DNA of 64,000 nucleotides from a virus (taxonomy: Duplodnaviria > Caudoviricetes). Positions 1 to 64,000 of the stretch are shown here, piece by piece. Numbering within the stretch: position 1 is the first letter of the stretch; every line of letters begins with the position of its first letter. Made by a program: the position numbers and the translations under genes. The stretch lies in the IMG/VR virus record IMGVR_UViG_3300032233_002382, positions 64,001-128,000 of that record. One strand, written 5' to 3'. The notes below the pieces were generated by a model, which was not told where the DNA came from, did not search any database, and worked only from the letters and a program-made list of their open reading frames with translations.

Positions 1-77
1 GGCCGGACTCGAACCGGCACGGCTGATAAGGCCGGGAGATTTTAAGTCTCCTGTGTCTACCGTTCCACCACACCCCC
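1..77 (-). tRNA. tRNA-Leu(UAA), 3' end truncated by window edge
   Basis: Reverse complement gives GGGGGTG-TG-GTGGAACGGTAGACAC D-arm, GGAGA-CT TAA AA-TCTCC anticodon arm, long variable arm and GCCGG-TTCGAGT-CCGGC T-arm. Confidence 0.9.
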
Positions 78-83
78 AAACCG

Positions 84-400
84 ACCGCGCTCACCACTCG
101 GTTTTATTGGTAACCGAGAAACAACGTGCGCCAAGCCCGCCAGTCGATTTTTAGATGGAATCGACAAACCACTTCGGGCGACGTGGAGTTAAACCACGCA
201 AGCACTTTTGGATGACCGTACACTTGCAGTACGGACTGCTTATGAGAGCGCCGCTACCCGCCCGAAAGAAAAGGCCCGAAGCTCGTTCCCGCTTTCGCTT
301 CGGGCAACCCTCACTGCTTTAGGGAAGAGGGCTTTTGGAGGAGCCGACTTTGGGTCGGTTACCCCTTTAGACCGGATGGGGGGGGTACCCGGTCTAAACT
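84..400 (-). ncRNA. Candidate structured ncRNA inside the tRNA operon
   Basis: At least 7 hairpins or nested stems in ~320 nt with no convincing ORF, e.g. ctcggtt/aaccgag, gtcgatt/aatcgac, cgtgg/ccacg, ccgtac/gtacgg, gcccgaag/cttcgggc, ttagaccgg/ccggtctaa. No family recognised. Confidence 0.35.
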
Positions 401-740
401 AATTCGTATCGTCCGTGTCGTCATCTTCATCCGGCTCAGACTTCATGCACGAATCGCAGTACTCGTGGTCGGAGCCGAGATGATTCTGGCAGCTCGGGCT
501 GATGCAGAAACCGGCTGCCTTCTTTGCAGACTTCACCCGATCGGTTTCGATGGCCGCTGCCATTGAAGTCGGGTGGGCAAGCCACATAGCGCGCTCGATC
601 AGCACGATCTCGTTCGCCAAAATGATGGGAGGCGCGTTCAGGTCAATGAACCGCTTCAAGCGGGCCACTCGCTGCTCCAGCTTATATTCCCCTGCGAGCT
701 TAACCTCATCGAGAATCCCATTGTCATTCAAGTCGCTCAT
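399..740 (-). CDS. Hypothetical protein, Cys-cluster C-terminus and acidic tail
   Basis: ORF 399..818; GGAG before Met at 743/740; C-terminal CxxxxC...CxxC then D/E run; lies between tRNAs. Confidence 0.6.
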   Translation of the reverse strand: MSDLNDNGILDEVKLAGEYKLEQRVARLKRFIDLNAPPIILANEIVLIERAMWLAHPTSMAAAIETDRVKSAKKAAGFCISPSCQNHLGSDHEYCDSCMKSEPDEDDDTDDTN

Positions 741-820
741 CATCTCTCCGTGGCGCGGGCTTGATTGCCCGCTACATAAACGTGCGGCGGCTCCGATTTC
801 CGCTTTCCATTCGAACAAAA

Positions 821-910
821 TGGCAGAGGGTGAGAGATTCGAACTCTCGAAACGGTTTCCCGTTTACACGCGTTCCAGGCGTGCTCCTTCAGCCGCTCGG
901 ACAACCCTCT
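821..910 (-). tRNA. tRNA-Ser(GGA), CCA encoded
   Basis: AGAGGGT/ACCCTCT acceptor stem, CACGC-CT GGA AC-GCGTG anticodon arm, long variable arm, GAGAG-TTCGAAT-CTCTC T-arm, G-CCA end. Confidence 0.95.
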
Positions 911-953
911 GCAAGACTAGGTTTTCAAAGATTCAGTAGTTCTACTTTACACT

Positions 954-1039
954 TGGTGCCTAAGGACGGACTCGAACCGTCACGACGTTGCCGTCGGGAG
1001 ATTTTGAGTCTCCTGTGTCTACCGTTCCACCACTCAGGC
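954..1039 (-). tRNA. tRNA-Leu(CAA), CCA encoded
   Basis: GCCTGAG/CTTAGGC acceptor stem, GGAGA-CT CAA AA-TCTCC anticodon arm, GACGG-TTCGAGT-CCGTC T-arm, A-CCA end. Confidence 0.95.
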
Positions 1040-1108
1040 CAAAAAGAAGAGGGAGGGCGGCGCACCCAGCTTGGAGCCGACCAAGGCATGGGCCGGATGC
1101 GCCGACCT

Positions 1109-1142
1109 CCCACCAACTATACGAGCGGGCGCGTCGACTTCC
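1109..1142 (-). promoter_or_regulatory. Promoter-like motif copy (GGAAGTC-N12-CGTA-N5-GGTGGG) facing the tRNA cluster
   Basis: Same fixed spacing as the other copies; intergenic; oriented toward the tRNAs. Confidence 0.7.
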
Positions 1143-1153
1143 GCGCCTCTTTG

Positions 1154-1405
1154 TCAGTGATACTGATCTGGGGTGTTCGGGACCATATGACCCGCAAGAG
1201 CCGCAGAAGAAATACCCTTTGCGATCGCGTTGATCATATGCGGATCTTCGTCGCCCAACTTCCAAGTCTTTGCATAATCATAAAGAGCAGCAACAACAGC
1301 TCCAGCCTCTTCGGCGGAGAGGCTCGAAAGAATTTCCTGAGCTCGGGTCTTCTCTACATTGGCCTGATGATCGTGCTTATGGTGGCTGTGCATTATTACC
1401 TCCAA
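1154..1405 (-). CDS. Hypothetical protein
   Basis: 83-aa ORF in a co-oriented run; GGAGG precedes an internal Met. Confidence 0.55.
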   Translation of the reverse strand: MEVIMHSHHKHDHQANVEKTRAQEILSSLSAEEAGAVVAALYDYAKTWKLGDEDPHMINAIAKGISSAALAGHMVPNTPDQYH

Positions 1406-1424
1406 TATTATATTACATTTAAGG

Positions 1425-1610
1425 TTACGGGATCTCGGGGACGAAGACCCAAGCTTTAACGTACGTTCCGCCGGTCACTTCCACGAACGAATCTCGTTGC
1501 CAGTCTGCACTCTTATTGAGCTCGTCCACTTCCACAAAGTCTTCGATCTTGTTTTTGCGAATGATATCCTGGGCCTTCGAGATCATCTTCTCTGCGGTCT
1601 CAATGTCCAT
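1425..1610 (-). CDS. Hypothetical protein
   Basis: 61-aa ORF with AGGA-like RBS, tightly packed. Confidence 0.6.
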   Translation of the reverse strand: MDIETAEKMISKAQDIIRKNKIEDFVEVDELNKSADWQRDSFVEVTGGTYVKAWVFVPEIP

Positions 1611-1618
1611 GATCCATC

Positions 1619-1900
1619 CTAATTAATGAAAAGTCTCGCCTTAGCAGATTCTTTCTTATATCTCTCAACATTCTCTACTAGGTGTCGCCAAACCACGTAG
1701 CTCTCGCCGATCTCGTGCTTTAGTGCTAACGCCATCATTGCAGCAATTTCCGCATTCTCTTCGCTCATGATGGTCGTATTCTCAGTAATTTCAACTGAAT
1801 CGCGATTTTTAACGCACCCGACGATCTTCTTACCGTTCTGAAGCGCGATCGTTACGATCTCATCATTTCCTTCATTTGTAACATTTAAATCGGCTAACAT
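1619..1900 (-). CDS. Hypothetical protein
   Basis: 93-aa ORF with AGGAGG RBS. Confidence 0.7.
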   Translation of the reverse strand: MLADLNVTNEGNDEIVTIALQNGKKIVGCVKNRDSVEITENTTIMSEENAEIAAMMALALKHEIGESYVVWRHLVENVERYKKESAKARLFIN

Positions 1901-1945
1901 GAGATCCTCCTACCTACAATGTAACCCAGCTGAACGAACGGTCAA

Positions 1946-2398
1946 TTATGCGGACATCATGTCATTCACGATCCCGACGCCGCAGTTAGGGTCAATTTCC
2001 CCTTCCTTCAACGCCTCATTAATCGTCTGTTCCTCTTGAACGTGCACAGCCTTTAAACAACGCTTGCATTTGAAAATATAAGGCTCGCCGTTGAACAGCT
2101 TCTCTCGATGCATCTTCCAGTCATGCTCCTGGATATCACCGGAAGTCGGATTATACCGGCGGAGCATTTCCTTCTGAACGTCTACTCCTTCGGCCGCAAG
2201 AGCCTGGTCGATCATAGCAGCGAAGGGATCTTGAGGTTTCGGGATCTCTTCCGGATTCGGCGCAGACGGAGTATCGAACTCATCTTCAGGATCCTCTGGA
2301 AGCGGGGCTGCACCGTTCGGAGCCGAAAAATCTCGTACTGGCTCTTCCTTCTTTTCTTCGATACCTAGTGCTTTATCGAGCTGGTCAAGAAATGACAT
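1946..2398 (-). CDS. Hypothetical protein with CxxC and C-terminal tag (...IVNDMMSA)
   Basis: GGAGG RBS; upstream promoter-like motif; acidic low-complexity N-terminus; CKRC. Confidence 0.75.
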   Translation of the reverse strand: MSFLDQLDKALGIEEKKEEPVRDFSAPNGAAPLPEDPEDEFDTPSAPNPEEIPKPQDPFAAMIDQALAAEGVDVQKEMLRRYNPTSGDIQEHDWKMHREKLFNGEPYIFKCKRCLKAVHVQEEQTINEALKEGEIDPNCGVGIVNDMMSA

Positions 2399-2423
2399 TT
2401 AGCCTCCGCAGACGGACGCGCCG

Positions 2424-2457
2424 CCCAGACGAGCGACGGGCGGCGCGTCCGGTTTCC
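2424..2457 (-). promoter_or_regulatory. Promoter-like motif variant (GGAAACC-N12-CGTC-N5-TCTGGG)
   Basis: Conserved spacing; embedded in a GC hairpin just upstream of 1946..2398. Confidence 0.55.
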
Positions 2458-2471
2458 GATTTACTTCATAA

Positions 2472-3107
2472 TTACTCTTCCATGACCATTCCGGCGAGTA
2501 CCATCCCAAAACCATCCTTAACGTCCTGGTCCGTCAGCTCAGGCTTATTCAGGAGCTCCTTCTGGATTTTCTTCCAGAGACGCTCTCCGCCCCAAGTATT
2601 CGCCTTCGCCCACCTCTGGTGTTCCTCAGCAAGTTTTTCGATCGAATCAATGTCTCCAAGGAAGGTGTGCGGGGTCGGCTTTACGATAGTGCGTCCGCCA
2701 TAAGCCTGAGGATTCTTGAGCTGGAACTGATAGTGGTTTTCTTCGGACTGGTTCTTTAGGTCGATTTCCTCTCGGAGGCGATTGATTCGAATCGCCACCA
2801 TCTTAGCAAGAGTCTTCTGTGTGACTTTGCCCTTGATCTTAGGCTGGGCATTTTCGATGAGGGGCCTTACTTCGTGTATTGGTTTACGGAAATAGGCAAG
2901 CGCTTGCGGAATCTTCACGAAAGTCAAGTAAAAATCTGACTCAATGGCGCCGTCGGCGTCAGCTTCCTTCCAAGTCCGGATGATAACGTCCGAATCGCCA
3001 GTCACTCGGACCTGATCCGAACTTGCCTTAATGTCAGCTCGTGCGCCTTGGTCACACTTAGCGATCGCCAGGGCATCCAACTGCGGATCGTGGTAGATTG
3101 GCATCAA
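2472..3107 (-). CDS. Hypothetical protein with C-terminal tag (...LAGMVMEE)
   Basis: GGAGG RBS; motif upstream; 211 aa. Confidence 0.75.
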   Translation of the reverse strand: MMPIYHDPQLDALAIAKCDQGARADIKASSDQVRVTGDSDVIIRTWKEADADGAIESDFYLTFVKIPQALAYFRKPIHEVRPLIENAQPKIKGKVTQKTLAKMVAIRINRLREEIDLKNQSEENHYQFQLKNPQAYGGRTIVKPTPHTFLGDIDSIEKLAEEHQRWAKANTWGGERLWKKIQKELLNKPELTDQDVKDGFGMVLAGMVMEE

Positions 3108-3127
3108 GCCTCCGTGCGCGGGAATCG

Positions 3128-3161
3128 CGCACCAACAAAACGGACAAGGCGCCCGACTTCC
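3128..3161 (-). promoter_or_regulatory. Promoter-like motif copy (GGAAGTC-N12-CGTT-N5-GGTGCG)
   Basis: Conserved spacing; intergenic; followed by a small hairpin and RBS. Confidence 0.65.
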
Positions 3162-3169
3162 GATATGCT

Positions 3170-3505
3170 TTAGGCAGAACTCACGACGTAAACTGACTCT
3201 TCCATGTAAGACACGTTATTGAGGATGTTTTCCTGGGCATTACTTACTTTGTGCTTAACCGCTTCAATGAGAGCGCATCCAATTGCCATTGAGAGACTCT
3301 CGAATGCACCGAGGTCTTCGTGGTCCATCTCCCATCCTGTGTCGTCATCATAGTACCCGTTGATTTGCGAGACCACCCATTTCTCGTCCACACGATCAAT
3401 GTCGAGGCCGTCGACTTCAAGGTGGTTAGCGTCAACGACCTTGATCTCGGAATTCGGAAATCGCTTCGTGAAAACGTCGATCGCTTCGGTTTCATCAGTG
3501 TTCAT
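3170..3505 (-). CDS. Hypothetical protein
   Basis: ORF 3170..3799; AGGAG before Met at 3505 (MNTDETE); the upstream part overlaps motif copies, so the start was shortened. Confidence 0.65.
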   Translation of the reverse strand: MNTDETEAIDVFTKRFPNSEIKVVDANHLEVDGLDIDRVDEKWVVSQINGYYDDDTGWEMDHEDLGAFESLSMAIGCALIEAVKHKVSNAQENILNNVSYMEESVYVVSSA

Positions 3506-3525
3506 TGGCATCTCCTGGTAAGTCG

Positions 3526-3559
3526 ACCACATTATCAACGAGGGAAGCGGCCGATTTCC
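3526..3559 (-). promoter_or_regulatory. Promoter-like motif variant (GGAAATC-N12-CGTT-N5-TGTGGT), half of a divergent set
   Basis: Conserved spacing; faces 3170..3505. Confidence 0.55.
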
Positions 3560-3580
3560 GACATTCTTCAAAGTAAATAC

Positions 3581-3678
3581 GGAAATCGGAGAGGTCGTCG
3601 CGTCTCTTTGGTGGATCAACCAAATCTCTAATCTAAAGAGCGCTGGAAGTGCGGCGCTGTTGCCGTCCTGTTGCCGGA
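3581..3678 (+). promoter_or_regulatory. Two tandem motif variants (GGAAATC-N13-CGTC at 3581; GGAAGTG-N12-CGTC at 3645)
   Basis: Both face 3689..4315, divergent from the copy at 3526..3559. Confidence 0.5.
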
Positions 3679-3688
3679 GGTGCCACAT

Positions 3689-4315
3689 ATGGGGAAGTCG
3701 AGTTTTGAGAAGATTACTGACGCGCTTTACGAAACGGGCGAGTTCAAGTCGCTCATGATTGAGATAAAGGAACGAATCCAGTCGACCAAGATTACGCATT
3801 ATGCCGGTGCGTGCAATTCATATGACCCGAAGGCTACGCTGATGGTTCATATGGAGACCGAGTACTGCGGCAAGAAGAATGAGGCTGCCAGCAACGTCGG
3901 TAACATGAAGACGAATCCGTTCTGGACGATCTCCCGTGATCTATACCTGCCAGACTCATTCAAGGCGATTTTTAACGCGAATTTCGGTGTACTGAAGCCG
4001 AACTCGACAAAGAAATATCGCGTCCCGACATACAACGTGAAGCGAGACAAGGCGTACGAACACTTTGCATCCAATGCAAGGGGCAAAATTGCGGTTGAAT
4101 TCGACACGATGATTAAGGATAAGTCGAGTCAGATTCGAAACCAGGCACTTGAGTTCGACACGACTCCCATGGCGGATCAGATTAAGCAGGACACTCGAGA
4201 TCGGTTCACGATCGACTCGATTAAGGAGACTCTACTCCGCTTCAAGGACGCCAGGCCTGAGATCTTGAAGGCTGCCATGGATGAGTTCGTGTGTCATGCT
4301 ATCATGGAAAACTAG
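3689..4315 (+). CDS. Hypothetical protein with C-terminal tag (...VCHAIMEN)
   Basis: GGAGG before ATG 3689; 208 aa. Confidence 0.75.
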   Translation: MGKSSFEKITDALYETGEFKSLMIEIKERIQSTKITHYAGACNSYDPKATLMVHMETEYCGKKNEAASNVGNMKTNPFWTISRDLYLPDSFKAIFNANFGVLKPNSTKKYRVPTYNVKRDKAYEHFASNARGKIAVEFDTMIKDKSSQIRNQALEFDTTPMADQIKQDTRDRFTIDSIKETLLRFKDARPEILKAAMDEFVCHAIMEN

Positions 4316-4397
4316 TTCGGCAAGGAGTGGCTTACCCGCAATAGGGCGGATAATCCACTGTAAGTTGATAGGACTCCCATCCCACGCAAAGAGCGCC

Positions 4398-4431
4398 GGA
4401 AGTCGAGGCGGCGGCGCGTCGGTTGGGTGGG
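4398..4431 (+). promoter_or_regulatory. Promoter-like motif copy (GGAAGTC-N12-CGTC-N5-GGTGGG)
   Basis: Exact consensus; upstream of the AAA ATPase. Confidence 0.7.
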
Positions 4432-4482
4432 CGGCGCGGTGGGTGGTCCACGGCGGTCCGACCCCTTGAGGAGCGAGTAATC

Positions 4483-5583
4483 ATGCTGACTGGCATCGTT
4501 GAGATCCCGAACGACACGTACATGGACGTCCTGCGATTCAATATCCGCACGGGCGGCAATATGCTCGCCTTCGGCCAGGCCGGTATCGGCAAGACCGAGA
4601 TGGCCCAGCAGGCGGCGGTTAATGAGGGATTCGGGGTCTGCTACCTGAACCTCTCCGTCCTCGAGGCCCCCGATCTTCTTGGCCTCCCCCTCATCACCGA
4701 CGACAAGAGCGTGGATTACGCCCGACCGCGCTTCCTCCCGATCGAGGGGAAGGTCGACAAGCCGGTGGTCCTGCTCGTGGATGAGCTGGATAAGGCCAAG
4801 CCCGAGCTTCAGAATCCCCTCCTCGAGCTGTTCCAGAGCCACTCGCTCAACGGCACCAAGCTGGCGATCCAGGCCATCATCGCCACGGGTAACCTCCCCG
4901 ACGAGGGTGCCCACTCGCAGCCGGTCTCCCATGCCCTCACGAACCGGTGCAAGGTCTACAAGCTGGTGAGCGCCTTCGAGCCTTGGCGTCAGTGGGCGCA
5001 GGATTCGAATCTGAACGCATTCATCATCGGCTTCCTGAGCAAGAATCAGGAGTTCCTGAGCCGTCCTCCGGTCGAGGGTGACCCCACGGCTTACTGCCGA
5101 CCCTCTCCTCGCGCGTGGTCCCAGGCTGCCCGTGAGCTGGACCAGACCACCACCAAGGATACGGTCGACTTCCAGACCCTCCTCGTCGCTGGTCGGGTGG
5201 GTAGTGAGGCCGCAGCCAAGTTCCGCGTCTGGCTGGAGCACTACCGCATCCTCGAGCCCATCATCGATCGTCTGGTGGCGGAGGGTACCCTGCCGAATAT
5301 GGGGGAGATGACCATCGACCGCCAGCTGGTCTGCGCGATTGGTGCTGCAAGCGCGGTGGCCCAGGAGTGCCGCAAGGACGTGAAGGATAAGGCGAAGCAT
5401 CAGGAGGCCGTGAACAAGACGGCTAAGAATGTCTTCACCTGGCTCCAGAAGCTCCCCTCCGAGTTCCAGATTGCCGCAGTGAAGAGCACTCTGAACATGG
5501 AGATCATCACGAAGTACCAGCTGACGAAGATCCCTGAGGTCATGAACACCTACCTCAGCGTCCGGAAGGCCATGAAGGACTAG
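4483..5583 (+). CDS. MoxR-like AAA+ ATPase (AAA_5 type)
   Basis: Walker A GQAGIGKT, Walker B LLVDELDKA, IIATGN sensor, RxxPSPRAW; GAGGAG RBS; strongly GC3-biased codons. Confidence 0.85.
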   Translation: MLTGIVEIPNDTYMDVLRFNIRTGGNMLAFGQAGIGKTEMAQQAAVNEGFGVCYLNLSVLEAPDLLGLPLITDDKSVDYARPRFLPIEGKVDKPVVLLVDELDKAKPELQNPLLELFQSHSLNGTKLAIQAIIATGNLPDEGAHSQPVSHALTNRCKVYKLVSAFEPWRQWAQDSNLNAFIIGFLSKNQEFLSRPPVEGDPTAYCRPSPRAWSQAARELDQTTTKDTVDFQTLLVAGRVGSEAAAKFRVWLEHYRILEPIIDRLVAEGTLPNMGEMTIDRQLVCAIGAASAVAQECRKDVKDKAKHQEAVNKTAKNVFTWLQKLPSEFQIAAVKSTLNMEIITKYQLTKIPEVMNTYLSVRKAMKD

Positions 5584-5599
5584 ACCACCTGGTCCTTCG

Positions 5600-5634
5600 A
5601 CCCCACCCACCCCTCGACGAGGGGTGGGTGGGGT
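5600..5634 (+). terminator. Hairpin terminator
   Basis: accccacccacccctc/gaggggtgggtggggt stem followed by TTTT, directly after the ATPase stop. Confidence 0.7.
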
Positions 5635-5678
5635 TTTTCGGATATCTAACGTACCTTGGCAAGGTGAGTTGCACATAT

Positions 5679-5718
5679 GTTTAGGCCCCACCCAGGCGAT
5701 CCTGGGTGGGGCCTAAAC
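5679..5718. terminator. 18-bp perfect hairpin between convergent genes
   Basis: gtttaggccccacccagg-cgat-cctgggtggggcctaaac. Confidence 0.65.
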
Positions 5719-5734
5719 AGTTTTTCAATACTGA

Positions 5735-6052
5735 CTATTCTTCGGAACCGCCGGACTCCTCAGAACCACCAGCCTTAACACGGCTTTCCATAGTCTTAAC
5801 GAGGTTCTCGAGTGCCTTCAGTCCCTGAGGTAGTTCCTTGAAAGCGTCAACCACTTCTTTTTCCTGACCCTGGAATTTGGGTCCTAGTATTTTCAATCGG
5901 GACATCTTCTGGTCAAGAGTCTCTTCCTTACCAGCAATCTTCGAAACGAGATTCTTTAGATCCCGAATAACGAGATCTTTCGAAGGACTCTTAGAGGCCT
6001 CGATAGTTGCCGCAATTCGCTTGAGTTCTCTAGATAGGTCTGACGGATTCAT
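5735..6052 (-). CDS. Hypothetical protein with N-terminal KRIAA/KIAG leader
   Basis: 105 aa; GGGAG RBS. Confidence 0.7.
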   Translation of the reverse strand: MNPSDLSRELKRIAATIEASKSPSKDLVIRDLKNLVSKIAGKEETLDQKMSRLKILGPKFQGQEKEVVDAFKELPQGLKALENLVKTMESRVKAGGSEESGGSEE

Positions 6053-6088
6053 AGGTTTTCTCCCTGCAATACGTGGGTAATAAGTGAT

Positions 6089-6673
6089 TTAAATAGATAT
6101 GGAAAGAGCCGCCTCAAGATATTTCTTTCGATCGTTGAAATATTTGAGGTAATAAGCATGTTCCCAGACATCTAAAGTGAATAAAACTTTGGCGTTCACT
6201 AAAGACTGATTCTGGTGATTTTCGATCACATTGATCATTAACTGATTGGCGATCTGATCCTCGGCGAGACAGACCCAAGCGGACCCCTCAGCCTTAGTAC
6301 CAGCTTCAATGAATTGCTCTTTGAAAGACTCAACCGAACCGAAATCCTCGACCAGCCTTTCCTGAAGACCCTTCAAGATAGTGTTTGACGGATCGATACA
6401 ATTCCAGTATAAAGTGTGAAGAATGTGACCACTATAATTAAAAGCGAGATTTCTCTCAATTCCCTTTAGGTGAGTGAAATCCTTCTTCTCTCGAGCCTCT
6501 TGAAGTTGATCCAGGTTCTCATTCAAACCATCTACATATGATTGGTGGTGCTTGTCATGGTGTAAAGATAAAATTTGTTCGGGGATTATATGGCTTATAG
6601 ATTTGGGGTCAAATGGTAATGGCGGAAGGATATAACGGCTTTGGGCAGCAATACGAAAGTCATAGTCGATCAT
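6089..6673 (-). CDS. sod: Fe/Mn superoxide dismutase with short N-terminal extension
   Basis: YxLPPLPF start, HHDKHHQSYV, GHILHTLYW, GSAW and DVWEHAYY metal-ligand motifs; the metal cannot be assigned by eye. Confidence 0.93.
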   Translation of the reverse strand: MIDYDFRIAAQSRYILPPLPFDPKSISHIIPEQILSLHHDKHHQSYVDGLNENLDQLQEAREKKDFTHLKGIERNLAFNYSGHILHTLYWNCIDPSNTILKGLQERLVEDFGSVESFKEQFIEAGTKAEGSAWVCLAEDQIANQLMINVIENHQNQSLVNAKVLFTLDVWEHAYYLKYFNDRKKYLEAALSISI

Positions 6674-6716
6674 ATACTAATGTCCCAAAAAGAAATTAAA
6701 TACCGCAAAGCACAGC

Positions 6717-6750
6717 GGAAGTCGGCGCGTCGGCGCGTCTATTTGGTGGG
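6717..6750 (+). promoter_or_regulatory. Promoter-like motif copy
   Basis: GGAAGTC-ggcgcgtcggcg-CGTC-tattt-GGTGGG, then a gggcgg/ccgccc hairpin and GGAGG RBS. Confidence 0.7.
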
Positions 6751-6782
6751 CGGATTGGCCGCCCCCGTATCGGAGGATTGAG

Positions 6783-8267
6783 ATGGACTTTACCGCATCT
6801 ATTACGCGTCTGAGCGACCCTAAGAACGTTGCGACCAGCCCCCGACAGCTCAAGGATCTGAACGAAAAGATCTCGAGCACCATGACCCGTCTCTTCCGAC
6901 AGCCTGAGAACGGAGGCAATCCGTTCCTCTTCGCGCTCGCTGGCCCCAAGCCGCACGAGCTGGCTCGTGACGGGATCGATACCGCAGCGACCGATGGCAA
7001 GAAGTTCTACTGGAATCCGGACTGGCTCGAGCAGATGGATGCCGACCAAGTGGCGACCATCATGTCGCACGAGTCCTACCATGTCCTCTTCTTCCATTGC
7101 TCTCCGGAGCGGGCGGGTGGTCTGAACCCGCAGGTCTGGAACATCGCCGTCGACTACATCGTGAACGGGGTGATTATGGCCGATCACGAGAAGTCGGGTC
7201 GTTCGAAGAAGCAGCCTAAGTTGTTCTACGGGGCCATGGGCACCCCGATCTCGCTCCAGCAGTACATCGAGTGGATTGACGGCAAGCGTGACTCGCTTCC
7301 GGAGCCTGGGTGCTTCGCGGACGAGACGACTCACGGTCGAAGCCCTGAGTCGATCTACGACCAGATCCAGAAGGCCTTCATGAACAGCCCCCGTCGCTGC
7401 AAGGAGAATGCAGGTGGTTGCGGGGCGCTCTCCATCGACCCCAAGACCGGCATTTCGACGCTGGGTCCTGGCCCCTACGAGCCGGATTGCTGCCAGAAGT
7501 GCGGTGCCAAGCCGAACCAGGGGTTTGGGCCAGGGTCGCTCGACTCCCATCTCCCCTCCCAGCAGACCAAGGATGAGACCCTTGGAGATATGATGAGGGC
7601 GGCTGAGCAGACCCGTGCCATGGGTCGCGGGGATGTGCCAGGGGATATTGAGGCAGCCCTGGGTCGCCTCAAGAAGCCGGAGCTGTCTGCGCGGGATATC
7701 ATCCGTGCAGCCATCGCCCAGAAGCGACTGGATGCCGGTAATAACAATGATTGGAAGCGATTCCGTCGTCGTCCAGCATACATCTACGAGAAGGATGTGG
7801 AGGGTAACTACAAGCCCACCCACCGGCTCTACACGCCCAAGAAGCACGACTTCAAGCCGAAGTGGGTCGCGCTGATGGATACCTCTGGCTCGATGAGCGA
7901 TGATGATATCGCCAACGGGGTGAAGGAGCTGAAGATTGTGGCGGATATTGCCGAGGGTACTATCGTCCCCTGCGACACCCGCCCCTTCTGGGATAAGGCC
8001 ACCAAGGTCACGAAGGCCACCGATATCACGCGGACCAAGGTGGCTGGTCGTGGAGGCACCGTCTTCGAGCAGTTCTTCCGTGAGCTTCCGAAGCAGGCTT
8101 GCGGTCAGGAAGTGGACCTTGTAATCATCATCACCGACGGCGACTGTGATCAGGTTCCGGTGAATCTGATGCCCAAGGGGGCCGATACCCTGTGGATCAT
8201 CACGAACAAGCGGGAGTTTAAGCCGAATTTCGGACGGGTTTGCCAGCTCCGTCCCTCCCACGCGTAA
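6783..8267 (+). CDS. DUF2201-like putative metallopeptidase + vWA domain protein (MoxR partner)
   Basis: TAATDG..FYWNP, HESYH (HExxH), WNIAVDYIVN; C-terminal MIDAS DTSGSM, GRGGT.F, IIITDG; Cys-rich insert. Confidence 0.85.
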   Translation: MDFTASITRLSDPKNVATSPRQLKDLNEKISSTMTRLFRQPENGGNPFLFALAGPKPHELARDGIDTAATDGKKFYWNPDWLEQMDADQVATIMSHESYHVLFFHCSPERAGGLNPQVWNIAVDYIVNGVIMADHEKSGRSKKQPKLFYGAMGTPISLQQYIEWIDGKRDSLPEPGCFADETTHGRSPESIYDQIQKAFMNSPRRCKENAGGCGALSIDPKTGISTLGPGPYEPDCCQKCGAKPNQGFGPGSLDSHLPSQQTKDETLGDMMRAAEQTRAMGRGDVPGDIEAALGRLKKPELSARDIIRAAIAQKRLDAGNNNDWKRFRRRPAYIYEKDVEGNYKPTHRLYTPKKHDFKPKWVALMDTSGSMSDDDIANGVKELKIVADIAEGTIVPCDTRPFWDKATKVTKATDITRTKVAGRGGTVFEQFFRELPKQACGQEVDLVIIITDGDCDQVPVNLMPKGADTLWIITNKREFKPNFGRVCQLRPSHA

Positions 8268-8276
8268 GATAACCCT

Positions 8277-8313
8277 ATCCCACCCAGGCATCACTACGAT
8301 GCCTGGGTGGGAT
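8277..8313 (+). terminator. Hairpin terminator
   Basis: atcccacccaggcatc/gatgcctgggtgggat 16-bp stem after the vWA stop. Confidence 0.65.
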
Positions 8314-8333
8314 CTTTCGTATTTAGGTGACAC

Positions 8334-8645
8334 ATGCCGAAAGATACTAAGAAGTACACGGAAAAGGAACGGGCAGCCGCGATTCAGAAGATGTATCGGT
8401 TCTTGACGGACAAGCATCAGAACCATAGTTGGGTGTTCCGTCCAGGCAGAGACCCGATTTTCACTCGGACTAAGTCACCGCAGGATCTCTACAATCTCAT
8501 CCAGATGTTCTTCTACCATGAGCATGAGATTAAAGCACTTTCTAAGTGGGCCAATACCCACAAGCGGGCCTTTAAAGAGTTGAAGCCTGAGGACTATAAG
8601 GCAGTCCAGGATCTATTTGCCGTCGAAGCCGTTCACGAGTCTTAA
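8334..8645 (+). CDS. Hypothetical protein with C-terminal tag (...AVEAVHES)
   Basis: AGGTG RBS; 103 aa. Confidence 0.75.
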   Translation: MPKDTKKYTEKERAAAIQKMYRFLTDKHQNHSWVFRPGRDPIFTRTKSPQDLYNLIQMFFYHEHEIKALSKWANTHKRAFKELKPEDYKAVQDLFAVEAVHES

Positions 8646-8649
8646 ATAA

Positions 8650-8685
8650 CTTGAGGGCCCTGGGATTCGTTCCAGGGCCCTCAAG
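8650..8685. terminator. Hairpin between convergent genes
   Basis: cttgagggccctgg/ccagggccctcaag stem. Confidence 0.65.
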
Positions 8686-8716
8686 CGAGCGGGTAGCGAC
8701 TTCGAACTAGTTTACA

Positions 8717-9400
8717 CTAGAAGGAATAGTCTACCACCGTAAACTCTTCCGCCTCGCCAGCGCGGCAACCGCACGCGCAATCGGGCGGACAGTGGCAGGT
8801 GCCAGCTCCGCACGCCTCACAGCCGCACGAACAGGCGGGAGCGACAGCGTGCGACGGCGCATGGTCGTGCACCGTCGGCATCGACCCCTTGGACTTCTCG
8901 CCCATAATATAACGTTTGGCTTTAGCGACACGGTCTGCAGCTTCAGACAGACACTGATCTACCCACTGAGGTAGGTCGTCACAATTGTTCATGAGCTGCA
9001 TTATTTCCATGACGTCGTGCATCATGGTTACCGTGTTTGAATAAGCCATGTATGATACTGGAAAGACCCCAGGATGCTCTTCGATCACCACGTTCGGATC
9101 TAGAAGGACAGTAGGAGCCATACCAGAAGTACTGGAACGCTTCTTACCAAACCCATCAGATAATCTCTCGGCCACTTCGAGAGCCATGGCACCTGGTCCT
9201 CGATGTTTGATGTAGCTAAGCTGAGTTTTAACGTCAGTGGGCTTGTGAACCAAAACACCACCTTGCTTTTCGAATTCATCTGGCTTTACATGAAGTTCCA
9301 AAGCTCGTACATTTTTACTCTTATTTACTACTTTAACAATATCATCGATTATCTTTTTAATATTTTCATCTGCAGACATACGATAGTCATAATTAGACAT
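8717..9400 (-). CDS. Hypothetical protein with DYRMSA leader and metallothionein-like Cys-rich tail
   Basis: GGAGG before ATG 9400 (MSNYDYRMSA); tail CSCGCEACGAGTCHCPPDCACGC. Confidence 0.75.
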   Translation of the reverse strand: MSNYDYRMSADENIKKIIDDIVKVVNKSKNVRALELHVKPDEFEKQGGVLVHKPTDVKTQLSYIKHRGPGAMALEVAERLSDGFGKKRSSTSGMAPTVLLDPNVVIEEHPGVFPVSYMAYSNTVTMMHDVMEIMQLMNNCDDLPQWVDQCLSEAADRVAKAKRYIMGEKSKGSMPTVHDHAPSHAVAPACSCGCEACGAGTCHCPPDCACGCRAGEAEEFTVVDYSF

Positions 9401-9455
9401 AGTTCCTCCAGTATTACAACACTTCAATAATGGTCTATATAGGTTAAGCAGATCC

Positions 9456-9489
9456 GGAAGTCGGACGGCCCGACCGTTTCGCATATGCA
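9456..9489 (+). promoter_or_regulatory. Promoter-like motif variant (GGAAGTC-N12-CGTT, third element absent)
   Basis: First two elements at conserved spacing, upstream of 9511. Confidence 0.55.
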
Positions 9490-9510
9490 AGACTAACCAA
9501 CGGAGTCGAA

Positions 9511-10278
9511 ATGCTACTGAGTGAGATGGACGCATCTGATGCCGCCAAAGAAGTGCTCAAGTCTGAGAAAATTCATAAGCTTGGGAGCGAATCTGATCAA
9601 GAGCATGAAGAGAAGGTGGCTCAGATCCACAACGATGTCGCAAGGATTATCGAATTTATTCGGAATGCGAAGATTACTTCCACAGAAATCAAAGCAAATC
9701 GTGGTTCAAAGTATGGATCACTGATTTCGAATCAGTATCCTGGTGTCTACATCCATCAAATCATCACGCTATCTGATGGAAAGCACAAGTACTCAGTAAA
9801 TAATCCCGAATTAATCGCAAAGACTGACTATGCGGACCAGAACAAGATAGTTCCATCAAGTTTCTTCGGGATTTGGGGTGATAAAAGAGTATACCTGAGC
9901 GACCGCTCCCTGTCTCGAATGACCAAAGCCGCTCCGAATCTTGTTAATCTATATCGAAGTGCTCTTGAGATTCGTTTGGGGTTTACGCAGGAAATTGCCG
10001 AACAAGCCGCAGACAAGTATGTGAATAAGAACCAAGGGCGCGCAAAGGCTCAGATTATTAAGAAGATGGGTGGCTTCCTTGCCGAATGCAATCTCAAAGA
10101 TGAGGACCCGGAGTTCCTTCTCCAGATCATGAAGTTCATCTCTCGAGACAACTTCTGGGAGATGAAGAATTTCTTCAATTACTGTCGACGAAATCGTGGT
10201 GATATCAATTTTCTGACACCCGATGAAGTGATCCAGGCTCAAAATCTTGCTAAGGCGATTGAAATCCAGAAGTCCTAA
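9511..10278 (+). CDS. Hypothetical protein with C-terminal tag (...KAIEIQKS)
   Basis: 255-aa ORF downstream of the motif. Confidence 0.75.
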   Translation: MLLSEMDASDAAKEVLKSEKIHKLGSESDQEHEEKVAQIHNDVARIIEFIRNAKITSTEIKANRGSKYGSLISNQYPGVYIHQIITLSDGKHKYSVNNPELIAKTDYADQNKIVPSSFFGIWGDKRVYLSDRSLSRMTKAAPNLVNLYRSALEIRLGFTQEIAEQAADKYVNKNQGRAKAQIIKKMGGFLAECNLKDEDPEFLLQIMKFISRDNFWEMKNFFNYCRRNRGDINFLTPDEVIQAQNLAKAIEIQKS

Positions 10279-10286
10279 AGGGAACT

Positions 10287-10320
10287 GGAAGTCGGACGCG
10301 GCGCGCGTCTTCTTGGTGGG
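10287..10320 (+). promoter_or_regulatory. Promoter-like motif copy
   Basis: GGAAGTC-N12-CGTC-ttctt-GGTGGG, then a gggcg/cgccc hairpin and GGAGG. Confidence 0.7.
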
Positions 10321-10349
10321 CGACTTGGCGCCCGATATGGAGGCATAAC

Positions 10350-10676
10350 ATGGCTCGCACGAATGAATTCACGAAGCTGGCTGAGGTTGTCGAGGTGATG
10401 GAGGTTCCAAGTGGGTGTTTTAACAAGATGCGAATCTGCATTACTGGTCATCTGGGTAAGCCTCGACATGAGATCGTCCGTCTTATTGAGCAGGGTGGTG
10501 GTGTTTTTCATGACACTGTGAAGTACGACACCACCCACCTTCTGACGAACGCTGATTGGACGACGATCAATGGGAAGACTTCGTCCAAATACGACAAGGC
10601 CAAGAAGTATGGATGCAAGTTCATCAGCGAGGCTGATTTCTTCTCGATGATGACATCGGCTGAGGCAGCCGCATGA
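10350..10676 (+). CDS. Stand-alone BRCT-domain protein (LigA C-terminal-like)
   Basis: ICITG, R.EI..LIE..GG.F...V...TTHLL, SSKY.KAKKYG..FISE..F pattern. Confidence 0.8.
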   Translation: MARTNEFTKLAEVVEVMEVPSGCFNKMRICITGHLGKPRHEIVRLIEQGGGVFHDTVKYDTTHLLTNADWTTINGKTSSKYDKAKKYGCKFISEADFFSMMTSAEAAA

Positions 10677-10963
10677 ACTTCTACATTGGCGTGATCTCTG
10701 AAGCCGACAACTTCGATTTAAACATCAAGTACCTTGATACGATTTATACGTCGAGGGAAGCGAACATCGCCAAGAAATACTACGACTCCCTGAATGAAAA
10801 AGATAAGAAGTGGTTTGAACGGTTATCTTTCGACAGTATGATGTGGTGGAGTCGGGCGTTCGTTGATGGAATTAAGAAGACCCCGAAGGAATTGAAAAAG
10901 GAACGGGGTGACTTGATGAGAGCAAAGAGGGAGGCCAAACGTGCCGCACAAATTCGCAGTTGA
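10673..10963 (+). CDS. Hypothetical protein
   Basis: ATGA overlap with the previous gene; 96 aa. Confidence 0.7.
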   Translation: MNFYIGVISEADNFDLNIKYLDTIYTSREANIAKKYYDSLNEKDKKWFERLSFDSMMWWSRAFVDGIKKTPKELKKERGDLMRAKREAKRAAQIRS

Positions 10964-11645
10964 TAATGGCTCGACCGACACTGAAATCGAACAAGCGATG
11001 GACCATATCCGGCATACGATCGAACTAGGCCGTCAAGCCGAATTAGCATTAATCAATATTGAGAGACAGGGATATCACAACGGCGACATCACGGTAGTTG
11101 TTGATCCGAATACTAAGACCTATCACGGTGCTCTTAGGAATCTTCGCCTAGCCAAGTACATTGAGCCGACTCGTGATAAGGCTCCATCTTTTGCCGACCT
11201 AAGTGTGACTTGCGGGAGAATGATGGAAGATTCTCACGGCGGTCATTATTTCAAGAGCTGCGAAGTGACCTTAAGCGGAACTCGAGTGAATCAGATTGAG
11301 GGAAAGCTCGTGAACGAGCCATTTTCCATCATCATGGGGAATCTGAGGCTTAAGAAGACCGGACTTTCGATCGAGCTGAAGCATGAACAGTACTACAACC
11401 GATACGACGTAGCTCAGGTATACAAGAAGCCGACGGGATCTTCCATGTCGTCTTATAGAGAGATTGCCAAGTGCGTTGCGGATCATGTGGTGTCGATCGC
11501 AAATAGTTATCATGATCCAGAATTGCAGATTACGCACGATCTTCGGATGAAAGCCCGAGAGTGGTTGGTTTCGGAAGGTGTCATTCAGCGTCTCTCCACG
11601 AGTCTTTTCGAGCAAGCCAAGATTGTTGAGGTGATGAATGCGTAG
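10941..11645 (+). CDS. Hypothetical protein with C-terminal tag (...KIVEVMNA); start uncertain
   Basis: 234-aa ORF in operon. Confidence 0.7.
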   Translation: MPHKFAVDNGSTDTEIEQAMDHIRHTIELGRQAELALINIERQGYHNGDITVVVDPNTKTYHGALRNLRLAKYIEPTRDKAPSFADLSVTCGRMMEDSHGGHYFKSCEVTLSGTRVNQIEGKLVNEPFSIIMGNLRLKKTGLSIELKHEQYYNRYDVAQVYKKPTGSSMSSYREIAKCVADHVVSIANSYHDPELQITHDLRMKAREWLVSEGVIQRLSTSLFEQAKIVEVMNA

Positions 11646-12144
11646 CAGTACTACCCTTCATTATCATAACCTGCCTCAAGCCATCAGTGTAATCAAATCG
11701 GCAAAAGTATCCTCAGCCGGTTCTACCCTAAAGGGTAATTCGATTCAAGTAAGGGTTAAGTTTACGAATACGATGGGTCAGCCGTCGATCGGATATTTTT
11801 CGATCAATTCGAGTCGTATTTCAGACTACAAATTCTACGACCCTGGGTTTATGCGAAAATGCTTTCGAATGTCTGCAATCGGGTCGGCTGCTCGAAACCA
11901 GTATGATGACTGGGTTAAGGGAAATCCGGTCGAATTGCGTAGACTTCAGAAAGAAATCCTCGATGCGGCTAAGAAAGAATACTCAGAGGGTGAAGCCACT
12001 AGGCGCAAAAACGAAGCAGTTGTTGCTAAGTGCCGAAAGGCGCTTTCCGAGTGGATGATCCATTCCTTCAAGCACGGGATTGAGCAGGAGGAGATTCTAG
12101 ATATCATGAGGGAGTCGCTCATCAAGTCTACGATGTCCGAGTGA
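11638..12144 (+). CDS. Hypothetical protein with C-terminal tag (...LIKSTMSE)
   Basis: Overlapping start; 168 aa. Confidence 0.7.
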   Translation: MRSSTTLHYHNLPQAISVIKSAKVSSAGSTLKGNSIQVRVKFTNTMGQPSIGYFSINSSRISDYKFYDPGFMRKCFRMSAIGSAARNQYDDWVKGNPVELRRLQKEILDAAKKEYSEGEATRRKNEAVVAKCRKALSEWMIHSFKHGIEQEEILDIMRESLIKSTMSE

Positions 12145-12152
12145 TGAAATGC

Positions 12153-12186
12153 GGAAGTCGGATGCGCCGTGCGTCTCATATGTGGG
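12153..12186 (+). promoter_or_regulatory. Promoter-like motif copy (GGAAGTC-N12-CGTC-N5-TGTGGG)
   Basis: Conserved spacing; GGAGG downstream. Confidence 0.7.
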
Positions 12187-12217
12187 CGCACGGCGCGCTC
12201 ATTTGTGGAGGTGAATT

Positions 12218-12838
12218 ATGGCGAATCCGGTTCTTCTTGCGAAGTTTACAAATCCTGGTCCGGTTGCGAATGCGTTCATTAAGGAATGGAACGAGTATTT
12301 TAAGGGTTCTAAGTACGTCGGGCATGGTGCTAGTAAGACCGGTACCACCGCTTATGCGAAATTCTCCATTCCGGCTGTGAATAAGTTCAAGCTTTGTAAG
12401 GTTTCGATCCGAGTCCGCTATCATAGCAAACCGAGCGGAGTGTCTATCACTTCAGATGTGTGGGAGGCCTGGGCCAAACTCCGTGTCGAGAAGATCACGG
12501 ACGGGGCGAGAAGTCGGAACATGTTCTACGATTGGACACGCAATTACACGGGAGAGTCCTCTCTATCTAAGCTGTTCAATGAGACCGGTGCCAATGGACA
12601 CCAAGATCTATATGAAGCATTCTTTACGGCAGTCGGATTCATGCCGGAGTTAGATAAGGCTGCAAAGGATGTCGCCTCATCATCAACCGTCGAAGAGAAA
12701 AAGAAGATTCACGAAGTCAAGAGCGCGCTTTTTGACATTCGTGCACCTCTGCGTACTCTCCTCCGACACGGCATTGAAACTGAACAGTTGCATGAGATGA
12801 TCAATCACGAAATCGTGGATCTAATCACCGATGGATGA
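12218..12838 (+). CDS. Hypothetical protein with C-terminal tag (...IVDLITDG)
   Basis: GGAGGTG RBS; 206 aa. Confidence 0.75.
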   Translation: MANPVLLAKFTNPGPVANAFIKEWNEYFKGSKYVGHGASKTGTTAYAKFSIPAVNKFKLCKVSIRVRYHSKPSGVSITSDVWEAWAKLRVEKITDGARSRNMFYDWTRNYTGESSLSKLFNETGANGHQDLYEAFFTAVGFMPELDKAAKDVASSSTVEEKKKIHEVKSALFDIRAPLRTLLRHGIETEQLHEMINHEIVDLITDG

Positions 12839-13184
12839 AGCCAAGATTAAGGAAGTCATCACCGAGTTCGAAGGTTACCCAAAAGAATATAAGGATCAGA
12901 TGCTACAGAGGTGGTGGGAAATTAGCCCATATCTGGACAATAAGTCCGACATGCTAGCCAAGACTTTATCTTGGATTGCGTACGCCTTTAACCATAAAGA
13001 AGAGTATTGGTGGTCTAGGGAAGCAATTTGGTTTCTGCACAAGAATGATCCTGAAGTATCCGTGTATGCTCTGGTTGATCAGTATGGGTATGATTGGAAG
13101 AACACAGTAATGCCGCAATTAAAGCCAGTGTTTGAAGTGATTGCTCACCCCAGCTTACTTGTCGGTGGAATTCACGGTTCCTGA
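12831..13184 (+). CDS. Hypothetical protein
   Basis: Overlapping start; 117 aa; aromatic-rich. Confidence 0.7.
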   Translation: MDEAKIKEVITEFEGYPKEYKDQMLQRWWEISPYLDNKSDMLAKTLSWIAYAFNHKEEYWWSREAIWFLHKNDPEVSVYALVDQYGYDWKNTVMPQLKPVFEVIAHPSLLVGGIHGS

Positions 13185-13193
13185 AGCAAATCC

Positions 13194-13227
13194 GGAAGTC
13201 GCGTGCTGCGCGCGTTCTCTGGGTGGG
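13194..13227 (+). promoter_or_regulatory. Promoter-like motif copy (GGAAGTC-N12-CGTT-N5-GGTGGG)
   Basis: Conserved spacing; gggcgg/ccgccc hairpin and GGGAG follow. Confidence 0.7.
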
Positions 13228-13260
13228 CGGGCGGTCCGCCCCCATTATGGGAGAGATTAG

Positions 13261-14064
13261 ATGGATCTCATGTCGATGATCGATGGCGTTCTGGCGAAGA
13301 ATGGTGTTCCGGTTGCGGTCGTTCCCGAGCCGGTCTTGGAGAAGAAGGAGGATGTCGTCGTGAACAATGCACACGTCTGCGATGAGATCGTGGCGGCACC
13401 GAAGATGGTGGAGATTCCGCCGGACCAGGTCTATATGTACAAGGGCATGCGCCACAAGCTGGTGTTCGAGGGAGTCTGCTCCCACTGCGCGCACTGTGGG
13501 CAGCCTTTGACCGACTCAGAGTCCGTTGAGCGCGGTCTCGGTCCGATCTGCTCGAAGAAGGGCTACCTCGAGGAGGTCGTTCCCGTCGACGACACCGAGG
13601 CTCTCCTAGCGCTGGCTGAGTATCCGCAGCTGGTCGAGTACCTCACGGCGAAGTACAAGCCGCAGGGGAATCGAGCTCTCTGCAACGGTCTCGTCAGGAC
13701 CGCTTCCTTGAACCGGAGGACCCCCGTCCACGCCGCTTGTACTGACGCGGTGGAGGCATTGGGCTACAAGCGGCTGGCTTCCGCCCTGCGCGAGTCCCTC
13801 TCCGTTGTGGAGATTTCGGACTCGAAGACGAAGCCCGACTGCTACGGCCTTTGGGTGAAGAAGTCCGACTTCTCGTGGCAGTTTTGGAACGAGTTGAAGG
13901 CTCTGAACGGGGTTTATATGACGCGGTACCCCGCACGCGAGACCGTCGTCCCGAAGGTGCATCGCCGGAAGCTGGCTGAACTCCTCTTGAAGTACTACGA
14001 GGGGCTTTGCGTGAAGACCCAGAACGGGGCTCACAAGATTTCCCCGGCATGGTTGGGGAAGTAG
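13261..14064 (+). CDS. Zn-binding phage protein, DUF6011-like motif
   Basis: CAHCGQPLTDSESVERGLGPIC resembles CxxCGxxLTxxxSxxxGxGPxC; GC3-rich. Confidence 0.7.
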   Translation: MDLMSMIDGVLAKNGVPVAVVPEPVLEKKEDVVVNNAHVCDEIVAAPKMVEIPPDQVYMYKGMRHKLVFEGVCSHCAHCGQPLTDSESVERGLGPICSKKGYLEEVVPVDDTEALLALAEYPQLVEYLTAKYKPQGNRALCNGLVRTASLNRRTPVHAACTDAVEALGYKRLASALRESLSVVEISDSKTKPDCYGLWVKKSDFSWQFWNELKALNGVYMTRYPARETVVPKVHRRKLAELLLKYYEGLCVKTQNGAHKISPAWLGK

Positions 14065-14365
14065 TGGGGGCAGTTTGAGCAATCCCCGATACGGGTTCGG
14101 CGGAAGGGAGACTCCTCTTCCGCCGAACCTGGGGCTTAGGGATTAAATTCTCAAAGGCTTTCGGGTCGGGTGTAGATAACTCGGTGCCCTTGACCCTCAG
14201 TAAGATCGCCTTATGAGGATTGTGGGGAACGTTAAAGACTTTGTTGAGATATCTGTGAGCCAAGTCCAATAGTTTTGAACCGCTAGTGTGTTCTCCGGCG
14301 GCAAGCTCGGCAGGAAACTCATGAACCTTTCCGTTGAATTCGAATCGAATGAAGAATTTGCGCAT
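13694..14365 (-). CDS. Possible small gene whose frame runs antisense into 13261..14064
   Basis: GGGAG RBS and a globular-looking first ~80 aa; the remainder is low-complexity antisense overlap. Confidence 0.35.
   Translation of the reverse strand: MRKFFIRFEFNGKVHEFPAELAAGEHTSGSKLLDLAHRYLNKVFNVPHNPHKAILLRVKGTELSTPDPKAFENLIPKPQVRRKRSLPSAEPVSGIAQTAPTTSPTMPGKSCEPRSGSSRKAPRSTSRGVQPASGDAPSGRRSRVRGTASYKPRSEPSTRSKTATRSRTSSPKGRSSRASSSSPKSPQRRGTRAGRKPAACSPMPPPRQYKRRGRGSSGSRKRS
14093..14130. terminator. Hairpin after 13261..14064
   Basis: gggttcggcggaag/cttccgccgaacct stem. Confidence 0.6.
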
Positions 14366-14449
14366 TGATCTCCCGTTCAGGTTCTACCGTAACAATACGG
14401 CTTAACAATGGTTCCCATTTACATTCTAAGATCTCGAAAGAGGGTCAAT

Positions 14450-14950
14450 ATGGCAGAGGATGGGTACTGGGCAAAGCAATTCCGTGATGGGGCACCCGAG
14501 GCAGTTGCGAAGTCATGGTTGAGCTCTGGCAATCATCAGAATCGAGTCTTGCACCACATCGGTCAAATAGGGATCGATAGACTAGTAGAAAAGACCCAGG
14601 GATCTTGGAAGCGTGAAAATCTGGCTAAAGCAGTGATCGAAGACATGAAGTTGGTACCAGAGATCATCAGGGATATTCAAAGCAGTAGCAATTTTGTCAT
14701 GGGGCCTATTTTATCGGGCCTGTCGGTTAAAGATCAGATCAGCAAGAATGATATTCAAGCCAAGATGTGGCTTGACAAGAGCCCAGACCATGTGATTTTT
14801 TATGGTCCATATAGCGAGACGTTAGAGACATTTCTTATTTCTGAAGTCGGTAAGGTCATTTCGAATTCTGAATGGTTTAAAAAGAACATCAAGTCGATTC
14901 GAAGTGCAGCAGCCAAGATCAATGCAGTTAAGAAGGTAATGAACCAGTAA
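14450..14950 (+). CDS. Hypothetical protein with C-terminal tag (...AVKKVMNQ)
   Basis: GAGGG before ATG 14450. Confidence 0.7.
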   Translation: MAEDGYWAKQFRDGAPEAVAKSWLSSGNHQNRVLHHIGQIGIDRLVEKTQGSWKRENLAKAVIEDMKLVPEIIRDIQSSSNFVMGPILSGLSVKDQISKNDIQAKMWLDKSPDHVIFYGPYSETLETFLISEVGKVISNSEWFKKNIKSIRSAAAKINAVKKVMNQ

Positions 14951-15018
14951 TCTATTGTATCCATTTTGGGACAGGTACCCCAAATTCATAAACCAAGTAC
15001 CTACCATGGAGAGTTAGT

Positions 15019-15369
15019 ATGTTTAATCGTGTTCCGGTCCAGAACGACATCATGAACAACACTGTAGGTGAGACGTCTGTCGAAGGACGAATTATTCCGG
15101 TCGGTCGTGGCGGTGAAGCAATCGTGTTCGAAATTCCGATGGGGTTCTTCAAGATTGTAGCAATCGCCAACATTCCTGAGGAAGGCGCTGAGAAGGCGCC
15201 AGTCTACCTCAAGCTCAAGGTAGGCGATTTTGCGTATCAGCGGGCTCAGAATGCACAGGCTCGTGCGAATAGCCGCCGTGCCGCTCGACAGGCTCAGTAC
15301 GCAAACAATGGACATGACTCGGACGTAGATGATGGTGATTATGAAGGTGATGATTCCCATCCCGCGTAA
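15019..15369 (+). CDS. Hypothetical protein, acidic tail
   Basis: GGAG RBS; 116 aa. Confidence 0.7.
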   Translation: MFNRVPVQNDIMNNTVGETSVEGRIIPVGRGGEAIVFEIPMGFFKIVAIANIPEEGAEKAPVYLKLKVGDFAYQRAQNAQARANSRRAARQAQYANNGHDSDVDDGDYEGDDSHPA

Positions 15370-15377
15370 AGCGGCGC

Positions 15378-15411
15378 GGAAGTCTCGCGGTCGGCGCGTC
15401 CGATAGGTGGG
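15378..15411 (+). promoter_or_regulatory. Promoter-like motif copy
   Basis: GGAAGTC-tcgcggtcggcg-CGTC-cgata-GGTGGG. Confidence 0.7.
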
Positions 15412-15505
15412 CACGGGGCGCGAGTCGCGGTGGCGCGGGGATGATCTGGTGCATTGTGCACTGGACCTCCCCCGCAGCGAGCTCCCTCCCCGAATGGAGG
15501 CCCAA

Positions 15506-16177
15506 ATGCAGACGCAGAATGGTTCGGCGCTCGAGATCCTCAAGTCACTCGGTGTTTTCCAGATGGTCGCTCCCCCGCAGGTCCCTGCCGTTTCGGATCC
15601 CGCACTCTCCGGCGCGGTTCGTGAGAAGAATGTGGTCCGTCTCGGCGAGGATCCCTCGATCCAGACCAAGGCGGAGCATGCGGCTCAGCTGAAGGCGGCG
15701 CTCGAGAAGGCGCAGTCCGACTTCGAGGCCATCCAGGGTGAGATCAGGGAGTACGGCAAGGAGAAGCGGGACGCCTTCAACGACCACTTCCGGACCAACA
15801 TCACCACCGTTGCAATCCCATACGGTGATGAGAAGGCGGTGCAGGTCATTTGCGCCAACCGGTACTCGGTCAAGAAGGACATCATCCTGAACAACAAGGC
15901 GGCGTTGGGCTCGACGGTGAATGATCTTTTCACGATTGAGACCACGCGTTCGCTCAAGGCCAAGGGAGAGGACCTGCTTCGTCGGCTCCTCGTCGAGGTC
16001 GGTGTTCAGGCGAAGGACGTGGAGTTCGTCCTCAACGAGCTTACTGAGGTCGAGCACACGGTCAAGACGGTGGAGGATTACGAGCAGAAGGCCAAGCTTG
16101 TGACCGATACCGGAGTTCAGGAGATCTTGGCTCAGGCGGTCTCCCGCGCCTCCCCTGCTCTCAAGTTCGTCGGTTAG
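15506..16177 (+). CDS. Hypothetical protein with N-terminal coiled coil
   Basis: GGAGG before ATG 15506; very GC3-rich. Confidence 0.75.
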   Translation: MQTQNGSALEILKSLGVFQMVAPPQVPAVSDPALSGAVREKNVVRLGEDPSIQTKAEHAAQLKAALEKAQSDFEAIQGEIREYGKEKRDAFNDHFRTNITTVAIPYGDEKAVQVICANRYSVKKDIILNNKAALGSTVNDLFTIETTRSLKAKGEDLLRRLLVEVGVQAKDVEFVLNELTEVEHTVKTVEDYEQKAKLVTDTGVQEILAQAVSRASPALKFVG

Positions 16178-16187
16178 TTCTTAATCC

Positions 16188-16228
16188 GATGTGGGGGGAG
16201 GGGTCTAAGCGACCCCTCCCCCCACATC
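16188..16228 (+). terminator. 18-bp hairpin terminator
   Basis: gatgtggggggaggggtc/gacccctccccccacatc then TTT. Confidence 0.7.
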
Positions 16229-16244
16229 TTTCCTGGAGGTCCAT

Positions 16245-16850
16245 ATGGTCCCGAACGTTCTTGTCAGCTATGTTCCCCTATTCTATGGTCAGCCCGGAAC
16301 CATCCTTGAGAAGGATGGTGAAGTTGAAAAGACCCTTAAGGATGCCTTCGATCAGGAAGTTGGTCACTCCAAGGGAGCTGCCTGGTCTCTCGAGGAGGAT
16401 GGGTCTTCCGCCGTGACCCTGATTCTCGACAAGGCTACTGAGATTTCTAAACACTTGATGGCGTGGTCTGAGAATAAGCCGAGTGATTGGTTCACATTCC
16501 AGATCGTAAAGAATGACGGTGGTTACGCGATTGCCATCATGCCCGAAATGGAAAAGTCGATGGTGCGGTTCAAGTCGACCTACAAGGTGGCGGACGAGGA
16601 GGCGAAGTCGGTGCGAATCATCTTCCGACCGCTCACCTTCTCATCTGAGTCCGTATCAGCGCTCAATGGAGCGGAACCGAACATCAAGGACGAAATTCGG
16701 GTCTATGTGTTGGACGCCGATCTGGTGAACGAAAAGAAGTTCTCCCCGAATCATTTGAACCACCGGGTTGAATTAGGTAAGTTCAAGGTGGTTCGTGACG
16801 GTTTCGCCAAGCAGTACCTGGAAGAGATGATCGCGAGCGAAAAGAATTAG
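16245..16850 (+). CDS. Hypothetical protein
   Basis: GGAGGT RBS; 201 aa. Confidence 0.75.
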   Translation: MVPNVLVSYVPLFYGQPGTILEKDGEVEKTLKDAFDQEVGHSKGAAWSLEEDGSSAVTLILDKATEISKHLMAWSENKPSDWFTFQIVKNDGGYAIAIMPEMEKSMVRFKSTYKVADEEAKSVRIIFRPLTFSSESVSALNGAEPNIKDEIRVYVLDADLVNEKKFSPNHLNHRVELGKFKVVRDGFAKQYLEEMIASEKN

Positions 16851-16868
16851 GAAACAAGAGAAATAAGT

Positions 16869-16910
16869 AAAGTTTGGGGACTTCTCCTTCGGGGGAAGTC
16901 CCCAAACTTT
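16869..16910 (+). terminator. UUCG-capped hairpin terminator
   Basis: aaagtttggggacttctcc-ttcg-ggggaagtccccaaacttt. Confidence 0.75.
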
Positions 16911-16921
16911 TATAAGCATAT

Positions 16922-17347
16922 ATGAGTATGGATTTATTTGAAAAAATTGCTAAAAGAATCGCTTCTAACTATAAGCGGCAGCGATTTACATGTAAGGGAA
17001 ATCGTTGGAAAGTGCCGGATCTGCTTAACTTCATCAAAGAGCAGGAGATAGAGCTCGTGATGTATCCGGTCGCTCCATTATATGAAAGAGTGTCAACCTC
17101 TCCTGAAGGATACTTCGACGAGCCCTTTGAGAGCCCCGAGTTTATCGAAAGAGCCATGAAGTCCGATTACAACACCTATCCGGTCGTACTCTTTGATCTT
17201 CCAGATAAAATCCGGATCGCTGACGGAAATCACCGGGTGTATAAGGCGTTCAAGGATGGGGCAGAATTCATCCCAGCATATGTATTATCTGAAGAGCAGG
17301 TATGGCAGGCCCCGCACGCTCCCGTAGAAGAATCTGCTTCAGATTAG
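16922..17347 (+). CDS. ParB/sulfiredoxin-like domain protein with KIAKRIA leader
   Basis: PVVL....IRIADGNHRVYKA...G.EFIPAYV motif. Confidence 0.75.
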   Translation: MSMDLFEKIAKRIASNYKRQRFTCKGNRWKVPDLLNFIKEQEIELVMYPVAPLYERVSTSPEGYFDEPFESPEFIERAMKSDYNTYPVVLFDLPDKIRIADGNHRVYKAFKDGAEFIPAYVLSEEQVWQAPHAPVEESASD

Positions 17348-17476
17348 GTAATTGTTTAAAAACCAATAATTATTTTGAAAATCACCCGAATGACTCAGGG
17401 CTGGGACATGTCTTGGGTTGTATTATGACTTAACGGAAATTTCCTGAAAACTTAGTTTCTTTTATGGGAGAATCAT

Positions 17477-18775
17477 ATGATCGAAAGATACGCGCAGCCT
17501 GAGATGACTGAAATCTTCTCGGACCGGACTAAGTTAGAGCTCATGATCTCGGTTGAGAAGGCTGCCGCCTCGGCGATGGCTTACAAGGGCCTAATCCCGG
17601 TTGATGCCGAGATTGCTATCAATAACTACAAGGTCGATTTCGACGATGCGCTCCAAAGAATTCCTGAGATCGAAAAAGAGACTCGGCACGACGTCCTGGC
17701 GGTTTTGAAGTACCTAGAGTCGAAGATCGGTCCTGAGGGAAGGTACCTTCACCGAGGGATGACGAGCTCTGATGTCCAGGATACCGTTCTAGCCATACAA
17801 CTCGTCCGGGCCGGGCGGATTATCTTGAAAGAGTCCAAGATTTTGAGGGATTTCCTTAAAGAAACTGCGATCAAGTACAAGAAGACTCCGTGCGTTGGAA
17901 GATCCCACGGAATGCACGCTGAGGTAACGACGTTTGGACTCAAGGTCCTCAGCTGGCATGGCTATGTTGCCAGGGCCCTCAAATTATTTGAAACGGCTCT
18001 GTCTGAAGTCGGTTATGGGAAGATATCGGGCGCCGTCGGAACTTATGCCCATCTGAGCCCTGAAGTCGAGGAATCAGCTTTATGGCGAATGGGTTTAAAG
18101 TGCCAATACCCTTCAACGCAAATTGTGCCGAGGGATCGGATAGCTAATTTGATGGCGGCGATGGCCTCGATGGGAAATGCGATTGAAGTAATTGCCCTGG
18201 AAATCCGCCATTTATCTCGAACGGAAGTTTCAGAGGTCGCAGAATCTTTTGCAAAGGGACAAATGGGCTCGAGTGCGATGCCCCACAAGAAGAATCCGAT
18301 TGTTTCGGAACAGATGTGTGGTTTAAATAGAATCCTTAAAGGATATCTAATACCGGCCTTTGAAGACGTTCCCCTCTGGCATGAAAGAGATATCTCCCAC
18401 TCCTCTGTAGAGAGATTGATTGTTCCAGACGCATTCCATATCTTGAAATACATGATCTCAAAGACAACTGGGATGGTTTTGAATTTAGTCGTGAATTCCG
18501 AAAGGATGGAGTCTAACCTAAGGATGACTCTTGGAAATATCTTTTCGGGATCGTTATTACTTAAAGTGTCCGATCGGGTCGGGCGGGACGAGGCCTACAC
18601 GTACGTTCAGCAGTTAGTGCATACCGAGTCGACCCATTCGCTTAATTTCCGAGTGAGGAAAGACGAGAAAATTATGGGGTGGCTGACCAAGGAGGAGATT
18701 GAAGAGGTGTTCAGTATATCTCACCATCTAAGACATGTCGATGAAATATTTGACCGAGCTCTGAGAGATGGCTAA
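17477..18775 (+). CDS. purB: Adenylosuccinate lyase
   Basis: HDVLA, HRGMTSSDVQDT, GRSHGMHAE, ISGAVGT, SSAMPHKKNPIVSE signature, WHERDISHSSVER. Confidence 0.95.
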   Translation: MIERYAQPEMTEIFSDRTKLELMISVEKAAASAMAYKGLIPVDAEIAINNYKVDFDDALQRIPEIEKETRHDVLAVLKYLESKIGPEGRYLHRGMTSSDVQDTVLAIQLVRAGRIILKESKILRDFLKETAIKYKKTPCVGRSHGMHAEVTTFGLKVLSWHGYVARALKLFETALSEVGYGKISGAVGTYAHLSPEVEESALWRMGLKCQYPSTQIVPRDRIANLMAAMASMGNAIEVIALEIRHLSRTEVSEVAESFAKGQMGSSAMPHKKNPIVSEQMCGLNRILKGYLIPAFEDVPLWHERDISHSSVERLIVPDAFHILKYMISKTTGMVLNLVVNSERMESNLRMTLGNIFSGSLLLKVSDRVGRDEAYTYVQQLVHTESTHSLNFRVRKDEKIMGWLTKEEIEEVFSISHHLRHVDEIFDRALRDG

Positions 18776-19139
18776 ACCAAACATGCTTAAAATGAGTTGC
18801 ACGATTCAAGATGGGTGGGGTTATGTCGAATTTTCCAAGCGGGCCGCATATGAGACCCAAGAGCTCATAAGAGATTGTATCCACGAGCAATCTAAGTTCG
18901 GCTATGGGATGGCGACCGTTCACCGTCTTTCCCGTATGTATATGGAACTGGATAAATCCACGAACCTCGAAATGCTGTCGAGGGAAGACTTGGATTGTCT
19001 CAGGAAGTGCCTTCCGACTGTTGAAATTGAAAACCAAATGAACTGGTTCTATCGGGCGAATTTCTTTAAGCCAGATCAGGGGAAGTTCAAAGAGGCCAGT
19101 CAGATTTGCAAATCAATGTTCTCGATTCATGAGGAATAA
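18768..19139 (+). CDS. Hypothetical protein, possible C-terminal tag (...SMFSIHEE)
   Basis: Overlapping start with purB; 123 aa. Confidence 0.65.
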   Translation: MAKPNMLKMSCTIQDGWGYVEFSKRAAYETQELIRDCIHEQSKFGYGMATVHRLSRMYMELDKSTNLEMLSREDLDCLRKCLPTVEIENQMNWFYRANFFKPDQGKFKEASQICKSMFSIHEE

Positions 19140-19294
19140 CGAGACAGTCTCACTAAACGATTGTTCATTTTGAGACATTAATTCGTTCGAAAAACAAATC
19201 TCTGTCTAAGTATATGGCAGAGATTTTCACAGTATATGGCATATATTTCGTCAATGTGTGGCATATATTTTAACAACATAACGGATAAATCGCT

Positions 19295-19588
19295 GTGTTG
19301 AAGGAATTTAAACAGGCATTCCTACAAGCGTTCGTTGAAACCGTCGTTCGGGGTTATCCGGAGAAATCTAGATTCAAGAAGGTCAAATTGGAAGATAGAT
19401 CCTGGAGCGTTTGGATACTCGAGACCAAAGAGGGGATGCAGCTCCTCTCTGTCCAGGGCTATATCGACGATGCAATTCCGGAAGACGGCTCGTTTATTGG
19501 CGCGTTTGAATTGTGTGGCAATCTTACTGAAGTCGAAGCGGACCAGATGATGGATCGAATTGCTAAAGAGAGATCTGCAAGCCCCTAA
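19295..19588 (+). CDS. Hypothetical protein
   Basis: 97-aa ORF with protein-like composition; no clear RBS. Confidence 0.45.
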   Translation: MLKEFKQAFLQAFVETVVRGYPEKSRFKKVKLEDRSWSVWILETKEGMQLLSVQGYIDDAIPEDGSFIGAFELCGNLTEVEADQMMDRIAKERSASP

Positions 19589-19589
19589 A

Positions 19590-20440
19590 ATCCCGAAAAG
19601 AGAATATAATACCTATACGGGGCCGTTCAAACGTATATTTGATTTTTTACGGGTTTCGAGGTTTTTACGGGTTTCGAGGGTTTTGCAGGTTTTCTCCGTA
19701 TTTAGTTTCGAGGTTTATCCAGGTTCCCGAGTCATTTGCGAGGTTTTACGATTGATGGGGGGGGGTTGTGCAGGTTTACGAGGGAGTGATGGGTTACGGA
19801 GGGTTTATGGGATTCCAGATTGCTTTACAGGGTTCCGGATATTTATAAAATTTCGTGAATTTGATGTGATATAACCGGATTGAGTATTGTCCGGTATGAG
19901 AGCCCGGTTTACCTTGACTCCCGATCCCGTACAATTTCGTCTTATGCTAAACGAATTTCCTCCACGTTCCTCCCGTAAGCTTCCCGTTTTGGAGTTAGAA
20001 CCCCGTAACGTCTTCTTTAATCTATCTCGTTCCGAAGTCCTTTTAAGCGGTTTCGGAACCGTTTCGGTTTCTCGTACCGATTCAACCCCGTTTCGTCCTT
20101 CCTGTGTTGTCCGAAGGGTGTTCCTTGCCTTTCCTAGGGGGTCTCGATTCGACTTGATTATCGAGTTCGTCGGTAAGACTTCCCGCAAATTAATATAATT
20201 ATTATATCGGCTAAATGAGGCCCATATAGTGTGGCGCTTCCGACGTTTTCGGAATTCTAAGTGTCTAATTTATCGATGAGACCCTAATAAGCCGTGGAAA
20301 CGGATCCGATCGATTTTGACGAATTCGTGAACCGCCGTTCATACCTGAACGAAAGTTCATGATAAAATTGTTACCCGATATCTATATACCGTTCATTTAT
20401 CCGATCTTCCGAAGCCGTTTACACTTTTACTAAGATCTCA
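19590..20440. other. Largely non-coding, strand-skewed, low-complexity region with short repeats
   Basis: G/T-rich tract with repeated GTTTCGAGG (TTTTACGGGTTTCGAGG in tandem), then a C/T-rich tract; ORFs here look non-protein-like. Confidence 0.6.
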
Positions 20441-20445
20441 TCGAT

Positions 20446-21372
20446 ATGAGCTTAATTGAAAAGATCGCTTCTCGAATTTCACGTTTAGCCGCCTTGGTTG
20501 AAATCGTCGATTTAAGTCAGATGAAGCATCCAGAGGATCTTGATAACATTCAGATCTTCGAGAAATCCGACCCCAAGTACGATTCGGTTTTTAAATTCTT
20601 CGAGACCTTTGACATCCCCGTTAGCGTCTTCCGCGTCACCCAGACGGTCCCCGGATATTTTAACAAGACCCCAGCCGAATTCCTCGAGACCATCCGGAAG
20701 ATCCACAATCCGAACGCCATCAACGTTATCCACACCGAAACCGCCGATATGTCTCCCGGATGGGTCGCACACGACTTATTCCACGTCTTACTGGAGCGCA
20801 ACCCCGATCACGACATTCTCGCGGGCGTCATAGGCGATAACGTTTTGGCGGGTTTACTCGATCTAGATCAGTGGCGCTCTGAATTTGATCGAGCATTCCG
20901 CAAGGATTTTGCCACCGCTTTATCCGAATATTCCGAAGGCGCCGACATTGAAACCGGTCCAATATCCGACATGGTTATGCGGTACATTTCGGACACACGT
21001 CTCAAGAATAAGTTGGTCTCAGTCAAGCTCAATCAAGACACCGATATGTACCCAGATCTCTTCATAAGTTGGGTCCTAAGGAACGGTCAATATCGTTCGG
21101 TTCCTCTCCGGTACGTCTCGACCTATCTCAATAAATTCGATAACTCCGAAGGTGTGGAACTCGGGAACACTTCGAATCCTGTATTCTATGAAGTAACAGT
21201 CGGATTTAATAAAGGGCGCGATGCCTACGGCTATCTTGGAGCCTTTAAGATACTTCCAGACGATCCATCACTTCCCGCACTGACCGAGACTCTCGATCGG
21301 TTTAATCGGACCGCTTACGACACAGTTCGAAGCAATTTCCAACGTTTCATCGGTCGTGACTTCATCGTTTAA
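20446..21372 (+). CDS. Hypothetical protein with KIASRISRLAA leader
   Basis: 308-aa ORF; internal HDLFH motif. Confidence 0.75.
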   Translation: MSLIEKIASRISRLAALVEIVDLSQMKHPEDLDNIQIFEKSDPKYDSVFKFFETFDIPVSVFRVTQTVPGYFNKTPAEFLETIRKIHNPNAINVIHTETADMSPGWVAHDLFHVLLERNPDHDILAGVIGDNVLAGLLDLDQWRSEFDRAFRKDFATALSEYSEGADIETGPISDMVMRYISDTRLKNKLVSVKLNQDTDMYPDLFISWVLRNGQYRSVPLRYVSTYLNKFDNSEGVELGNTSNPVFYEVTVGFNKGRDAYGYLGAFKILPDDPSLPALTETLDRFNRTAYDTVRSNFQRFIGRDFIV

Positions 21373-21381
21373 GGATTCGAC

Positions 21382-22260
21382 TTGACCTCCCCAGATTCGT
21401 CCTCGATCGCGAAGGTTCAGCAGAATCTTCAGCGGATCCAAGCCTTTAACGATTACATATACAATAACGGCGGTTCCTATATCGCCAATTGTTACTTGCT
21501 TCTGACCGCTCAGGACGACCATGACCCCGGTCTCCAAGTCGGCATCGATCTTCTCGAGGGTGCTTTCGGCGTCGTCGGATCCTTCGGCGCGTTCGGCGGT
21601 TTCGCCGCCTGTTTTATGTGCGCTGAGGTCTCCGCCTGGACCTCAGATACTCCCCCGAACCTAAATTCGACTTTCGCCGACATGACCACACGGTTCCAGA
21701 AGTCGTCGATGGCTTTCGACTATAAGTGCGCTTTATATGCTTCCGATCCGGTCACTTATTGGGATAAGACCTTCACTTGGAACGGTCAGACCATCACGCT
21801 TGGCGATCTCGCCACAATCGACTTTCCAGCCGAATCTGACCCGCAGTTCTTCCCGATGGCCGAGGCCTCTCTCGAGTCCCTTGATATCACCATATGGAAG
21901 ACCGTCCTTCGGCAAAATTGTTGGCTAACCCTTTGGCTCACGAACGGGGCACCAGAGAAGCTGTATGTCGATGATATCCTAGCCTGGGATGAGAATTATA
22001 TAGCTCTCCATCCCGCATGGTACTGCACATGGGAATGGCATAATAAGTCCGGTCTCTTCGACTCTTCCTATTGGGCCGTTAAGGAATGGAACCTGAATTT
22101 CGGGTCGGGTCGATATAAGGCTAATAACGTCCCGGATGCTGCCTGCGATTATCTCTTCACAGACTCTTCGGACGGACACGTCATAAATCCGGAAGGTCTC
22201 GCTTCCCGCCGTGATGTTTTTGAAAAATGGGGAATCCGAACCGACATCGTGTCCGAATGA
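21382..22260 (+). CDS. Hypothetical Trp-rich protein with a Gly-rich hydrophobic segment
   Basis: 292-aa ORF with TTG start after AAGGA. Confidence 0.7.
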   Translation: MTSPDSSSIAKVQQNLQRIQAFNDYIYNNGGSYIANCYLLLTAQDDHDPGLQVGIDLLEGAFGVVGSFGAFGGFAACFMCAEVSAWTSDTPPNLNSTFADMTTRFQKSSMAFDYKCALYASDPVTYWDKTFTWNGQTITLGDLATIDFPAESDPQFFPMAEASLESLDITIWKTVLRQNCWLTLWLTNGAPEKLYVDDILAWDENYIALHPAWYCTWEWHNKSGLFDSSYWAVKEWNLNFGSGRYKANNVPDAACDYLFTDSSDGHVINPEGLASRRDVFEKWGIRTDIVSE

Positions 22261-22306
22261 TATCGATTTTCGCGTCTTAATTTGTATATATACTTAGGAG
22301 ACCCTT

Positions 22307-23005
22307 ATGGACCTAAAGAATGTCGCAAACCGCATCGCGAGATCCGGACACACGGCTGGTATCCTAGACGACGCATACGCCTCAATATATCGGGTCCTAA
22401 GCGGAAAACCCTCAGACTCTCAGATTAAGAGCACCCTCAAGGACTTCGCCACGAGTCTTGATGAGGCTCTAGGCGACCTTTGCAATAAGGTCTTTAAAAC
22501 CTACGCCGATCTCGATCGAGCAGGTCACGGCATTATGGTGACTTATAAAGACATTAAGTCGGGTTACCAACCTCACGATCGGATCAAAGACTATACTTCC
22601 TATCTCGCAAAATCCTTTAGAGAGTTTAGAGAAGCCAGCGAAGCCTTAACCAGGGCGGTTTCTGAGGTGCAAAAATCGCCGGTCCTTGCGGAGATGAAAG
22701 ATAAAGCCTCCCACGATAACCGCTTTAAAACCATAGTCAAGGCGGTTGAGTCGATCAAGTTCCCGTCAATCGATGACTCTGAAGCTTACGGAGTTCGACC
22801 AAGCCAGTCACTCCCTAACGATTTGTCGATCGGCAAGATCTACGACAATATTGAAGTCGCTTATTCTTGGTACACCAACTGCCTGCAGCCTGGGAAATCT
22901 ATACCAAACCAAGCCAACGACATGGTAAAGAAGATACAGTCGACCATTGAGAGTCTACCTAGGGTGATCGATTCAGTCAAATTCGTACCTGGCCGAAACC
23001 AGTAG
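22307..23005 (+). CDS. Hypothetical protein with NVANRIA leader
   Basis: AGGAG RBS; 232 aa; helical. Confidence 0.75.
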   Translation: MDLKNVANRIARSGHTAGILDDAYASIYRVLSGKPSDSQIKSTLKDFATSLDEALGDLCNKVFKTYADLDRAGHGIMVTYKDIKSGYQPHDRIKDYTSYLAKSFREFREASEALTRAVSEVQKSPVLAEMKDKASHDNRFKTIVKAVESIKFPSIDDSEAYGVRPSQSLPNDLSIGKIYDNIEVAYSWYTNCLQPGKSIPNQANDMVKKIQSTIESLPRVIDSVKFVPGRNQ

Positions 23006-23059
23006 GCTCACCAGATCAAGGCAGGTCACAATTCTGATTTGACCGGTGTATTCTGAATC

Positions 23060-23254
23060 ATGCGACACATACTATCTGTAGCTGCTGTCATACTGATGTG
23101 TGATACTGATCCGAAGACGTGCTCGGACTGTATCGATTTCTGTCATCCCGCCACCTTAAAGCAGTGTCTGCCGTACAATGGCGGCGTCACCTGCGTATGT
23201 AATGACGACGCATTTCGGAAGCCGGACATCAAGCCGAAATTACCGGTCAGATAG
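23060..23254 (+). CDS. Small Cys-rich, possibly secreted or lipid-anchored protein
   Basis: Hydrophobic N-terminus then 7 Cys in 64 aa. Confidence 0.45.
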   Translation: MRHILSVAAVILMCDTDPKTCSDCIDFCHPATLKQCLPYNGGVTCVCNDDAFRKPDIKPKLPVR

Positions 23255-23644
23255 ACTCGCCGCGATTGCCTTCTTGAATTTAGTGGTTGACCATCCGTGT
23301 GATCGGTCCATGTATACTATCTTCCCACAATATTCTTGACCAGTAGCATATTTCCCTATATAGTCATCTCCTAATATCCGGATGTCGAACATATGGTGTT
23401 TCATAATAGCATATAGATCTGCTTCCGTATCATATTCAATTACTTCATCTATATGGCGTATAGATAGTAGCATCATCTTTCGATCGTTAAGTGATAGTAT
23501 AGGAGGCAGTTTTTCCGGACGTTCATATGATGGATCGTTATGTAATGCAATGGTCAAATGGTCACAATGAGCTTTTGCCTCTCGGAACATGTGGATATAT
23601 CCGGGATGCAAAACGTCAAAATTACCGGCAATTATACCTTTCAT
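23240..23644 (-). CDS. Cytidylyltransferase-family nucleotidyltransferase (TagD-like)
   Basis: GNFDVLHPGYI (HxGH variant), LGDDY, RSHGWSTT. Confidence 0.85.
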   Translation of the reverse strand: MKGIIAGNFDVLHPGYIHMFREAKAHCDHLTIALHNDPSYERPEKLPPILSLNDRKMMLLSIRHIDEVIEYDTEADLYAIMKHHMFDIRILGDDYIGKYATGQEYCGKIVYMDRSHGWSTTKFKKAIAASLSDR

Positions 23645-23684
23645 TGTTTGTCCTCTGTAGAGTATTAAAACCCAGGAGAATTAA

Positions 23685-24203
23685 ATGATCCTAGCAGACT
23701 GGATTTCAGAGAATACCGAAAACACGAAAGTTACGGTAGAATTCGGGTCCATGTTTTTTGATAAATTAAGTCATAGCCAGTCTTTAAAGAAGATAGGAAT
23801 AGAAATTCATAAGCCATACATAGATCGAGCTAAATATTTTGATTGTTTAAAAATATGCGGGGACTTTAAGAACTTTGAAGACTATATCGCGGAATCTGAT
23901 ATGGACGTGGCTATGTTTATCGATACCTTAGAACATTTAAACCGATCGGAAGCTTTCGAGCTCATGAGTCGTGTGATGCAGAAATTTAAAAAAGTCATTC
24001 TAATGATTCCAGAGGGTTTGCATGAGCAACATCACGACCATTTTAACCTTGGAGCAGACAAACATCAGACACATCGAAGTACATGGTTCCGTGATGATGT
24101 TGAAGCCCTAGGATTCTCGAATATCGTAGTCGACCCTATTTTCCATCGTGGATCAAAGTCTCCAGGTTGTATCTTCGCAGTTTGGGAGAAACAGCGTGCT
24201 TGA
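23685..24203 (+). CDS. SAM-dependent methyltransferase-like protein
   Basis: VEFGS, IGIEIH, DVAMFIDTLEHL motifs. Confidence 0.7.
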   Translation: MILADWISENTENTKVTVEFGSMFFDKLSHSQSLKKIGIEIHKPYIDRAKYFDCLKICGDFKNFEDYIAESDMDVAMFIDTLEHLNRSEAFELMSRVMQKFKKVILMIPEGLHEQHHDHFNLGADKHQTHRSTWFRDDVEALGFSNIVVDPIFHRGSKSPGCIFAVWEKQRA

Positions 24204-25128
24204 TTTGACTTCAGTGCCGCATTTTAGGTTTGCAGTTAAAAAGCACGGTGCTCCGATAATATATGATTCAGGAACATCTTGGAAGTTAACTAGTATCCCA
24301 AAGGAGGCTCACTTCTATTGGGGATCTTCCTCTATGCCATTTTTAAGAGCTATGACTATAGTATCATTCGCTAAACACAATCCTGATTGGTCCATTAATC
24401 TGTATATTCCATCAGCGGTTAACAATAAAGGTAGCAACGGGTACAATATTGAAGCATCCAGTCTATCGATCGACGATAGTATCGCAGAAGTCATATCGAT
24501 TCCGAACTGCACCATCTGGAAAACGGATTGTTTACTGGAAAAATCCGCAAACATGACCGAAGTCCAGAAATCAGATTTAATTAGATGGGCTTTATTAAGC
24601 CATGTTGGCGGAGCTTGGTTTGATATGGATATATTATTCCTAAATCCGATAGGGTCTATCTATTTCAATACAGCTGAGAATTCATCGACTGATACAGTAG
24701 TATGCTTCGATCATCGACATGGGGGAGAGATGTTATATGGCGCTTTATTCTCATCGGTTAATAATAGGTTCTTCTTAGATTTATTCTCGCGTTGTGTCCT
24801 TAATGATGACTTGCATAACCATTTCTCGCTGGGCGCCCGGATGATAAAGAATTTGGGTATCACCGCTTCTACAATTAATGATCTTTATCGCGGCTTGAGT
24901 ATAGTGTCTATGAATTTAGATAGTTTTTACTTAAAAAGTTATAAGGAAATGCGAACCGTCCACGAGCAGAATTGTTTTCATGAATATCTTAACCGACAGT
25001 GTATCGGAATACACTGGTTTGGTGGACTGACCATGTCTGCGGAATCAATACGGAGAATTACTAAACAAAACTACGATGACTTCGACGACACTTTATGTAA
25101 GGCAATTAGTCATACTATGAGAGCATAG
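24148..25128 (+). CDS. Glycosyltransferase, DXD/GT32-like (likely start GTG 24196)
   Basis: HFYWG, KSDLIRWALL..VGGAWFDMDILFL. Confidence 0.8.
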   Translation: MDQSLQVVSSQFGRNSVLDLTSVPHFRFAVKKHGAPIIYDSGTSWKLTSIPKEAHFYWGSSSMPFLRAMTIVSFAKHNPDWSINLYIPSAVNNKGSNGYNIEASSLSIDDSIAEVISIPNCTIWKTDCLLEKSANMTEVQKSDLIRWALLSHVGGAWFDMDILFLNPIGSIYFNTAENSSTDTVVCFDHRHGGEMLYGALFSSVNNRFFLDLFSRCVLNDDLHNHFSLGARMIKNLGITASTINDLYRGLSIVSMNLDSFYLKSYKEMRTVHEQNCFHEYLNRQCIGIHWFGGLTMSAESIRRITKQNYDDFDDTLCKAISHTMRA

Positions 25129-25174
25129 CTAATTTATTCAGGTAAGCATATAAATGAAAGGTGTTTGGACTTGC

Positions 25175-25990
25175 TCACACAGACCGCGTAATGCATTTGA
25201 ACGATCCCCAATCTCTACCTTGATTAGCCACCAGTGTGTTAGAATCCCTAAACAAAGCGAACAGTTTATCGTTTAAGGGTAATTTAGACCAGTGGCTACG
25301 TGGATGACATAGATGAAGCCCCGATATCTCTTCATCTAGTATTAGCTCCACTCCAGAGAGTCTCACGCGACGAATGAAATCATCGTCCTCATATCCTTGT
25401 CCGTTCATGAATAGCTCTTCAATTCCTTGGATCGCAACGAAATCCTGTTTACGCATGGCTCCGAGGAAGTATGCACAATCCCTCCAATTTGATCTATTGC
25501 ATACGGCTTCTCCGCATTTAATCGAGTATTTAGACTTCAGGAAGGTGCTCGAGAAATCCGTGGATATGAACGGTTTGACATTTTCTGCTGGTTGTTCGTT
25601 TATCCACGCATAAACGAATTTCTTTTTTCCGTCTTTAAACTGGTTTTTTATTTGTTCAACATTCGTAGTTGCGTTTACGACTTCTGGTGATGTTAGTACT
25701 ATTATGTCGCCTTTAGCTTTACGGACCGCGATGTTTTGCTGTAGTGCTGGATTAATTTTTTCTAATGAATGAGTTAGCTTCAAATCAATTAGTTTATGAT
25801 CTACAAAGTGTAACTGAATTTGTAGACCCAATTCTCGGTATTTTTTGACTAGAGCGCATATAGGTGCTGTATCTGAGGAATTATCGGCGATAACCACCTC
25901 GAAATCTTTATCCGTTTGGTTTGCTAGCGATGATAAATTGATTTCGAAAAGGTCCGTTCGGTCTTTATGCGCTATACAATAGCTTATCAT
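25175..25990 (-). CDS. Glycosyltransferase family 2 (paralog 1)
   Basis: FEVVIADN, N.A...A.GDIIV, G.EE.F..G.GYEDDDF.RR. Confidence 0.85.
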   Translation of the reverse strand: MISYCIAHKDRTDLFEINLSSLANQTDKDFEVVIADNSSDTAPICALVKKYRELGLQIQLHFVDHKLIDLKLTHSLEKINPALQQNIAVRKAKGDIIVLTSPEVVNATTNVEQIKNQFKDGKKKFVYAWINEQPAENVKPFISTDFSSTFLKSKYSIKCGEAVCNRSNWRDCAYFLGAMRKQDFVAIQGIEELFMNGQGYEDDDFIRRVRLSGVELILDEEISGLHLCHPRSHWSKLPLNDKLFALFRDSNTLVANQGRDWGSFKCITRSV

Positions 25991-26213
25991 TTTCCGGACC
26001 CTCTTTCGAATTACCGAGTCAATTTAACAGACAGAATATCTAGAAGAGTTTTAACGAAGTCCGAAATGATCTTACAGGATTAATATGCACGCCTAAGTCG
26101 CCTGCTCAAGCATAGGTGTTTGGTTTTAACGAGCGCGCACACAAGAGGTAAAACGGGTACGGTTCTGATAAATTATTGTTAATTTACTCCATAAAAATAC
26201 AACAGGGGATATC

Positions 26214-27395
26214 ATGGGAGGCAAAGTAATCGTAACCGGAGGCGCCGGATATGTTGGTTCATTTATATGTCGAGACTTAAGACTTAAAGGATTCGATCCT
26301 ATCGTCGTCGATGATTTTTCAACCGGATTCAAAGAGAACGTAAGATTTGGAGAATATGAGCGGTGTGATTTACGTAATTATATGGAAGTCCAGAGGGTCT
26401 TTGAATCAATTAATGCCACAGCTGTAGTTCACGCTGCAGGATCGGTATCAGTAGAAGAGTCGGAGAGAGATCCTTCTAAATATTTCAGAAATAATGTGAC
26501 GACCACAATAAACATACTAGATGCTTGTGTGAATTTAGGTGTAAAAAATGTAGTATTTAGTTCTACGGCTGCCGTATATGATGAGTCAAACGCCGATATA
26601 GATGAGATGTCCGCGATTAGGCCAGTATCGAATTATGGTGTATCTAAACACTTGGCGGAGAAGATTCTGGAATCTTACTACAGGAGCTTTGGTCTTAATG
26701 TCATAATCTTTAGGTATTTTAATGCATCGGGAGCGAATCCGGGGTTAATGCTCGGTGATCTTAGGGCCAACAAGACACATTTGATCCCCAGAGTGGTCGA
26801 AAATGCTTTATCGGGAATCACCACCATAATAAACGGCAATGATTTTAATACCTCAGATGGTACTACAGTGAGAGATTATATTCATGTTGAGGACATAGCT
26901 TCAGCGCACTCCAAAGCTATCGAATTTTTGATGGATAAATCGACGTTCTATGACACCTTTAATCTCTCTACAGGTGTTGGGACAAGTGTTAAAGAGATAA
27001 TCGATGTCGTCGGACGTCGATTATGTGTGTCCGAAGCTTCTTGGTTCTATAGGTATGGTAATAGAAGACCGGGAGACTGCCAAAAGCTCACTTCCGGATC
27101 AGAGAAAGCGAAAAGGGCATTAAATTGGATGCCTACCAAGTCCCTTAAAGATATCATCGAAGATACTATAGAATACTCGAAGGCGAGAGGTAATTTCATG
27201 AAAAACGCAGGTCAACCGTCTCCTTATAGTAGCATATCACCAAATCAGTCAGCAGAGTGGATTGCTGGATACGCCGCTGGGCATGCAAACGCAATGTCTC
27301 AGATGCATGCGTTGATATCTAAGATCATAAGAGACATTGAGGTTTCAGAAATCAGTAAGCAGGAAATAATTAATAAACTCACTAACGCTTTGTGA
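26214..27395 (+). CDS. galE: UDP-glucose 4-epimerase with ~65-aa C-terminal extension
   Basis: TGGAGYVGS, FSSTAAVY, YGVSK, FRYFNASGA, DGTTVRDYIHVEDIA, RRPGD. Confidence 0.88.
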   Translation: MGGKVIVTGGAGYVGSFICRDLRLKGFDPIVVDDFSTGFKENVRFGEYERCDLRNYMEVQRVFESINATAVVHAAGSVSVEESERDPSKYFRNNVTTTINILDACVNLGVKNVVFSSTAAVYDESNADIDEMSAIRPVSNYGVSKHLAEKILESYYRSFGLNVIIFRYFNASGANPGLMLGDLRANKTHLIPRVVENALSGITTIINGNDFNTSDGTTVRDYIHVEDIASAHSKAIEFLMDKSTFYDTFNLSTGVGTSVKEIIDVVGRRLCVSEASWFYRYGNRRPGDCQKLTSGSEKAKRALNWMPTKSLKDIIEDTIEYSKARGNFMKNAGQPSPYSSISPNQSAEWIAGYAAGHANAMSQMHALISKIIRDIEVSEISKQEIINKLTNAL

Positions 27396-27402
27396 GGAAT
27401 CG

Positions 27403-27633
27403 ATGTTTATAGACTCGAGTTCGGTATCAAACCCTCAATCTTTTTCGTCTAATACAATCACGATCACCACAGGCTCTTCATCTCTAGGCGGCGTTCAGAC
27501 CCTACAGTACTCACCACCACCCATTACCTTCTCGAAAGACTATGTGAAAAGTCTCCTGGATATGATAGAGGCAGATCAAGAGTTATCTGCTCAGTTCGCT
27601 CGCATCATTGCATCTACGCTACATAACGAATGA
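27403..27633 (+). CDS. Hypothetical protein
   Basis: GAGGA RBS; 76 aa. Confidence 0.6.
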   Translation: MFIDSSSVSNPQSFSSNTITITTGSSSLGGVQTLQYSPPPITFSKDYVKSLLDMIEADQELSAQFARIIASTLHNE

Positions 27634-27872
27634 TTCATCCTACAGACCTGCAAGATTTGAAGTTACAAACAAGCCGATTTTATGCGGTATCTACAGACAC
27701 CGCTAAAAACCTTATATGTGAGATACAAGGTTTTCACAGAATCTTAGAGCATCTTGCAAATGTCCTGAATATTAACAAGGATGAATTATATTCAATGTCG
27801 CCCGACCAAATATGTGTCCTTATATCGAAGAAACTTTCAAGGCCGGAGTCAAAAAGTCATGATGTGGACTAA
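27630..27872 (+). CDS. Hypothetical protein
   Basis: ATGA overlap; 80 aa. Confidence 0.55.
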   Translation: MIHPTDLQDLKLQTSRFYAVSTDTAKNLICEIQGFHRILEHLANVLNINKDELYSMSPDQICVLISKKLSRPESKSHDVD

Positions 27873-27955
27873 AGACTCGTTGATTACGAATTTATCATAT
27901 AGATACTTTCAGATGTAAACAAATTAACCAGAGTTATCGTTAAATAGAGATCACT

Positions 27956-28159
27956 ATGGCGACGTTAAAATCGAATTCTCGACTCGGTATAAGCCCTGTG
28001 TGTAGCTCCATGGTGGCCTGCGACGGCATAACGGTTACCAACGGTAAAGATATTTGTGCTAGGTGTTTAAAAGCTTTGGCGAAGCGTAATGCTCCTCCAA
28101 AGCCACTCCGTGGCGAGTACTTATCTGCAACAATGGATATTAAAAAGAAGAAGCTTTGA
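27956..28159 (+). CDS. Small hypothetical protein with Cys pairs
   Basis: 67 aa; C-x5-C...CxxC. Confidence 0.5.
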   Translation: MATLKSNSRLGISPVCSSMVACDGITVTNGKDICARCLKALAKRNAPPKPLRGEYLSATMDIKKKKL

Positions 28160-28177
28160 CTAGTTTTAGACTGATGA

Positions 28178-28864
28178 TCACAGTAATAGGGACTTCACCC
28201 CTGTGATGATCGTGTCATCGTGGTTAGCCTTGTACCAGTTAACCGGAAATCCCATCGATTCTACAACTGCCCAAATATTCACCTCCCACGTAATCCGGGG
28301 TTTTATTGATTTAATGATATTCTGGGTAGCTATATGGAAATTCTTTAATGACTCCGAATCACTCGAGAGAACACCACCACAAAATCTCCACGAAATTTCG
28401 TGAATGTGATTTGTCTTTGAATTCCAGCATCCTGGAATCGTAACACCACTTGGAAGTCGATCGAATTCGACCAAATATTTTAAATGGTCTTTGTTTTTTA
28501 TGACGTGCGATATTCCGAAATCTACCCACGTTACGCGAGGAAGGTCGTACCGCTGGGCTGCTTTGACACAAAATTCAGTCTTCGCGTTTTGAATGATGTG
28601 AAAGTCGAGAGTGTTTTTAGTCGGATTATCGGAAACATAAACCTCCGGATTTTTTAAATCCATAAGCTTAAACGTATCCAATTCGCGTAGATCAGTCGGT
28701 ATTAAATTCACATGCGACGGAAAACGCGGAACATCTAGATTCTTGTCGAAAAATACCACGATCGGCAAACCTGTGTTGACCAAATCATTAAAGTATCTAA
28801 GGTAAGAATCGATGGGTCGGGTCGTATGGCCGTCTCTTTGAGCGAAAAATGAAGTAACTAACAT
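28178..28864 (-). CDS. HtrL/WlaTC-like glycosyltransferase-related protein
   Basis: AKTEF, TWVDFGISH, WRFCGG, WEVNIWA, WYKANHDD. Confidence 0.7.
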   Translation of the reverse strand: MLVTSFFAQRDGHTTRPIDSYLRYFNDLVNTGLPIVVFFDKNLDVPRFPSHVNLIPTDLRELDTFKLMDLKNPEVYVSDNPTKNTLDFHIIQNAKTEFCVKAAQRYDLPRVTWVDFGISHVIKNKDHLKYLVEFDRLPSGVTIPGCWNSKTNHIHEISWRFCGGVLSSDSESLKNFHIATQNIIKSIKPRITWEVNIWAVVESMGFPVNWYKANHDDTIITGVKSLLL

Positions 28865-29724
28865 GGGATACCGGAGTTTCTAACCACTTCTAAACATGAA
28901 TTTAATAAGTCTGGTCTGTTAGATTCTTTGATTCGTGTGAGGCATTCAAACACGTTTTTCGTGTTTTTGACTTTAACGTTATTTTCAATGATAGAAATGT
29001 AATCAGCAGGATAGCATCTAAACAGCTCCGGATTTTCGTGATAAACTTGGAACATTATCTGTTCGTCTGCGTGTCCATATCCAAGCTCGACCATTTCATT
29101 GAATTTCGACATTGCATGGTCGCAGTATAATTTCATATTCTCGATGCTGCCAGACCAAAATGTTCCTCCAAGGCCTGCGTGACCGTAAGCATAATACTTT
29201 TCGAGATCTCCTAAAAGTGAAGGCGAGTGAGAGTTCAGAATAGCCACGTTCATCTGGTCGATATTACTATCTAATATCAGATCTAAGTCTTCTCGTCGAA
29301 CGTCGCATGTTTTATAAAGCCCGAAATCCGCCCAAGCAAAATGACTCGAACCAAAAAGATCCAGATCGACTGCTTTGGAAACAAACCAAGGCTTACTGCA
29401 TGTTAAAGCAAAATATTCAGGAGTATTTCTAGGGTCCGGGTTATACTGTCTTCTGTGCCTATCTGATCGAATTTTATCTAGGAGTCTGTAGTTCGGCAAC
29501 AAAGATTTCGGTACGGGGATAACTACCGATCGGTCCGATCGGCAAAGAGATCTTATGTGAGATCCCATATCAGGTTCACAGAAGGTCACGATGTTGCAAC
29601 CATTATTCAATAATTTTTGCCCGCTTTCAAGGTATGTCCTGATCCGATCCGACTGAATTGGATTATCATCAAGACGATAAAAAGCAGTAACTAAAGTAAA
29701 GTTATTTGTGGCCATAAATGACAC
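28858..29724 (-). CDS. HtrL/WlaTC-like glycosyltransferase-related protein
   Basis: TLVTAFY, SKPWFV..A...D.FGSSHFAWADFG, GG.FWSG, ADEQIM. Confidence 0.7.
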   Translation of the reverse strand: MSFMATNNFTLVTAFYRLDDNPIQSDRIRTYLESGQKLLNNGCNIVTFCEPDMGSHIRSLCRSDRSVVIPVPKSLLPNYRLLDKIRSDRHRRQYNPDPRNTPEYFALTCSKPWFVSKAVDLDLFGSSHFAWADFGLYKTCDVRREDLDLILDSNIDQMNVAILNSHSPSLLGDLEKYYAYGHAGLGGTFWSGSIENMKLYCDHAMSKFNEMVELGYGHADEQIMFQVYHENPELFRCYPADYISIIENNVKVKNTKNVFECLTRIKESNRPDLLNSCLEVVRNSGIPC

Positions 29725-29739
29725 TACCGAGAGACCTAA

Positions 29740-30522
29740 ATGAAAATATATGATTGCTTCATGTTTTTCGCGGAATTCGAAATACTGGAATTAAGACTAC
29801 AAGAATTGAACGACTCGGTTGATTATTTCGTTCTTACGGAGTCGAATAAAACTCACGCTTTGAGGCCTAAGCCTTTATATTTTAAGGAAAATAATCACAG
29901 ATTCGAACCCTATCGAAAGAAAATAATCTACATCGAGAACTTAGATACGAACAAGTATTCGGGAGTTTGGTCTAAAGAAAATGCGGATCGCAATAGCTTA
30001 TCTCGAGGTTTAGTCAACGCAGACCAAGAAGATATTATTATGATTTCAGACGTCGATGAGATTCCCGATATAAGTAATTTAGATCTTGGTTCTGTTTCTA
30101 AACCCATTACTTTAGACATGGAATACTACAACTACTACGTTAATTGTCGTAAGAACAGGTGGTGGCCCGGTACGACGCTTCACAGGTTCAGCCATGGTCG
30201 CGACCCCCAATGGTATAGAGATAACAGAGTGGAATTCCCTAGAGTGCAGAACGGTTGGCACTATTCGTATCTTGGGGGTTTCGATCGAATAAAAGAGAAG
30301 CTCAGGCATGCTCCAGATTCGATTGAATATCGCCATTTCGACTACGTTAGCGACAATTCAAATGGGGAACTAATTAAGAAACGTTTGGATGGTATGCAGG
30401 ATATCTTCGGTAGAGGTGGTGATCAGACTATCAGGGTCGTAGATGCATTTGAAGGTCGTAAACCACGTAGCTTACGCGAATGGACTCAGAAGTATCCCTA
30501 CATGATAAGGACGGACTTGTAA
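29740..30522 (+). CDS. Glycosyltransferase family 17-like
   Basis: KIYDCFMFF.E.EILELRL.EL...VDYFVLTES..TH, IMISDVDEIP, GWHYSY.GG...I.EKL. Confidence 0.85.
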   Translation: MKIYDCFMFFAEFEILELRLQELNDSVDYFVLTESNKTHALRPKPLYFKENNHRFEPYRKKIIYIENLDTNKYSGVWSKENADRNSLSRGLVNADQEDIIMISDVDEIPDISNLDLGSVSKPITLDMEYYNYYVNCRKNRWWPGTTLHRFSHGRDPQWYRDNRVEFPRVQNGWHYSYLGGFDRIKEKLRHAPDSIEYRHFDYVSDNSNGELIKKRLDGMQDIFGRGGDQTIRVVDAFEGRKPRSLREWTQKYPYMIRTDL

Positions 30523-31256
30523 TGATCGATGTGTCGCTATGTATTCCATGCGGCGCAAAGCATGTGAAATACTTGCCTGCCGCCTTGAACTCTGTGCTTA
30601 CAGCTCCGGTGTTACCGGACGAGATCATAGTCTCGGTGTCTGGATGTGAAGACCAAGAATTGGTTCGCAGCATTCTTTCGTCTGTTAGCTTCCCTCGTTC
30701 TTTGGTCTTGAAAACCTTCATCTATCCTGAACAAAGAACGGCTGGACGAAATAGAAACGACTTGGCTGAGAAAGCGTCTTGCTCGATTATCTCATTCGTT
30801 GATGCTGATGACTGGTCTCATCCACAGCGAGTGTCCACTATAAAAAACATCTTTTTATCTGATGGCATTGTTCACCTCAATCATGGTCTAACATTATGTC
30901 CACCGCATCCTTACGATTCTTTCAGGTCGACGAAATATGATAGTGTCGAAATTATCGATTTAAAACCCGCTCGCGAATTTCTAGCGAAAATAGGCTCACC
31001 CAGACTAATGGGAGGTTACGGGAATTTTGAAAGAGTCCCAGGATGCCGTAATGATTTCGGCGTTCATAATGGAGCGGTAACCGTGCACAAAGATGTGTTT
31101 AAAAAGGTCAAGTTTAAGGAATCTCGCCGGGACTGGATCATAGCTGAAGACCAGGACTTTAACTATGAGGTTATGTTCCGATTTAATAAGTCGGTGCTTT
31201 GTCGAAATTCTCTTTATCTTTATAACCTTAGTGACCGGCTTAACGGAGGGTACTGA
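30522..31256 (+). CDS. Glycosyltransferase family 2
   Basis: SLCIPC, PDEIIV, GRNRN.LA, ISFVDADDWSHPQR, AEDQDF. Confidence 0.8.
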   Translation: MIDVSLCIPCGAKHVKYLPAALNSVLTAPVLPDEIIVSVSGCEDQELVRSILSSVSFPRSLVLKTFIYPEQRTAGRNRNDLAEKASCSIISFVDADDWSHPQRVSTIKNIFLSDGIVHLNHGLTLCPPHPYDSFRSTKYDSVEIIDLKPAREFLAKIGSPRLMGGYGNFERVPGCRNDFGVHNGAVTVHKDVFKKVKFKESRRDWIIAEDQDFNYEVMFRFNKSVLCRNSLYLYNLSDRLNGGY

Positions 31257-31933
31257 TGGAGAACGTTATTTATTGTTTCTGGACTGGGTCGAACCCCATG
31301 TCCGAAAATAGAAAGCGTTGCTTATACAGCATTTTAAATGCAGGGGTCGAAGTAAGACTTGTAACCCCACAGAATCTTTCAAATTACGTGCTTCCCGATC
31401 ATCCGCTACATAAGTCGTATGACTTACTAACGCCTGTTCACAAAGCGGACTACTTGAGAACTTACTTCATGCATTTTCATGGTGGCGGATACACTGATAT
31501 CAAGGAAACCAAGGTCTCATGGAAGCCGTACTTTGACCTCCTTAGGAATTCCGAGAAAGTATTGTGTGGATATAAAGAGGTAGGCCCTAATGGCGTAGCA
31601 GTTGTGGAAGAACCTCTTTATTCCTTTTTAAAGACAAAATGGGAAACGCTTCCAGGAAACTGCGCTTACATATGTAAACCTCGAAGCATCATAACTACGA
31701 AGTGGCTTCATCAGTGCGAACATATTCTGGATTTGAAGTATGAACTTCTATTAAAAAACCGGCCTACTGATTACCGAGACCACTACGAAAAACCTATGGG
31801 TAACTTCTTAAAATCCAACTATCCGCTTCGCTGGTCGGAGATTTTAGGTAGTGTGTTTCAGCCCATAGCCTATCTTCACAGGGATTTGGTGGACTTAAGC
31901 CTACCACCTCCAAATTTCAATGGTTATTGGTAA
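31256..31933 (+). CDS. Capsular-polysaccharide-synthesis-type (GT32-like) glycosyltransferase
   Basis: IYCFWTG, HKADYLR.YF...HGGGYTDIK. Confidence 0.8.
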   Translation: MENVIYCFWTGSNPMSENRKRCLYSILNAGVEVRLVTPQNLSNYVLPDHPLHKSYDLLTPVHKADYLRTYFMHFHGGGYTDIKETKVSWKPYFDLLRNSEKVLCGYKEVGPNGVAVVEEPLYSFLKTKWETLPGNCAYICKPRSIITTKWLHQCEHILDLKYELLLKNRPTDYRDHYEKPMGNFLKSNYPLRWSEILGSVFQPIAYLHRDLVDLSLPPPNFNGYW

Positions 31934-31963
31934 CCGTTATAACCAATAAGACTTCGGAGGCAA

Positions 31964-32743
31964 TTGATCATGACACAGAATGAGCTGAAGCAGATTTCAA
32001 ATGCGTGTAGTAAAAAGATGTTAGATTTAAGAGAAGCGAATTTTAGCTCTGATCCATTCAGTCATTTTTACGTCGATAACTTTTTTCCAGCAGAATTCGC
32101 TGAAAAAGTCCTCAATAATTTTCCGCCGCTAGACGACGCTTCCTGGGAGTTGTCTCAAGAAAAAGACATTGAAATAAAGTATAGATCGACTTGGAGATCA
32201 GAGTTCGACATACCTGAAGAAATCGTTAATGCAGTAAGAATTCTTAACGGTGCCGAATTTCTTGAGTCCTTATCGAAAGTGATGGGAGTAAATAAGATAA
32301 TTCCAGATCCGTATTTTACGGGCGGTGGATTAAATGTCAGCTCCAAGAGCGGACTTTTAGATGTGCACGTAGATGGGAATTATCACGATGCAACCGGCTT
32401 AAATCGTCGTTTAAATGTTCTTCTTTATTTAAACAAAAATTGGGATCCGGAATGGGGAGGTCAATTCGGGTTATTCGATGAGTCAGGAGATAAATGTATA
32501 AAGAAGATCGAACCAATCTTCAATAGGTTAGTAGTTTTCGAGACTCACGATCGCAGTTTTCATGGCTTTCCCGAACCACTTAAAGTGCCAGATGGTGTCA
32601 CCCGTAAATCGTTGATTTTATATTATTACACGGTTGAGAAGCGTCCGGGGCATCTCGTAACGGTTGAGGAACCCCATAGCGCGTTATGGAAAAACAGAGC
32701 TTTTCATGATAAGCGTGGTAACAAGACCAGGAATTTCACATAG
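31964..32743 (+). CDS. 2OG-Fe(II) oxygenase (prolyl-hydroxylase-like)
   Basis: PF.HF..DNF, GGGL, HVD...FHG facial triad, RRLNVLLYLN..W..EWGG, RKS. Confidence 0.85.
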   Translation: MIMTQNELKQISNACSKKMLDLREANFSSDPFSHFYVDNFFPAEFAEKVLNNFPPLDDASWELSQEKDIEIKYRSTWRSEFDIPEEIVNAVRILNGAEFLESLSKVMGVNKIIPDPYFTGGGLNVSSKSGLLDVHVDGNYHDATGLNRRLNVLLYLNKNWDPEWGGQFGLFDESGDKCIKKIEPIFNRLVVFETHDRSFHGFPEPLKVPDGVTRKSLILYYYTVEKRPGHLVTVEEPHSALWKNRAFHDKRGNKTRNFT

Positions 32744-33545
32744 CTGATATTTGGTCTCGAATTTTCGGTATCTGGAGAAAGTCATTTAAAGTGTGAACAC
32801 TTTTAAGCGTTCTGTTAATGCTTATATCTGTGTTGTGTGGCATTATATCCAGATTTAGATGGAATTTATCAGCGATGGCTTGGACTAGTTCATATTTTGA
32901 AATGGAGTCGGAGAATAAATGAACGGCCCCATTTTGATATTTCTGGTGTTTGACCATCGAATATATGCAGTCTGAAAGCTGCTTCGTCGTCATGCCGTTC
33001 CACATGTGATTCATGTAGCCGTTTATGCGACCTCCATTTTGGGATTTCACCCATTCAACAAGACCCTTACTGCCAAATCGTTCTTCCCCAATTATGCTCG
33101 TTCTAATGGTCATTACATTTATGGGCTCCCCAATTGATTTCGACTTTCCGTATAAATCTAAAGCGTTGTGGGGATCTTTCTCGTCGTAATTTCCTTTCTT
33201 GCCGTCATAAACACAATCTGTACTAATGTGGAACAATTGGATGTGGTTCGCTTTGCAATAATTCGCCAATTCTAGAGGAAAAACGCCATTTATCTTAATG
33301 GTCTCAATCGGGTCAATTTCAGCTATACTTTTCACTACCCCGATACAGTTAATAATTATGTCGCTTGAGCTTAGAGCGTTCAAAGAGCATGTTTTAGGAT
33401 CAAATTTGATGAATCTAGCATCTTTAAATACAGGCTCATTTCTAGTCGAATGAATGACATCTACATTACGAGACTGGAAATATTTAACCAGTTCATAACC
33501 GAGCATACCTCTTGCGCCTAGCACTACGATTCTCATATGTAGCAC
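32736..33545 (-). CDS. RmlD-like 4-keto-6-deoxy sugar-nucleotide reductase (QnlB/WbvR-like)
   Basis: GARGMLG, HISTDCVYDG.KG.Y.E, YGKSK, IRTSIIG. Confidence 0.85.
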   Translation of the reverse strand: MLHMRIVVLGARGMLGYELVKYFQSRNVDVIHSTRNEPVFKDARFIKFDPKTCSLNALSSSDIIINCIGVVKSIAEIDPIETIKINGVFPLELANYCKANHIQLFHISTDCVYDGKKGNYDEKDPHNALDLYGKSKSIGEPINVMTIRTSIIGEERFGSKGLVEWVKSQNGGRINGYMNHMWNGMTTKQLSDCIYSMVKHQKYQNGAVHLFSDSISKYELVQAIADKFHLNLDIMPHNTDISINRTLKSVHTLNDFLQIPKIRDQISAM

Positions 33546-34522
33546 CCTCTCACCAAGAGCTCTTTTGCCTTCTCTATATCTTGAACTTCGGATGAGTCGA
33601 ATTTAAGCATCGTCGTCTTGCGAATCGTATTGTAATTAATAGAACGATTGCGGGAAATTTCAATTTGAGGCTTCACGTATAAATATTGATTTCCATATTC
33701 GTACGCGTCCGCGCACTCGGACTCTGAAACTAGAGTCTCGTGGATCTTCTCTCCGGGTCTGATTCCTACTATGTTTATTTTAGTATCTTTATTTCCGTGC
33801 GCTTGTATTAGGCATTTGGCAATGTCGGTGATTTTAAAACTCGGCATTTTCATGACATAGGTGCCCACTCCGCACTCTCCACTAGCAGCCTTGAACAACA
33901 GCCCGACCGCTTCGGGAAGAGTTAGGAAAAACCTTGTCATTCGTTCATCGGTTATGTTTATTTGGTTGTACTTTTTTATCTGTTCGATAAACAACGGCAC
34001 AACCGAACCATTCGAGCCGAGAGCGTTCCCGCCACGAATACACTGGAATTCAGTGCCTACGGAGCTTGAATTCGCAGTAATAAATATTTTTTCGGCTATC
34101 GATTTGCTGTAACCGTATAGATTTATAGGAGCACACGCTTTATCTGTCGAAACCAGTATGGCTTTCTCGACTTCGGAAGATATGCAGGCATCGCGTAAAT
34201 TTGTGGTTCCTTGAATGTTAGTTTTAATGAACTCGTCAGGATTAGATTCACCAATCGGTACATGTTTCAACGCTGCTAAATGAAACACTATATCAATGCC
34301 TTTAGTAGCTTTGATTAATGAGTCTTTATCTCTAACATCACCGATGACAAATTCTAATGATGCGTCTGGTATTGACCGCTTCATCATGACTTGGGCATTC
34401 TCGTTACGAGAATAAACCCTGACGAGAGATGGATTATGATTCCTTAGAAGCTGACGGGTTAGTTCATGGCCCCATGATCCCGTTCCGCCTGTGATGAGGA
34501 TGCTCTTCTTGTCGAAATTCAT
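33533..34522 (-). CDS. UDP-GlcNAc 4,6-dehydratase (CapE/FnlA/PseB family)
   Basis: ITGGTGSWG, GDVRD, FHLAALKHVP, STDKA..PIN.YG.SK, GN.LGSNGSVVPLF, TDERMTRF, GIRPGEKIHE. Confidence 0.9.
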   Translation of the reverse strand: MNFDKKSILITGGTGSWGHELTRQLLRNHNPSLVRVYSRNENAQVMMKRSIPDASLEFVIGDVRDKDSLIKATKGIDIVFHLAALKHVPIGESNPDEFIKTNIQGTTNLRDACISSEVEKAILVSTDKACAPINLYGYSKSIAEKIFITANSSSVGTEFQCIRGGNALGSNGSVVPLFIEQIKKYNQINITDERMTRFFLTLPEAVGLLFKAASGECGVGTYVMKMPSFKITDIAKCLIQAHGNKDTKINIVGIRPGEKIHETLVSESECADAYEYGNQYLYVKPQIEISRNRSINYNTIRKTTMLKFDSSEVQDIEKAKELLVRGCYI

Positions 34523-35580
34523 ATTTTATCCGATATGATTTGACTAACGTTTTTGGACACTTGAGGTTCTAAGTACTCTGGAGGAATGATCCATGATCGT
34601 TTATCCATTACCATATTCAGACTGCTAAGAATGTTGTCTGGATCGTAACCGCTACAAATAGTAGAACCAGCGTCCAGCAATTCCTGTCGCTCCGTCACCG
34701 GTCTTAAAGTGACAGAAGGTATGCCCAATAAACAACATTCCTCAGGAACAGTCCCGGAATCAGAGAGAACTGCCGTAGCTTTTCTTTCAATATGTTGGAA
34801 TTCAAGAAATCCGCAAGCATCACGGAGTATGACGCGATCGGGGATTGCTACTACCGATGCCGAAAGTTTCGACTTTAACCTGGGGTGAACCATTAAAACG
34901 CAGGGCAATTCTAAATGCTCTGCACACTTCCCCAGTCCTATGATGGTATTCTGGAGATTCTTAAGGTTATCGACGCATTCGGATCTATGGAGAGTAGCCA
35001 GCAAAAATCTTTCCGGCATTGGGAATTCTGAAATGCAGCGTTTGTCTTTATAGAAATTCATTACTTCTAGGATCGGATTTCCAACAACAAAGCTGTCTGC
35101 TTCCGTTCTTCCGCACTTGTATAGGTTTTTTAGCGAATGGTTAGTGTAAGCAAGGTTAAATGCTGAAGTAGCGTCTATAATTTTTCGATTGCGTTCTTCC
35201 GGTACTGAGTCATCCCAACAACGGTTACCTGCTTCAAGATGGAAGACTGGTACTCCATATCGTTCACAAATTATAGCCGAAAGACCTGAGTATGTGTCTC
35301 CGAGTATTACGGCACCATCTGGTTTTTCGGTTATCAGGATCTTTTCAACTTGAACCAAGAGATGTGCTAAATACTCGCCGGTAGTAGATCCGCGTGTAGT
35401 CAAACGGTAATCCGGCGTCCTCATATTCAAGTCAGACCAGAATATTGAGTTTAAATTTGGTTCGAAATTCTGCTGAGTGTCTACCAATATCTGCTGGAAA
35501 TTGCGGTCTAATATTCTACTGATTACCGACAGCCTGATGATCTCTGGCCTTGTTCCTACTATTGTAATTAATTTTTTCAC
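34519..35580 (-). CDS. Non-hydrolysing UDP-HexNAc 2-epimerase (CapG/FnlC/WecB family)
   Basis: IVGTRPEIIRLS, LGDT, HLEAGNR, PEE.NR, VGNP, TLHR, DSGT..EE, LR..TER.E. Confidence 0.9.
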   Translation of the reverse strand: MKKLITIVGTRPEIIRLSVISRILDRNFQQILVDTQQNFEPNLNSIFWSDLNMRTPDYRLTTRGSTTGEYLAHLLVQVEKILITEKPDGAVILGDTYSGLSAIICERYGVPVFHLEAGNRCWDDSVPEERNRKIIDATSAFNLAYTNHSLKNLYKCGRTEADSFVVGNPILEVMNFYKDKRCISEFPMPERFLLATLHRSECVDNLKNLQNTIIGLGKCAEHLELPCVLMVHPRLKSKLSASVVAIPDRVILRDACGFLEFQHIERKATAVLSDSGTVPEECCLLGIPSVTLRPVTERQELLDAGSTICSGYDPDNILSSLNMVMDKRSWIIPPEYLEPQVSKNVSQIISDKI

Positions 35581-35581
35581 T

Positions 35582-36415
35582 TCAGATGACCTTTACAAGC
35601 ATGCACGACGAGCCCCATTCGAAACCACGATTGGCGACTACATCTCTCTGAGGGTTAAAGGTCTTATAGTACTCCTGATTTACGAATTGATTAGAATCTT
35701 TAGAATAAGATCGATCATGGGCCAAATGAATACCTGCTACCGAATCGTTTAGAACACATTTCATTCCGATAAGTTGCACTCTACGTCCGAAGTCTATGTC
35801 CTCCCAACCAACGCCCGCCATATATTTTTCATCGATACCGCCAAGAAGAGCAAAGTTTGATCGTTTCATTGCTCCCAGATAGTATTGATAAGCTTGGAAA
35901 TCTTCATGCCTACACCGAGCCGATCTTTTCGAAAGATTTTCCTTGCATATTGATTTAATGGTGCTTACTGAAATTCCTTTTTCTACCTCGGAAGCCACCA
36001 TTTCTTTAGGGCGTTCATCTAACCATCCATACAGAAAGTGATTCACATGCTCCGGATTTTTAAAATATTCGCGTATCTTCTGAACGTTGGTTGTTGCGTT
36101 TATGACTTCTGGGGAAGACAAGACTATTACATCGCCCTCACACATTTTAAATGCAAAATTCTGGATAGCAGATGGGTTGACATGCCCGTCATATCTTCGT
36201 TTAAAAAACGGCGATCTGGTCGGATCCACGATGGCTGCTTTAATTCTTAATCCTTTTTTACGATATTCTTCAACAGCAGCGACCCAACCACCGGGATTAT
36301 CAGAATTATCGATGGTGACTATTTCAAAGTCTATATCAGACTGACGTAGTAATGATTCTAGGTTCACTAAAAATAAATCGCTTCTATCTTTGTGAGGGTA
36401 TATGAAAGAAATCAT
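35582..36415 (-). CDS. Glycosyltransferase family 2 (paralog 2)
   Basis: Clearly similar to 25175..25990 and 36428..37264 (HKDR..LF..NL.SL, SSPEVINA, GIDE.YM.G...ED.DF). Confidence 0.85.
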   Translation of the reverse strand: MISFIYPHKDRSDLFLVNLESLLRQSDIDFEIVTIDNSDNPGGWVAAVEEYRKKGLRIKAAIVDPTRSPFFKRRYDGHVNPSAIQNFAFKMCEGDVIVLSSPEVINATTNVQKIREYFKNPEHVNHFLYGWLDERPKEMVASEVEKGISVSTIKSICKENLSKRSARCRHEDFQAYQYYLGAMKRSNFALLGGIDEKYMAGVGWEDIDFGRRVQLIGMKCVLNDSVAGIHLAHDRSYSKDSNQFVNQEYYKTFNPQRDVVANRGFEWGSSCMLVKVI

Positions 36416-36427
36416 TTTATATCCTAT

Positions 36428-37264
36428 CTATATGTATCTTACTAAGATTGATTCCGAACCCATACCATACTCCGTCCTACCACCGGGAGCATCTTTCGGG
36501 TTAAATTCGAAAAGTAATTTTCTATTTATGTAGTGATACTTATGCCACCAAGTTTTTTCGTGGCTGAGATGAATTCCTGCTACATTTTCTGATATTTTCG
36601 GAACAATTCCATGCATTTGAATCCTTCTAGCAAAGTCATCGTCCTCACAAGCGACTCCTTGCATGTAACGCTCATCAATTCCCCCGATCGCTTCAAAATG
36701 CTTTTTAAGTAAAGACCCGAGATAGTAATTGCAAGGGTTAAATGACTCCGGTCTGCATTTTGAGCTAGCTCGGGTCCAAGGGCCGCAAAATGCTTTTATA
36801 GTCTCATAAGTTAAATCAGCTTTCCTTAAATCTGCTGTTTCCTGAACCGACCTGTCATCAACCCAACCATATAAGAATTTAAACTCATTTTCTTTGGATT
36901 CGAAAAATGCTTTTATGTTTTTCACATTGTCAATAGCGTTAATTACTTCGGGCGAGGATAACGTTATGATATCTCCCGAGCTCATTTTGACCGCAAAATT
37001 CTGGCTGGCTGCGGGATTTACGTTTCCTTCGTATTTTTGGACGAAATGTACACACTTGGTAGGATCAACGATGGCCGCTTTAATGTTTAGTCCCTTTAGT
37101 CGATATTCTAGTACCAGATCGATCCATGGTTGCGGGTCATCGGAATTATCAACTGTAACGATTTCAAAATCATGGTCGGTCTGATTTAACAGAGAGTCTA
37201 AATTATGGCGGAATAATGTCGTCCGGTCTTTATGTGGATAGATATAAGATAGGGATTTTGTCAT
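36428..37264 (-). CDS. Glycosyltransferase family 2 (paralog 3)
   Basis: Same motifs as paralog 2. Confidence 0.85.
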   Translation of the reverse strand: MTKSLSYIYPHKDRTTLFRHNLDSLLNQTDHDFEIVTVDNSDDPQPWIDLVLEYRLKGLNIKAAIVDPTKCVHFVQKYEGNVNPAASQNFAVKMSSGDIITLSSPEVINAIDNVKNIKAFFESKENEFKFLYGWVDDRSVQETADLRKADLTYETIKAFCGPWTRASSKCRPESFNPCNYYLGSLLKKHFEAIGGIDERYMQGVACEDDDFARRIQMHGIVPKISENVAGIHLSHEKTWWHKYHYINRKLLFEFNPKDAPGGRTEYGMGSESILVRYI

Positions 37265-37282
37265 GATAAATAATCATACCAG

Positions 37283-37870
37283 TTAGACAATTCTGTCTAC
37301 GGCTTCATAAATACCTTTTAAATCAGGAAATGGATGCGCTTGACGAAGGGGTTTAAGTGAAGCGATCTCTCGAAACCTGACTATTTCCTTTTCGGAGGTC
37401 CAAAAGTATAAGAATAGATCTTTCCGAATTTTAGAATCTATAATATGTGTCGTGCGGTCTGAAATACGACCGAACTTTTTCATATCATAATAGACGAGGA
37501 CGCTAAGTGGTCGGAATATCATACGTCGCTTTAAGAATGCGGGCCATGGTGCCATAAAAACAAAGAAAAACCAAAAGAAGGTAAAACTAGGATAGATCGG
37601 GCTTAGTATTGATAAAAACGAGAGTCCACAAAGCACAATAGGGATGATATGAGAAAGATGGTAGGATACAGGCACGGACGATTTTAAAAAAGCATCAGAA
37701 ATGATAAAAAGAAATTCTCTGAAGTCGTCTTCATTCTGCACATTTAAGGTTAATCTTCTTAATACTCTTAAATGTCTTACCTTCTTTTTCAAATCCTTTT
37801 TCCTGCGTGCGAAAGATCCGCTTTTTGAGTACTCCTCGATCAAAATATTACAGGCAATCCCGTAATTCAT
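37283..37870 (-). CDS. Hypothetical membrane protein
   Basis: Two hydrophobic segments; low-GC ORF. Confidence 0.5.
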   Translation of the reverse strand: MNYGIACNILIEEYSKSGSFARRKKDLKKKVRHLRVLRRLTLNVQNEDDFREFLFIISDAFLKSSVPVSYHLSHIIPIVLCGLSFLSILSPIYPSFTFFWFFFVFMAPWPAFLKRRMIFRPLSVLVYYDMKKFGRISDRTTHIIDSKIRKDLFLYFWTSEKEIVRFREIASLKPLRQAHPFPDLKGIYEAVDRIV

Positions 37871-37873
37871 AAC

Positions 37874-38896
37874 TCACCAATAGTTCCACTTTGTCCATTG
37901 TGTCTTGCACGGACTTCCAGGGCTATAATGCAGTTCGCCTAACTGTGGAACCACTATCACCGCAAAACAAGTGGACCTGTCGGGAGCATGCCTACAAATA
38001 CCGTCGTGACCTCCGTTGCCGTGGTCACCAGCGAGATCTTTTAACATATCAACATCAATTTTTCCATGGTGATTCAGCGCCCAGCTTTGCGCTTTTTGCC
38101 TTCTATACATCGAACTTTCCGGTCTTAAATTTAAATCTTTAGAGGTCAGAATATCATAGTGGTTCGTATGGACACATATGTCTTTGTCCGGCCTTATTTC
38201 GGCTGCAGATGATGAAGTACCTTCTACCATCTTGAAATCGCCAGACCCGTTTAAAACGATATTATTGTATGAACTGCTCCTGAATGGGTTTAAAAACATG
38301 CTCATTGCATCATGTATGTCGACTGACTCTAATCCCGCTCTATATGTGAGTAATCTCGGTATGCCGGGCTTTAAATCATCACATGCGAGGGCATTACCAG
38401 AAAACACCATTCCGAACGAGTTCACCGCAAAGGAAAAGAAATATGGGTCTCTCGTGATGCCAAGGATTGAAGGTTTTCCAGTTACGGAAATTCTAATTGT
38501 GCGAGGCGAGTATCCTGGTTTTTCGTCGTTAGTATGAAGAAGGCAGGTTAATTTTGATGATGTAGAACCAGGGGCACACAAAAGATCAGTACACCGTTCA
38601 GGGACGCTAGGCAGATCTTCATAGTCCCATAGCTCTTCACAAGACGCGAAGAACAAATCCCTAAATTCCACCTTTGCGGCTTCGCATATGCCCAGCATCT
38701 CCTCACAAATGTCAGGAATAAACTGCTTGGTTATTCTCATAGATTCATCGATATAATTATCTATGAATCTATCTTTAAGTCTTTTCGGTGGATTCGATAA
38801 ACTCTCATTCACCAAATCATGGATCTCCATCGGGAATGTCTGACCGATTTGGCGGCCTACTTCCCGATGGGATCCGTAAAATTCAGTGACATCCAT
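37874..38896 (-). CDS. Peptidase C45 / acyl-CoA:6-APA acyltransferase-like Ntn hydrolase
   Basis: G.H.E.G.Q.G, RCT nucleophile site, HTND, VN.FG....GN, HTNHY. Confidence 0.75.
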   Translation of the reverse strand: MDVTEFYGSHREVGRQIGQTFPMEIHDLVNESLSNPPKRLKDRFIDNYIDESMRITKQFIPDICEEMLGICEAAKVEFRDLFFASCEELWDYEDLPSVPERCTDLLCAPGSTSSKLTCLLHTNDEKPGYSPRTIRISVTGKPSILGITRDPYFFSFAVNSFGMVFSGNALACDDLKPGIPRLLTYRAGLESVDIHDAMSMFLNPFRSSSYNNIVLNGSGDFKMVEGTSSSAAEIRPDKDICVHTNHYDILTSKDLNLRPESSMYRRQKAQSWALNHHGKIDVDMLKDLAGDHGNGGHDGICRHAPDRSTCFAVIVVPQLGELHYSPGSPCKTQWTKWNYW

Positions 38897-39300
38897 TAGT
38901 CACCAAAACAGAAATACTGAATGTAGTCGGTCGACGTAGGAGTCGAGATGACAACTAGTTCGCACTCTGTGATCGGCGTCGCTCCAGGAGTGGTTGAGGA
39001 AGCGAAGCAGAACTCGGAGTTTGGCGGCATGCTCAAGGTGTTAGTAACTGAACTGTTTAATCTGACACCGTACTCATTAGTCCCTAAGTTCTTTAGGATC
39101 AGGACGCGCGCGTTATTCACGGATCCGAAAGGAACGGCGATCGTATCGCCTGGAGATGCACTTGTATCGACGTCGATCTGTCCTACGTTCTGCGCTGCGC
39201 AAGAAGCGGTTACAGACAATGAGACAGTTCCAGAATTAGCAGCAGATCCTGGAGGAGTGTACTGGAGGCCGACGGTGGCGGTAGCGTTCAATGCTGGCAT
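38896..39300 (-). CDS. Hypothetical beta-rich, probably structural protein
   Basis: AGGAG RBS; S/T/V/N-rich; adjacent to the fibre genes. Confidence 0.65.
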   Translation of the reverse strand: MPALNATATVGLQYTPPGSAANSGTVSLSVTASCAAQNVGQIDVDTSASPGDTIAVPFGSVNNARVLILKNLGTNEYGVRLNSSVTNTLSMPPNSEFCFASSTTPGATPITECELVVISTPTSTDYIQYFCFGD

Positions 39301-39376
39301 TTGAATCTCCTATCGAGAAAGGATGATATTTGGTGTTAGTCCTTTTAGTAGCAGCCTCTTATGAAGGACGGAAAAC

Positions 39377-40618
39377 GTGGCTACTCAAGTAAATGCATAT
39401 AGAACAGGCGGCACCGTCGAATTCACGGATGCCGTGATTAATGTTCTATCAGATGCCCCTCTTGATGAGCCTTCTACTCCGATTTTTGAGAATTTAACTA
39501 AAGTCTATGCAGATCTTGGTCTAGCTAGAAATCAATTTCAACTTCTATACTTGGTCTTCCAGAAAGCTACACGCCCGAGTCCAACGCAAGTAAGTTACAG
39601 CTTTACTGCCAGATTTGCCGCTCGAACCAGTAATTTAGCTGATCCATTTCGAGGCGCAAAAGGAGATGTTGGAGCTCGAGGACCTACCGGAGCATTAGGA
39701 CCTACCGGACCCATGGGGTCCATAGGGTTAGTTGGAAGCACTGGTGCTACAGGAAGTACCGGACCTACAGGTGCCTTAGGTCTAGTAGGTCCAACAGGTC
39801 CAATAGGATTTGTGGGCCCCACCGGACCGATGGGTTTAGAAGGTCTAGTCGGCCCTACGGGAAGTATGGGTCATGTCGGTCCGACAGGTCCGACTGGATT
39901 AACGGGCGACACTGGTATTCAGGGGCCTACAGGCTTCGGCGAGACCGGTCCTACAGGCTCGTCTGGTATAGAAGGTGCCACTGGCCCCACCGGCCCATTC
40001 GGTGGTCCTCCCGGACCCACCGGTCCTGTCGGTCCCACGGGTCCGACAAACGGTCCGACAGGTGCTTCGGGTCCTACAGGACCATCCGGACCGACAGGTC
40101 CAAAGGGCGATTCAGGATTCGGTGATACCGGACCCCAAGGACCTGTCGGTTCCACGGGCTCAATAGGCAACACTGGTCCAACCGGTCCAGCGGGCCAGAA
40201 TGGCATCGTAGGTCCTACTGGAAGCCACGGTCTCGTAGGGCCTACTGGTCCTCAAGGTCCTACGGGTTCCAATGCGAATATTCAGTTAAAGGTGCCGCTT
40301 GCCGAGCCTATTCTGGTCGGTCAGCTTGTTGCAATTACCTCTACAGGAGCGGTGGTTGCGGATAACAATGACGCATCTCGTCTTCCTGCTGCTGGATTTG
40401 CAGTCGTTGTCGGACCCACTGACGTATATCTAACAAACGTGGGACCTGTGTATAACTTGGCAGGACTGAATCAGGGTTTAGTATACTATTTGGGTTCGAC
40501 CGGGGCTGCTACGGCTACCGCTCCAAGCGGCGTCGTTATAAGTCAAACTGTCGGAGTGGCTGCAGATTCGACGTCTATCTTTGCCAACGTGAGTCCGTTT
40601 GGAATATACTACCCTTAG
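39377..40618 (+). CDS. Collagen-like fibre protein with C-terminal capsid-decoration-like domain
   Basis: ~70 G-X-Y triplets dominated by GPT; C-terminal domain GQLV....AGFA...G..YYLG. Confidence 0.85.
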
Positions 40619-40628
40619 TGAGGCTACT

Positions 40629-41276
40629 ATGGCTGTAAACGTTGGCGTACAGAAATTAGCGAGTAACTCGAAAAATATAATTACCGCCACAGTAGTGCTG
40701 ACTTCTGATGTGGCAATTCTTGATCCTATATCGGCTCTTTCGAATCCGTCGATAATTACTCGAATATATAATCAGTTATCTATTACTCCGGAAACATATC
40801 AACTTACTCAGGTGTCGTCTGCAGCACCGTCGATATCTAACTTAGGCTACATTTATAACTTCGCAGTTCGGTTTCAGAAAATCGGGACAGTTCCCGAAAC
40901 AAACCAATTCCTAGGTCCTCCTGGACCTGTTGGTGTTCAGGGACCTCGTGGTCCGGTCGGTCCCCCTGGCTTCATCGGGCCTGTAGGTCCCCCCGGAATC
41001 GAAGGCAATACGGGACCAAGGGGTCCAACCGGGTTCTCCGGGTCGCCAGGACTAGTGGGTCCTACTGGTCCAGCTGGTCTAAGCGTGGTAGGGCCAACCG
41101 GAGCTCCTGGATTAGTTGGGCCGACTGGATCTGCAGGTCTTGTAGGCCCGACTGGACCCGCTGGTAGTGGGTTGGTGACTGTGACCGCAGTAGATGGTGG
41201 CGGTCCCGAAATACTTTTATTGGCGGAAATAAATAATTTCTTTGTCGAGCTTGAAATCGACGGCGGCTCGCCTTAA
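40629..41276 (+). CDS. Collagen-like protein; N-terminal domain paralogous to 39377
   Basis: ~25 G-X-Y triplets; shared SD..LD.P...T.[IV]Y..L.....QL...Y.F..RF pattern. Confidence 0.8.
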
Positions 41277-41290
41277 CCTAGGTGTAAATA

Positions 41291-44200
41291 ATGTCTACTT
41301 CGCAAATTCAACTTCGTCGCGGTACTGCTGCTAGCTGGTCCTCCATCAATCCTGTATTGGCTCAGGGAGAGATGGGGTATGAGACCGATACTGGCAAAAT
41401 TAAAATCGGTAATGGTACTACTGCGTGGAACGCACTGAGTTATTTCGCTGGCGGCGGCGGATCTGGAGATACCGGTCCTGCTGGTGCTACGGGACCCGCT
41501 GGTGCGGATGGTGCTACGGGTCCGGTCGGTCCCGCTGGTGCTACAGGTCCCGCAGGCGGTGGAGGAACCGGAGCTTTAGTATACTTCGATGAAGACCGAA
41601 GCGTGGCTTATAATACTATAGCGCTAAAACCAGATAGCGCTTTGCCATCAGATGTTAACGTCGCTCTAGTGGCCGGTTCAGGCGCTCTATTAGCTTCAAT
41701 ACCCGATGGGACTGTCGCTGGTGGTAATGATCGTGGCGCTTACGCTTTAGACTTCCAGCGTCTACGAGGCAATGCAAACCACGTAGCTTCCGGTGATTAC
41801 AGTTACATACTTAGCGGTGCATATAATAAAGTCCAGGGTACTGGTTCAGGTATACTTTTCAGTATCGATTCGGGAGTGGTCGGTGCGTCGAACTTCCTAG
41901 CAGTCGGTAATTCAGCTTTCTTGAATGGTGATGCAAACTCAGTTCTTTTAGGCGTGAATAGCGTCGTACAGGGTACCGGGAATTTCGCTGCCGTCGCTTA
42001 TGGTGCGACGATTTCTGGTTTCACTAACTCAGTACTATCTTCACCTCAAGCCTTTATCTCGGGTGATTCCAACTCCATACTTGGTGGCGAGTCTCAGCGC
42101 ATCACAGGCGACCACAGTGTCATCATCAGCGGCGAGAATAACCAAGTAAACGGCGGTTATTACGCGATCATTGGTAATGGTCGTAACAACATTGTGTCAG
42201 GAACCGGAACTGGCGTTCTAATCGGTGCCGAAAACAATGTATGGGGCGACTTATCGGCTGTACTTCTTGGTCAGCTTAACTCGGTAACCGCCTCGAGTTC
42301 CATAGTTCTTAATGGCCAAAATGTGATGGTGGTTGGCGATTCTCATTTAGTGGGTGCTGGATCTGGCCATACAGCTTCTGAAGGATATGGTGTAATCCTC
42401 AACGGCGTTTCGCATCGTGTGAGTGATCAATATGCAACGGTTCTAAATGGCGAAAATAACACTTCTGGAGCAAAGTTCGCAACGATTCTTAACGGTAAGA
42501 ATAACTTTGTGGGTGGGACTGCTTCTTCTGTAATAAGTGGTATGTACAACAGTGTTAACTCCCACTGGTCCGTGGCTGGCGGTGAATCGAATTTCGTAGG
42601 TGGTCGTGCGTCTGCTGTTATCGCGGGTCAAGCGAGCAATGCCAACGCCGATCTATCATTCGTGGGCGCAGGACAGCAAAACACAGTAAACGGAACAGCT
42701 TCATTAATCGGAGCAGGTCAGCGAAATACCGTATCAGATCAGTCAGCCGCGATAGTTGCTGGTAATGATAACCAGGCTTCTGGAGCTCAGTCTTTCATTG
42801 GAGCCGGTTCAAGTCATGCGGCGTCCGGACAGTATAGCTTTATCGGTTCAGGCCAATCAAATCAAGCACAGCAGCAGAGTAGTGCTGTTGTAGGCGGAAC
42901 CGACAATATAGCTTACAACTTCGCTTCATTTGTCGGCGCTGGTTCGACCAATGCTAGCGGATCCGCTTATTCTGCGGTGGTTGCCGGTTATGAAAACGAA
43001 GCTTTCGGGACTGCTTCGATAGTTGGCGCAGGTATTAGCAATAATCCCAACGGAACTGCGTCTGGCATTTTTGCTGGCCGCGATAGCTACATTGAGAGCG
43101 AAAATTCGGTTATTGTCGGTGGCCAGCAGAATACGATCGAGAGCCCGTCAGATAACGCATTCATAGGGGCTGGTTCACAGAACTACGTCGGAGGCGCTTC
43201 TGGATTCGTTGGAGCGGGTCAGTTAAATCAGGTTCAGAACTCCAATTCGCTTATCGGTGCTGGTCAAAGCAACGTTGTGTCATCGACAGAATCGTCAGTA
43301 TTGTCGGGTACCGGAAACGAAGTGTCGGGTAATAACTCGGCTATTTTGTCTGGAAGCTTTAACGCGGTGAAATCCACGAATTCTGCGGTGTTAAGTGGAT
43401 ATCAAAACACCGTCGATACCTCGGCCACCAATTCGGTGATCTTAGGCGGTCAAGGAAACACGGCGTCGGGCATCGGTTCGTTTATCGGTGGCGGCCAACA
43501 AAATATAGCACAGGGCATTCGTTCAACGGTCGTTAATGGCTTATTCAATGGGGCCGGTGCGCTTTACAGTGCTGTGATATCTGGCTATGCTAATTCCGCC
43601 ATCGGTCAGTATTCTACCATATTAAACGGCTCAGGCAACACTGCATCGGGTGATTACTCAGCTATCCTGTCTGGTATCAACAACGAGACCACAGGTTTAT
43701 ACTCCGTCATCATTTCTGGCGAGGGCCACACGGCGTCCGGAAGCAATTCATTCATAGGCGGCGGATACAGCAACGAAGTGACTGCCCAGAATTCGTCTGT
43801 TCTAGGAGGACGAGACAACGTAGCGTCAGGGCCGAATTCAGTGGTAGCCGGAGGTTATGGAAATAGCGCCCGCACCATTTACTCCGGAATACTGGGTGGT
43901 TGGAATAACGAATCGGTCGGGTCCGCCTCAGTGATCGTCGGTGGAACCTTTAACGAAGCAGGTTCTACCGCTACCGGTATTCTTGCCGGTACTAATAACC
44001 TTGCACAGAATTTAAATTCTTCGATCGCTTCGGGTAGACAGAACGTTATTACAAACTCAAGTGCTAACGATGAGTCTAGCTTTATCGGTGCAGGCATCAG
44101 CAATGATGTATCTGGAACCGCAAACACTATTGTTGCAGGGATCGGGAATCAAGTTGGCGGAACCGGATCGGCTATTGTTGCTGGTGATTTGAATTTTATC

Positions 44201-45565
44201 ACCAACGGAGTCTATAATTTTATCGGCGCCGGAGAAAATGTTTCCATACAGAGTTTAGACTTCGCATCCATAGTCGGTGGGAAGTTTAATCAGATGCTCA
44301 CGAACGCGGACTATGCTTTTATCGGAGGCGGCCAATCAAACTCTGTTAGAGGTGTGGCCTCTGTAGTCGCTGGTGGTCGTGATAACTTGACAGGCGATGA
44401 TGCAGAATATGTGGGCGTGTTAGGCGGTCGACAGAATAACATTTATGCGAGTTATTCATCCATTGTTGGTGGTAACCAGAATTCAATAGCAGCTGGAGCC
44501 GAACTTAGCGGTATTCTGTCGGGTTTCAGCAATCAAGTGTCTGCAACAGGATCAGCCATCGTCGCCGGGTATGATAACACCGTTTCCGGAAAATACTCGA
44601 TCGTAGGGGCCGGTTCCTTAAACCAGGTCACCAATGAACATTCGGCTGTCGTGGGCGGTCTAAATAACTTAACATATGATGATTATTCTACGATTGCAGG
44701 CGGTGCTTATAACGTAATATTCGACGGTTCAGCCTATGGGGCGTCTGGACTAAATGTGATTGCCGGAGGTTGGCTTAATAAGATACGCGCTGATCAAAGT
44801 GGCATTTTTTCTGGCGGTAACAATACAGTAACTGCAACTTCATATAGCGTGATCGCTGGCGGTAACAATAACACTATAGACGGCTCCTATAGGTCGATGA
44901 TCGGATCCGGTACTTTAAATCACATAAAGGACGGACAAGAAAGCGTTATCTTCGGGGGAAATAGGAACTACGTGACTGGGGCTAGCTGGGGTTCAGTAAT
45001 TGCTGGTGGATACCATAACTCCGTATCCGGTTGGTTTTCCTCGATACCTGGTGGTCGTGGGGCCAGCGATAGAGGCACTTGGGGAGTGTTCGCCTTATCT
45101 TCTAGCAGCGTCACGGGATCTGCGCAAACGAATGTGTCGCTCAGAGGAACCGCGCAGACTTCGATCTTGCCAGTAAAAACTATTACATTTGACGGTGTTA
45201 CCGAAACCACGATGACTTCATTGCAGCCGGTGTTCGGAGCAACCTCTTACGGAATTCTACAGATTCCAAACGCTTTCGCCGCTAAAGTTCGTCTGGACGT
45301 CACTGCTCGCAACGGTAATCCTGGAGAAGTCAAAGGCTGGTCTTATGATTTCATAGCTTATAATGATAGCGGAAATGTTTTCGTCGATGGTTTAACCGGA
45401 ATGTCTTATGGGTCATATGGTGGGTTTACCGACCCGACAGTGACTGGCAGTAGCTCACTTGGTGGCGTTATTGTTAACGTAATTGGTCCTGGCACTACAG
45501 CCACTACATGGGCAGGCACCTTCTACTCGACCGAAGTAGCCGGTTTAGGTGGTTGGACAGGCTAA
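41291..45565 (+). CDS. Long tail fibre / adhesin: Mtd_N-like anchor, short collagen, long Gly/Asn/Ser beta-solenoid
   Basis: IQLRRGTAA.W...NPVLA.GE.GYETDTGKIKIG.G.T.W..L.Y; tens of ~15-aa S.I.GG..N repeats. Confidence 0.85.
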   Translation: MSTSQIQLRRGTAASWSSINPVLAQGEMGYETDTGKIKIGNGTTAWNALSYFAGGGGSGDTGPAGATGPAGADGATGPVGPAGATGPAGGGGTGALVYFDEDRSVAYNTIALKPDSALPSDVNVALVAGSGALLASIPDGTVAGGNDRGAYALDFQRLRGNANHVASGDYSYILSGAYNKVQGTGSGILFSIDSGVVGASNFLAVGNSAFLNGDANSVLLGVNSVVQGTGNFAAVAYGATISGFTNSVLSSPQAFISGDSNSILGGESQRITGDHSVIISGENNQVNGGYYAIIGNGRNNIVSGTGTGVLIGAENNVWGDLSAVLLGQLNSVTASSSIVLNGQNVMVVGDSHLVGAGSGHTASEGYGVILNGVSHRVSDQYATVLNGENNTSGAKFATILNGKNNFVGGTASSVISGMYNSVNSHWSVAGGESNFVGGRASAVIAGQASNANADLSFVGAGQQNTVNGTASLIGAGQRNTVSDQSAAIVAGNDNQASGAQSFIGAGSSHAASGQYSFIGSGQSNQAQQQSSAVVGGTDNIAYNFASFVGAGSTNASGSAYSAVVAGYENEAFGTASIVGAGISNNPNGTASGIFAGRDSYIESENSVIVGGQQNTIESPSDNAFIGAGSQNYVGGASGFVGAGQLNQVQNSNSLIGAGQSNVVSSTESSVLSGTGNEVSGNNSAILSGSFNAVKSTNSAVLSGYQNTVDTSATNSVILGGQGNTASGIGSFIGGGQQNIAQGIRSTVVNGLFNGAGALYSAVISGYANSAIGQYSTILNGSGNTASGDYSAILSGINNETTGLYSVIISGEGHTASGSNSFIGGGYSNEVTAQNSSVLGGRDNVASGPNSVVAGGYGNSARTIYSGILGGWNNESVGSASVIVGGTFNEAGSTATGILAGTNNLAQNLNSSIASGRQNVITNSSANDESSFIGAGISNDVSGTANTIVAGIGNQVGGTGSAIVAGDLNFITNGVYNFIGAGENVSIQSLDFASIVGGKFNQMLTNADYAFIGGGQSNSVRGVASVVAGGRDNLTGDDAEYVGVLGGRQNNIYASYSSIVGGNQNSIAAGAELSGILSGFSNQVSATGSAIVAGYDNTVSGKYSIVGAGSLNQVTNEHSAVVGGLNNLTYDDYSTIAGGAYNVIFDGSAYGASGLNVIAGGWLNKIRADQSGIFSGGNNTVTATSYSVIAGGNNNTIDGSYRSMIGSGTLNHIKDGQESVIFGGNRNYVTGASWGSVIAGGYHNSVSGWFSSIPGGRGASDRGTWGVFALSSSSVTGSAQTNVSLRGTAQTSILPVKTITFDGVTETTMTSLQPVFGATSYGILQIPNAFAAKVRLDVTARNGNPGEVKGWSYDFIAYNDSGNVFVDGLTGMSYGSYGGFTDPTVTGSSSLGGVIVNVIGPGTTATTWAGTFYSTEVAGLGGWTG

Positions 45566-45626
45566 ATTAGAATCATGTGATCTGCCTAGACCGGATTCAT
45601 TCCGGTCTAGGCAGGTACAGTTATAC

Positions 45627-46349
45627 ATGAATCTCATATTGGTGTGTATGACCGACGTCTTAGGCATTTACGGATCTTCAAAATCCGATTTTCCTAAGAG
45701 TATGTCATACTTAGCACCGGACGCAGCTCAGGCATATATAAACATCTGCCATATCAATCGTCTCCGAATTTCTGACATGTACCGATCGCCAGAGCAGTCC
45801 TTGATAGCTCGACAGACGAAGTCTGGAGTTCAACCGCCGGGCTTTTCCGCACACAATTTTGGGGTAGCTATCGATGTGGATGTAGACGACTGTCTTTCAA
45901 GGTTTAAGAAATCAAAGCCGCAGTTTGATTCGCTAATGGAAGGCTTCGGATGGTATTGCCACCGCAAAGATGGCAAGCGCGGATTCGAAGACTGGCACTA
46001 CAACTTCCTGGGTGACATGAAATCAGACCCGACCATAAAGTCCAAGTTCGAGTCCGGTAGTACCACAGCTGATGCGGTCGAAGAGAAGATTCGGTTAATG
46101 TACGGCAGCCATTTCACGCTTACTAGTAAACAAATACAATCCGAATTGTCTAAGCTAAAGCTATACTCAGGCGATATAGACGGAATTATCGGACCCCGTA
46201 CCAGAATGGCAGTCTCAATATTTCAGAAGACCTGGGGTTTAAAAGAGTCTGGTGAGGCAGACGAACGCACCATGCGTACATTAGTGACAGTCGCTGCCGA
46301 TAAGCACGTCATTAGTTCAGCATCCACTTTAACACATCCAGTAGGCTAA
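45627..46349 (+). CDS. Endolysin: M15-type Zn peptidase + peptidoglycan-binding domain (start uncertain)
   Basis: SAHNFGVAID (SxHxxGxAxD), EDWHY, and DG.IGP.T..AV..FQ...GL...G.AD..T. Confidence 0.8.
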   Translation: MNLILVCMTDVLGIYGSSKSDFPKSMSYLAPDAAQAYINICHINRLRISDMYRSPEQSLIARQTKSGVQPPGFSAHNFGVAIDVDVDDCLSRFKKSKPQFDSLMEGFGWYCHRKDGKRGFEDWHYNFLGDMKSDPTIKSKFESGSTTADAVEEKIRLMYGSHFTLTSKQIQSELSKLKLYSGDIDGIIGPRTRMAVSIFQKTWGLKESGEADERTMRTLVTVAADKHVISSASTLTHPVG

Positions 46350-47358
46350 ATTTAGCAATCCAAGCTTCAGCATCCATGTACCCAAACGTTACATACAGAT
46401 CGTTATTCTGAAGCATCATTCCAGCTGCAAATTCTATCTTCATTTGCTCTTTTAGGAAGAATGGTTTACTGTAGGCGTTTATGAAGCCTTCGTGATTGCC
46501 GTGAATGAATCGGTGACTGTAAACGCGACCGGTCGGGAATTCTGCGACTTCGTGTATAATCCCGATGAAGCCACTTCCGTAGTTAACAAACTGACTACCT
46601 CCTCGGAAATGTTCGGCAAGGCTGCCCTGAAGTTCTACTGCCCTGGTTTTTAACTCGTTTCCATCGTAGACCGTCTGAACGCAACGGTTGAAATGACTGC
46701 TTGCATACAGCCATTTCATCTCGTTCGAGGGAACAATTGGCATCCAGTTCTTTTCTTGTCTGATGATTTTTGGCGTGATGATCGTTAGATCAGTGTACTC
46801 TTCCGTCGCTTCGTTAATTTTGGCCACTCCGATCCGACAACTACCATCGTAGGGAGCCACATCTCTGACCGTAGCAGACACGTGCAGGATACCGTTAATT
46901 TCGAATAAACGGGCATCCTCAAGACCCTCGACTGAAAATCCATTCGAGACATAGAACGGATCCTTTAGTACTGATCTTCTATATACTGAAAGATCCTCAT
47001 TACAATGTAATAAAATCGATTTCGTCCTGATCTTATTATTATCTTCTGGCGGCATGATGTAGTTGCCGCTATTATACTGGTAATTGGAGCTACGAACCAT
47101 AATAACAACGGAGCCATCGGATCTTCTTAAAATGCTTGGATTGAATAACGACCAATTAGGAAATGCAGGTGGTATGTCGATCTTGGCTAGAAATACCTCC
47201 ATGTACTTCGATAATTTCTGAATGTGCGGTGCCCTTGCAAGTCTTGCCCTGTAACAATTCATCTGATCAGTATTGTTGTTCAAGTACTGATCACAGGTCA
47301 AGATCATTGCTTCGTGCTGATCTGCCTGGTTTGGTGCGTTTAGATTGGTATCGGACAT
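46312..47358 (-). CDS. Five-bladed beta-propeller glycosidase-like protein (GH130/GH43 clan-like)
   Basis: FNPSI, GLEDARLF, EKNWMP, RGGSQ, IEFAAG, YVTFG..D. Confidence 0.7.
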   Translation of the reverse strand: MSDTNLNAPNQADQHEAMILTCDQYLNNNTDQMNCYRARLARAPHIQKLSKYMEVFLAKIDIPPAFPNWSLFNPSILRRSDGSVVIMVRSSNYQYNSGNYIMPPEDNNKIRTKSILLHCNEDLSVYRRSVLKDPFYVSNGFSVEGLEDARLFEINGILHVSATVRDVAPYDGSCRIGVAKINEATEEYTDLTIITPKIIRQEKNWMPIVPSNEMKWLYASSHFNRCVQTVYDGNELKTRAVELQGSLAEHFRGGSQFVNYGSGFIGIIHEVAEFPTGRVYSHRFIHGNHEGFINAYSKPFFLKEQMKIEFAAGMMLQNNDLYVTFGYMDAEAWIAKFSLLDVLKWMLN

Positions 47359-47379
47359 CTTTCACCCTGGGAGCTAATC

Positions 47380-48459
47380 GTGAAATTCGGTTCAATTACT
47401 TTATCAGGTAACAGCTCTTCCATCATCGCTGACGCCATTTCGTCAGTAGTTGATGTTGTCGATGTAGTGATTCTTATTGATACTGGTATTTCTGATGATA
47501 CTATACAGAAAGCAAGCCTAGCCGCGAAGGGCAAACTCGTTATTAAGAAATTCGCTTGGATAAATGACTTCTCGGCGGCACGCAATTATGCGCTCGAAGC
47601 GGCCAAAGAGGAGGGATGTGACTGGGCGATAATGTTAGACACTGATGAGCGGATCATTTGGAACGACGAGAATCTTACAGCCATATTAAACTCAAACACA
47701 GAAGATAAACGGAAATTTGACGTTGTGATGGTTAATTCAGTAGACGACTCATATAGCAAAGAGCGAATTTTTCGCATACCGGTTCGAGAAAAGTATTTTG
47801 GTCCGACTCATGAAACGTTCCCAGTGTATAAAGTCGGCGGTTTAATCGCCAAACGTTTAAAGTTCGTCGAGCTACCGAAATCAGACGAACAGTATCGAAA
47901 GAAATTCACTCGCGACCTCCAAATTCTTGAGAAGCACGTGCTCGAGAATCCTAAGGATCCGAGATGGTTTTATTATTTAGGAGATACTAACAAGAACTTA
48001 GGGAGATTCAAGGAAGCGATTCATGCATATGATGCTTGTTACAGAATTAACGGCTGGGATGAGGAATCTGCCTGGGCCTGCTACAGAATAGCGGAGTGTT
48101 TTGTAGCTCTAAAAGATCTTCAGTCGGCTTTAGATGCCTGTGCCAGAGGGATAGGACGACATCCAGGTATAGGCGAGTTATACTGGCTTGCTGGTTGGCT
48201 ATGTTTTCAGATGAACCAGTTCTCTAAAGCGGAGTATTGGTCATATCAGGCGATCAGCGCAGGGTTTCAAGAAGGCTTTGCTTCGAAAGTGTTCCGCATC
48301 GGATTCAGACATCCGATTGGACTGTATGATGGACCGTACGACGTTTTGCGCTGGTCACTACTAAAGCAGAATAAGCCAGTGTCTGAAGAACTTCAATCGA
48401 AATTGGTAAAGGCTATGGAGGCTAGAACAAATGGAATCAAAGCAGTCACCGGAATCTAA
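47380..48459 (-). CDS. Placeholder: not supported on minus strand (see plus-strand call)
   Basis: The supported ORF is on the plus strand; this entry records only that the antisense frame was checked and is not coding. Confidence 0.02.
47380..48459 (+). CDS. GT2-like glycosyltransferase + TPR repeats
   Basis: ILIDTG.SD.T, W.NDFSAARNYAL, W.IMLDTDE, HE; then R.WFYYLGD...LG...EAI..Y TPR helices. Confidence 0.85.
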   Translation: MKFGSITLSGNSSSIIADAISSVVDVVDVVILIDTGISDDTIQKASLAAKGKLVIKKFAWINDFSAARNYALEAAKEEGCDWAIMLDTDERIIWNDENLTAILNSNTEDKRKFDVVMVNSVDDSYSKERIFRIPVREKYFGPTHETFPVYKVGGLIAKRLKFVELPKSDEQYRKKFTRDLQILEKHVLENPKDPRWFYYLGDTNKNLGRFKEAIHAYDACYRINGWDEESAWACYRIAECFVALKDLQSALDACARGIGRHPGIGELYWLAGWLCFQMNQFSKAEYWSYQAISAGFQEGFASKVFRIGFRHPIGLYDGPYDVLRWSLLKQNKPVSEELQSKLVKAMEARTNGIKAVTGI

Positions 48460-48817
48460 TCAGCCGGAGTCTGGTGACCAGACCGTTGATACGATGTTGA
48501 AATTCCTTAAATCCCCTCGAAACACCTTTTTAGTCGGGGCTGTAGTCGGCGTGCTTTTTACTAATGCTTACAATATCCCTCACAATGCGGAAATCGAGGT
48601 ATGTAAAGCCACTGTTAAAGAACGCAATGAATTTATTACGAAGATGATAGAAGAGAATCGAATCGAAGCGGCTAGTCGGGAGAAATCTCTTGCTGCTCAG
48701 CGTGATTCATTCATCGAAATGGTAAGAGAAATGACTCAGAGAATGTCTCGCCAAACTATAACTCCGGTCATTGAATATAGATACCGGACTAAGCCTGCCG
48801 AAAGCACGAAAGAATAA
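48431..48817 (+). CDS. Single-TM coiled-coil protein (holin/spanin-like context)
   Basis: One hydrophobic segment then coiled coil; between lysis enzymes. Confidence 0.55.
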   Translation: MESKQSPESNQPESGDQTVDTMLKFLKSPRNTFLVGAVVGVLFTNAYNIPHNAEIEVCKATVKERNEFITKMIEENRIEAASREKSLAAQRDSFIEMVREMTQRMSRQTITPVIEYRYRTKPAESTKE

Positions 48818-48913
48818 ACGAGAGCTTCTCGTTCAATAGAATTTTTCTTCCTAGTGATATGTGATCATGCCTGATTTCCCAGGCATGAAATTCCGTATAT
48901 ATACGGAGGTCAC

Positions 48914-49570
48914 ATGTCACTCGTGCTCGCTTCACCCCTACCTAAAGGCGCTGAATACCTCGCCGATATTGCGGCGAAAGTCGCCCCTCAGGGCGGTGTT
49001 TCTCCGTATCTACTTCTCGGCATTCTTTATGCTGAATCAAATTTCGGCATGGCGCTTAAGCCGACCGGTCCATCTGGATCTGGCGACTTCATAGCCCGCC
49101 CCACTTCTCCAGATCGCGACAAGAGAATGGCTTCTAATCCGCTCCCTGGCGTGGTTAAGAAGACTCTGGCTGAGGGTATTAAAGCCCGTAAAATTGCTGG
49201 CCCCTGTGAAGCCTGGGTTCCCACCACCAACGGCTGGGGATGCGGCTTATTCCAAATCGATTATGAGGCCCACTACGAATTTTGCAAGTCTGGACAGTGG
49301 ACTGACCCCGAGAAGGCTTGTGCGTACGCGGTTGGAATTCTCAAGTCAGCTAGATCTTCACTCGTCAAATTAGTGCCTGGTATATCGGGCGTAAACCTGG
49401 ACCGCGCCATGATCGCCAGCTATAACGCTGGTGCTGGTCGTGTTTCGAAATTCCTGAAGGAGGGAAAGTCTCTCGATGACTGCACTTTCCACCCAGGGTA
49501 CGTCGACAAGATCTGCAATAAAGCCGACGCTCTTGCCGGTCATTCAGGTTCCTGGATGACTGTGGGGTAA
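48914..49570 (+). CDS. Lytic transglycosylase / lysozyme-like (SLT fold)
   Basis: ILYAESNFG catalytic Glu, GLFQID, ASYNAGAGRV; GGAGGT RBS. Confidence 0.8.
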   Translation: MSLVLASPLPKGAEYLADIAAKVAPQGGVSPYLLLGILYAESNFGMALKPTGPSGSGDFIARPTSPDRDKRMASNPLPGVVKKTLAEGIKARKIAGPCEAWVPTTNGWGCGLFQIDYEAHYEFCKSGQWTDPEKACAYAVGILKSARSSLVKLVPGISGVNLDRAMIASYNAGAGRVSKFLKEGKSLDDCTFHPGYVDKICNKADALAGHSGSWMTVG

Positions 49571-49603
49571 GAAAGACCTAATCAACGCCAAGAGGAGCGA
49601 AAA

Positions 49604-51964
49604 ATGCGTAAACATATTTTTAGTATAACTATTTCTTTTCTCCTCTTGGCTCCGGTGGTTAGTCCTGCACTAGACTCCGATTCGGATGGTCTAGATGACG
49701 CCGACGAAGTTTTAGCAGGACTACCACCGCTGGTTAGGGATTCTGATGCAGATGGTATGTGGGACGTATCAGATGATGATATGGATGGAGACGGGATACC
49801 CAATCTATCAGAGTGCAGCCTTGGCGCTACTACAGTCGTTTCTTTGGTAAATGGAAGCTTTGAATTACCAACATTTTCCGGCACAAACTTATTTTTCCCT
49901 ACTGAAGCTAATATGCCGGGATGGAAGTCTACAGCTCCGGACCACACCTTCGAGCTGTGGCCTAACGGAAATTTCAGTGGGTTTAACGCCTTAGACGGGC
50001 GAGTGTTTGTCGAACTGAATGCGAATTACGTTTCAACTCTATACCAAGACGTGCCCACCACACCGGGAAACAGATTTCTTTATTCGTTCGCCCATTCAGG
50101 ACGCCAGGGTACGGACACTATGGACTTCTTGCTGGGGACCCCAGGAGGCTCACTAGTCCAGCAGAGACGCTGCATAACTCCGGCCCGCACCTGGACTAGG
50201 TACAGCGGCGTTGTTCAGATTCCTGCAGGCCAAACCACCACCAGATTTGCATTTGCAAGCATCTCTTCCTCTTGTGGATCTTCATGTGGAAATTTCTTGG
50301 ATGCCATTAATTTTCGTCCCGCTTGTTTTTCTGATTTCGATCAAGACGGAATCCCAGACGCTCTAGACACTGACTCCGACAACGATGGTCTATCTGACCG
50401 CGTTGAGGGGATGTCGTTTTTCCGAATTGCCGACCGAGACGATGATGGGTGGCTAGACGGAAGCGATAACTGCCCATCTATATCAAACCCTAACCAAGCT
50501 GATTTAGATAGAGACGGTATTGGCGACCTATGTGACAATGATGACGACGGCGACGAGATCGCTGACAATATCGACAACTGTCCGCTTTACAGCAACTTTG
50601 ACCAATTAAACACCGACCATGATTTCTTCGGTGATGTTTGTGATGGTGATGATGATGGAGATTCCATAAGCGACGTAGTTGATAATTGTCCTCTGCATTA
50701 TAACGTAGCGCAAGAAGATCTAGACGGAGATTCAATAGGCGACATATGTGACCTAGACGATGATGGTGATGGGGCTAACGATGATGCGGACAATTGTCCT
50801 TGCCTGGCTAATCCTAGCCAGGCGAATCTAGATAACGATTCTGAAGGAGATGCTTGTGATAGCGATGACGACGGAGACATGGTACCGGATGATGTTGACA
50901 ACTGCTCAAGAATCGCTAATGCTGATCAGTCCGACATGGACCATGATTTAGTCGGTGACATGTGCGATAGTGATCTTGATGGAGATGGGCTTGGAAATGA
51001 TCTAGATAACTGTCCGAACATATCCAACGGCGATCAACGAAACATTGACGATGATGCATTTGGAGACTCATGCGACTTAGATAAAGATAATGACAGCATC
51101 TCAAATTCAGAAGACAACTGTGATGTCATACACAACCCACTACAGTCTGATATGGATCTAGACGGTATCGGCGATGAGTGTGACTCCGACGTTGACGGAG
51201 ATGAAATATCGAATCTAACGGACAACTGCCCCTTGCTTCGGAACGGAACTCAGTTTGACCAAGATCTCGATGGAATAGGAGACATCTGCGATCCGGATGT
51301 GGACGGAGATTCAGTTGTCGATGGTATCGACAACTGCCCTGGGGTGACAAACGCTAGTCAGAATGATACAGACTCAGACGGAATTGGAGATGCTTGCGAT
51401 GTAGATGCTGACGGCGACGGGATAGCGGACAATCATGATAACTGCACAGGGCTATCGAACGCTGACCAGACTGATACCGACACTGACGGGATTGGTGATA
51501 TGTGCGACCCCGACGCAGATGGCGACGGCGTTCCGAATATCGAGGAAGAGAAGATCGGGACAAATCCGCTTGTAGTCGATACTGATGGTGACGGGTATTC
51601 AGATGCCGAAGAAGCAAAGCAAGGTAGTAGTCCCACGGACCCTGGCCAAGTCCCACCGGGAATCTATTCAGGTGGGTGTTCTTCCTCTGGTCCCGTATCA
51701 ACTGGGTCGACTACGTTCGGGTCTAATGCTCCGAACGATCGATCATCCAGTGCTTTTTATGCCTTAGCTTTTATCCCACTCTTTATGCGTCGCAAGCGGA
51801 ACTTTTTCCTTGCTTTGTTGCTTGTTTCTTCGGTCGCTTCGGCAGACCAAGGTGTCCAAGTCTCCGTTCCGCGTGAATTAGAACTATCTTTGACTTCACC
51901 GGAGATAGGATCGGAATTCGTTACTGTGCCTTCCAGTCAATTTAAGGACGGCACCCATTTTTGA
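49604..51964 (+). CDS. Secreted surface protein: signal peptide, galactose-binding-like domain, thrombospondin type-3 repeats, MYXO-CTERM-like segment
   Basis: N-terminal signal peptide; NGSFE...PGW...ELNA domain; ~11 DNCP..xN.xQ.D.D.DG.GD.CD repeats; GGCS...hydrophobic helix-RRKR. Confidence 0.85.
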   Translation: MRKHIFSITISFLLLAPVVSPALDSDSDGLDDADEVLAGLPPLVRDSDADGMWDVSDDDMDGDGIPNLSECSLGATTVVSLVNGSFELPTFSGTNLFFPTEANMPGWKSTAPDHTFELWPNGNFSGFNALDGRVFVELNANYVSTLYQDVPTTPGNRFLYSFAHSGRQGTDTMDFLLGTPGGSLVQQRRCITPARTWTRYSGVVQIPAGQTTTRFAFASISSSCGSSCGNFLDAINFRPACFSDFDQDGIPDALDTDSDNDGLSDRVEGMSFFRIADRDDDGWLDGSDNCPSISNPNQADLDRDGIGDLCDNDDDGDEIADNIDNCPLYSNFDQLNTDHDFFGDVCDGDDDGDSISDVVDNCPLHYNVAQEDLDGDSIGDICDLDDDGDGANDDADNCPCLANPSQANLDNDSEGDACDSDDDGDMVPDDVDNCSRIANADQSDMDHDLVGDMCDSDLDGDGLGNDLDNCPNISNGDQRNIDDDAFGDSCDLDKDNDSISNSEDNCDVIHNPLQSDMDLDGIGDECDSDVDGDEISNLTDNCPLLRNGTQFDQDLDGIGDICDPDVDGDSVVDGIDNCPGVTNASQNDTDSDGIGDACDVDADGDGIADNHDNCTGLSNADQTDTDTDGIGDMCDPDADGDGVPNIEEEKIGTNPLVVDTDGDGYSDAEEAKQGSSPTDPGQVPPGIYSGGCSSSGPVSTGSTTFGSNAPNDRSSSAFYALAFIPLFMRRKRNFFLALLLVSSVASADQGVQVSVPRELELSLTSPEIGSEFVTVPSSQFKDGTHF

Positions 51965-53094
51965 TTGCCCCGCTGTTCTCGGTCGATCTATTAAGATGGA
52001 CTGGGCAGCGGGGCGAATCGCTAAATTTGATCCCAAATCTACTAAGTTCGAGCGCTGCTTTCGCTTACGCAGGGAAGTACTGGTTTGTGGGGTTGACCTC
52101 TGAACTAATTACGAGATTAGGCTCGGAGCGCATCGGTGGATTTCAGATCTTAAAACCAGAGGCGTTCGCAGGTGCTCAATTCCGAATCAAATTCCTATCT
52201 GCAAGTGTTCGGGCTGTAACGAATATTCCGATTTCCTATAATAGCTATTTCAACTCGAGCCAGTCTTTAAACGCGATTCTCGCTCTCGGTTTTAAAATCG
52301 ATAAGTTCGATGCTTCATTATCTTCTTCTTACGGCACTAGTGGATTACGCCTAAAGTCAGGCGTTAAGTATAGCTTGTTCGATTGGTTGGGGTTTTCGAT
52401 CGAATCAGATTTAAGCCACCAGATCGGAACGTATTCAGTGTTTCGACTCGGTAATAGATTTTCTGCTATCGCCGGAGTTGCATTCGCTGTAAAGAGCGGA
52501 CCCGGAATTCCTCGATTCGACTCCGTTTTAGGGGTTCGACTTGTACCACCCGATCCTGTGGATAGCCCGGCCGTGGTCGTTGAACGGCCACACCCAGTTG
52601 TTGTGTTGCCATTAGACCCAAAATCGGATCCAGAATCGATCGATTCGACTGCGATAGTCACACCCGTAATCCAGCCTGACGTAACCAGCGATCCCGACCT
52701 AGGCGCAAGCCCGTTGCCGGTTTTAAGTCCAGATCCTTCACCCGAGATCGTTTCGGAAGCGCCGTCTGAAATAAAACCGGTAGTTTCTAACGATATCAAG
52801 CTTCCTACAGTCGAACAGAAGAAGGTCGTATTCGATAAAACCGAGTTAAAGCAATTTGAGCTCATCGAAAAATGGCAGTACTTTCTGAAAGGTCACCCCG
52901 AGATCGAGTTAGTGAGCATTAATTTCGTCGGTGGAAAGATGAGTATGAATGAGGGCTACAACCGAATTAAAAAAGTCAAGGAATTTTTGATTTCTTCCGG
53001 TGTCGAGAAAGAAAGGATACGCCTCGGAAAAATGATTAAATTTTCGGGTGATCCGTACATAAGAATCGACATCATAAGAATCCGGGGTGAATAA
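51961..53094 (+). CDS. Outer-membrane beta-barrel-like region + Pro-rich linker + degenerate OmpA-like domain
   Basis: Alternating aromatic/hydrophobic strands; D/P-rich linker; R...V.EFL...GV..ERI; -1 frame relative to the upstream gene. Confidence 0.6.
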   Translation: MIAPLFSVDLLRWTGQRGESLNLIPNLLSSSAAFAYAGKYWFVGLTSELITRLGSERIGGFQILKPEAFAGAQFRIKFLSASVRAVTNIPISYNSYFNSSQSLNAILALGFKIDKFDASLSSSYGTSGLRLKSGVKYSLFDWLGFSIESDLSHQIGTYSVFRLGNRFSAIAGVAFAVKSGPGIPRFDSVLGVRLVPPDPVDSPAVVVERPHPVVVLPLDPKSDPESIDSTAIVTPVIQPDVTSDPDLGASPLPVLSPDPSPEIVSEAPSEIKPVVSNDIKLPTVEQKKVVFDKTELKQFELIEKWQYFLKGHPEIELVSINFVGGKMSMNEGYNRIKKVKEFLISSGVEKERIRLGKMIKFSGDPYIRIDIIRIRGE

Positions 53095-53831
53095 TGGAGG
53101 ATAATCGGCCCGTATGCGACATTACGCTAAATAAGGATGGATCGATACCATTCGAATCTATCGCTAACTTAGATCCTAACTGTCGAGTGCCTAAGGCTGT
53201 TAAGAATGTAATCATACCTATGGAAGGAGAGCGAGATTCTGTGAAGAATAAAAAACATACGGAGATAAAGACCACCGAAGAAGTTACCTTAAACCAGGAG
53301 GAAGTTCCAATGGCCCAGACCGAATCAGTAAAATCAGTAGACACCCAGGTTTCTGAAGCCCCCGCAACCGTAGCTACGGTAGGTGTCGACCAAGCTGTAA
53401 GTCAGGTAAAATCTCTTATACCGGCAGGGTCAGACGCCAGTCCGGCTTTGATGATTGGCGGGGCAGCGATTCTAGCAGTCGTGGGTGCTGCGATAAAATT
53501 TGGCCCGTCGATGCTAAAAGCTCGGGCTGAAAAGGCCGAAAGAGAACACGAAGCCAAGATGAAACAGCTCGAGATCGAAGAGAAGAAGAGCGAAAAACAG
53601 GAAGACCAGCACCAACAGTGCAATGCATCAAGGCTCGCTCTTGAAGCTAAGGTGGGTGCTCTCGCTTCTCAAGTCGAATCACTATCTGGCAAAGTGGAAA
53701 AATCAGGGTCCTCTTCGTTAAGTTTAGGAGATATGGACTCTGAAGAGCTAGTGGAAAAACTCGAAAAGCATGATAAAGCGATCAAAGCCCTCGATAAGAA
53801 TGTGAAGGCGTTAAAGAAAATATTAGGGTAG
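53094..53831 (+). CDS. Single-TM coiled-coil protein (strong internal start at 53310)
   Basis: AGGAGG before Met 53310; TM segment LMIGGAAILAVVGAAIKFG; coiled coil. Confidence 0.7.
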   Translation: MEDNRPVCDITLNKDGSIPFESIANLDPNCRVPKAVKNVIIPMEGERDSVKNKKHTEIKTTEEVTLNQEEVPMAQTESVKSVDTQVSEAPATVATVGVDQAVSQVKSLIPAGSDASPALMIGGAAILAVVGAAIKFGPSMLKARAEKAEREHEAKMKQLEIEEKKSEKQEDQHQQCNASRLALEAKVGALASQVESLSGKVEKSGSSSLSLGDMDSEELVEKLEKHDKAIKALDKNVKALKKILG

Positions 53832-53860
53832 TCAGACGGTTAATGGTGAGGAGGAATAAG

Positions 53861-54880
53861 ATGAAAACTAACAAACTGCTCCTCCTCACCATTGGTCTAA
53901 TGCTGTTGATAATCGGAATTCAACATAAACAGCTCCAAGATGCGAATAGTAAACTGACCAAAGTAATCGATCAAAAAGACATTGGCGGTGGGATAGTTCG
54001 GTCTTCCACGTCTGTAGGCACTAGCGCCGACATAGATTCGATGGCCTTGGATGCAGGCGTCGATATTTCTCGAATTCGTTCAGATGCCACCGACAACGGA
54101 GCAGTCGTTACTGGTATAAACGTTACGACCGCCAATACGTCTGGTTCCAACTCGACCAACGTTCGAAGCAGCCGCTCTAAGCCTCGAACGGATGTCGCCC
54201 AGCCGAATTTCGGATCGTGTGTTTGTCCTCCAAATCAAGGCTCAAGCTCGGATATAAAGATCCCACCACCTACGGCTCCCGCTTGTGCACCCGGAAGGTA
54301 CGAAAATTCGGAGCAGGTGTTGGATATTAACGAGCCTGTAACGGACCAAAATATCCCATTCGGGGAAGTCACTTTTAAGGCTTGGAAAGAGGATCCGTGG
54401 AGTCTATCAGTGTTCCCCCGAAGCTATAAATCATCCGTGGTATTTGCAGAGGATGATGATGGAAGAAAAATCGCATATTCGCACATGGAGATCATACAAG
54501 GAGATAATAAAGTCACCTTGCCGATTTCAACGGCCGAAATGGTCATGACCCCGAAACCAGCTAAGTTTAGGTGGGCGAGTCGACTTCATCTAGGGGTATC
54601 GGGAGGTATCCACACCACCCTTGGAATTACTGGTAATGCTGGTCTAGCATTTTACTTTGCTAATTACGGTTCAGACAAATTCCTGCCTGATTTCACTTTC
54701 ATCGGCGCTGGACTCGGATACGACTTCTTAAACTCATCTCCGGTCATATCATTAAACCCCGCATCCTATAGGATTGGTCAGCACTTACCCTTCGTACAGG
54801 ATTTATACTTGTCGCCACAATTGACGCTAGATCTGTCATTGAAGGTCGGTTTGCTAGTTTCGATATCGACTGCTTTATGA
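53861..54880 (+). CDS. Signal-anchored envelope protein, unknown function
   Basis: GAGGAGG RBS; N-terminal hydrophobic segment; C-terminal amphipathic beta-strands. Confidence 0.65.
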   Translation: MKTNKLLLLTIGLMLLIIGIQHKQLQDANSKLTKVIDQKDIGGGIVRSSTSVGTSADIDSMALDAGVDISRIRSDATDNGAVVTGINVTTANTSGSNSTNVRSSRSKPRTDVAQPNFGSCVCPPNQGSSSDIKIPPPTAPACAPGRYENSEQVLDINEPVTDQNIPFGEVTFKAWKEDPWSLSVFPRSYKSSVVFAEDDDGRKIAYSHMEIIQGDNKVTLPISTAEMVMTPKPAKFRWASRLHLGVSGGIHTTLGITGNAGLAFYFANYGSDKFLPDFTFIGAGLGYDFLNSSPVISLNPASYRIGQHLPFVQDLYLSPQLTLDLSLKVGLLVSISTAL

Positions 54881-55156
54881 CATAAACTCAGACAAGACGA
54901 CTTCTATTTCTTTTTTGGCTAAGTCAAGACTCTTAGCAGGGCCTTCTATCCAGGTCCTACCGTTTCGACTTATCCACCAATAAGCGTCAGATTTTGATAT
55001 TTGAATAGCAAACGCGTTGTGTTCACGGTCTATAGTCTTTGACCACCCCGATGGAAGCTCGACCCAACTTTTCGACTCGGTTCTAGTCACGGGTCTACGA
55101 ATTTTCGATAAAGCAAACCCGACGGCGAACGAAATTACCATACACACTATTATCAT
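54875..55156 (-). CDS. Hypothetical membrane-anchored protein
   Basis: 93 aa; N-terminal TM segment. Confidence 0.55.
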   Translation of the reverse strand: MIIVCMVISFAVGFALSKIRRPVTRTESKSWVELPSGWSKTIDREHNAFAIQISKSDAYWWISRNGRTWIEGPAKSLDLAKKEIEVVLSEFMS

Positions 55157-55164
55157 TTAATCCC

Positions 55165-55374
55165 CTAAGATACTATTACCAATCTTAATATATATCGGTC
55201 ATCTATCATGTGTTCAATACTGCATCGGATTTTCTTATAAAGGTAAGGTTCTATGACTGAAACAAGGTCCGAGTTTATAGCGATTTTAATTTGGTTTAAA
55301 GGACCCGTAACTAGATGAATCCAGTAAGCTTCGTTTTCATATTCTATTGAGCGAACTTCACCAGAAATAATCAC
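55165..55374 (-). CDS. Hypothetical protein
   Basis: 69 aa; packed ORF. Confidence 0.5.
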   Translation of the reverse strand: MIISGEVRSIEYENEAYWIHLVTGPLNQIKIAINSDLVSVIEPYLYKKIRCSIEHMIDDRYILRLVIVS

Positions 55375-55407
55375 GAATCATCCTGATTTATTTTACCGAG
55401 TTTAAAC

Positions 55408-55905
55408 ATGAAAAGAAAGTCAAGACGAGCCAGTGTGAAGAAGCAGGACCGAAACATTAAATACGGTGAAAACGGATATAGATTATGCCGATTTTGCCGG
55501 AAAGAGGTGAAACCTCCGAAAAGAACTATATGTAGTGCAGTCTGCTTACATGAATGGAAACTAAGGTCAGATGTCAAATATCTCAGGGATCATGTATATC
55601 AGAGAGATCTAGGTCAATGTGCTATCTGCAAGATAGACACAAGATACCAAAAAATCAAAGTCGAGGACCTAAAAAGATCAGCAAAGACATCTGGGGCAAA
55701 CGATGAACTTAATCAGTATTTAGCGGATATTCGGGTGACGCCGTTTGAGAGCAGCAAGTCTCTATGGCATGCAGATCATATACTGGCAGTTATGGACGGC
55801 GGCGGACAATGTGGAATCGACAACATCCGCACGTTGTGCGTCTCATGTCATAAGGGGGTAACACGAGACGCACAACGATCCCGCGCTAAGAAGGTAAAGC
55901 GATGA
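55408..55905 (+). CDS. HNH endonuclease with Zn-binding motifs
   Basis: CRFC...CS..C; CAIC; ADHI.AV.DGGG.C...N.RTLC..CH. Confidence 0.85.
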   Translation: MKRKSRRASVKKQDRNIKYGENGYRLCRFCRKEVKPPKRTICSAVCLHEWKLRSDVKYLRDHVYQRDLGQCAICKIDTRYQKIKVEDLKRSAKTSGANDELNQYLADIRVTPFESSKSLWHADHILAVMDGGGQCGIDNIRTLCVSCHKGVTRDAQRSRAKKVKR

Positions 55906-56362
55906 ATCCTTCTGCAAAGGCAAATATCTTGTGTTCCTTACCCTTAATCGAGCGAGATCCTAAGGACCCGTCCTTCACGATTTCAATCGGAACTGAAAAG
56001 GGTTTCCACTTCTTGTCGCCAGCTAACTTCCAATTTTTACCCTTGAACTTTAGAACGTCGACACTTGCGCTGTCGTTGGTTTCGGACATTGCTTTGTACT
56101 CCTTAGGTAATAGAGACACCACCTTCATAGGGTCTCTGGGTGTTGCCTGTTGAAGTATTTCAACAGGCTGAGCATAAAAAGAGTCGTCCATACACTGAAA
56201 TACCCCGAACTCCAACCCCTTGAATTTCTTCAATCCTAGAAAAGATTCATATCCGTTGGGCACATATGTTGGCCAGTATATCCAGTTAGAGGTAGGTAAA
56301 TCCCACGCTTTATCAGAGCATGAAAGACCCTCGCCTCTTTTTAAACTATACTTATCAGGCAT
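55886..56362 (-). CDS. Hypothetical protein
   Basis: GAGGT RBS; 158 aa. Confidence 0.6.
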   Translation of the reverse strand: MPDKYSLKRGEGLSCSDKAWDLPTSNWIYWPTYVPNGYESFLGLKKFKGLEFGVFQCMDDSFYAQPVEILQQATPRDPMKVVSLLPKEYKAMSETNDSASVDVLKFKGKNWKLAGDKKWKPFSVPIEIVKDGSLGSRSIKGKEHKIFAFAEGFIALPS

Positions 56363-56407
56363 ACTTACCTCACAGACCAGTTAATCTAATATCATACACT
56401 GACTACC

Positions 56408-56599
56408 ATGATAAGTCTAGGGCTAGCATTAACCATAATTGCGATTATATTATATGCTTCTAGTGTATTATATGTTAACGACGGAGAAAGCATTCCCACG
56501 TGCGGTGCTTGTTTGAATGAATACTACAAATGCCACTTAGACAAAGACCATCAGGGTCAACATCAATGCGATGATTTCGGGTCAGTAGTCAAATGGTGA
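56408..56599 (+). CDS. Small TM protein with Cys motif
   Basis: TM segment then CxxC...C.L..DH.G.H.C. Confidence 0.45.
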   Translation: MISLGLALTIIAIILYASSVLYVNDGESIPTCGACLNEYYKCHLDKDHQGQHQCDDFGSVVKW

Positions 56600-57092
56600 A
56601 CAGCAAGAAGATACTAAAATCGATTGTGGCGCCCTCATTATCCGTGGTAGGATTAGCTTCTATATGTAAGATAAGCTATACTAACCTCTGGATTATCTTT
56701 ATATTCTCAGCTGCATATAATTACTTGATTAGTGTCTTGTTAGGTATTGAATCGAATGATTAACCTTGCACCATGGGAATTAAGGGGATCGCTGCGCAGT
56801 CGCCAGACCGGTGGAAGGTCACGACTGGGCCGTTGGGGATCATCAACGGCATCCAAAAATGGGCCAGCCATTGATGTTGGTTTCGCGGTCGTGTTGTGTC
56901 GCTTATTCAGCGCTGGCCTCTTCCCGCGCCACTTTTTCGGCTTGCAGATCGATCCAAAATTCGCGTTTTATTATGCTTCTATGGAGTCGAGACCATGAGA
57001 TAAACCATCATATAATCTACAGTAAATTTCACTGTCATACTATCTTACCCTCCAACCCTCTAACCCCTAACTGGCAACTTTCTAGGAATCAA

Positions 57093-57533
57093 ATGGGCAA
57101 CAAATTGTTCGTAGGCAATCTCTCCTGGTCGGCTACTGAAACTGAACTTAAGTCACATTTTTCGAGCGTCGGAACCGTGAAGGACGCCCGTATCATGATG
57201 GATCGCGAAACAGGTCGTAGCCGTGGTTTCGCTTTCGTCACGATGTCTTCCGATGAGGAGGCAAACCGGGCCGTAGGCGAATTTCACGGTGTGATGTTCA
57301 TGGGACGCGATCTGATCGTGAACGAAGCTCGCGATCGTAATGCTCCCGGTGCTCCTCCTGCTGCTTCCATGCACCGCGAGTCGACTCACAGGCCGCGACC
57401 CAGACCCTCTGTTGATCAGGGTCATTTCCAGGACGCGCCAATGTTTGCGGAACCTCCTCCAGATCGCTCGCGTGGTCGTCGCTTTAACCAGAATGACCGT
57501 CGTAAGCGTGGTGGGTATGATGATTTCGAGTAA
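57093..57533 (+). CDS. RRM RNA-binding protein (bacterial Rbp type)
   Basis: RNP2 KLFVGNLS, RNP1 RGFAFVTM, DRETGRSRGF, L.VNEAR; R/G/D-rich tail; AGGA RBS. Confidence 0.92.
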   Translation: MGNKLFVGNLSWSATETELKSHFSSVGTVKDARIMMDRETGRSRGFAFVTMSSDEEANRAVGEFHGVMFMGRDLIVNEARDRNAPGAPPAASMHRESTHRPRPRPSVDQGHFQDAPMFAEPPPDRSRGRRFNQNDRRKRGGYDDFE

Positions 57534-57576
57534 GTGATCCGGCTTTTAATCCCTCATGGTATCATTAGGAGATACC

Positions 57577-58032
57577 ATGAGGGAAATCACTCTAAATTCT
57601 TATCCGTACGTTGTGAACGAGATTATACCGAATTTGTTTATGGGCGCGGCTCCTCCCATAAACGTTGACTATGACAAGTCATTCGGATGTTTAGTCCTGT
57701 GTGCGGCGGAGTATCAGCCTTCTTCTCATTGTTTCCCTGGTTTAGACGTGTTGAACTGTCCGTTTACTGACTCTGCCGATCCTATTAACGCAAGCATGTC
57801 TGATTTGATCGACCGAACTTCTCGCAGAGTAGCGGAAATGGTCAAGTCAAATGAACCCGTTCTAGTCACTTGTTTAGCTGGCCTGAATAGGTCTGGGTTA
57901 GTTACAGCTTTAGCGATGAGCAAATTTCTCAAACACGACATCAACAAGACGATCGGGTTGATTAAGAGTAACCGAGCCCCGGCGGCTTTGAGCAACCCAT
58001 ACTTTGTGTCGCTGTTAAAAAACGGATTCTAA
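57577..58032 (+). CDS. Dual-specificity protein phosphatase
   Basis: EIIPNLFMG, D, VLVTCLAGLNRSG (CX5R). Confidence 0.85.
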   Translation: MREITLNSYPYVVNEIIPNLFMGAAPPINVDYDKSFGCLVLCAAEYQPSSHCFPGLDVLNCPFTDSADPINASMSDLIDRTSRRVAEMVKSNEPVLVTCLAGLNRSGLVTALAMSKFLKHDINKTIGLIKSNRAPAALSNPYFVSLLKNGF

Positions 58033-58313
58033 TGTATACTTTGGTGCGTTTATTAGGGTATGGAATTGGTATTCTAAGTCTTAACGGGTCATTGTCGGAA
58101 CCTGCCGACATACTTGTCGATAATGGATTCCGAGTACAGGAACTACTGAAGATCGACGACAATCGATTCCTTTTTATGTGCGGGAACGGTCTTGAGCCGA
58201 CCGAATGGAATATTAGGCAGTTCGATAAAGATGAAATTAGCGAAATGCGATCATTCATTGAAGACCATGCAAGCGATGCTTTGAAATCTCGATTCGATCT
58301 TGTATTTAACTGA
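58032..58313 (+). CDS. Hypothetical protein
   Basis: TAATG coupling; 93 aa. Confidence 0.6.
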   Translation: MYTLVRLLGYGIGILSLNGSLSEPADILVDNGFRVQELLKIDDNRFLFMCGNGLEPTEWNIRQFDKDEISEMRSFIEDHASDALKSRFDLVFN

Positions 58314-58531
58314 CGGAAATTCCTGGCTTATGTATTTTCTCCCGTAGCTGGGAGAATCGATGGTCCATCAGTGGCGCTTAGTAGACGGTAGTAACATAGT
58401 CTATCGATGTGATCTATGCAAATTGTTCGGATATATTGATAGAGATTGTCCAGAAGGGCAATTTCGAATTGTACCTGCCGCTAAAGTGGAATGTCAAGTC
58501 GAAACCGCCCGAACTATCATGGAGGCGTAGA

Positions 58532-59452
58532 GTGTCCATTCGTCCTTTGACGTTGTCAGAGTATATTGGTCAGTCCGACATTAAAAACGCACTGGCTGTA
58601 TATCTATCCTCATCTCGGAAGACTAAGAAGCAGTTCGGTCATACACTTATTTATGGTCATGCAGGTCTCGGCAAGACTTCGCTTGCTTCGATCATTGCTA
58701 ACGAATTAGACTACGATTTTGTCAGCATTAACGGAACAAGCTTTTCGATCAAAGGCGAGTTGCTATCAGTACTTATGTCGTGTGCAGATAAACAGACCGT
58801 CGTTTTCATAGACGAAATTCACGCGGTAAAGACTCAGCTGCTCGAATGCCTTTATACAATTATGGAAGATGGATTTATTGATCTGACGGCTCCCGGTGAA
58901 AGTGTTCGATTCCATTTCGGTCCAATCACAATCATCGGGGCCACGACAGAAATCGGGTCTTTGCCGAAACCGCTACTCGATAGGTTTAGTCATAAACTCG
59001 AGCTTAATGCTCTGGATGATAACGAGAAATCTCAACTTATTCGAACGTTAGCGAATAAATCATCGATCCTAGTAGACGACTTGGCTGTAGAGATCTCGGT
59101 GACGAGGCTTTCGGGGATCCCTAGGGAGATCGTATCTTTCTTTGAGCGATGTGTTGATCATATGGTGTTTCTTGATAAGGATAGGATCGATCAGGATGTG
59201 GTGTTATCTACATTTAATACACTTGGAATCGACGGTGTAGGTATGGACAAAACCTGTCGAAAATACTTAAGAATTCTGGGTAGCTCGAATCGAATGGGAG
59301 TTAAATCTCTGGCTAATGCGCTCGGAGAATCAGTGTCGACTATCGAAAATGTCGTGGAACCAAAGTGTATGTCTATGGGATTCATTACTCGATCAATTAA
59401 CGGCCGCTCCATTACGGATAAGGCTAAGTCTTACCTTGCTACTCAAATGTAG
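58532..59452 (+). CDS. ruvB: RuvB-like Holliday junction branch-migration ATPase
   Basis: RP..L.EYIGQ, G.AGLGKTSLA.IIA.E, FIDEIH, E.LY..MED, IGATT..G.L..PL.DRF, G.PR, C-terminal winged helix; GGAGG before GTG 58532. Confidence 0.85.
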   Translation: MSIRPLTLSEYIGQSDIKNALAVYLSSSRKTKKQFGHTLIYGHAGLGKTSLASIIANELDYDFVSINGTSFSIKGELLSVLMSCADKQTVVFIDEIHAVKTQLLECLYTIMEDGFIDLTAPGESVRFHFGPITIIGATTEIGSLPKPLLDRFSHKLELNALDDNEKSQLIRTLANKSSILVDDLAVEISVTRLSGIPREIVSFFERCVDHMVFLDKDRIDQDVVLSTFNTLGIDGVGMDKTCRKYLRILGSSNRMGVKSLANALGESVSTIENVVEPKCMSMGFITRSINGRSITDKAKSYLATQM

Positions 59453-59460
59453 GATTCATT

Positions 59461-59754
59461 ATGAATGTCACTAATTTCACCATATCGTACGCCTTCGATT
59501 CCAATACATCAGGATTCCGTAAATCTAGCAATTTTGTATCTGTGACATTTTCTTTGCCTAACCCAGTCGACCCCGCTCAATTCGAACTGACTCGGTTAGA
59601 AGCTAGCAGGAAAGTGACGGTATGGGCCATACAAGACGCCGTAATGCGTGGAGAGATGTCTCAGTCGGACGCCAAAGAACGAATGGAAATACTTAAGCAT
59701 AATTTCGACGGAATGAGCGAATCGATTTCAAAAAAGGTGAACGCCAATGAATGA
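59461..59754 (+). CDS. Hypothetical protein
   Basis: AGGA RBS; 97 aa. Confidence 0.65.
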   Translation: MNVTNFTISYAFDSNTSGFRKSSNFVSVTFSLPNPVDPAQFELTRLEASRKVTVWAIQDAVMRGEMSQSDAKERMEILKHNFDGMSESISKKVNANE

Positions 59755-60511
59755 GCAGCTAACTCCCGAGAAGCTTTCTCAGATTCTCGACGAAGTCGGG
59801 TCCTATGAGATTAACTTGGAAGTGGACCCAACACTGCCTCATCTAGGTAACGCATATCTGCAAAAGGCTATATCGACCTGTCGAAATTACATGAACCGTG
59901 TTAATTATTATATGCAGATGGTTAAAATGCAAGAGAGGACTTTACGTACGGCTCTTAAGACTGCCGAGTTAGACTTTGATATGAAGATCTCTGAGAAGCT
60001 TGCGGATGATGCTTTGGTACGCAAACAACCCTCCATTGAGGATCGTAAGGCATTGGCCATGACGATGTTGCGCACAGAGCATGAGCTGGTTGCGACCATT
60101 AAATCGGATCTTCAGGATATCGAAGAAACAGGTAAACTCCTTAAGATGAAGTATGACCATCTTAAGGGAACTGTTGCCGATATAAAAATGCAGCGCAGCT
60201 TAGTAAAGGATGACGCAATTATTAGAATGGGTGGAGAAGATGGCTATTCTCGTCCTGTGATTAATCAAAACGGGACGGTTCCGAATGGGATGAGAGCTCC
60301 TGTTACTGCCGATCCAATCGATCCTAAGGACCTTCTTGATCCTAATAAGCGGCCCGAGCACATGCCAGAACCGCTAGATAATGCACATGCTCAAATGATC
60401 GCTAACTTTTTTAAATCGACACCGACACATCCAAACGCGCCTTCACCAAAACCGGGAAATGATGAAGAGAATGAAGTTAAATCGATTTCATATGAGGACC
60501 TTTTGTCTTGA
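59747..60511 (+). CDS. Hypothetical coiled-coil protein
   Basis: 254 aa; long heptads; Pro-rich tail. Confidence 0.7.
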   Translation: MNEQLTPEKLSQILDEVGSYEINLEVDPTLPHLGNAYLQKAISTCRNYMNRVNYYMQMVKMQERTLRTALKTAELDFDMKISEKLADDALVRKQPSIEDRKALAMTMLRTEHELVATIKSDLQDIEETGKLLKMKYDHLKGTVADIKMQRSLVKDDAIIRMGGEDGYSRPVINQNGTVPNGMRAPVTADPIDPKDLLDPNKRPEHMPEPLDNAHAQMIANFFKSTPTHPNAPSPKPGNDEENEVKSISYEDLLS

Positions 60512-61266
60512 AGATAATTTCTAAATTTACTGATTATTATGACGTAGCGCTCGGACTTGGGATCGATCCTAATCTCACGTATGTGCGGAAGACTGAAGAA
60601 CTCGAGCTGAAGACTCCTTATCATCAAAGAATAAGACATGACCGGTACATCCACAAGGGTGAGGTTATAGAGTATTTTGTAGGTCTTCTTAGCTTTTGCG
60701 GTGTGATTTATCCATACTACAAATTCACTAGGTCATGGATCGACAGGGATCTTGGTGGCTTACAGGTTCGTAAGTATGAAGACTACTATGCTTGGACTAA
60801 GGAGCAATATGTCGAGTATTTGACTAAATTCCCTCAGGACCCCAACAGATACTCAAAGTGGTGGTCCGGGAATATGCTTCCAGAAAAAAGCGCCGGTATG
60901 TGGGGAGGCAATTACCACAACCATTTTGAATCCGTGGGTCAATCCGACCACTCGTTGCACATCGATTGCAAAACTCCTATCATATTATTCGATTCCCGCA
61001 CACAATCCATGTCAGGTAAACGGTTTATTCCGCCAAAATATACGTGCATTCTGAACCCTAATCTTAAGCAGATTCAGTTCTCTAAAAGGCTTGAAGCGCT
61101 TAAAGCTTACCAGGAAATTTCAATGTACGTTGGTGGTGTGCTGCCTCGTTCGGGTCGAGAGATGGTCGAGATATCAGACGTCGATAAACGAGATAAGCAC
61201 GGATTTGATAACTCTTCGTTTAAAACTAGTTCACCTGGCAAAAAAGCCAACCGTCGCAGTAAATAA
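60508..61266 (+). CDS. Hypothetical phage protein
   Basis: TTGA overlap; 252 aa. Confidence 0.7.
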   Translation: MKIISKFTDYYDVALGLGIDPNLTYVRKTEELELKTPYHQRIRHDRYIHKGEVIEYFVGLLSFCGVIYPYYKFTRSWIDRDLGGLQVRKYEDYYAWTKEQYVEYLTKFPQDPNRYSKWWSGNMLPEKSAGMWGGNYHNHFESVGQSDHSLHIDCKTPIILFDSRTQSMSGKRFIPPKYTCILNPNLKQIQFSKRLEALKAYQEISMYVGGVLPRSGREMVEISDVDKRDKHGFDNSSFKTSSPGKKANRRSK

Positions 61267-61292
61267 CCGCCCTGTGGGCATCTGGAGGAAAC

Positions 61293-63590
61293 GTGAAGTC
61301 ATTTAAAATCAACGACAAGCTTACTTTGGTACAGCATGAGCTCGCATTCAAGGAACCTCCGAAGAAAGTCGAGCAAAAGACTCATCATATTGCGGTAATT
61401 GACTGCTCAGGTAGCATGACCTGGGACTTGCCTAAGGTTCGTGATCAGCTTAAGAAGAAGCTGCCAAAGCTGCTTAAGGATTCCGATACCGTTTCAATCA
61501 TTTGGTTCAGCGGCAAGGGAGAGTTCGGAACCCTCCTAGAAGCAGAGGCGGTCTCGTCTCTTACAGATCTTAAGAATGTTAACTCTGCTATTGACCGGTG
61601 GCTCAAGCCCGTGGGTCTTACGGGTTTTAAGGAGCCTATGGAGGAAGTATCGGCTCTTGTCGATCGTATCCAGAAGAAGGATAGTGATGGCGTCTTCTCG
61701 CTGATGTTTATGAGCGACGGACAGGACAATCAATGGCCGAAGGATCAGATCATTAAGGCAGTCGAATCATCTTCCGGTAAACTAGCGTCCGCTACGTTTA
61801 TCGAGTATGGATATTATGCGGATCGACCGACTCTGACTAAGATGGCTGAGGCGGCCGGTGGCGCTTTAGTGTTTGCTGAAGATTTCGATAAATTCGACCC
61901 TGTTTTTGATGCTGTTATTCAGAAGAAGATTTCGGGCAAGCCTAAGATCGAGGTGAAGCTTGACTTTAAGCCGATTCGTGATTTTGCATTTGCTCTTTCT
62001 GATGGTGAGCTCATTAGTTACGGTGTGGATGGTAGCAGCGTGAAGATTCCGGAAGACTCGTCTGCCGTGTGGTATGTTGCCGAGAGCGTTACCGGGTCCG
62101 AGAGTATCGATGTTCAGAGCAATGACCCGTCCGTGTCGGCGCTTTATGCTGCAATCTCGCTTTACAGCGTCCGTATGGCGCCAGACATCGTTTTGCCGCT
62201 CCTCAAGACGTCAGGTGATGTCACATTCATTGATGCTTTTGGTGGATGCTTCGGGAAGCAGAAATATAGCGAATTCATGGACATGACGAAGGCTGCAGCC
62301 TTTGATAAGAGCAAGAGACTAGTCGAAGGATATGATCCTAACAAGGTGCCCGCTGATGATGCTTTTACCGTTCTTGATGTGCTTAACGCTCTGGCAGATG
62401 ATGAAGGTAATAAGCTGCTTCTCGACTCTCCCGAATTTAAGTATACAAAGATCGGTCGCGGACGAGTCGATGCCGATGAATCGCTTACCGCAGACGAGCA
62501 GAAGCAGATAGAGGATCTCACGAATCAAATGACTGCTACCAAGGACCCTAAGAAGGTGGCAGAGCTAGCTGCTCAGATTGCATCTATTACGGCCAGCAAG
62601 AAGCCCGCGCTCAAGTTCGTATCGCAGCCATCACCTGATGGATACTCGATCAGTAACCTCACTTATAACGAAGATCGTCCTAATATCTCGGTATTGGTGC
62701 GTAAGGAAGGAACGGTTGATGTCTCAGACCGTCTTCCTACTTCGCTCGAAGGAAAAATCCCGAAGCAGTTCCCCACTTCGATCTATCGGAATTATGCGAT
62801 TCTTAAGGACGGTTTGGTAAACGTTTCGCTTTTGCCTGTAAAGCTTACCCCCAGGACAGTTACCAAGCTAGCTAACGCAGTGTCGACCGGAAAGGCGCCC
62901 AAGGAAGCATTCGAATTCAACCCGAATGGTGCGAGCAAGATCCACCTTAATAAGTTGCCGGTTATTAACCGTCAGATGGTTAAGTCGATCAGCGCCAGGA
63001 CCTTCTTCGAGACCCAGTGGGAACTGCTGAAGTCTCAGGCAGAAAAGAAGGTATTCGACTCATTTAGCAAAGAACTATCACCCGAGAAGAAGAGCGAAGG
63101 GTTTGTGGCTCTTTATGGGGATGAGGGGGCTGCTTGGCTTAAAGAGAACGGCTTCACGGACTTCGGTTTTAATCCTAAGTCAGTGGTCGCGGAATCGACC
63201 GACTTTTATATGGGCAAAGAACTCAAGGCTTCTATAAAGGGGTATTCGACGATCCCAAGCCTTAAGGACCTTCGTGGACAGATGGCTAAGGGTAAACTCA
63301 ATGGTCCTGGAAGTCTCATGAAGCCCTTCTTCGACGAAGCCGAGAAGATCTCCACCGGAACTGCACCGCTTGAGGAGCGTATCGCTATCCTTAATGAGCG
63401 CGGTCGTCAGGCGAAGTCTCGTTCTAACGGCTTCATTCGGAAGATCGCTGCTGACACATTTACCATTGTCGTCGGTCAGGTTTGGCCTTCTGAGTGGGCG
63501 AGCATTGACGATAATACCATTCAGCTGAATCTAGACGGTAATTCGGTTGAGTGCAAGCTTGAATCTAAGGAAGTACAGGTTAAGATTTAG
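61293..63590 (+). CDS. vWA-domain protein
   Basis: MIDAS IDCSGSM, T, FMSDG.DN; GGAGG before GTG. Confidence 0.8.
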   Translation: MKSFKINDKLTLVQHELAFKEPPKKVEQKTHHIAVIDCSGSMTWDLPKVRDQLKKKLPKLLKDSDTVSIIWFSGKGEFGTLLEAEAVSSLTDLKNVNSAIDRWLKPVGLTGFKEPMEEVSALVDRIQKKDSDGVFSLMFMSDGQDNQWPKDQIIKAVESSSGKLASATFIEYGYYADRPTLTKMAEAAGGALVFAEDFDKFDPVFDAVIQKKISGKPKIEVKLDFKPIRDFAFALSDGELISYGVDGSSVKIPEDSSAVWYVAESVTGSESIDVQSNDPSVSALYAAISLYSVRMAPDIVLPLLKTSGDVTFIDAFGGCFGKQKYSEFMDMTKAAAFDKSKRLVEGYDPNKVPADDAFTVLDVLNALADDEGNKLLLDSPEFKYTKIGRGRVDADESLTADEQKQIEDLTNQMTATKDPKKVAELAAQIASITASKKPALKFVSQPSPDGYSISNLTYNEDRPNISVLVRKEGTVDVSDRLPTSLEGKIPKQFPTSIYRNYAILKDGLVNVSLLPVKLTPRTVTKLANAVSTGKAPKEAFEFNPNGASKIHLNKLPVINRQMVKSISARTFFETQWELLKSQAEKKVFDSFSKELSPEKKSEGFVALYGDEGAAWLKENGFTDFGFNPKSVVAESTDFYMGKELKASIKGYSTIPSLKDLRGQMAKGKLNGPGSLMKPFFDEAEKISTGTAPLEERIAILNERGRQAKSRSNGFIRKIAADTFTIVVGQVWPSEWASIDDNTIQLNLDGNSVECKLESKEVQVKI

Positions 63591-63661
63591 ATTTCAAGTG
63601 TAAAATCCAAACGGCGATTAAGCCAACCGGGCGGTATAGCCCACCAGCGAAGGACGGTACG

Positions 63662-64000
63662 ATGTCAGAGATCATGGAATTCGGGTTCGACGACGGCAAG
63701 GTCATCAAGAACAATGCGATCGAGAACTGGAAGCAGACGCGCCCTGGAGAGAAGTCTCGAGTCTCCATCATCAGCTACAAGAAGTTTTCTGATGGTGTTC
63801 TGGCTCAGAAGGCTCGAGATAAGGGCGCAGCTCTTACTGACGCTGAGAAGGCAGACTTCATCAGCAAGATCGACAAGAAGCTGGCGGAGCAGCTTGGTAA
63901 GCCGGTCGAGGCGCTTACTGAGGTGGATCGCCTCGATATTAAGGCACCTCGTTTTGCTTTCGCTTACACCCATTATCGCGACGGCGTCGGCTCTATCCGT
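63662..64000 (+). CDS. Truncated gene, possibly a ssDNA-binding or replication protein
   Basis: AAGGA RBS; open to the window end (MSEIMEFGFDDG...). The function is a guess from context only. Confidence 0.55.
   Translation, partial: MSEIMEFGFDDGKVIKNNAIENWKQTRPGEKSRVSIISYKKFSDGVLAQKARDKGAALTDAEKADFISKIDKKLAEQLGKPVEALTEVDRLDIKAPRFAFAYTHYRDGVGSIR

Follow-up and report, generated by a model that had tools for sequence, protein, structure and literature searches.

A rigidly spaced ECF-like motif class in a huge freshwater phage and a candidate sigma factor for its recognition

The motif and its copies in the window

The window analysed in this study comprises 64,000 nucleotides (positions 64,001 to 128,000) of IMGVR_UViG_3300032233_002382, a 307,777-bp contig of an uncultured freshwater phage of approximately 308 kb. 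It holds a tRNA pair, a series of predicted genes, among which are those for a MoxR-like AAA ATPase, a DUF2201/VWA protein and a DUF6011 protein, and 14 copies of a conserved motif that is considered here as a putative promoter (window coordinates):

766–801, minus strand: copy with 12-nt spacer, 34.1 bits; 113-aa ORF 399–740 (minus), CGT to ATG 42 nt
1107–1142, minus strand: copy facing tRNA-Leu (954–1039) and tRNA-Ser (821–910), both called by ARAGORN; 42.3 bits
2422–2457, minus strand: copy, GGAAACC variant, 46.4 bits; ORF 1946–2398 (minus), CGT to ATG 40 nt
3126–3161, minus strand: copy, 42.1 bits; ORF 2472–3104 (minus), CGT to ATG 38 nt
3524–3559, minus strand: copy back-to-back with that at 3581, 33.6 bits; ORF 3170–3505 (minus), CGT to ATG 35 nt
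3581–3617, plus strand: copy with 13-nt spacer, upstream half of a tandem pair, 34.4 bits in the two-block scan; ORF 3689–4315 (plus)
3645–3680, plus strand: weaker copy (GGAAGTG), 25.8 bits, directly 5′ of ORF 3689–4315 (plus), CGT to ATG 25 nt
4398–4433, plus strand: copy, 47.5 bits; MoxR-like AAA ATPase gene 4483–5583 (plus; PHROG 1297 ATPase, E 4e-44)
6717–6752, plus strand: copy, 51.6 bits; DUF2201/VWA gene 6783–8267 (plus; Pfam PF13203 and PF09967)
9456–9491, plus strand: copy without the GGTGGG part, 36.4 bits; ORF 9511–10278 (plus), CGT to ATG 36 nt
10287–10322, plus strand: copy, 52.6 bits; operon from 10350 (plus), CGT to ATG 44 nt
12153–12188, plus strand: copy, 46.4 bits; ORF 12218–12838 (plus), CGT to ATG 46 nt
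13194–13229, plus strand: copy, 49.8 bits; DUF6011 gene 13261–14064 (plus), CGT to ATG 48 nt
15378–15413, plus strand: last copy of the genome, 39.5 bits; ORF 15506–16177 (plus)

Thirteen of these copies had been listed in an earlier note on this DNA and all 13 proved to be genuine, including the copy at 3581, correctly set apart for its 13-nt spacer, and the one at 1142, which faces the tRNA pair; the copy at 766–801 was absent from that list. A genome-wide scan, proposed in the same note and performed here with a weight matrix derived from the copies, retrieved 53 sites with a 12-nt spacer (19–54 bits) from the full 307,777-bp contig, whereas five Markov-shuffled genomes yielded none, their top scores being 7–10 bits. 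The full pattern with at most two mismatches matched 10 times in the window against 0.02 matches expected from shuffles. A two-block scan with variable spacer added two copies with a 13-nt spacer, bringing the genome total to 55, and the rigid 12-nt spacing described in the note holds in 53 of these; from the first G to CGT the distance is 19 nt in the 53 and 20 nt in the other two. The copies span genome positions 13.9 to 79.4 kb, 41 of them lying upstream of the window (13.9–64 kb), and the remaining 228 kb beyond window position 15,378 hold none, in keeping with the remark that no copy follows after 16 kb.

The consensus reads AAAG-N6-c-GGAARTCGG-n-CGC-n-CCGC-n-CGTY-N5-GGTGGGCG, a conserved stretch of approximately 45 bp when the semi-conserved GC-rich spacer is included. 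Information content is high at GGAARTC, CGT and GTGGG, with an A-rich element upstream, and two high-information blocks are held at a fixed distance by a spacer of variable sequence; the invariance of CGT across the 53 sites is a product of the choice of the seed set. The −35-like word consists of GGAA followed by (G/A)TC, without AAC, and neither hexamer of a sigma-70 promoter (TTGACA-N17-TATAAT-like) is present in the motif. A search for base-pair covariation within the motif found none.

Placement and conservation of the motif

All 53 copies with the 12-nt spacer are oriented towards the gene that follows or towards the tRNA pair, as had been claimed for the window, and the distance from CGT to the start codon is 21–66 nt in 39 of them. 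Of the 53, 49 are fully intergenic, as the earlier note had stated for its copies, the other four overlapping only low-scoring ORF calls on the opposite strand. The divergent copies at 3559 and 3581 begin 22 nt apart, leaving no space for a further promoter, and divergent and tandem copies occupy entire intergenic regions. Sigma-70-like matches in the motif block occur at chance level, mostly within genes, and are not enriched upstream of the genes behind the motif. Overall, there is one ECF-like element per one to three accessory genes.

The 3′ part of the motif often forms a hairpin in the predicted transcript. The small GC hairpin that the earlier note had placed ahead of the ribosome-binding site is found downstream, using GGGCGG, in approximately half of the copies, while in others GGTGGAGGT itself constitutes the ribosome-binding site. 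At the shortest CGT-to-ATG distances (21–26 nt) the ribosome-binding site lies within GGTGGAGG, a geometry that fits the transcription start predicted near GGTGGG.

Four related huge phages (G001–G004) carry 26–59 copies each, of the same architecture and confined to the syntenic block, and G005 carries at least two convincing copies. The variant motifs are GTGACAGTC-N13-CGTCT in G001, G(C/T)AAATTC-N12-CGTAT in G002, G(G/C)AAGTC-N13-CGTA in G003, GCAAGCC-N13-CGTATCG in G004 and GGAAGCC-N13-CGTATC in G005. The −35-like word differs from phage to phage (GACAGTC, AAATTC and CAAGCC being among those of the relatives), CGT was recovered in all five and is constant, as is the GTGG start region, and the first G precedes CGT by 19–20 nt. 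Orthologues of the MoxR-like ATPase in G001, G002 and G005 each lie behind their own phage's variant motif, and variant motifs also stand upstream of the DUF2201/VWA orthologues in G001 and G002. The two ends of the contig correspond to neighbouring genes in G001 and G002, a synteny which suggests that the contig is essentially closed and that little is missing; its completeness according to CheckV is 72%. The positions and directions of the copies, their back-to-back divergent pairs and their conservation among the relatives support the view, already put forward in the earlier note, that the motif represents a promoter class, and the ECF-like elements recognised there, GGAA and CGT, are indeed present.

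Sigma-like genes and candidate readers

A search for sigma factor genes, which the note had also advised, identified several sigma-like genes in the contig, among them g386, g240, g361 and g058. The first lies outside the window (genome positions 306140–307426, minus strand), approximately 14 kb from the motif block, and encodes a 428-aa protein. Its sigma-4 domain is clear and matches Pfam PF04545 (E 1.8e-7), and residues 355–428 of its model align with sigma-4 of SigL, CnrH, SigW, SigD and sigma-E at Z 9–11 and rmsd 1.2–2.5 Å. When 48,161 chains were searched exhaustively with the model of residues 1–330, nearly the whole top 20 consisted of sigma-2 domains, led by those of ECF sigmas, at middling Z values of 8.6–6.7 with 74–91 residues aligned (model 13–325 against approximately 3–95 of the chain). 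In the model, the sigma-2 fold is composed of residues ~13–70 and 293–325, split by a Cys-rich insert of ~220 aa, and the NCBIfam sigma70-ECF alignment covers residues 294–423. The protein scores below the curated family cut-off of TIGR02937 (34.6 against 42.9 bits), has no match to Pfam Sigma70_r2 and lacks sigma-3 and sigma-1.1, only a disordered linker (residues 328–356, pLDDT below 50) separating the long 2.3/2.4-like helix from sigma-4. With its sigma-2 and sigma-4 folds, the predicted structure supports g386 as a sigma factor of ECF-like type.

This gene was found in G000–G005, each of which has the motif class. A homologue is absent at E 1e-5 from G006–G009, as is the generic motif, though the generic pattern also missed G001. 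Its sigma-4 recognition helix and 2.4-like helix differ from phage to phage, and this variability, together with the co-occurrence, would suggest that g386 is the reader of the motif promoters, both observations coming from one clade and being confounded by phylogeny. ECF sigma genes are usually autoregulated; no motif copy was found upstream of g386. The six phages have TTGAC(T/A)-N17/18-TAnnnT at this place (the −35 being TTGCGC in G005 and the −10 TAGACC in G001), with TG just 5′ of the −10 in four or five of the six, and in G000 it is the sole good intergenic sigma-70-type match that points into a gene.

In the explanation to which, taken as a whole, we give a slightly better than even chance, the ~55 promoters would be read by host core RNA polymerase carrying the phage-encoded ECF-like sigma g386, and would drive a 65-kb block of genes that are small and poorly conserved, together with the tRNA pair. 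Its sigma-4 would bind the duplex word GGAARTC and its sigma-2 would read CGTY as an ECF-type −10 element, with transcription starting at an estimated ~10–13 nt past CGTY, within GTGG(G/A), such that the 5′ end of the mRNA would be a GC hairpin (GGGCGG...CCGCCC) or, directly, a ribosome-binding site (GGAGG). g386 itself would be produced from the conserved sigma-70-type promoter with extended −10, whose presence in six phages implies a cascade from host sigma to g386 to the ~55 motif promoters. A delayed-early timing is probable for the motif class, given the conserved sigma-70-type promoter in front of the candidate sigma gene, and "early" may in this case mean a second tier.

It is unlikely that the promoters are read by another phage sigma, be it g240 alone, g240 and g361 as a two-part sigma, or g058. 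g240 (219 aa) has an ECF-like region 2 and a possible small sigma-4, matches both sigma70-ECF and Sigma70_r2, and its Atlas model can be aligned, though weakly, along small ECF sigmas; g361 (273 aa) carries two good ECF-type sigma-4 domains, and two-subunit sigmas are known in Bacillus and phage SPO1. However, genes of both types are retained in G006–G009, in which searches found no g386 and no generic motif, the recognition helices of g361 are identical among phages whose −35 words differ, and g240 hardly changes in its 2.4-like helix despite differing −10 words (CGTC versus CGTAT). The group-3-like g058 (234 aa) is located inside the motif block, in an operon behind the copy at genome position 32209, but its RERIRQ helix is of the housekeeping type, expected with TTGACA-like −35 elements, and its counterparts in relatives are only 26–29% identical. 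A host ECF sigma, for instance an envelope-stress sigma activated by infection, with the phage sigmas serving other classes, would as a pre-existing factor be the simplest source if the motif genes are the very first to be expressed, and would agree with the ECF-like GGAA and CGT elements. This is quite improbable, as the −35 word changes among related phages while the architecture is constant, which a co-evolving phage factor fits better, and as the spacing is 2–3 bp below the canonical ECF value. Moreover, every phage with the motif class encodes an ECF-like sigma behind a conserved host-type promoter, and scans of viral and metagenome contigs for the exact pattern turned up no more than single matches, as expected by chance.

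That the motif is not a promoter at all, but an operator bound by a repressor or an activator, or else a 5′-UTR element of RNA processing or stability, with the real promoters elsewhere, appears highly improbable: the length of the conserved stretch and its hairpin-forming 3′ part could be so explained, but the filled intergenic regions leave no space for other promoters, sigma-70-like sites are not enriched there, covariation was not found, and the two blocks at fixed spacing around a variable spacer vary among phages in the −35 word and not in CGT. Least probable, and to an extreme degree, is a missed phage-encoded RNA polymerase, single-subunit or phiKZ-like, which the earlier note had named beside an unusual sigma factor. 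The GG-rich conserved start region recalls T7-type promoters and the CheckV estimate is compatible with missing sequence, yet the contig had no match to PF00940 (T7-like polymerase), for which control genomes gave no match either, nor to PF00562 (beta subunit), which matched in 14 of 14 controls and which highly divergent phage subunits could evade. These results, the adjacency of the contig ends in G001 and G002 and the several sigma-like genes point to the use of the host polymerase, and the bipartite layout with its variable spacer likewise favours a sigma-dependent enzyme. The motif promoters most likely serve the phage's own unusual ECF-type sigma, and g386, with its split sigma-2 domain, fits the unusual sigma factor that the note had envisaged.

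Relation to known promoters and phage sigma factors

Consensus sequences of ECF (group 4) promoters include TGAAAC-N16-CGTATA for B. subtilis SigW, GGAACTT-N16-TCAAA for E. coli sigma-E and GGAAC-N16-CGTT for alphaproteobacterial EcfG, and canonical ECF promoters have 16–17 bp from the −35 pentamer to CGT, or ~22 from the first G to CGT. The motif resembles these promoters in being bipartite, in its GGAA/AA-containing −35 word and CGT −10 word (CGTC here, CGTAT in relatives) and in lacking a TATAAT-like A/T-rich −10, just as the candidate g386 resembles ECF sigmas in having sigma-2 and sigma-4 domains only. It differs from them in its −35 word (GGAARTC, not GGAAC, the AAC core being missing), in the 19 nt (20 in some relatives) from the first G to CGT, which bears out the shortened spacer of the earlier note at ~3 bp below canonical, in its conserved GTGG(G/A) start region and semi-conserved GC-rich spacer, and in the presence of 55 copies in one phage genome.

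Phage-encoded sigmas include gp55 of T4. The gp28 and gp33/34 proteins of SPO1 form a phage-encoded sigma cascade (PMC13401047), and the sigma of phiEco32/7-11 uses TAATGTATA-type promoters (PMC4331800). The scheme proposed here would have in common with these three systems that the first genes, the phage sigma gene among them, are transcribed with the host primary sigma, and that the phage sigma then diverts the host core polymerase to a class of promoters specific to the phage. In contrast, their sigmas serve middle or late genes, while the motif class serves small accessory genes; the promoters of phiEco32 and T4 are single −10-type elements, whereas a strong −35 word marks the motif class; and g386, unlike those sigmas, carries the ~220-aa insert inside sigma-2.

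A tentative and rather doubtful idea is that this Cys-rich insert, which lies at the place of the −10 specificity loop in ECF sigmas, acts as a third DNA-reading module, contacting GTGG(G/A)CG and permitting the short −35/−10 distance. If true, the promoter would be tripartite and the sigma of a new architecture, which might be adapted to a genome carrying 2-aminoadenine instead of adenine; a PurZ-like gene is found in the phage and in its relatives, and no conserved A occurs in the non-template −10 and start regions. The redirection of polymerase by a phage sigma is known; what would be new here is a variant of it with an ECF-like promoter of ~45 bp before approximately 55 early transcription units.

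Copies, consensus and placement of the motif

With up to two mismatches allowed, the full pattern gave ten matches in the window against 0.02 expected, while a weight matrix refined on G000 (the phage studied here) returned 53 sites of 19–54 bits across the whole contig. Relaxing the spacer added two copies with a 13-nt spacer, at genome 28378(+) and 67581(+); the latter is the copy at window 3581(+), to which the earlier note had already assigned that spacing. This genome-wide scan, which the note had proposed, thus amounts to 53 plus two copies, and five shuffled genomes contained no matrix site (top scores 7–10 bits). All 55 copies lie within 13.9–79.4 kb of the genome, and the 14 inside the window comprise every one of the 13 listed previously and an additional copy at 801(-). 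The 12-nt spacing described as rigid is maintained in 53 of the 55 copies, the other two having 13 nt. The motif is therefore real in the form described, but the consensus first given was too short, as the conserved stretch extends further to read (t)AAAG-N6-c-GGAARTCGG-n-CGC-n-CCGC-n-CGTY-N5-GGTGGGCG.

As had been claimed for the window, the copies are intergenic and point into a gene or the tRNA cluster: 49 of the 53 matrix sites are fully intergenic, the remaining four overlap only weak ORF calls on the opposite strand, and all 53 face the gene that follows or, for the copy at window 1142(-), tRNA-Leu and tRNA-Ser. The distance from CGT to the start codon is 21–66 nt in 39 of the 53. Three copies are packed into window 3505–3689, one leftward and two rightward with starts 22 nt apart, which therefore leaves no space for further promoters. 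An ATG comes 4–8 nt after GGTGGAGGT in approximately ten copies, and the transcript would therefore begin at or just before GTGG; based on this geometry and on general knowledge of ECF promoters, we infer that +1 is located 10–13 nt past the C of CGT.

Many other copies place a hairpin at the extreme 5′ end of the transcript, formed by GGGCGG and a CCGCCC farther downstream, in agreement with the hairpin reported to follow the motif. Its folding energy, however, goes little beyond that of shuffled sequences: the mean MFE is −14.0 kcal/mol versus −7.3 kcal/mol for other upstream windows, yet relative to shuffles the mean z is just −0.38, a small excess, and GC content therefore accounts for much of the difference. 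A hairpin inside the motif was rejected, since no covariation links position 9 to the invariant T21; the highest mutual-information pairs in the motif alignment are adjacent flank columns, and no base-pair covariation was found within the motif.

Judged by its sequence and placement, the motif behaves as a promoter class. In canonical ECF promoters the first G lies about 22 nt from CGT. The elements of the motif are alike, but the corresponding distance is 19–20 nt, so that the short offset of 19 nt noted earlier holds; furthermore, the motif is without the AAC core, and its start region is conserved.

Two further arrangements were observed. Tandem arrays of three or four motif copies, 60–120 nt apart, precede single genes at genome 13914–14192(+) and 21285–21512(+), and may be promoters stacked on one another or may give short transcripts that are not translated. 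At window 5678–5719 and 8277–8313, convergent genes are separated by long, perfect, GC-rich hairpins of 19 and 16 pairs, respectively, which are probably bidirectional terminators bounding motif-driven units.

Variant motifs in related phages and the candidate sigma factor

The G000 pattern was not enriched in LR745208.1, Tunturi_5 or the five related huge phages G001–G005, which led to the discovery of variant words in the latter: orthologues of the MoxR-like ATPase, DUF2201/VWA and other motif-driven genes have variant motifs built on the same plan.

Variant motifs in the related phages (−35-like word, spacer, −10-like word, start region, copies; G003 copies are from a one-step matrix scan)
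G001: GTGACAGTC, N13, CGTCT, GGTGGG; 26 copies, 131–163 kb
G002: G(C/T)AAATTC, N12, CGTAT, GTGGAGGTGA; 59 copies, spanning the terminal repeat
G003: G(G/C)AAGTC, N13, CGTA, GTGGAGG; about 37 copies
G004: GCAAGCC, N13, CGTATCG, GTGGAGG; 43 copies
G005: GGAAGCC, N13, CGTATC, not of GTGG type; at least two convincing copies

CGT and its distance to the start are constant among these relatives, as is GTGG in G001–G004, and the −35-like word differs phage by phage, a pattern that would be expected of a co-evolving, phage-encoded specificity factor.

The earlier note had considered an unusual sigma factor or a phage RNA polymerase as the reader. The second option found no support: searches of the contig with the PF00940 and PF00562 profiles detected no T7-like or beta-subunit gene, although the PF00940 controls were also unmatched. 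The proposed search for sigma genes instead identified several sigma-like ones.

Sigma-like genes of G000 (genome coordinates)
g058: 33492–34196(+), 234 aa; regions 1.2, 2 and 4, housekeeping-type RERIRQ helix, group-3-like
g240: 219 aa; ECF-like region 2
g361: 283187–284008(-), 273 aa; two tandem ECF-type sigma-4 domains, no sigma-2
g386: 306140–307426(-), 428 aa; C-terminal sigma-4

Because no phage polymerase gene was detected and several sigma-like proteins are encoded, the phage would appear to use the host core polymerase.

The sequence of g386 scores below family cut-offs, and its profile recovered sigma-4 alone from PDB sequences. In the AlphaFold model (mean pLDDT 88), residues 355–428 superpose on sigma-4 domains (Z 10–11, rmsd 1.2–2 Å), while an exhaustive search of 48,161 chains with a separate model of residues 1–330 (pLDDT 86) returned a top 20 consisting nearly entirely of sigma-2, led by ECF sigmas (Z 8.6–6.7). 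The predicted sigma-2 fold comprises residues ~13–70 and a long helix, 293–325, between which the model places an insert of approximately 220 residues with conserved Cys pairs, at what we take to be the position of the −10 specificity loop of ECF sigmas. More than 180 proteins make up the family, every one on phage-like contigs; one homologue lies in a MAG labelled Methylobacter, which is no more than a hint about the host.

The gene is present in G000–G005, all of which possess the motif class; neither it nor the generic motif was found in the more distant G006–G009, whose terminases are 39–48% identical. Genes resembling g240 and g361 do occur there, in three and four of these four phages, respectively. 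The g361 recognition helices are identical in phages with different −35 words and g240 shows hardly any variation in its 2.4-like helix, whereas both the sigma-4 helix and the 2.4-like helix of g386 vary between phages, with G000 and G001 (CGTC) grouping apart from G002–G004 (CGTAT). As correlations within one clade these observations are not proof, and they make g386 the candidate reader of the motif.

A sigma-70-like promoter, TTGAC(T/A)-N17/18-TAnnnT followed by a conserved leader, lies upstream of g386 in all six phages, with TTGCGC in G005, TAGACC in G001 and, in four or five of them, a TG directly upstream. The G000 example is its sole good intergenic sigma-70-type site facing a gene; as a class, sigma-70-like sites are at chance in the genome (69 matches versus 68–84 in shuffles).

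Sigma-70-like promoter of g386 in G000
Genome 307500–307530(-): TTGACT-N18-TATAAT, then the conserved leader

The likely order is thus host sigma, then g386, then the ~55 motif promoters, one of which would drive the operon containing g058. A phage supplying its own sigma is a well-known strategy; classic sigma cascades are those of SPO1 (PMC13401047) and of phiEco32 and 7-11, which have TAATGTATA-type promoters (PMC4331800). No literature on the motif or on jumbo-phage ECF promoters was found for this clade.

With regard to the other sigma-like genes, g058 lies inside the motif block, the syntenic early region of small genes, where it belongs to an operon that follows the motif copy at genome 32209, and may form a third cascade tier. 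In g361, both recognition helices show 100% conservation among five phages, and homologues reach distant relatives without the motif; the protein may serve as a late activator or as one of the two halves of a split sigma.

Searches elsewhere and genomic context

Among viral contigs the exact pattern gave five single matches, and matrix scoring added no further copies in any. A slightly looser pattern gave at least 120 single matches in GC-rich DNA of metagenome contigs, none with several strong copies among the matches listed; these look like chance hits of too loose a pattern. No late promoter class could be defined, and some genes show a modest upstream enrichment of AGTGTAAA-like words. Across genome 145–307 kb a conserved (A)TTCGTATT(T/C)G, then RBS and ATG, follows strong terminator-like hairpins.

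Examples of hairpin plus (A)TTCGTATT(T/C)G (genome coordinates)
214590(-)
241100(-)
263096(-)
128588(+), window 64588(+)

This word represents a late −10-only promoter class or else merely terminator tails, and (A)TTCGTATTTG after terminator hairpins may likewise be just such tails. If it is a late class, CGTAT is common to it and to the early −10 word of the relatives.

The contig, from IMG/VR, is 307,777 bp long with 46% G+C, and the window covers its bases 64001–128000. Genes at its ends (g386 at 306–307 kb; g002, g003 and the PurZ-like gene at 0.6–5 kb) are immediate neighbours in G001 and G002, and it is therefore probably an almost complete, permuted genome, despite a CheckV completeness estimate of 72%; the ends compared are genome 307427–307777 and 1–627. 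The terminase is 72–60% identical to those of G001–G005 (uncultured, 183–436 kb); its identity to the terminase of Tunturi_5, an Acidobacteria jumbo phage, is 29%. Near-identical fragments occur in freshwater, river and lagoon metagenomes, with no RNA data set among the public runs listed as containing them, and related strains at 85–95% identity over window 1–16000 are present in four public runs (X2–X5) from such waters. Their early block is mosaic, one 13-kb contig skipping or replacing several genes, and therefore rapid gene turnover between conserved promoters is suggested.

Separately, a 391-aa adenylosuccinate-synthetase-like (PurZ-like) gene lies outside the window at genome 3879–5054(-). 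Its phage matches, at 28–35% identity, are among PurZ-carrying phages and annotated as 2-aminooxy adenylosuccinate or diaminopurine synthetase, and homologues occur in G001 and G002 at 66–68% identity. Together with an adenylosuccinate lyase gene at window 17477–18775(+), these findings raise the possibility that a huge phage has a 2-aminoadenine genome.

Implications for transcription in huge freshwater phages

This analysis provides a predicted transcription map for an uncultured clade of huge freshwater phages, with approximately 55 promoters and their start sites, and a testable three-step cascade from host sigma through phage sigma to a block of accessory genes. Orthogonal sigma/promoter parts have already been mined from bacterial ECF sigmas, and the phage pairs could provide such parts. 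A sigma-2 split by a large specificity-loop insert, combined with a spacer shortened by about 3 bp relative to the usual, would be structurally interesting if confirmed. Since the proposed sigma–promoter pairs differ among six related phages within one architecture, they offer a natural series for the co-evolution of −35 elements and sigma-4.

Follow-up and report, generated by a model that had tools for sequence, protein, structure and literature searches.

The window, a stretch of 64,000 nucleotides, belongs to a 307.8-kb IMG/VR phage record with a CheckV completeness of ~72%. It encodes a series of small orphan proteins, among whose genes lie those for a MoxR-type AAA+ ATPase and for a zincin-like metallopeptidase fused to a vWA domain (Table 1). 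The original prediction, which was made from the sequence alone, held that about 10 otherwise unrelated proteins encoded here carry the same C-terminal helical tag of ~19 residues. The shared ending proved to be real: all 11 of the quoted peptides were found in the window, each of them directly before a stop codon.

Table 1. Features of the window. The lowest coordinate, by which the original prediction located each gene, is the start for genes on the + strand.
Feature	Position	Strand	C-terminal ending	Remarks
150-aa protein	1946..2398	-	…VNDMMSA	Weak tag; Zn-knuckle-like CxxC…NCG, short helix
210-aa orphan protein	2472..3104	-	…LAGMVMEE	Tag
208-aa orphan protein	3689..4315	+	…FVCHAIMEN	Tag
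MoxR-type AAA+ ATPase	4483..5583	+		Walker A GQAGIGKT, Walker B VLLVDE; may belong to the reader
Zincin-like metallopeptidase fused to vWA	6783..8267	+		Pfam PF13203, PF09967; candidate reader/processor
103-aa all-helical protein	8334..8645	+	…FAVEAVHES	Tag
255-aa protein	9511..10278	+	…AIEIQKS	Tag helix 237-254; alpha/beta N-domain and helical C-domain
234-aa orphan protein	10941..11645	+	…KIVEVMNA	Tag
168-aa orphan protein	11638..12144	+	…LIKSTMSE	Tag
206-aa orphan protein	12218..12838	+	…IVDLITDG	Variant tag, Thr at -3
117-aa protein	12831..13184	+	…LLVGGIHGS	Tag; missed by the original prediction
166-aa orphan protein	14450..14950	+	…AVKKVMNQ	Tag
123-aa protein	18768..19139	+	…MFSIHEE	Weak tag; fits [VI]-H-x-E
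76-aa protein	27403..27633	+	…IIASTLHNE	Tag-like; leave-one-out score 7.5, p 0.0002

The consensus of the ending, …V-x-x-[V/I]-[M/H/Q]-x-S-stop, is common to dozens of small proteins of this phage and its relatives. The tag consists of the last two to five turns of an alpha-helix, which follow an acidic S/T/P-x-E/D-E/D cap, and the final turn reads V/A(-7)-x-x-[V/I](-4)-[M/H/Q; L or V in other lineages](-3)-x-[S/A/E](-1). The register of the motif is fixed relative to the stop codon, and the residues at -7, -4, -3 and -1 co-occur. When C-termini were selected only for V/I at -4 and M/H/Q/L at -3, Ser at -1 and Val at -7 were each found in 54% of them, as compared to 12% in other C-termini. Next to Ser, the commonest residues at -1 of the C-termini chosen in this way were Ala, Glu, Thr and Gln, and the five commonest thus include no hydrophobic residue. 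Position -2 of the tag is mostly Glu, Asp, Asn or Ser, while position -1 is Ser, Glu or Ala. The tag helices are not unusually amphipathic: their mean helical moment of 0.232 lies between the values of internal windows (0.224) and other C-termini (0.243).

Between genome 34 and 92 kb, 20 of the 86 called genes have the ending V/A-x-x-[VI]-[HMQ]-x-[S/E/A]-stop, against an expectation of 0.6 (P 1e-24); in the rest of the record, only 2 of the 233 called genes have it. The regular expression [VIAL]..[VIL][HMQN].[SATE]$ matched 16 of 319 called genes (0.74 expected) and, at genome 42-61 kb, ~24 candidate small stop-to-stop ORFs that are absent from the gene calls; its matches beyond 34-92 kb, roughly 7 scattered among 2875 non-gene ORFs, were at chance level. 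In total, at least 45 small orphan proteins in one gene region of this phage carry the tag, and most of these are encoded upstream of the window (genome 34.7-64 kb). An all-versus-all comparison of the last 20 residues of 313 proteins yielded 104, 36 and 14 pairs at BLOSUM scores of at least 15, 20 and 25, against 53, 14 and 4 pairs for internal control segments. Furthermore, a leave-one-out PSSM scan of C-termini, seeded with the 8 best tags of the original prediction, placed 18-21 of them above the 99.5th percentile of a background of internal protein windows, where 1.6 were expected. The tag is therefore far more widespread, both here and in related phages, than the ~10 proteins within 19 kb that had been proposed. 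The statement that no such ending occurs after 20 kb is likewise contradicted, namely by the tag-like 76-aa protein, and the proposed member at 3170 (…VVSSA) does not fit the motif.

The ends of orthologs bear on several individual members. Orthologs of the 150-aa protein end in …SEIMKS (relative L012) and …SDVHSR (relative L014), which marks it as a diverged member. Ortholog ends are VMGE, ILET, ITDS and VMEA for the 208-aa protein, VMNA, VMTA, ILQS, VMDS and VMGV in five lineages for the 234-aa protein, and IHGS and VQNA for the 117-aa protein. For the variant 206-aa protein they are ITNG and ITEG, and a distant homolog, L011_16557, ends in VMST. The 166-aa protein matched a three-gene tandem family of relative L011 (cluster 10; hhalign 95.3%) with the ends VMNS, VMTS and VMTS. 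The 210-aa protein matched no Pfam, PHROG or NCBIfam family, and an NCBIfam search of the tagged proteins matched no family either. Since the tagged proteins match no known family, the set has no functional anchor.

In related huge phages, whose contigs measure 193-436 kb, the tag is found on as many as 27 of 47 genes of the neighbourhood. The counts in the syntenic region were 27/47 in L011 (P 2e-49), 17/36 in L015, 14/38 in L013, 14/43 in L020 and 9/38 in L012. The residue at -3 differed between lineages: it was H25/M12/Q6 in this phage, M25/H1/Q1 in L011, M14/H2/Q1 in L015 and L7/M1/F1 in L012 (Fisher P 4e-10; 2e-8 with one protein per cluster), and mostly V in L023. In three ortholog families, M or T in this phage corresponds to L in L012. 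The -3 residue is homogenised within each lineage, and the fact that it shifts by lineage, also inside ortholog families, points to one co-evolving reader.

The 127 tagged proteins fell into 79 phmmer clusters. At full length, 24 of the 3081 cluster pairs reached at least 80% in hhalign, and 10 did so with the tag trimmed; the profiles were shallow and often consisted of single sequences, so that the absence of body homology is weak evidence. The links at full length were anchored at the C-terminus in 20 of 24 cases, spanning 40-97 residues, and hhalign joined 11 clusters of small Zn-ribbon-like proteins. In the window, the C-terminal domain of the 255-aa protein (residues 172-255) recurs as a stand-alone copy in the 103-aa protein (hhalign 96.9%, E 1.6e-10, 82 columns), whose gene lies directly 3′ of the peptidase gene in loci L001-L007, and the 168-aa and 206-aa proteins have 61 C-terminal residues in common (hhalign 90.9%). 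Some bodies thus share larger C-terminal domains, which indicates that the tag was in part spread by paralogy. The idea that the bodies are unrelated therefore holds for most of the proteins, between which no similarity was detectable, and not for these paralogs.

Conceivably, the ending could be a by-product of conservation at the nucleic-acid level, imposed by start-stop overlaps, by a ribosome-binding or termination context or by a promoter cassette. Indeed, the next start overlaps in the +1 frame in the tandem arrays, where …VHES-stop is dual-coded with the following M-N/P-H-x-W; TCATGA overlaps are common, GTTCATGAWTCATGAAC is palindromic, and a promoter-like element is located 3-14 nt after several tagged genes. 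However, third codon positions and Ser codon families are free to vary in the tags, with GTN and ATH for Val and Ile, CAT and CAC for His, CAA and CAG for Gln, and TCN and AGC for Ser. The tag is present with or without overlap of the downstream gene, and is equally frequent whether a promoter, a 4-nt overlap or an intergenic gap follows. Where no tagged gene precedes a promoter copy, the motif is absent upstream of it, and the stop-codon usage of tagged genes is the same as that of other genes. In addition, orthologs retain the tag while exchanging H and Q, conservation in most tagged genes is higher over the last 20-45 residues than over the body, and in three of four untagged neighbours it is lower over the last 20 residues than over the body. 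An explanation at the nucleic-acid level is thus largely refuted by the codon variation, and we regard it as extremely improbable. The tag is maintained by selection on the peptide, as judged from the synonymous codon variation, the retention of the ending in orthologs and the C-terminus being usually the best conserved part. Ordinary paralogy deserves more weight: tandem duplication of one or a few small ancestral genes, followed by rapid divergence, could have left the helix as the most constrained structural element of a small domain that the proteins share, without any common reader. This would agree with the C-anchored links described above and with the arrays at genome 43-45 and 56-60 kb, where paralogs of 63-100 aa whose bodies are related are encoded in tandem. 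It would also agree with the AF2 model of the 255-aa protein (pLDDT 82.7; tag helix ~88), where the tag helix is part of a well-modelled C-terminal helical stretch. A fold comparison with this model gave no significant match, and residues 175-255, including the tag helix, align as one block to helical domains in solved chains. Judged indirectly, by this alignment, the tag helix in the model does not look like a free tail, and a structural helix would fit equally well as a docking helix. Nevertheless, paralogy leaves 79 sequence clusters, or ~55 groups once these are joined by profile-profile links, and the tagged architectures vary from a Zn-knuckle with a 10-residue helix to all-helical and to alpha/beta plus helical. 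Moreover, conservation peaks at the four residues directly before the stop and not at a core helix position, and a structural helix alone gives no reason for dozens of proteins per lineage to switch -3 together (L, V or M). Paralogy as the whole explanation therefore seems unlikely to us. The ending was originally predicted to be a modular label, and it is position-locked, selected at the protein level, portable and clade-conserved, although the helix in the one confident model does not resemble a free tail.

We propose that the ending serves this clade as an address tag, formed by a helix end at the C-terminus and read by one common partner, for which the MoxR/vWA-zincin pair is the best candidate, and we assign a probability of about one half to this explanation as a whole. 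The existence of one common reader, considered by itself, appears slightly favoured. Such a partner would read the helix end plus the free C-terminus, and the whole set would therefore have one fate, be it recruitment, remodelling or processing. The reader might instead be a host machine, with the tag serving as a C-degron for a host AAA+ protease or as a docking motif for RNA polymerase or the replisome. C-degrons such as the ssrA tag typically stand in a fixed register to the free C-terminus, the peptidase occurs also without tags, and the lineage shifts at -3 could follow different hosts. Tagged genes are, in addition, small and fast-evolving, and many of them are preceded by an ECF-like promoter element of which 49 copies occur at 14-80 kb, which suggests one temporal class. 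However, polar residues close the tags (Ser/Glu, after Glu/Asp/Asn at -2), whereas ends of the LAA type are non-polar, and a search of the tag profile against 1.84 billion proteins found nothing outside the phage clade, with the reservation that a 32-position profile is weak. A host reader is accordingly judged improbable. Packaging into the capsid for delivery to the next cell is a still poorer explanation, and we consider it very doubtful. Terminal targeting peptides are known for the cargo of T4 heads (N-terminal) and encapsulins, and huge phages pack many proteins; yet the tagged set is encoded among small genes that are preceded by promoters, its proteins showed no link to a shell protein or a protease, and ~45 distinct small cargo species would be unusual.

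Known C-terminal signals resemble the address tag in part. The ssrA tag is a C-degron read by ClpXP/ClpAP, and the two have in common a short signal, a register fixed to the free C-terminus and one fate for unrelated proteins. They differ in that the phage tag is polar-ended, helical and genome-encoded. The tag does not fit an ssrA-like C-degron (ClpX C-motif 1), because LAA-like non-polar last three residues are absent, position -1 being Ser/Glu/Ala, nor does it fit a PDZ-type ligand, because the hydrophobic last residue is missing, Ser occupying -1 in 54% of the C-termini chosen on -4/-3. Microcompartment encapsulation peptides and encapsulin cargo-loading peptides are short terminal helices or peptides with which unrelated proteins dock onto one shell protein. 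Their motif is unrelated, the phage helices lack marked amphipathicity (moment 0.232 versus 0.243 in the remaining C-termini), and the phage has no known shell genes; the tag does not fit this class either. PRANC is a C-terminal domain of ~40-50 residues on poxvirus ankyrin proteins that binds host Skp1. In those proteins, too, many variable viral proteins share one C-terminal adaptor module that leads to one machine, but sequence and size are dissimilar and the analogy is one of logic only. A PRANC- or F-box-like adaptor was dismissed, as a Pfam search of 20 tagged proteins found no family and hence no PRANC or F-box domain.

Assignment of the reader role to the MoxR ATPase and the vWA-zincin metallopeptidase, both encoded in the tagged cluster, is tentative, and we consider it less likely than not. 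The peptidase gene occurs once in the record with its HExxH (HESYH) and MIDAS (DTSGS…TDG) motifs intact, and it has more than 400 homologs, many of them from contigs of 240-436 kb. Both genes lie within the tagged cluster in this phage and in L011, L012, L013, L015 and L020. The MoxR ATPase itself has an end with no more than a resemblance to the tag (…VRKAMKD), its orthologs ending in ALRD, SLND and AFKD. In a survey that sampled peptidase-bearing loci only, the majority of 80 loci with a homologous peptidase lacked an ending in common; none was seen in an rV5-like coliphage that has both MoxR and peptidase, and relative L014 has the peptidase with few tags. The link between the tag and the pair is thus weak. 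If the pair is the reader, the vWA MIDAS site would capture the tagged tail, and the fused peptidase and the MoxR ATPase would then act on the captured protein. This proposal follows the logic suggested for bacterial vWA-MoxR peptide-processing systems, where the vWA domains of MoxR pairs were proposed to capture peptide (Kaur, Burroughs, Iyer and Aravind 2020, PMC7159879); the sixth ligand of a MIDAS is reported to be supplied by the target (PMC13036017). For zincin peptidases, the processing of small proteins that diverge quickly but conserve a C-terminal peptide was similarly proposed (PMC7159879, citing Haft and Basu 2011).

The FxSxx-COOH, RxD and acidic systems resemble the phage locus in that a short C-terminal peptide is the conserved part of small, fast-diverging proteins and that a zincin-like metallopeptidase and a vWA-MoxR pair are located nearby (window 4483-8267 and five relatives). 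In contrast, the phage motif V-x-x-[VI]-[MHQ]-x-S is neither FxSxx nor RxD nor acidic, peptidase and vWA domain form one fused protein, and a phage with dozens of tagged proteins of 60-255 aa takes the place of a bacterial conflict system with one precursor. A radical-SAM/SPASM partner was not detected, as PF04055 was unmatched across the 307.8-kb, ~72% complete record. The same two genes as here are found in group 2.2 jumbo phages, for which virion assembly and structural protein processing by the MoxR AAA+/metallopeptidase-vWA pair were proposed (Iyer et al. 2021, PMC7824862); this proposal tells against a tag-reading role, and a tagged protein set is not mentioned there. In line with the original statement that no described phage system has this motif, our literature search found no paper describing the shared tag.

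It is possible, although unlikely, that large phages carry an unrecognised tag-and-reader system in which a MoxR AAA+/vWA-zincin machine remodels or clips dozens of tagged accessory proteins. If so, tag and reader would have co-diversified among phage groups, with the codes V-M-x-S, V-L-x-S and V-V-E-S in the huge-phage clade, P-E-x-F-I in Vibrio phages and K-L-L-V-L-K elsewhere, and each phage would possess a private addressing code for a large share of its orphan proteome. The cultured Vibrio phage phiKT1024 likewise has ~15-17 small genes with one tail, nearly all of them directly 3′ of the peptidase gene, but this tail (…P-E-x-[FL]-[ILV]-stop) has a hydrophobic last residue and the peptidases are only ~25% identical. 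Yet other shared endings were found at the distant homolog loci L036 and L037 from IMG/VR.

The window covers bases 64001-128000 of a single linear 307,777-bp IMG/VR virus record that is ~72% complete as judged by CheckV. Among sequencing runs, only small shares were listed for it, in river, freshwater and lagoon metagenomes, and no RNA run was listed. According to the original prediction, in which genes were designated by their lowest coordinates, about ten window proteins with unrelated bodies share a helical C-terminal tag whose last residues align. All 11 peptides quoted were found in the window and each was directly followed by a stop codon, which verified that they are true C-termini. 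Counted from the stop codon, the tag consensus is V/A(-7)-x-x-[V/I](-4)-[H/M/Q](-3)-x-[S/E/A](-1)-stop, usually preceded by further helix and an acidic S/T/P-x-E/D-E/D cap. When C-termini were picked only by V/I at -4 and M/H/Q/L at -3, Ser at -1 and Val at -7 each rose from 12% to 54%. Positions -7, -4, -3 and -1 therefore form one motif. The ten tagged proteins listed had zero Pfam, PHROG or NCBIfam family matches; searches of 10-20 tagged proteins against these three collections gave nothing over the cut-offs, weak RepB_C, CTD11 and Usp-48 rows being set aside, and no published description of the tag was found in a literature search.

The shared ending exceeds chance, as four tests agree, all of them independent of the initial choice of examples. 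In an anchored all-versus-all comparison of their last 20 residues, the 313 predicted proteins gave high-scoring pairs ~2-3 times as often as did an internal control segment, and additional members beyond the window were picked up. With a leave-one-out PSSM seeded with the 8 best tags of the original prediction, 18-21 C-termini scored above the 99.5th percentile of internal windows versus 1.6 expected, nearly all of them at 34-92 kb of the whole record (genome coordinates). A seven-residue regular expression matched 16 of the 319 called genes (0.74 expected) and, at 42-61 kb, ~24 small stop-to-stop ORFs left uncalled by the gene caller; outside 34-92 kb, its ~7 scattered matches among 2875 non-gene ORFs were at chance level. 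A slightly wider pattern placed the ending on 20 of the 86 genes at 34-92 kb (P 1e-24), compared with 2 of the 233 genes in the remaining genome, where 1.6 were expected. The original observation was confirmed, and the set of carriers is far larger than proposed.

A DNA search of a phage collection and a first protein-pattern scan of viral contigs revealed no close relative. Homologs of the tagged 255-aa and 103-aa proteins were detected on few metagenome contigs only, and the vWA-metallopeptidase of the window has >400 homologs, many of them on 240-436 kb contigs. In a scan of related phages, the same ending was dense in the syntenic loci L011 (27 of 47 genes), L015 (17/36), L013 (14/38), L020 (14/43) and L001 (8/15); one to four tagged genes only were present in locus L014. 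The tag is retained in orthologs, with H/Q swaps within families (VHES/VQES, IHGS/VQNA). Conservation within tagged proteins usually peaks in the last 20-45 residues; three of four untagged neighbours show the opposite, their body being better conserved than the last 20 residues. Searched against 1.84 billion representative proteins, a 32-position tag profile, which is too short to infer absence elsewhere, matched one ortholog, three repeat proteins and nothing else at E <= 0.001.

Conceivably, the ending could belong to a repeated promoter cassette rather than to the proteins. Several tagged genes are followed after 3-14 nt by a repeated ECF-type-promoter-like element (GGAAgTCGG…CGTC…GTGGGC), of which 49 copies lie at genome 14-80 kb. 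This intergenic element reads aAAtc-GGAAgTCGG-N-CGTC-N7-TGGGC, with a GC-rich stretch and then GGAGG-ATG behind it, and its -35/-10-like spacing resembles that of ECF sigma promoters. In addition, TCATGA start-stop overlaps are frequent, and in some tandem small genes …VHES-stop is dual-coded with the M-N/P-H-x-W start of the next gene. However, the element is found upstream of tagged and untagged small genes alike, promoter-like copies that have no tagged gene upstream lack the motif, the tag is equally frequent ahead of gaps, overlaps and promoters, its Val, His, Gln and Ser residues use all their codons (AGC for Ser included), and stop-codon use in tagged genes is ordinary. On these grounds the tag is a peptide-level feature, and the promoter cassette was rejected as its origin.

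Ordinary paralogy explains the spread of this peptide feature in part. Phmmer sorted 127 tagged proteins of this genome and the related ones into 79 clusters, and after trimming of the last 22 residues 10 of 3081 cluster pairs were linked at an hhalign probability of at least 80%, which suggests that the bodies are mostly unrelated in sequence, as had been proposed. Real paralogy nevertheless exists. The 63-100-aa proteins encoded in tandem at 43-45 and 56-60 kb, with the pattern H-x-W…C…C…T-C-E-E…V-H-x-S, constitute one family with hhalign ties to 10 other clusters; the 103-aa protein is a stand-alone version of the segment 172-255 in the 255-aa protein (96.9%, E 1.6e-10; 88.7% without the tag), and the 168-aa and 206-aa proteins have 61 C-terminal residues in common. 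Of the 24 full-length hhalign links, 20 were C-terminally anchored, spanning 40-97 residues. In its AF2 model (pLDDT 82.7), the 255-aa protein consists of an alpha/beta N-domain followed by a helical C-domain, and the tag forms helix 237-254 (pLDDT about 88) within the stretch 175-255. This whole stretch could be aligned in one piece to helical domains of solved chains, with scores too low to name a fold, and the tag helix may be packed. Searches with this model (Foldseek against PDB and AFDB clusters; VIA-align wide) returned nothing significant and no fold was assigned; the non-significant rows repeatedly included Rad52/Sak/Bet-type annealing proteins (E 0.1-0.4), the best Z being 5.1 over 71 helical residues. 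Models of the 103-aa protein (AF2, pLDDT 62.7) and the 206-aa protein (ESM Atlas, pLDDT 0.47, no useful neighbours) were poor. In view of the C-anchored links and the helix in the 255-aa model, the most fitting description of the tag is a terminal helix, belonging to small C-terminal domains, which has spread across many bodies, partly by duplication, and whose last turn is under additional shared constraint.

The residue at -3 changes across lineages while -7, -4 and -1 stay constant. In this genome the counts are H25/M12/Q6, as compared to M25/H1/Q1 in L011, M14/H2/Q1 in L015, L7/M1/F1 in L012 and mostly V in L023. The shift in L012 was significant (P 4e-10; 2e-8 with one count per sequence cluster) and visible in three ortholog families (IMEN to ILET, VMNA to ILQS, TMSE to TLDS). 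Such a concerted change over dozens of otherwise unrelated proteins is predicted by a common co-evolving reader; plain descent or a purely intramolecular role does not easily account for it. There is thus strong evidence that the tag is peptide-level, register-locked, clade-wide and lineage-co-varying. These properties lend partial support to its proposed function as a modular address label, the spread being in part ordinary paralogy.

A candidate reader, as we infer, is the pair of a MoxR-type AAA+ ATPase and a zincin-vWA fusion, whose genes are located centrally in the tagged region in this genome and in five relatives. The MIDAS metal of the vWA partners of MoxR ATPases mediates target binding, its sixth ligand being supplied by the target (PMC13036017). 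Kaur et al. suggested peptide capture as the role of such vWA domains and described zincin peptidases that process small proteins which diverge rapidly except for a conserved C-terminal peptide, of the FxSxx-COOH and related types (PMC7159879), while Iyer et al. proposed a role in virion assembly for the MoxR/peptidase-vWA pair of jumbo phages (PMC7824862). A complex prediction of the vWA-peptidase, MoxR and a 32-aa tag, in three runs without controls, scored 0.00, 0.53 and 0.00, which speaks neither for nor against binding. In the cultured Vibrio phage phiKT1024, ~15-17 small genes end in …P-E-x-[FL]-[ILV], nearly all directly downstream of the homologous peptidase gene, and this array with a different tail lends support to the reading of the MoxR/zincin-vWA pair as reader. 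When 80 loci from IMG/VR, all with peptidase homologs, were crudely surveyed, further lineage-specific shared endings turned up in some and none in most. Loci with such endings include L037 (IMGVR_UViG_3300035696_000016), with small-gene arrays ending K-L-L-V-L-K and D-K-Y-x-L-L-x, and L036, with an array ending N-Y-x-L-L-x; both carry the homologous vWA-peptidase. An rV5-like coliphage carrying both the MoxR and peptidase genes had no shared ending. Since this coliphage and most of the 80 loci lack one, the machine does not imply tags.

Three further ideas were rejected. MoxR, which ends VRKAMKD, is not itself a tagged protein, its orthologs having L/F at -3 and A/S at -4. The tag is not a T4-type prohead-protease site (I/L-x-E|S), Glu being present at -2 in only ~28% of tags, and His at -3 is not a zinc ligand, with Gln, Met or Asn in its place in close paralogs and orthologs.

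In huge phages most genes are small orphans without an experimental handle. A register-locked tag shared by as many as half the genes of a region would supply one, and it would group dozens of uncharacterised proteins in one pathway and predict a single reader. If this were the MoxR/vWA-zincin pair, the tagged proteins would be the first substrates for a widespread phage gene pair, and phage biology would be tied to bacterial vWA-MoxR peptide-processing systems, themselves uncharacterised. The differing tail in a cultured Vibrio phage opens the general idea to bench testing.

Features in the window, the whole record (genome) and relative L001
Feature	Coordinates	Strand	Remarks
MoxR-type AAA+ ATPase	window 4483-5583		Walker A, Walker B intact
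Fe/Mn superoxide dismutase	window 6089-6673	-	Pfam E 1e-23 to 2e-25; between MoxR and vWA-peptidase genes
Zincin-vWA fusion	window 6783-8267		HESYH, DTSGS…TDG intact
227-aa protein	window 8717-9400	-	dense Cys cluster (…CSCGCEACGAGTCHCPPDCACGCRAG…); without family
BRCT-domain protein	window 10350-10676	+	stand-alone, ~108 aa
Adenylosuccinate-lyase-like gene	window 17477-18775	+	Lyase_1 and ADSL_C
ECF-like element, examples	window 2457, 3161	-
ECF-like element, examples	window 4398, 6717, 9456, 10287, 12153, 13194, 15378	+
Tandem arrays L009, L010	genome 43.5-45.3 and 56.3-60.6 kb	-	63-100-aa paralogs
Antisense ORF pair	genome 43565 / 43577	- / +	tag-ended (QVHDS, MVHES)
Two vWA-metallopeptidase copies	L001 3-449 and 7686-9191		93% and 66% identical to that of the window; within 10 kb

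Most proteins of the L009 and L010 arrays were missed by the gene caller; they read M-x-H-x-W, then Cys pairs, then T-C-E-E…V-H-x-S-stop, and neighbours overlap by ~11 nt, so that the tag of one gene is dual-coded with the N-terminus of the next. Both members of the antisense ORF pair end in the tag because GTTCATGAWTCATGAAC is palindromic, and only one of them can be a real gene. The 227-aa Cys-cluster protein is kept beside tagged genes in all close relatives. The BRCT-domain protein, possibly a further peptide-binding module, is conserved in the syntenic region of L001, L002, L004, L011, L012, L013 and L015.

Follow-up and report, generated by a model that had tools for sequence, protein, structure and literature searches.

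A portable, clade-conserved peptide tag on unrelated proteins of an uncultured huge phage and its possible role as an address to the phage head

Do phage proteins that begin with similar [KR]-I-A peptides carry one common leader, and if so, where might it send them? The question arises from six genes between positions 5735 and 23005 of the window, by which we mean the whole 64,000-nucleotide stretch analysed (positions 64,001 to 128,000 of IMG/VR record IMGVR_UViG_3300032233_002382), part of the 307,777-bp contig of an uncultured huge phage. The initial annotation had proposed a capsid-targeting or cleavage leader shared by all six genes. All six peptide strings are present at the gene starts named, and they prove to be three different things, which we call class A (the genes at 16922, 20446 and 22307), class B (the gene at 5735) and class C (the superoxide dismutase, SOD, at 6089 and the gene at 9400). 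The features concerned are as follows.

5735..6052, minus strand: small protein of 105 aa, the first ~42 residues of which (5927-6052) are a class B two-helix tag
6089..6673, minus strand: Fe/Mn superoxide dismutase with a 13-residue N-terminal extension, MIDYDFRIAAQSR (6635-6673); not class A
8717..9400, minus strand: Cys-rich-tail protein of 227 aa, beginning MSNYDYRMSA (9371-9400), with a GGAGG ribosome-binding site upstream; untagged
16872..16907, plus strand: terminator-like hairpin that holds GGAAGTC (16894-16900), 14 nt 5' of the ATG at 16922
16922..17347, plus strand: tagged gene of 139-141 aa with a ParB/Srx-like body; likely start at 16928
16928..16966, plus strand: class A tag peptide MDLFEKIAKRIAS, with core IAKRIA and codons unlike those of other tags
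20446..21372, plus strand: tagged gene of 308 aa, body of unknown family; tag MSLIEKIASRISRL at 20446-20487
22307..23005, plus strand: tagged gene of 232 aa with a helical body; tag MDLKNVANRIARS at 22307-22345

A shared leader therefore stands for the three class A genes, while the gene at 5735 has a longer tag of its own and the SOD and 9400 genes probably owe their likeness to chance. The class A consensus, M-[DN]-[LF]-x-[RK]-I-A-x-R-[IV]-[AS], spans 11 residues, mainly in the form M-D-L-x-R-I-A-x-R-I/V-A, and its second half in this genome reads R-I-[AS] followed by a small residue, without an aromatic. Positions 3, 6, 7, 10 and 11 are hydrophobic with two Arg flanking them, and a flexible, Gly/Ser-rich linker of variable length follows. 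The tag is predicted to be an amphipathic helix of 11 residues; in an AlphaFold2 model of the tagged protein g279898, of low overall confidence (mean pLDDT 49.8) and too poor for a fold search, residues 3-13 are helical and then give way to disorder.

Behind the tag, the three class A proteins of the window are largely unfamiliar, and none has a homolog in the two complete relatives. For the 16922 gene, the database copy P0001 begins MDLFEK, and the one homolog found in a large protein database (P0002, 66% identical) keeps KIASRIAS; Atlas feature and structure searches gave a ParB_N fold for the body, as a lead only, and the protein matches PHROG 17560, of unknown function. The 20446 gene has neither a Pfam or PHROG match nor a homolog in seven relatives (two complete and five partial), and the 22307 gene, which is preceded by an AGGAG ribosome-binding site, has no Pfam or PHROG family match and yielded only weak helical-bundle leads in Atlas.

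The gene at 5735 belongs, on sequence comparison, to a family of two-helix N-terminal tags of this phage clade, with the sequence MxPS[DE]LSxxL[KR]RIAAxIEASKSPSKDLV. Its N-terminal domain (~40 residues, two helices) has six paralogs by BLASTP (E 1e-8 to 2e-13, in alignments spanning residues 1-40/50), five of them with the domain at the N-terminus and one, G0_40607, with it internal at residues 97-146, and proteins of both complete relatives also give BLASTP matches. The first helix contains a class A-like I-A-x-K-I core, and the paralog core LRRIASKIDAS scores 10.1 bits on the class A matrix described below (P about 0.005).

As for class C, the SOD has both SOD domains (Pfam Sod_Fe_N, E 1e-23, residues 14-93, and Sod_Fe_C, E 2e-25), and the 9400 gene has no Pfam match. 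Neither RIAAQSR of the SOD nor RMSADEN of the 9400 protein fits the core I-A-x-R-[IV]-[AS] at 5-12 residues from the start. A score of 28, that of the DYDFRIAA / NYDYRMSA pair, is reached by ~2 random pairs per shuffled proteome, so that a tag shared by these two genes was rejected as no better than chance and the resemblance is probably a coincidence. No homolog of either gene was found in the two complete relatives; the only relative SOD found, a distant one (31% identical) in one partial relative, lacks the N-terminal extension.

Across the whole contig, the class A tag is carried by 16 solid genes, with the core usually beginning at residue 6-7; the core pattern [IV][AS]x[RKH][IV][AS] at residues 5-12 accounts for these 16 against ~0.5 expected. 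The predicted enrichment of the motif at N-termini was borne out on the same scale, RIA being ~10 times and [KR][IVM][AS] 2.4 times commoner in the first 15 residues than in protein interiors. With a position matrix at a threshold of at least 11 bits, we obtained 59 matches in three proteomes versus 2-4 in shuffled proteomes, about a 15-fold excess, and 47 of the 59 are terminal (40 N-terminal and 7 at 8-15 residues from the C-terminus), with a few internal sites besides. Copies are found on about 5% of genes. The tag is selected at the protein level, and the codons for Ile, Ala, Arg and Ser vary freely among the copies. In three genomes, k-mer enrichment in the 100 nt preceding tagged genes revealed no convincing shared promoter word. 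The occurrence at C-termini is not what a pure N-terminal propeptide, as originally envisaged, would predict. An [RK]xA[SA] element lies upstream of 7 of the 53 non-N-terminal matches and of about 5 of 14 true C-terminal tags, which is suggestive, not a rule.

The six genes had also been described as lacking an upstream GGAAGTC motif and as complementary to another gene class with that motif and a C-terminal tag. The absence holds generally, with the exception of the copy in the hairpin before 16922; the complementarity finds no statistical backing, the counts being 0 of 24 tagged versus 19 of 304 untagged genes, which is not significant.

The proteins behind the tags were said to be unrelated, and BLASTP within this contig agrees, linking only one tandem GNAT family whose members lie outside the window. 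Tagged genes are dispersed across the genome, many of them distant from structural genes. The two complete relatives have 17 and about 10 tagged genes, with 16- and 9-fold N-terminal enrichment, and dozens of unrelated proteins in the phage and its relatives carry the tag, in one complete relative (G3) as the variant I-[AS]-x-R-V-A-x-x-[WY]-L. The cargo is mostly genome-specific, and for the majority of tagged proteins neither complete relative has a homolog. The tag itself is nearly invariant across phages with core proteins only 40-70% identical. In the g279898 family, 12 relatives retain it at about 40-55% identity, and the linker behind it varies in length; a ferritin-like family is tagged in two genomes and the g233102 family in three. 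Recognizable cargo domains comprise three GNAT domains, a C39/papain-like peptidase, a ferritin-like and an ART-PolyVal domain, a weak kinase-like match and the ParB/Srx-like lead. Such classes are listed among virion-packaged, injected 'polyvalent' effectors (PMC5512222).

When the DNA pattern of the tag was sought in IMG/VR, it appeared at 12 places, 11 of them true gene starts and mostly on contigs of 270-430 kb, and this phage's capsid-protein lineage, at 74-92% identity, was present on three of five further tag-pattern contigs tested. The class A tag is a real and portable peptide, conserved in this clade, used at either terminus and co-occurring with one head-gene lineage. Of cultured phages the nearest are Tunturi_5, with a capsid protein 45% identical, and phage G, at 37%; both show little or no excess of the DNA pattern, and neither offers an experimental system for direct use. 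Tunturi_5 grows on Tunturiibacter, which hints at Acidobacteriota-like hosts for the clade; the contigs come from freshwater and soil samples. When the fibre region was compared with cultured phages at the nucleotide level, only a 78-nt match emerged. Near the head module of phage G, gp13, gp17 and gp38 have common MKRLI[SK]K starts instead.

Circumstantial evidence points to the phage head. The head module of the contig holds terminase, portal, protease and capsid genes in the normal arrangement, with the shell gene, and g279898 lies inside it, flanked by a sigma-like gene and the large terminase. In contig coordinates the capsid gene is at 263152-264039, the protease gene at 266335-267888 and the portal gene at 272009-273781; u437 and u162 belong to the module too. 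Among the relatives, the u804 family, which follows the portal, is tagged within the head module, a small gene between terminase and portal has a C-terminal tag in at least nine relatives, and one more N-terminally tagged family is found inside the module. Whether capsid and scaffold proteins carry the motif has a different answer for its end and for the tag as a whole. The end, R-I-A-(S/A/G), recurs in the portal, in scaffold-like proteins, in the conserved C-terminal WKG[KR]IAS[ILV] of the prohead protease, and in the major capsid protein of the relatives. For the tag as a whole, the full 11-column matrix gave no significant match on the capsid, portal, protease and scaffold-like proteins, the significant matches being confined to g279898 and the class B proteins. 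R[ILV]A[AS], a four-residue motif chosen after the fact in this genome and then upheld in two relatives, is 7-9 times denser in head-module proteins of the three genomes (P 1e-6, 3e-4 and 2e-5). In the portal (QSIR[VIL]A[AS]), in u162 and, among the relatives, in the major capsid protein (KRLAAS), the motif keeps a conserved position. The prohead protease itself has no Pfam match and no solved-structure match by sequence. Complex prediction for the major capsid protein with residues 1-32 of the g279898 family returned a score of 0.00, which is no answer either way.

Since the tag is real and conserved and R-I-A-(S/A/G) recurs in head-module proteins, the tag is best read as a capsid address or a processing signal. 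We infer the head as destination, a reader protein, cleavage and injection, and the resulting proposal, to which we give roughly an even chance, is that the class A tag would be a portable address docking unrelated proteins to the assembling head. The 11-residue helix and its linker would together act as the address by binding a conserved component of the assembling head; the tagged cargo would be enclosed in the capsid and would probably enter the host together with the DNA. The R-(I/V/L)-A-(S/A/G) end of the tag, the same motif as in the head proteins, would be a candidate cutting site of the prohead protease, and the cut would free the cargo from the tag. A more elaborate version, possible though doubtful, extends this to a clade of 300-440 kb phages that would use a two-part 'address and release' code to load swappable enzymes onto the inner capsid for injection. 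The first part would be the docking helix (phi-x-x-I-A-x-R-phi-A) at either protein end, and the second the candidate R-phi-A|S cut site common to portal, scaffold and protease; dozens of enzymes, including an ADP-ribosyltransferase, acetyltransferases, a peptidase, a ParB-like nuclease and a ferritin-like protein, might be loaded in a way that resembles encapsulin cargo loading.

A terminal amphipathic helix also resembles chaperone-binding motifs, degrons and membrane anchors. The tag might dock proteins to a hub unrelated to the capsid, such as a chaperone of phage or host (a DnaJ-like protein and a MoxR/VWA pair are encoded on the contig), a phage actin-like filament or a replication compartment. 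A short conserved helix at either terminus would suit any peptide-binding hub, and both the dispersal of tagged genes, many far from structural genes, and the failure of core structural proteins to match the full tag are compatible with one; we nevertheless consider a non-capsid hub unlikely, given that the head module contains several conserved tagged families, that an R-x-A-S element is common to the protease tail and head proteins, that the tag co-occurs with one capsid lineage and that its cargo domains match known injected effectors. Distinctly improbable is a degron or stability signal read by a host AAA+ protease to limit the lifetime of phage proteins. Known degrons are short, terminal and functional at either end, which agrees with the 47 terminal matches among 59, and much of the cargo is enzyme-like and might need timed removal. 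Against this, the contig and the two complete relatives encode no ClpP, which would leave a host protein as the reader; the tag hardly changes between phages whose core proteins are 40-70% identical; and it occurs on conserved head-module proteins, which are not expected to be unstable.

Membrane targeting is known for terminal amphipathic helices of MinD, FtsA and MreB, and such a role would suit a predicted helix that is used at either terminus and is hydrophobic at positions 3, 6, 7, 10 and 11 with two flanking Arg. We hold a membrane anchor to be very improbable: the helix has only about 11 residues, two of its conserved positions are Ala, and I-A-x-R-[IV]-A is so strictly kept on unrelated proteins of different genomes that a specific protein partner, not lipid, is indicated. 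That the tag has no function, its likeness coming from chance, from hidden paralogy or from an element that acts at the nucleotide level where genes begin, is true of the DYDFRIAA / NYDYRMSA pair; for class A its probability is negligible and it is already refuted by the ~15-fold excess over shuffles, the varying codons, the unrelated bodies, and the persistence of the tag in diverged orthologs and at C-termini.

If the tag is a head address, it would single out, among the many unknown genes of these uncultured huge phages, those whose products travel in the particle and enter the host at infection, and these would be likely first-strike effectors against host defence and transcription. Short-peptide capsid targeting, known experimentally in T4 and P1, would then be used on a much larger scale, with a motif that differs from the known ones and also serves at C-termini, and a small portable tag could become a tool for loading foreign proteins into large capsids. 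Should the address-and-release code be true as well, a genome sequence would be enough to list every protein that an uncultured phage injects. For annotation of this clade, the motif offers a simple way to recognize where genes truly begin, together with a candidate protease site.

Four known systems bear comparison with the class A tag. In herpesviruses, the C-terminal tail of the scaffold has the maturation site (V/L/I)-x-A|S; the candidate cleavage motif here likewise ends in Ala followed by Ser/Ala, and x-A-S often precedes the docking helix in C-terminally tagged proteins (5 of about 14). It differs in being [RK]-(I/L/V)-A-(S/A), its cleavage is hypothetical, and no homology of the phage protease to the herpesvirus protease is detectable by sequence. 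Phage P1 DarB has an N-terminal stretch of <30 residues that is sufficient for capsid entry (PMC9024508), again a short N-terminal address, on an anti-host enzyme. That signal is known on one protein, its loading depends on other Dar proteins, no many-protein consensus is described for P1 (PMC9024508), and there is no sequence likeness to the tag. Encapsulin cargo-loading peptides are short, located at either terminus with a flexible linker, and address the interior of an HK97-fold shell (PMC8346489). Terminal peptides at either end with a flexible linker are what we found here as well, and ferritin-like cargo occurs in both systems; the encapsulin consensus is another, the tagged genes here are dispersed instead of adjoining the shell gene, and the shell is a DNA-filled phage capsid with protease and scaffold, to which binding is putative.

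The capsid targeting sequence (CTS) of T4 is MKTYQEFIAE, cut after L/I-x-E; the class A consensus has no terminal Glu and no likeness to this peptide or to the L/I-x-E site, and is in addition found at C-termini and a few internal sites, on ~5% of genes. In T4, Alt and the internal proteins IPI-III carry a CTS (PMC3012670; PMC9024508, citing Mullaney & Black), Alt being an ADP-ribosyltransferase loaded in this way (PMC5512222, PMC3012670). The two systems are alike in that an N-terminal peptide of ~10 residues is the sole feature common to diverse, fast-evolving proteins. Both include an ADP-ribosyltransferase in their cargo, and the end motif of the class A tag, which recurs in head-module proteins, is a candidate counterpart of the protease site at the end of the T4 tag. 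As in T4, one N-terminal peptide unites otherwise unrelated genes, in this phage 16 solid ones whose bodies are unrelated by BLASTP, and the same holds in two relatives.

All six of the peptide strings on which the initial annotation had based a single N-terminal leader were located at their gene starts, and across the whole contig the first 15 residues hold RIA about ten times as often as protein interiors do; the looser pattern of that annotation is 2.4-fold enriched there. The six genes fall into three classes rather than one. Three of them carry a short terminal tag (class A) with the core [IV][AS]x[RKH][IV][AS] beginning 5-12 residues after the Met:

16922 (start probably 16928), class A tag
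20446, class A tag
22307, class A tag

The gene at 5735-6052 instead has a 40-residue two-helix N-terminal domain (class B), which is common to six paralogs on the contig and to proteins of relatives. The remaining two (class C), the SOD (6089-6673) and the gene at 8717-9400, do not fit the class A core. In an all-against-all comparison of N-termini this pair scored 28, a value that shuffled N-termini attain about twice per proteome. The two complete relatives contain homologs of neither, and the sole SOD found in a relative is without the N-terminal extension. We treat the likeness of this pair as coincidence.

The window covers bases 64001-128000 of a single virus contig of 307,777 bp (46% GC, standard genetic code), described by IMG/VR as linear and about 72% complete, on which we called 327 genes with a self-trained hexamer model and a ribosome-site score; the gene calls are ours, and the start may be wrong for some. 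No close relative of this virus is in culture: its major capsid protein shares 45% identity with that of Tunturiibacter phage Tunturi_5 and 37% with the Bacillus phage G protein. With the portal as query, 39 IMG/VR loci were found at 65-80% identity, several of them on complete genomes of 360-440 kb. Genes were also called in two complete relatives (393 and 377 kb), giving three proteomes for comparison. Two tRNA genes, Ser-GGA and Leu-CAA, lie in the window at 821-910 and 954-1039, both on the minus strand.

Contig-wide, the class A tag occurs on 16 solid genes, of which the three listed above are those in the window, and on two doubtful short ORFs; in the two complete relatives it was found at the N-termini of 17 and about 10 genes, 16- and 9-fold above the interior rate. 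The consensus of 41 tags is M-[DN]-[LF]-x-[RK]-I-A-[SA]-R-[IV]-A-[ASG], and 29 of these have a core that begins at residue 6 or 7. Positions 3, 6, 7, 10 and 11 are hydrophobic, giving an amphipathic helix, and an AlphaFold2 model of one tagged family, of low overall confidence, predicts a helix at residues 3-13 followed by disorder. A position matrix (at least 11 bits) matched 59 places in the three proteomes, compared with 2-4 in shuffles: 40 N-terminal, seven near the C-terminus (8-15 residues from it) and a few internal. Copies differ freely in their Ile, Ala, Arg and Ser codons, so it is the peptide that is conserved, not DNA or RNA.

As the initial annotation had it, the gene bodies are unrelated: without the tag, the proteins share no BLASTP match except within one tandem GNAT-like family. 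Four tagged genes stand in tandem at contig 11351-13719, three being diverged GNAT-like paralogs, each with its own tag copy. No promoter word common to tagged genes was found, and their supposed complementarity with the GGAAGTC promoter class, although borne out by the count, falls short of significance. At window 16872-16907, at the end of the gene preceding 16922, a perfect hairpin GTTTGGGGACTTC...GGAAGTCCCCAAAC has GGAAGTC forming one side of a terminator-like stem.

Homologs in the other genomes are lacking for most tagged proteins. Where they exist, the g279898 family keeps the tag across 12 relatives, its linker varying in length, the g233102 family is tagged in all three genomes, a ferritin-like protein is tagged in two, and a homolog of the 16922 gene at 66% identity retains it. 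Searching IMG/VR with a degenerate DNA version of the tag gave only 12 places, 11 of them true gene starts, mostly on contigs of 270-430 kb; three of five further such contigs tested carry this capsid lineage (74-92% identity). A 41.6-kb record classed as a provirus (IMGVR_UViG_3300013725_000006), with no match to this capsid lineage, has a gene starting MDIRRIAGRIADAP, which is either the tag in use elsewhere or a chance match. In the complete relative G3, one protein (L103:2746-3861) bears the short tag (MSSIAERVAAMYW) at its start and then a copy of the class B domain; the proteins at 80128-81030 and 8868-10544 of G3 have the tag both at a domain junction within the protein and near the C-terminus, which may be a polyprotein-like layout.

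A sigma-like gene, large terminase, portal, prohead protease and major capsid protein form one minus-strand module at contig 263-284 kb (PHROGs), within which the tagged g279898 sits. Three further head-module families have strong full-tag matches in relatives:

Gene after the portal
Small gene between terminase and portal, C-terminal tag
Family with N-terminal IASR[VI]SSSNPxLxYEL, bridging the class A tag and the class B two-helix tag

The contig's own small protein between terminase and portal (274088-274339) is without the C-terminal tag that at least nine relatives have. The prohead protease ends in WKG[KR]IAS[ILV], conserved in 20 of 22 relatives. R[ILV]AS is found 26 times where 5.9 would be expected, and head-module proteins account for 10 of these. 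Once the first 14 residues are excluded, head-module proteins in all three genomes show a 7-9 times higher density of R[ILV]A[AS]; this element keeps a conserved position in the portal's variable N-terminal region (QSIR[VIL]A[AS]), in u162 and in the relatives' capsid protein. The full 11-column tag has no match in capsid, portal, protease or scaffold-like proteins, so that the connection to the head depends on a short motif chosen once the data had been seen.

Only three contig proteins, all of the head module, end in (L/T)-W-(D/A)-x-x, possibly a second docking motif at the C-terminus:

264983-266296 (contig, outside the window), u437, scaffold-like
269026-269514 (contig, outside the window), u162
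279898-281010 (contig, outside the window), g279898, tagged

Their orthologs in both complete relatives share this ending, except that the G3 ortholog of g279898 is absent from the matches.

The best-supported explanation, to which we give about an even chance, is that the tag is a portable head address. Its R-phi-A-(S/A/G) end is a candidate protease site; we consider cleavage there less likely than not, and less probable than head addressing. The presence of the tag at either end of proteins speaks against a secretion signal or a translation effect and agrees with a docking peptide. Docking to a hub other than the capsid seems unlikely. We consider it improbable that the tag is a degron read by a host protease, and no ClpP is encoded in the contig or the two complete relatives; that it is a membrane helix is less probable still.

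Experimental precedents for a head address exist in the T4 capsid targeting sequence and the P1 DarB signal. Full-text searches turned up no account of tags of this kind in huge phages, and the pattern, a variant on the capsid-targeting idea, is still unpublished. Near the head module of Bacillus phage G, a cultured relative whose particle proteome is published, gp13, gp17 and gp38 begin MKRLI[SK]K, perhaps a shared N-terminal tag of a different kind. Phages are thought to package and inject 'polyvalent' proteins, whose listed classes include peptidases, ADP-ribosyltransferases, kinases, GNATs and ParB-like DNases, the prototype packaged enzyme being the ADP-ribosyltransferase Alt of T4 (PMC5512222). 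Family matches among the tagged proteins are to GNAT, C39/papain-like peptidase and ferritin-like; a relative adds ART-PolyVal and a kinase-like match below threshold, and the 16922 gene body is ParB/Srx-like as a lead only.
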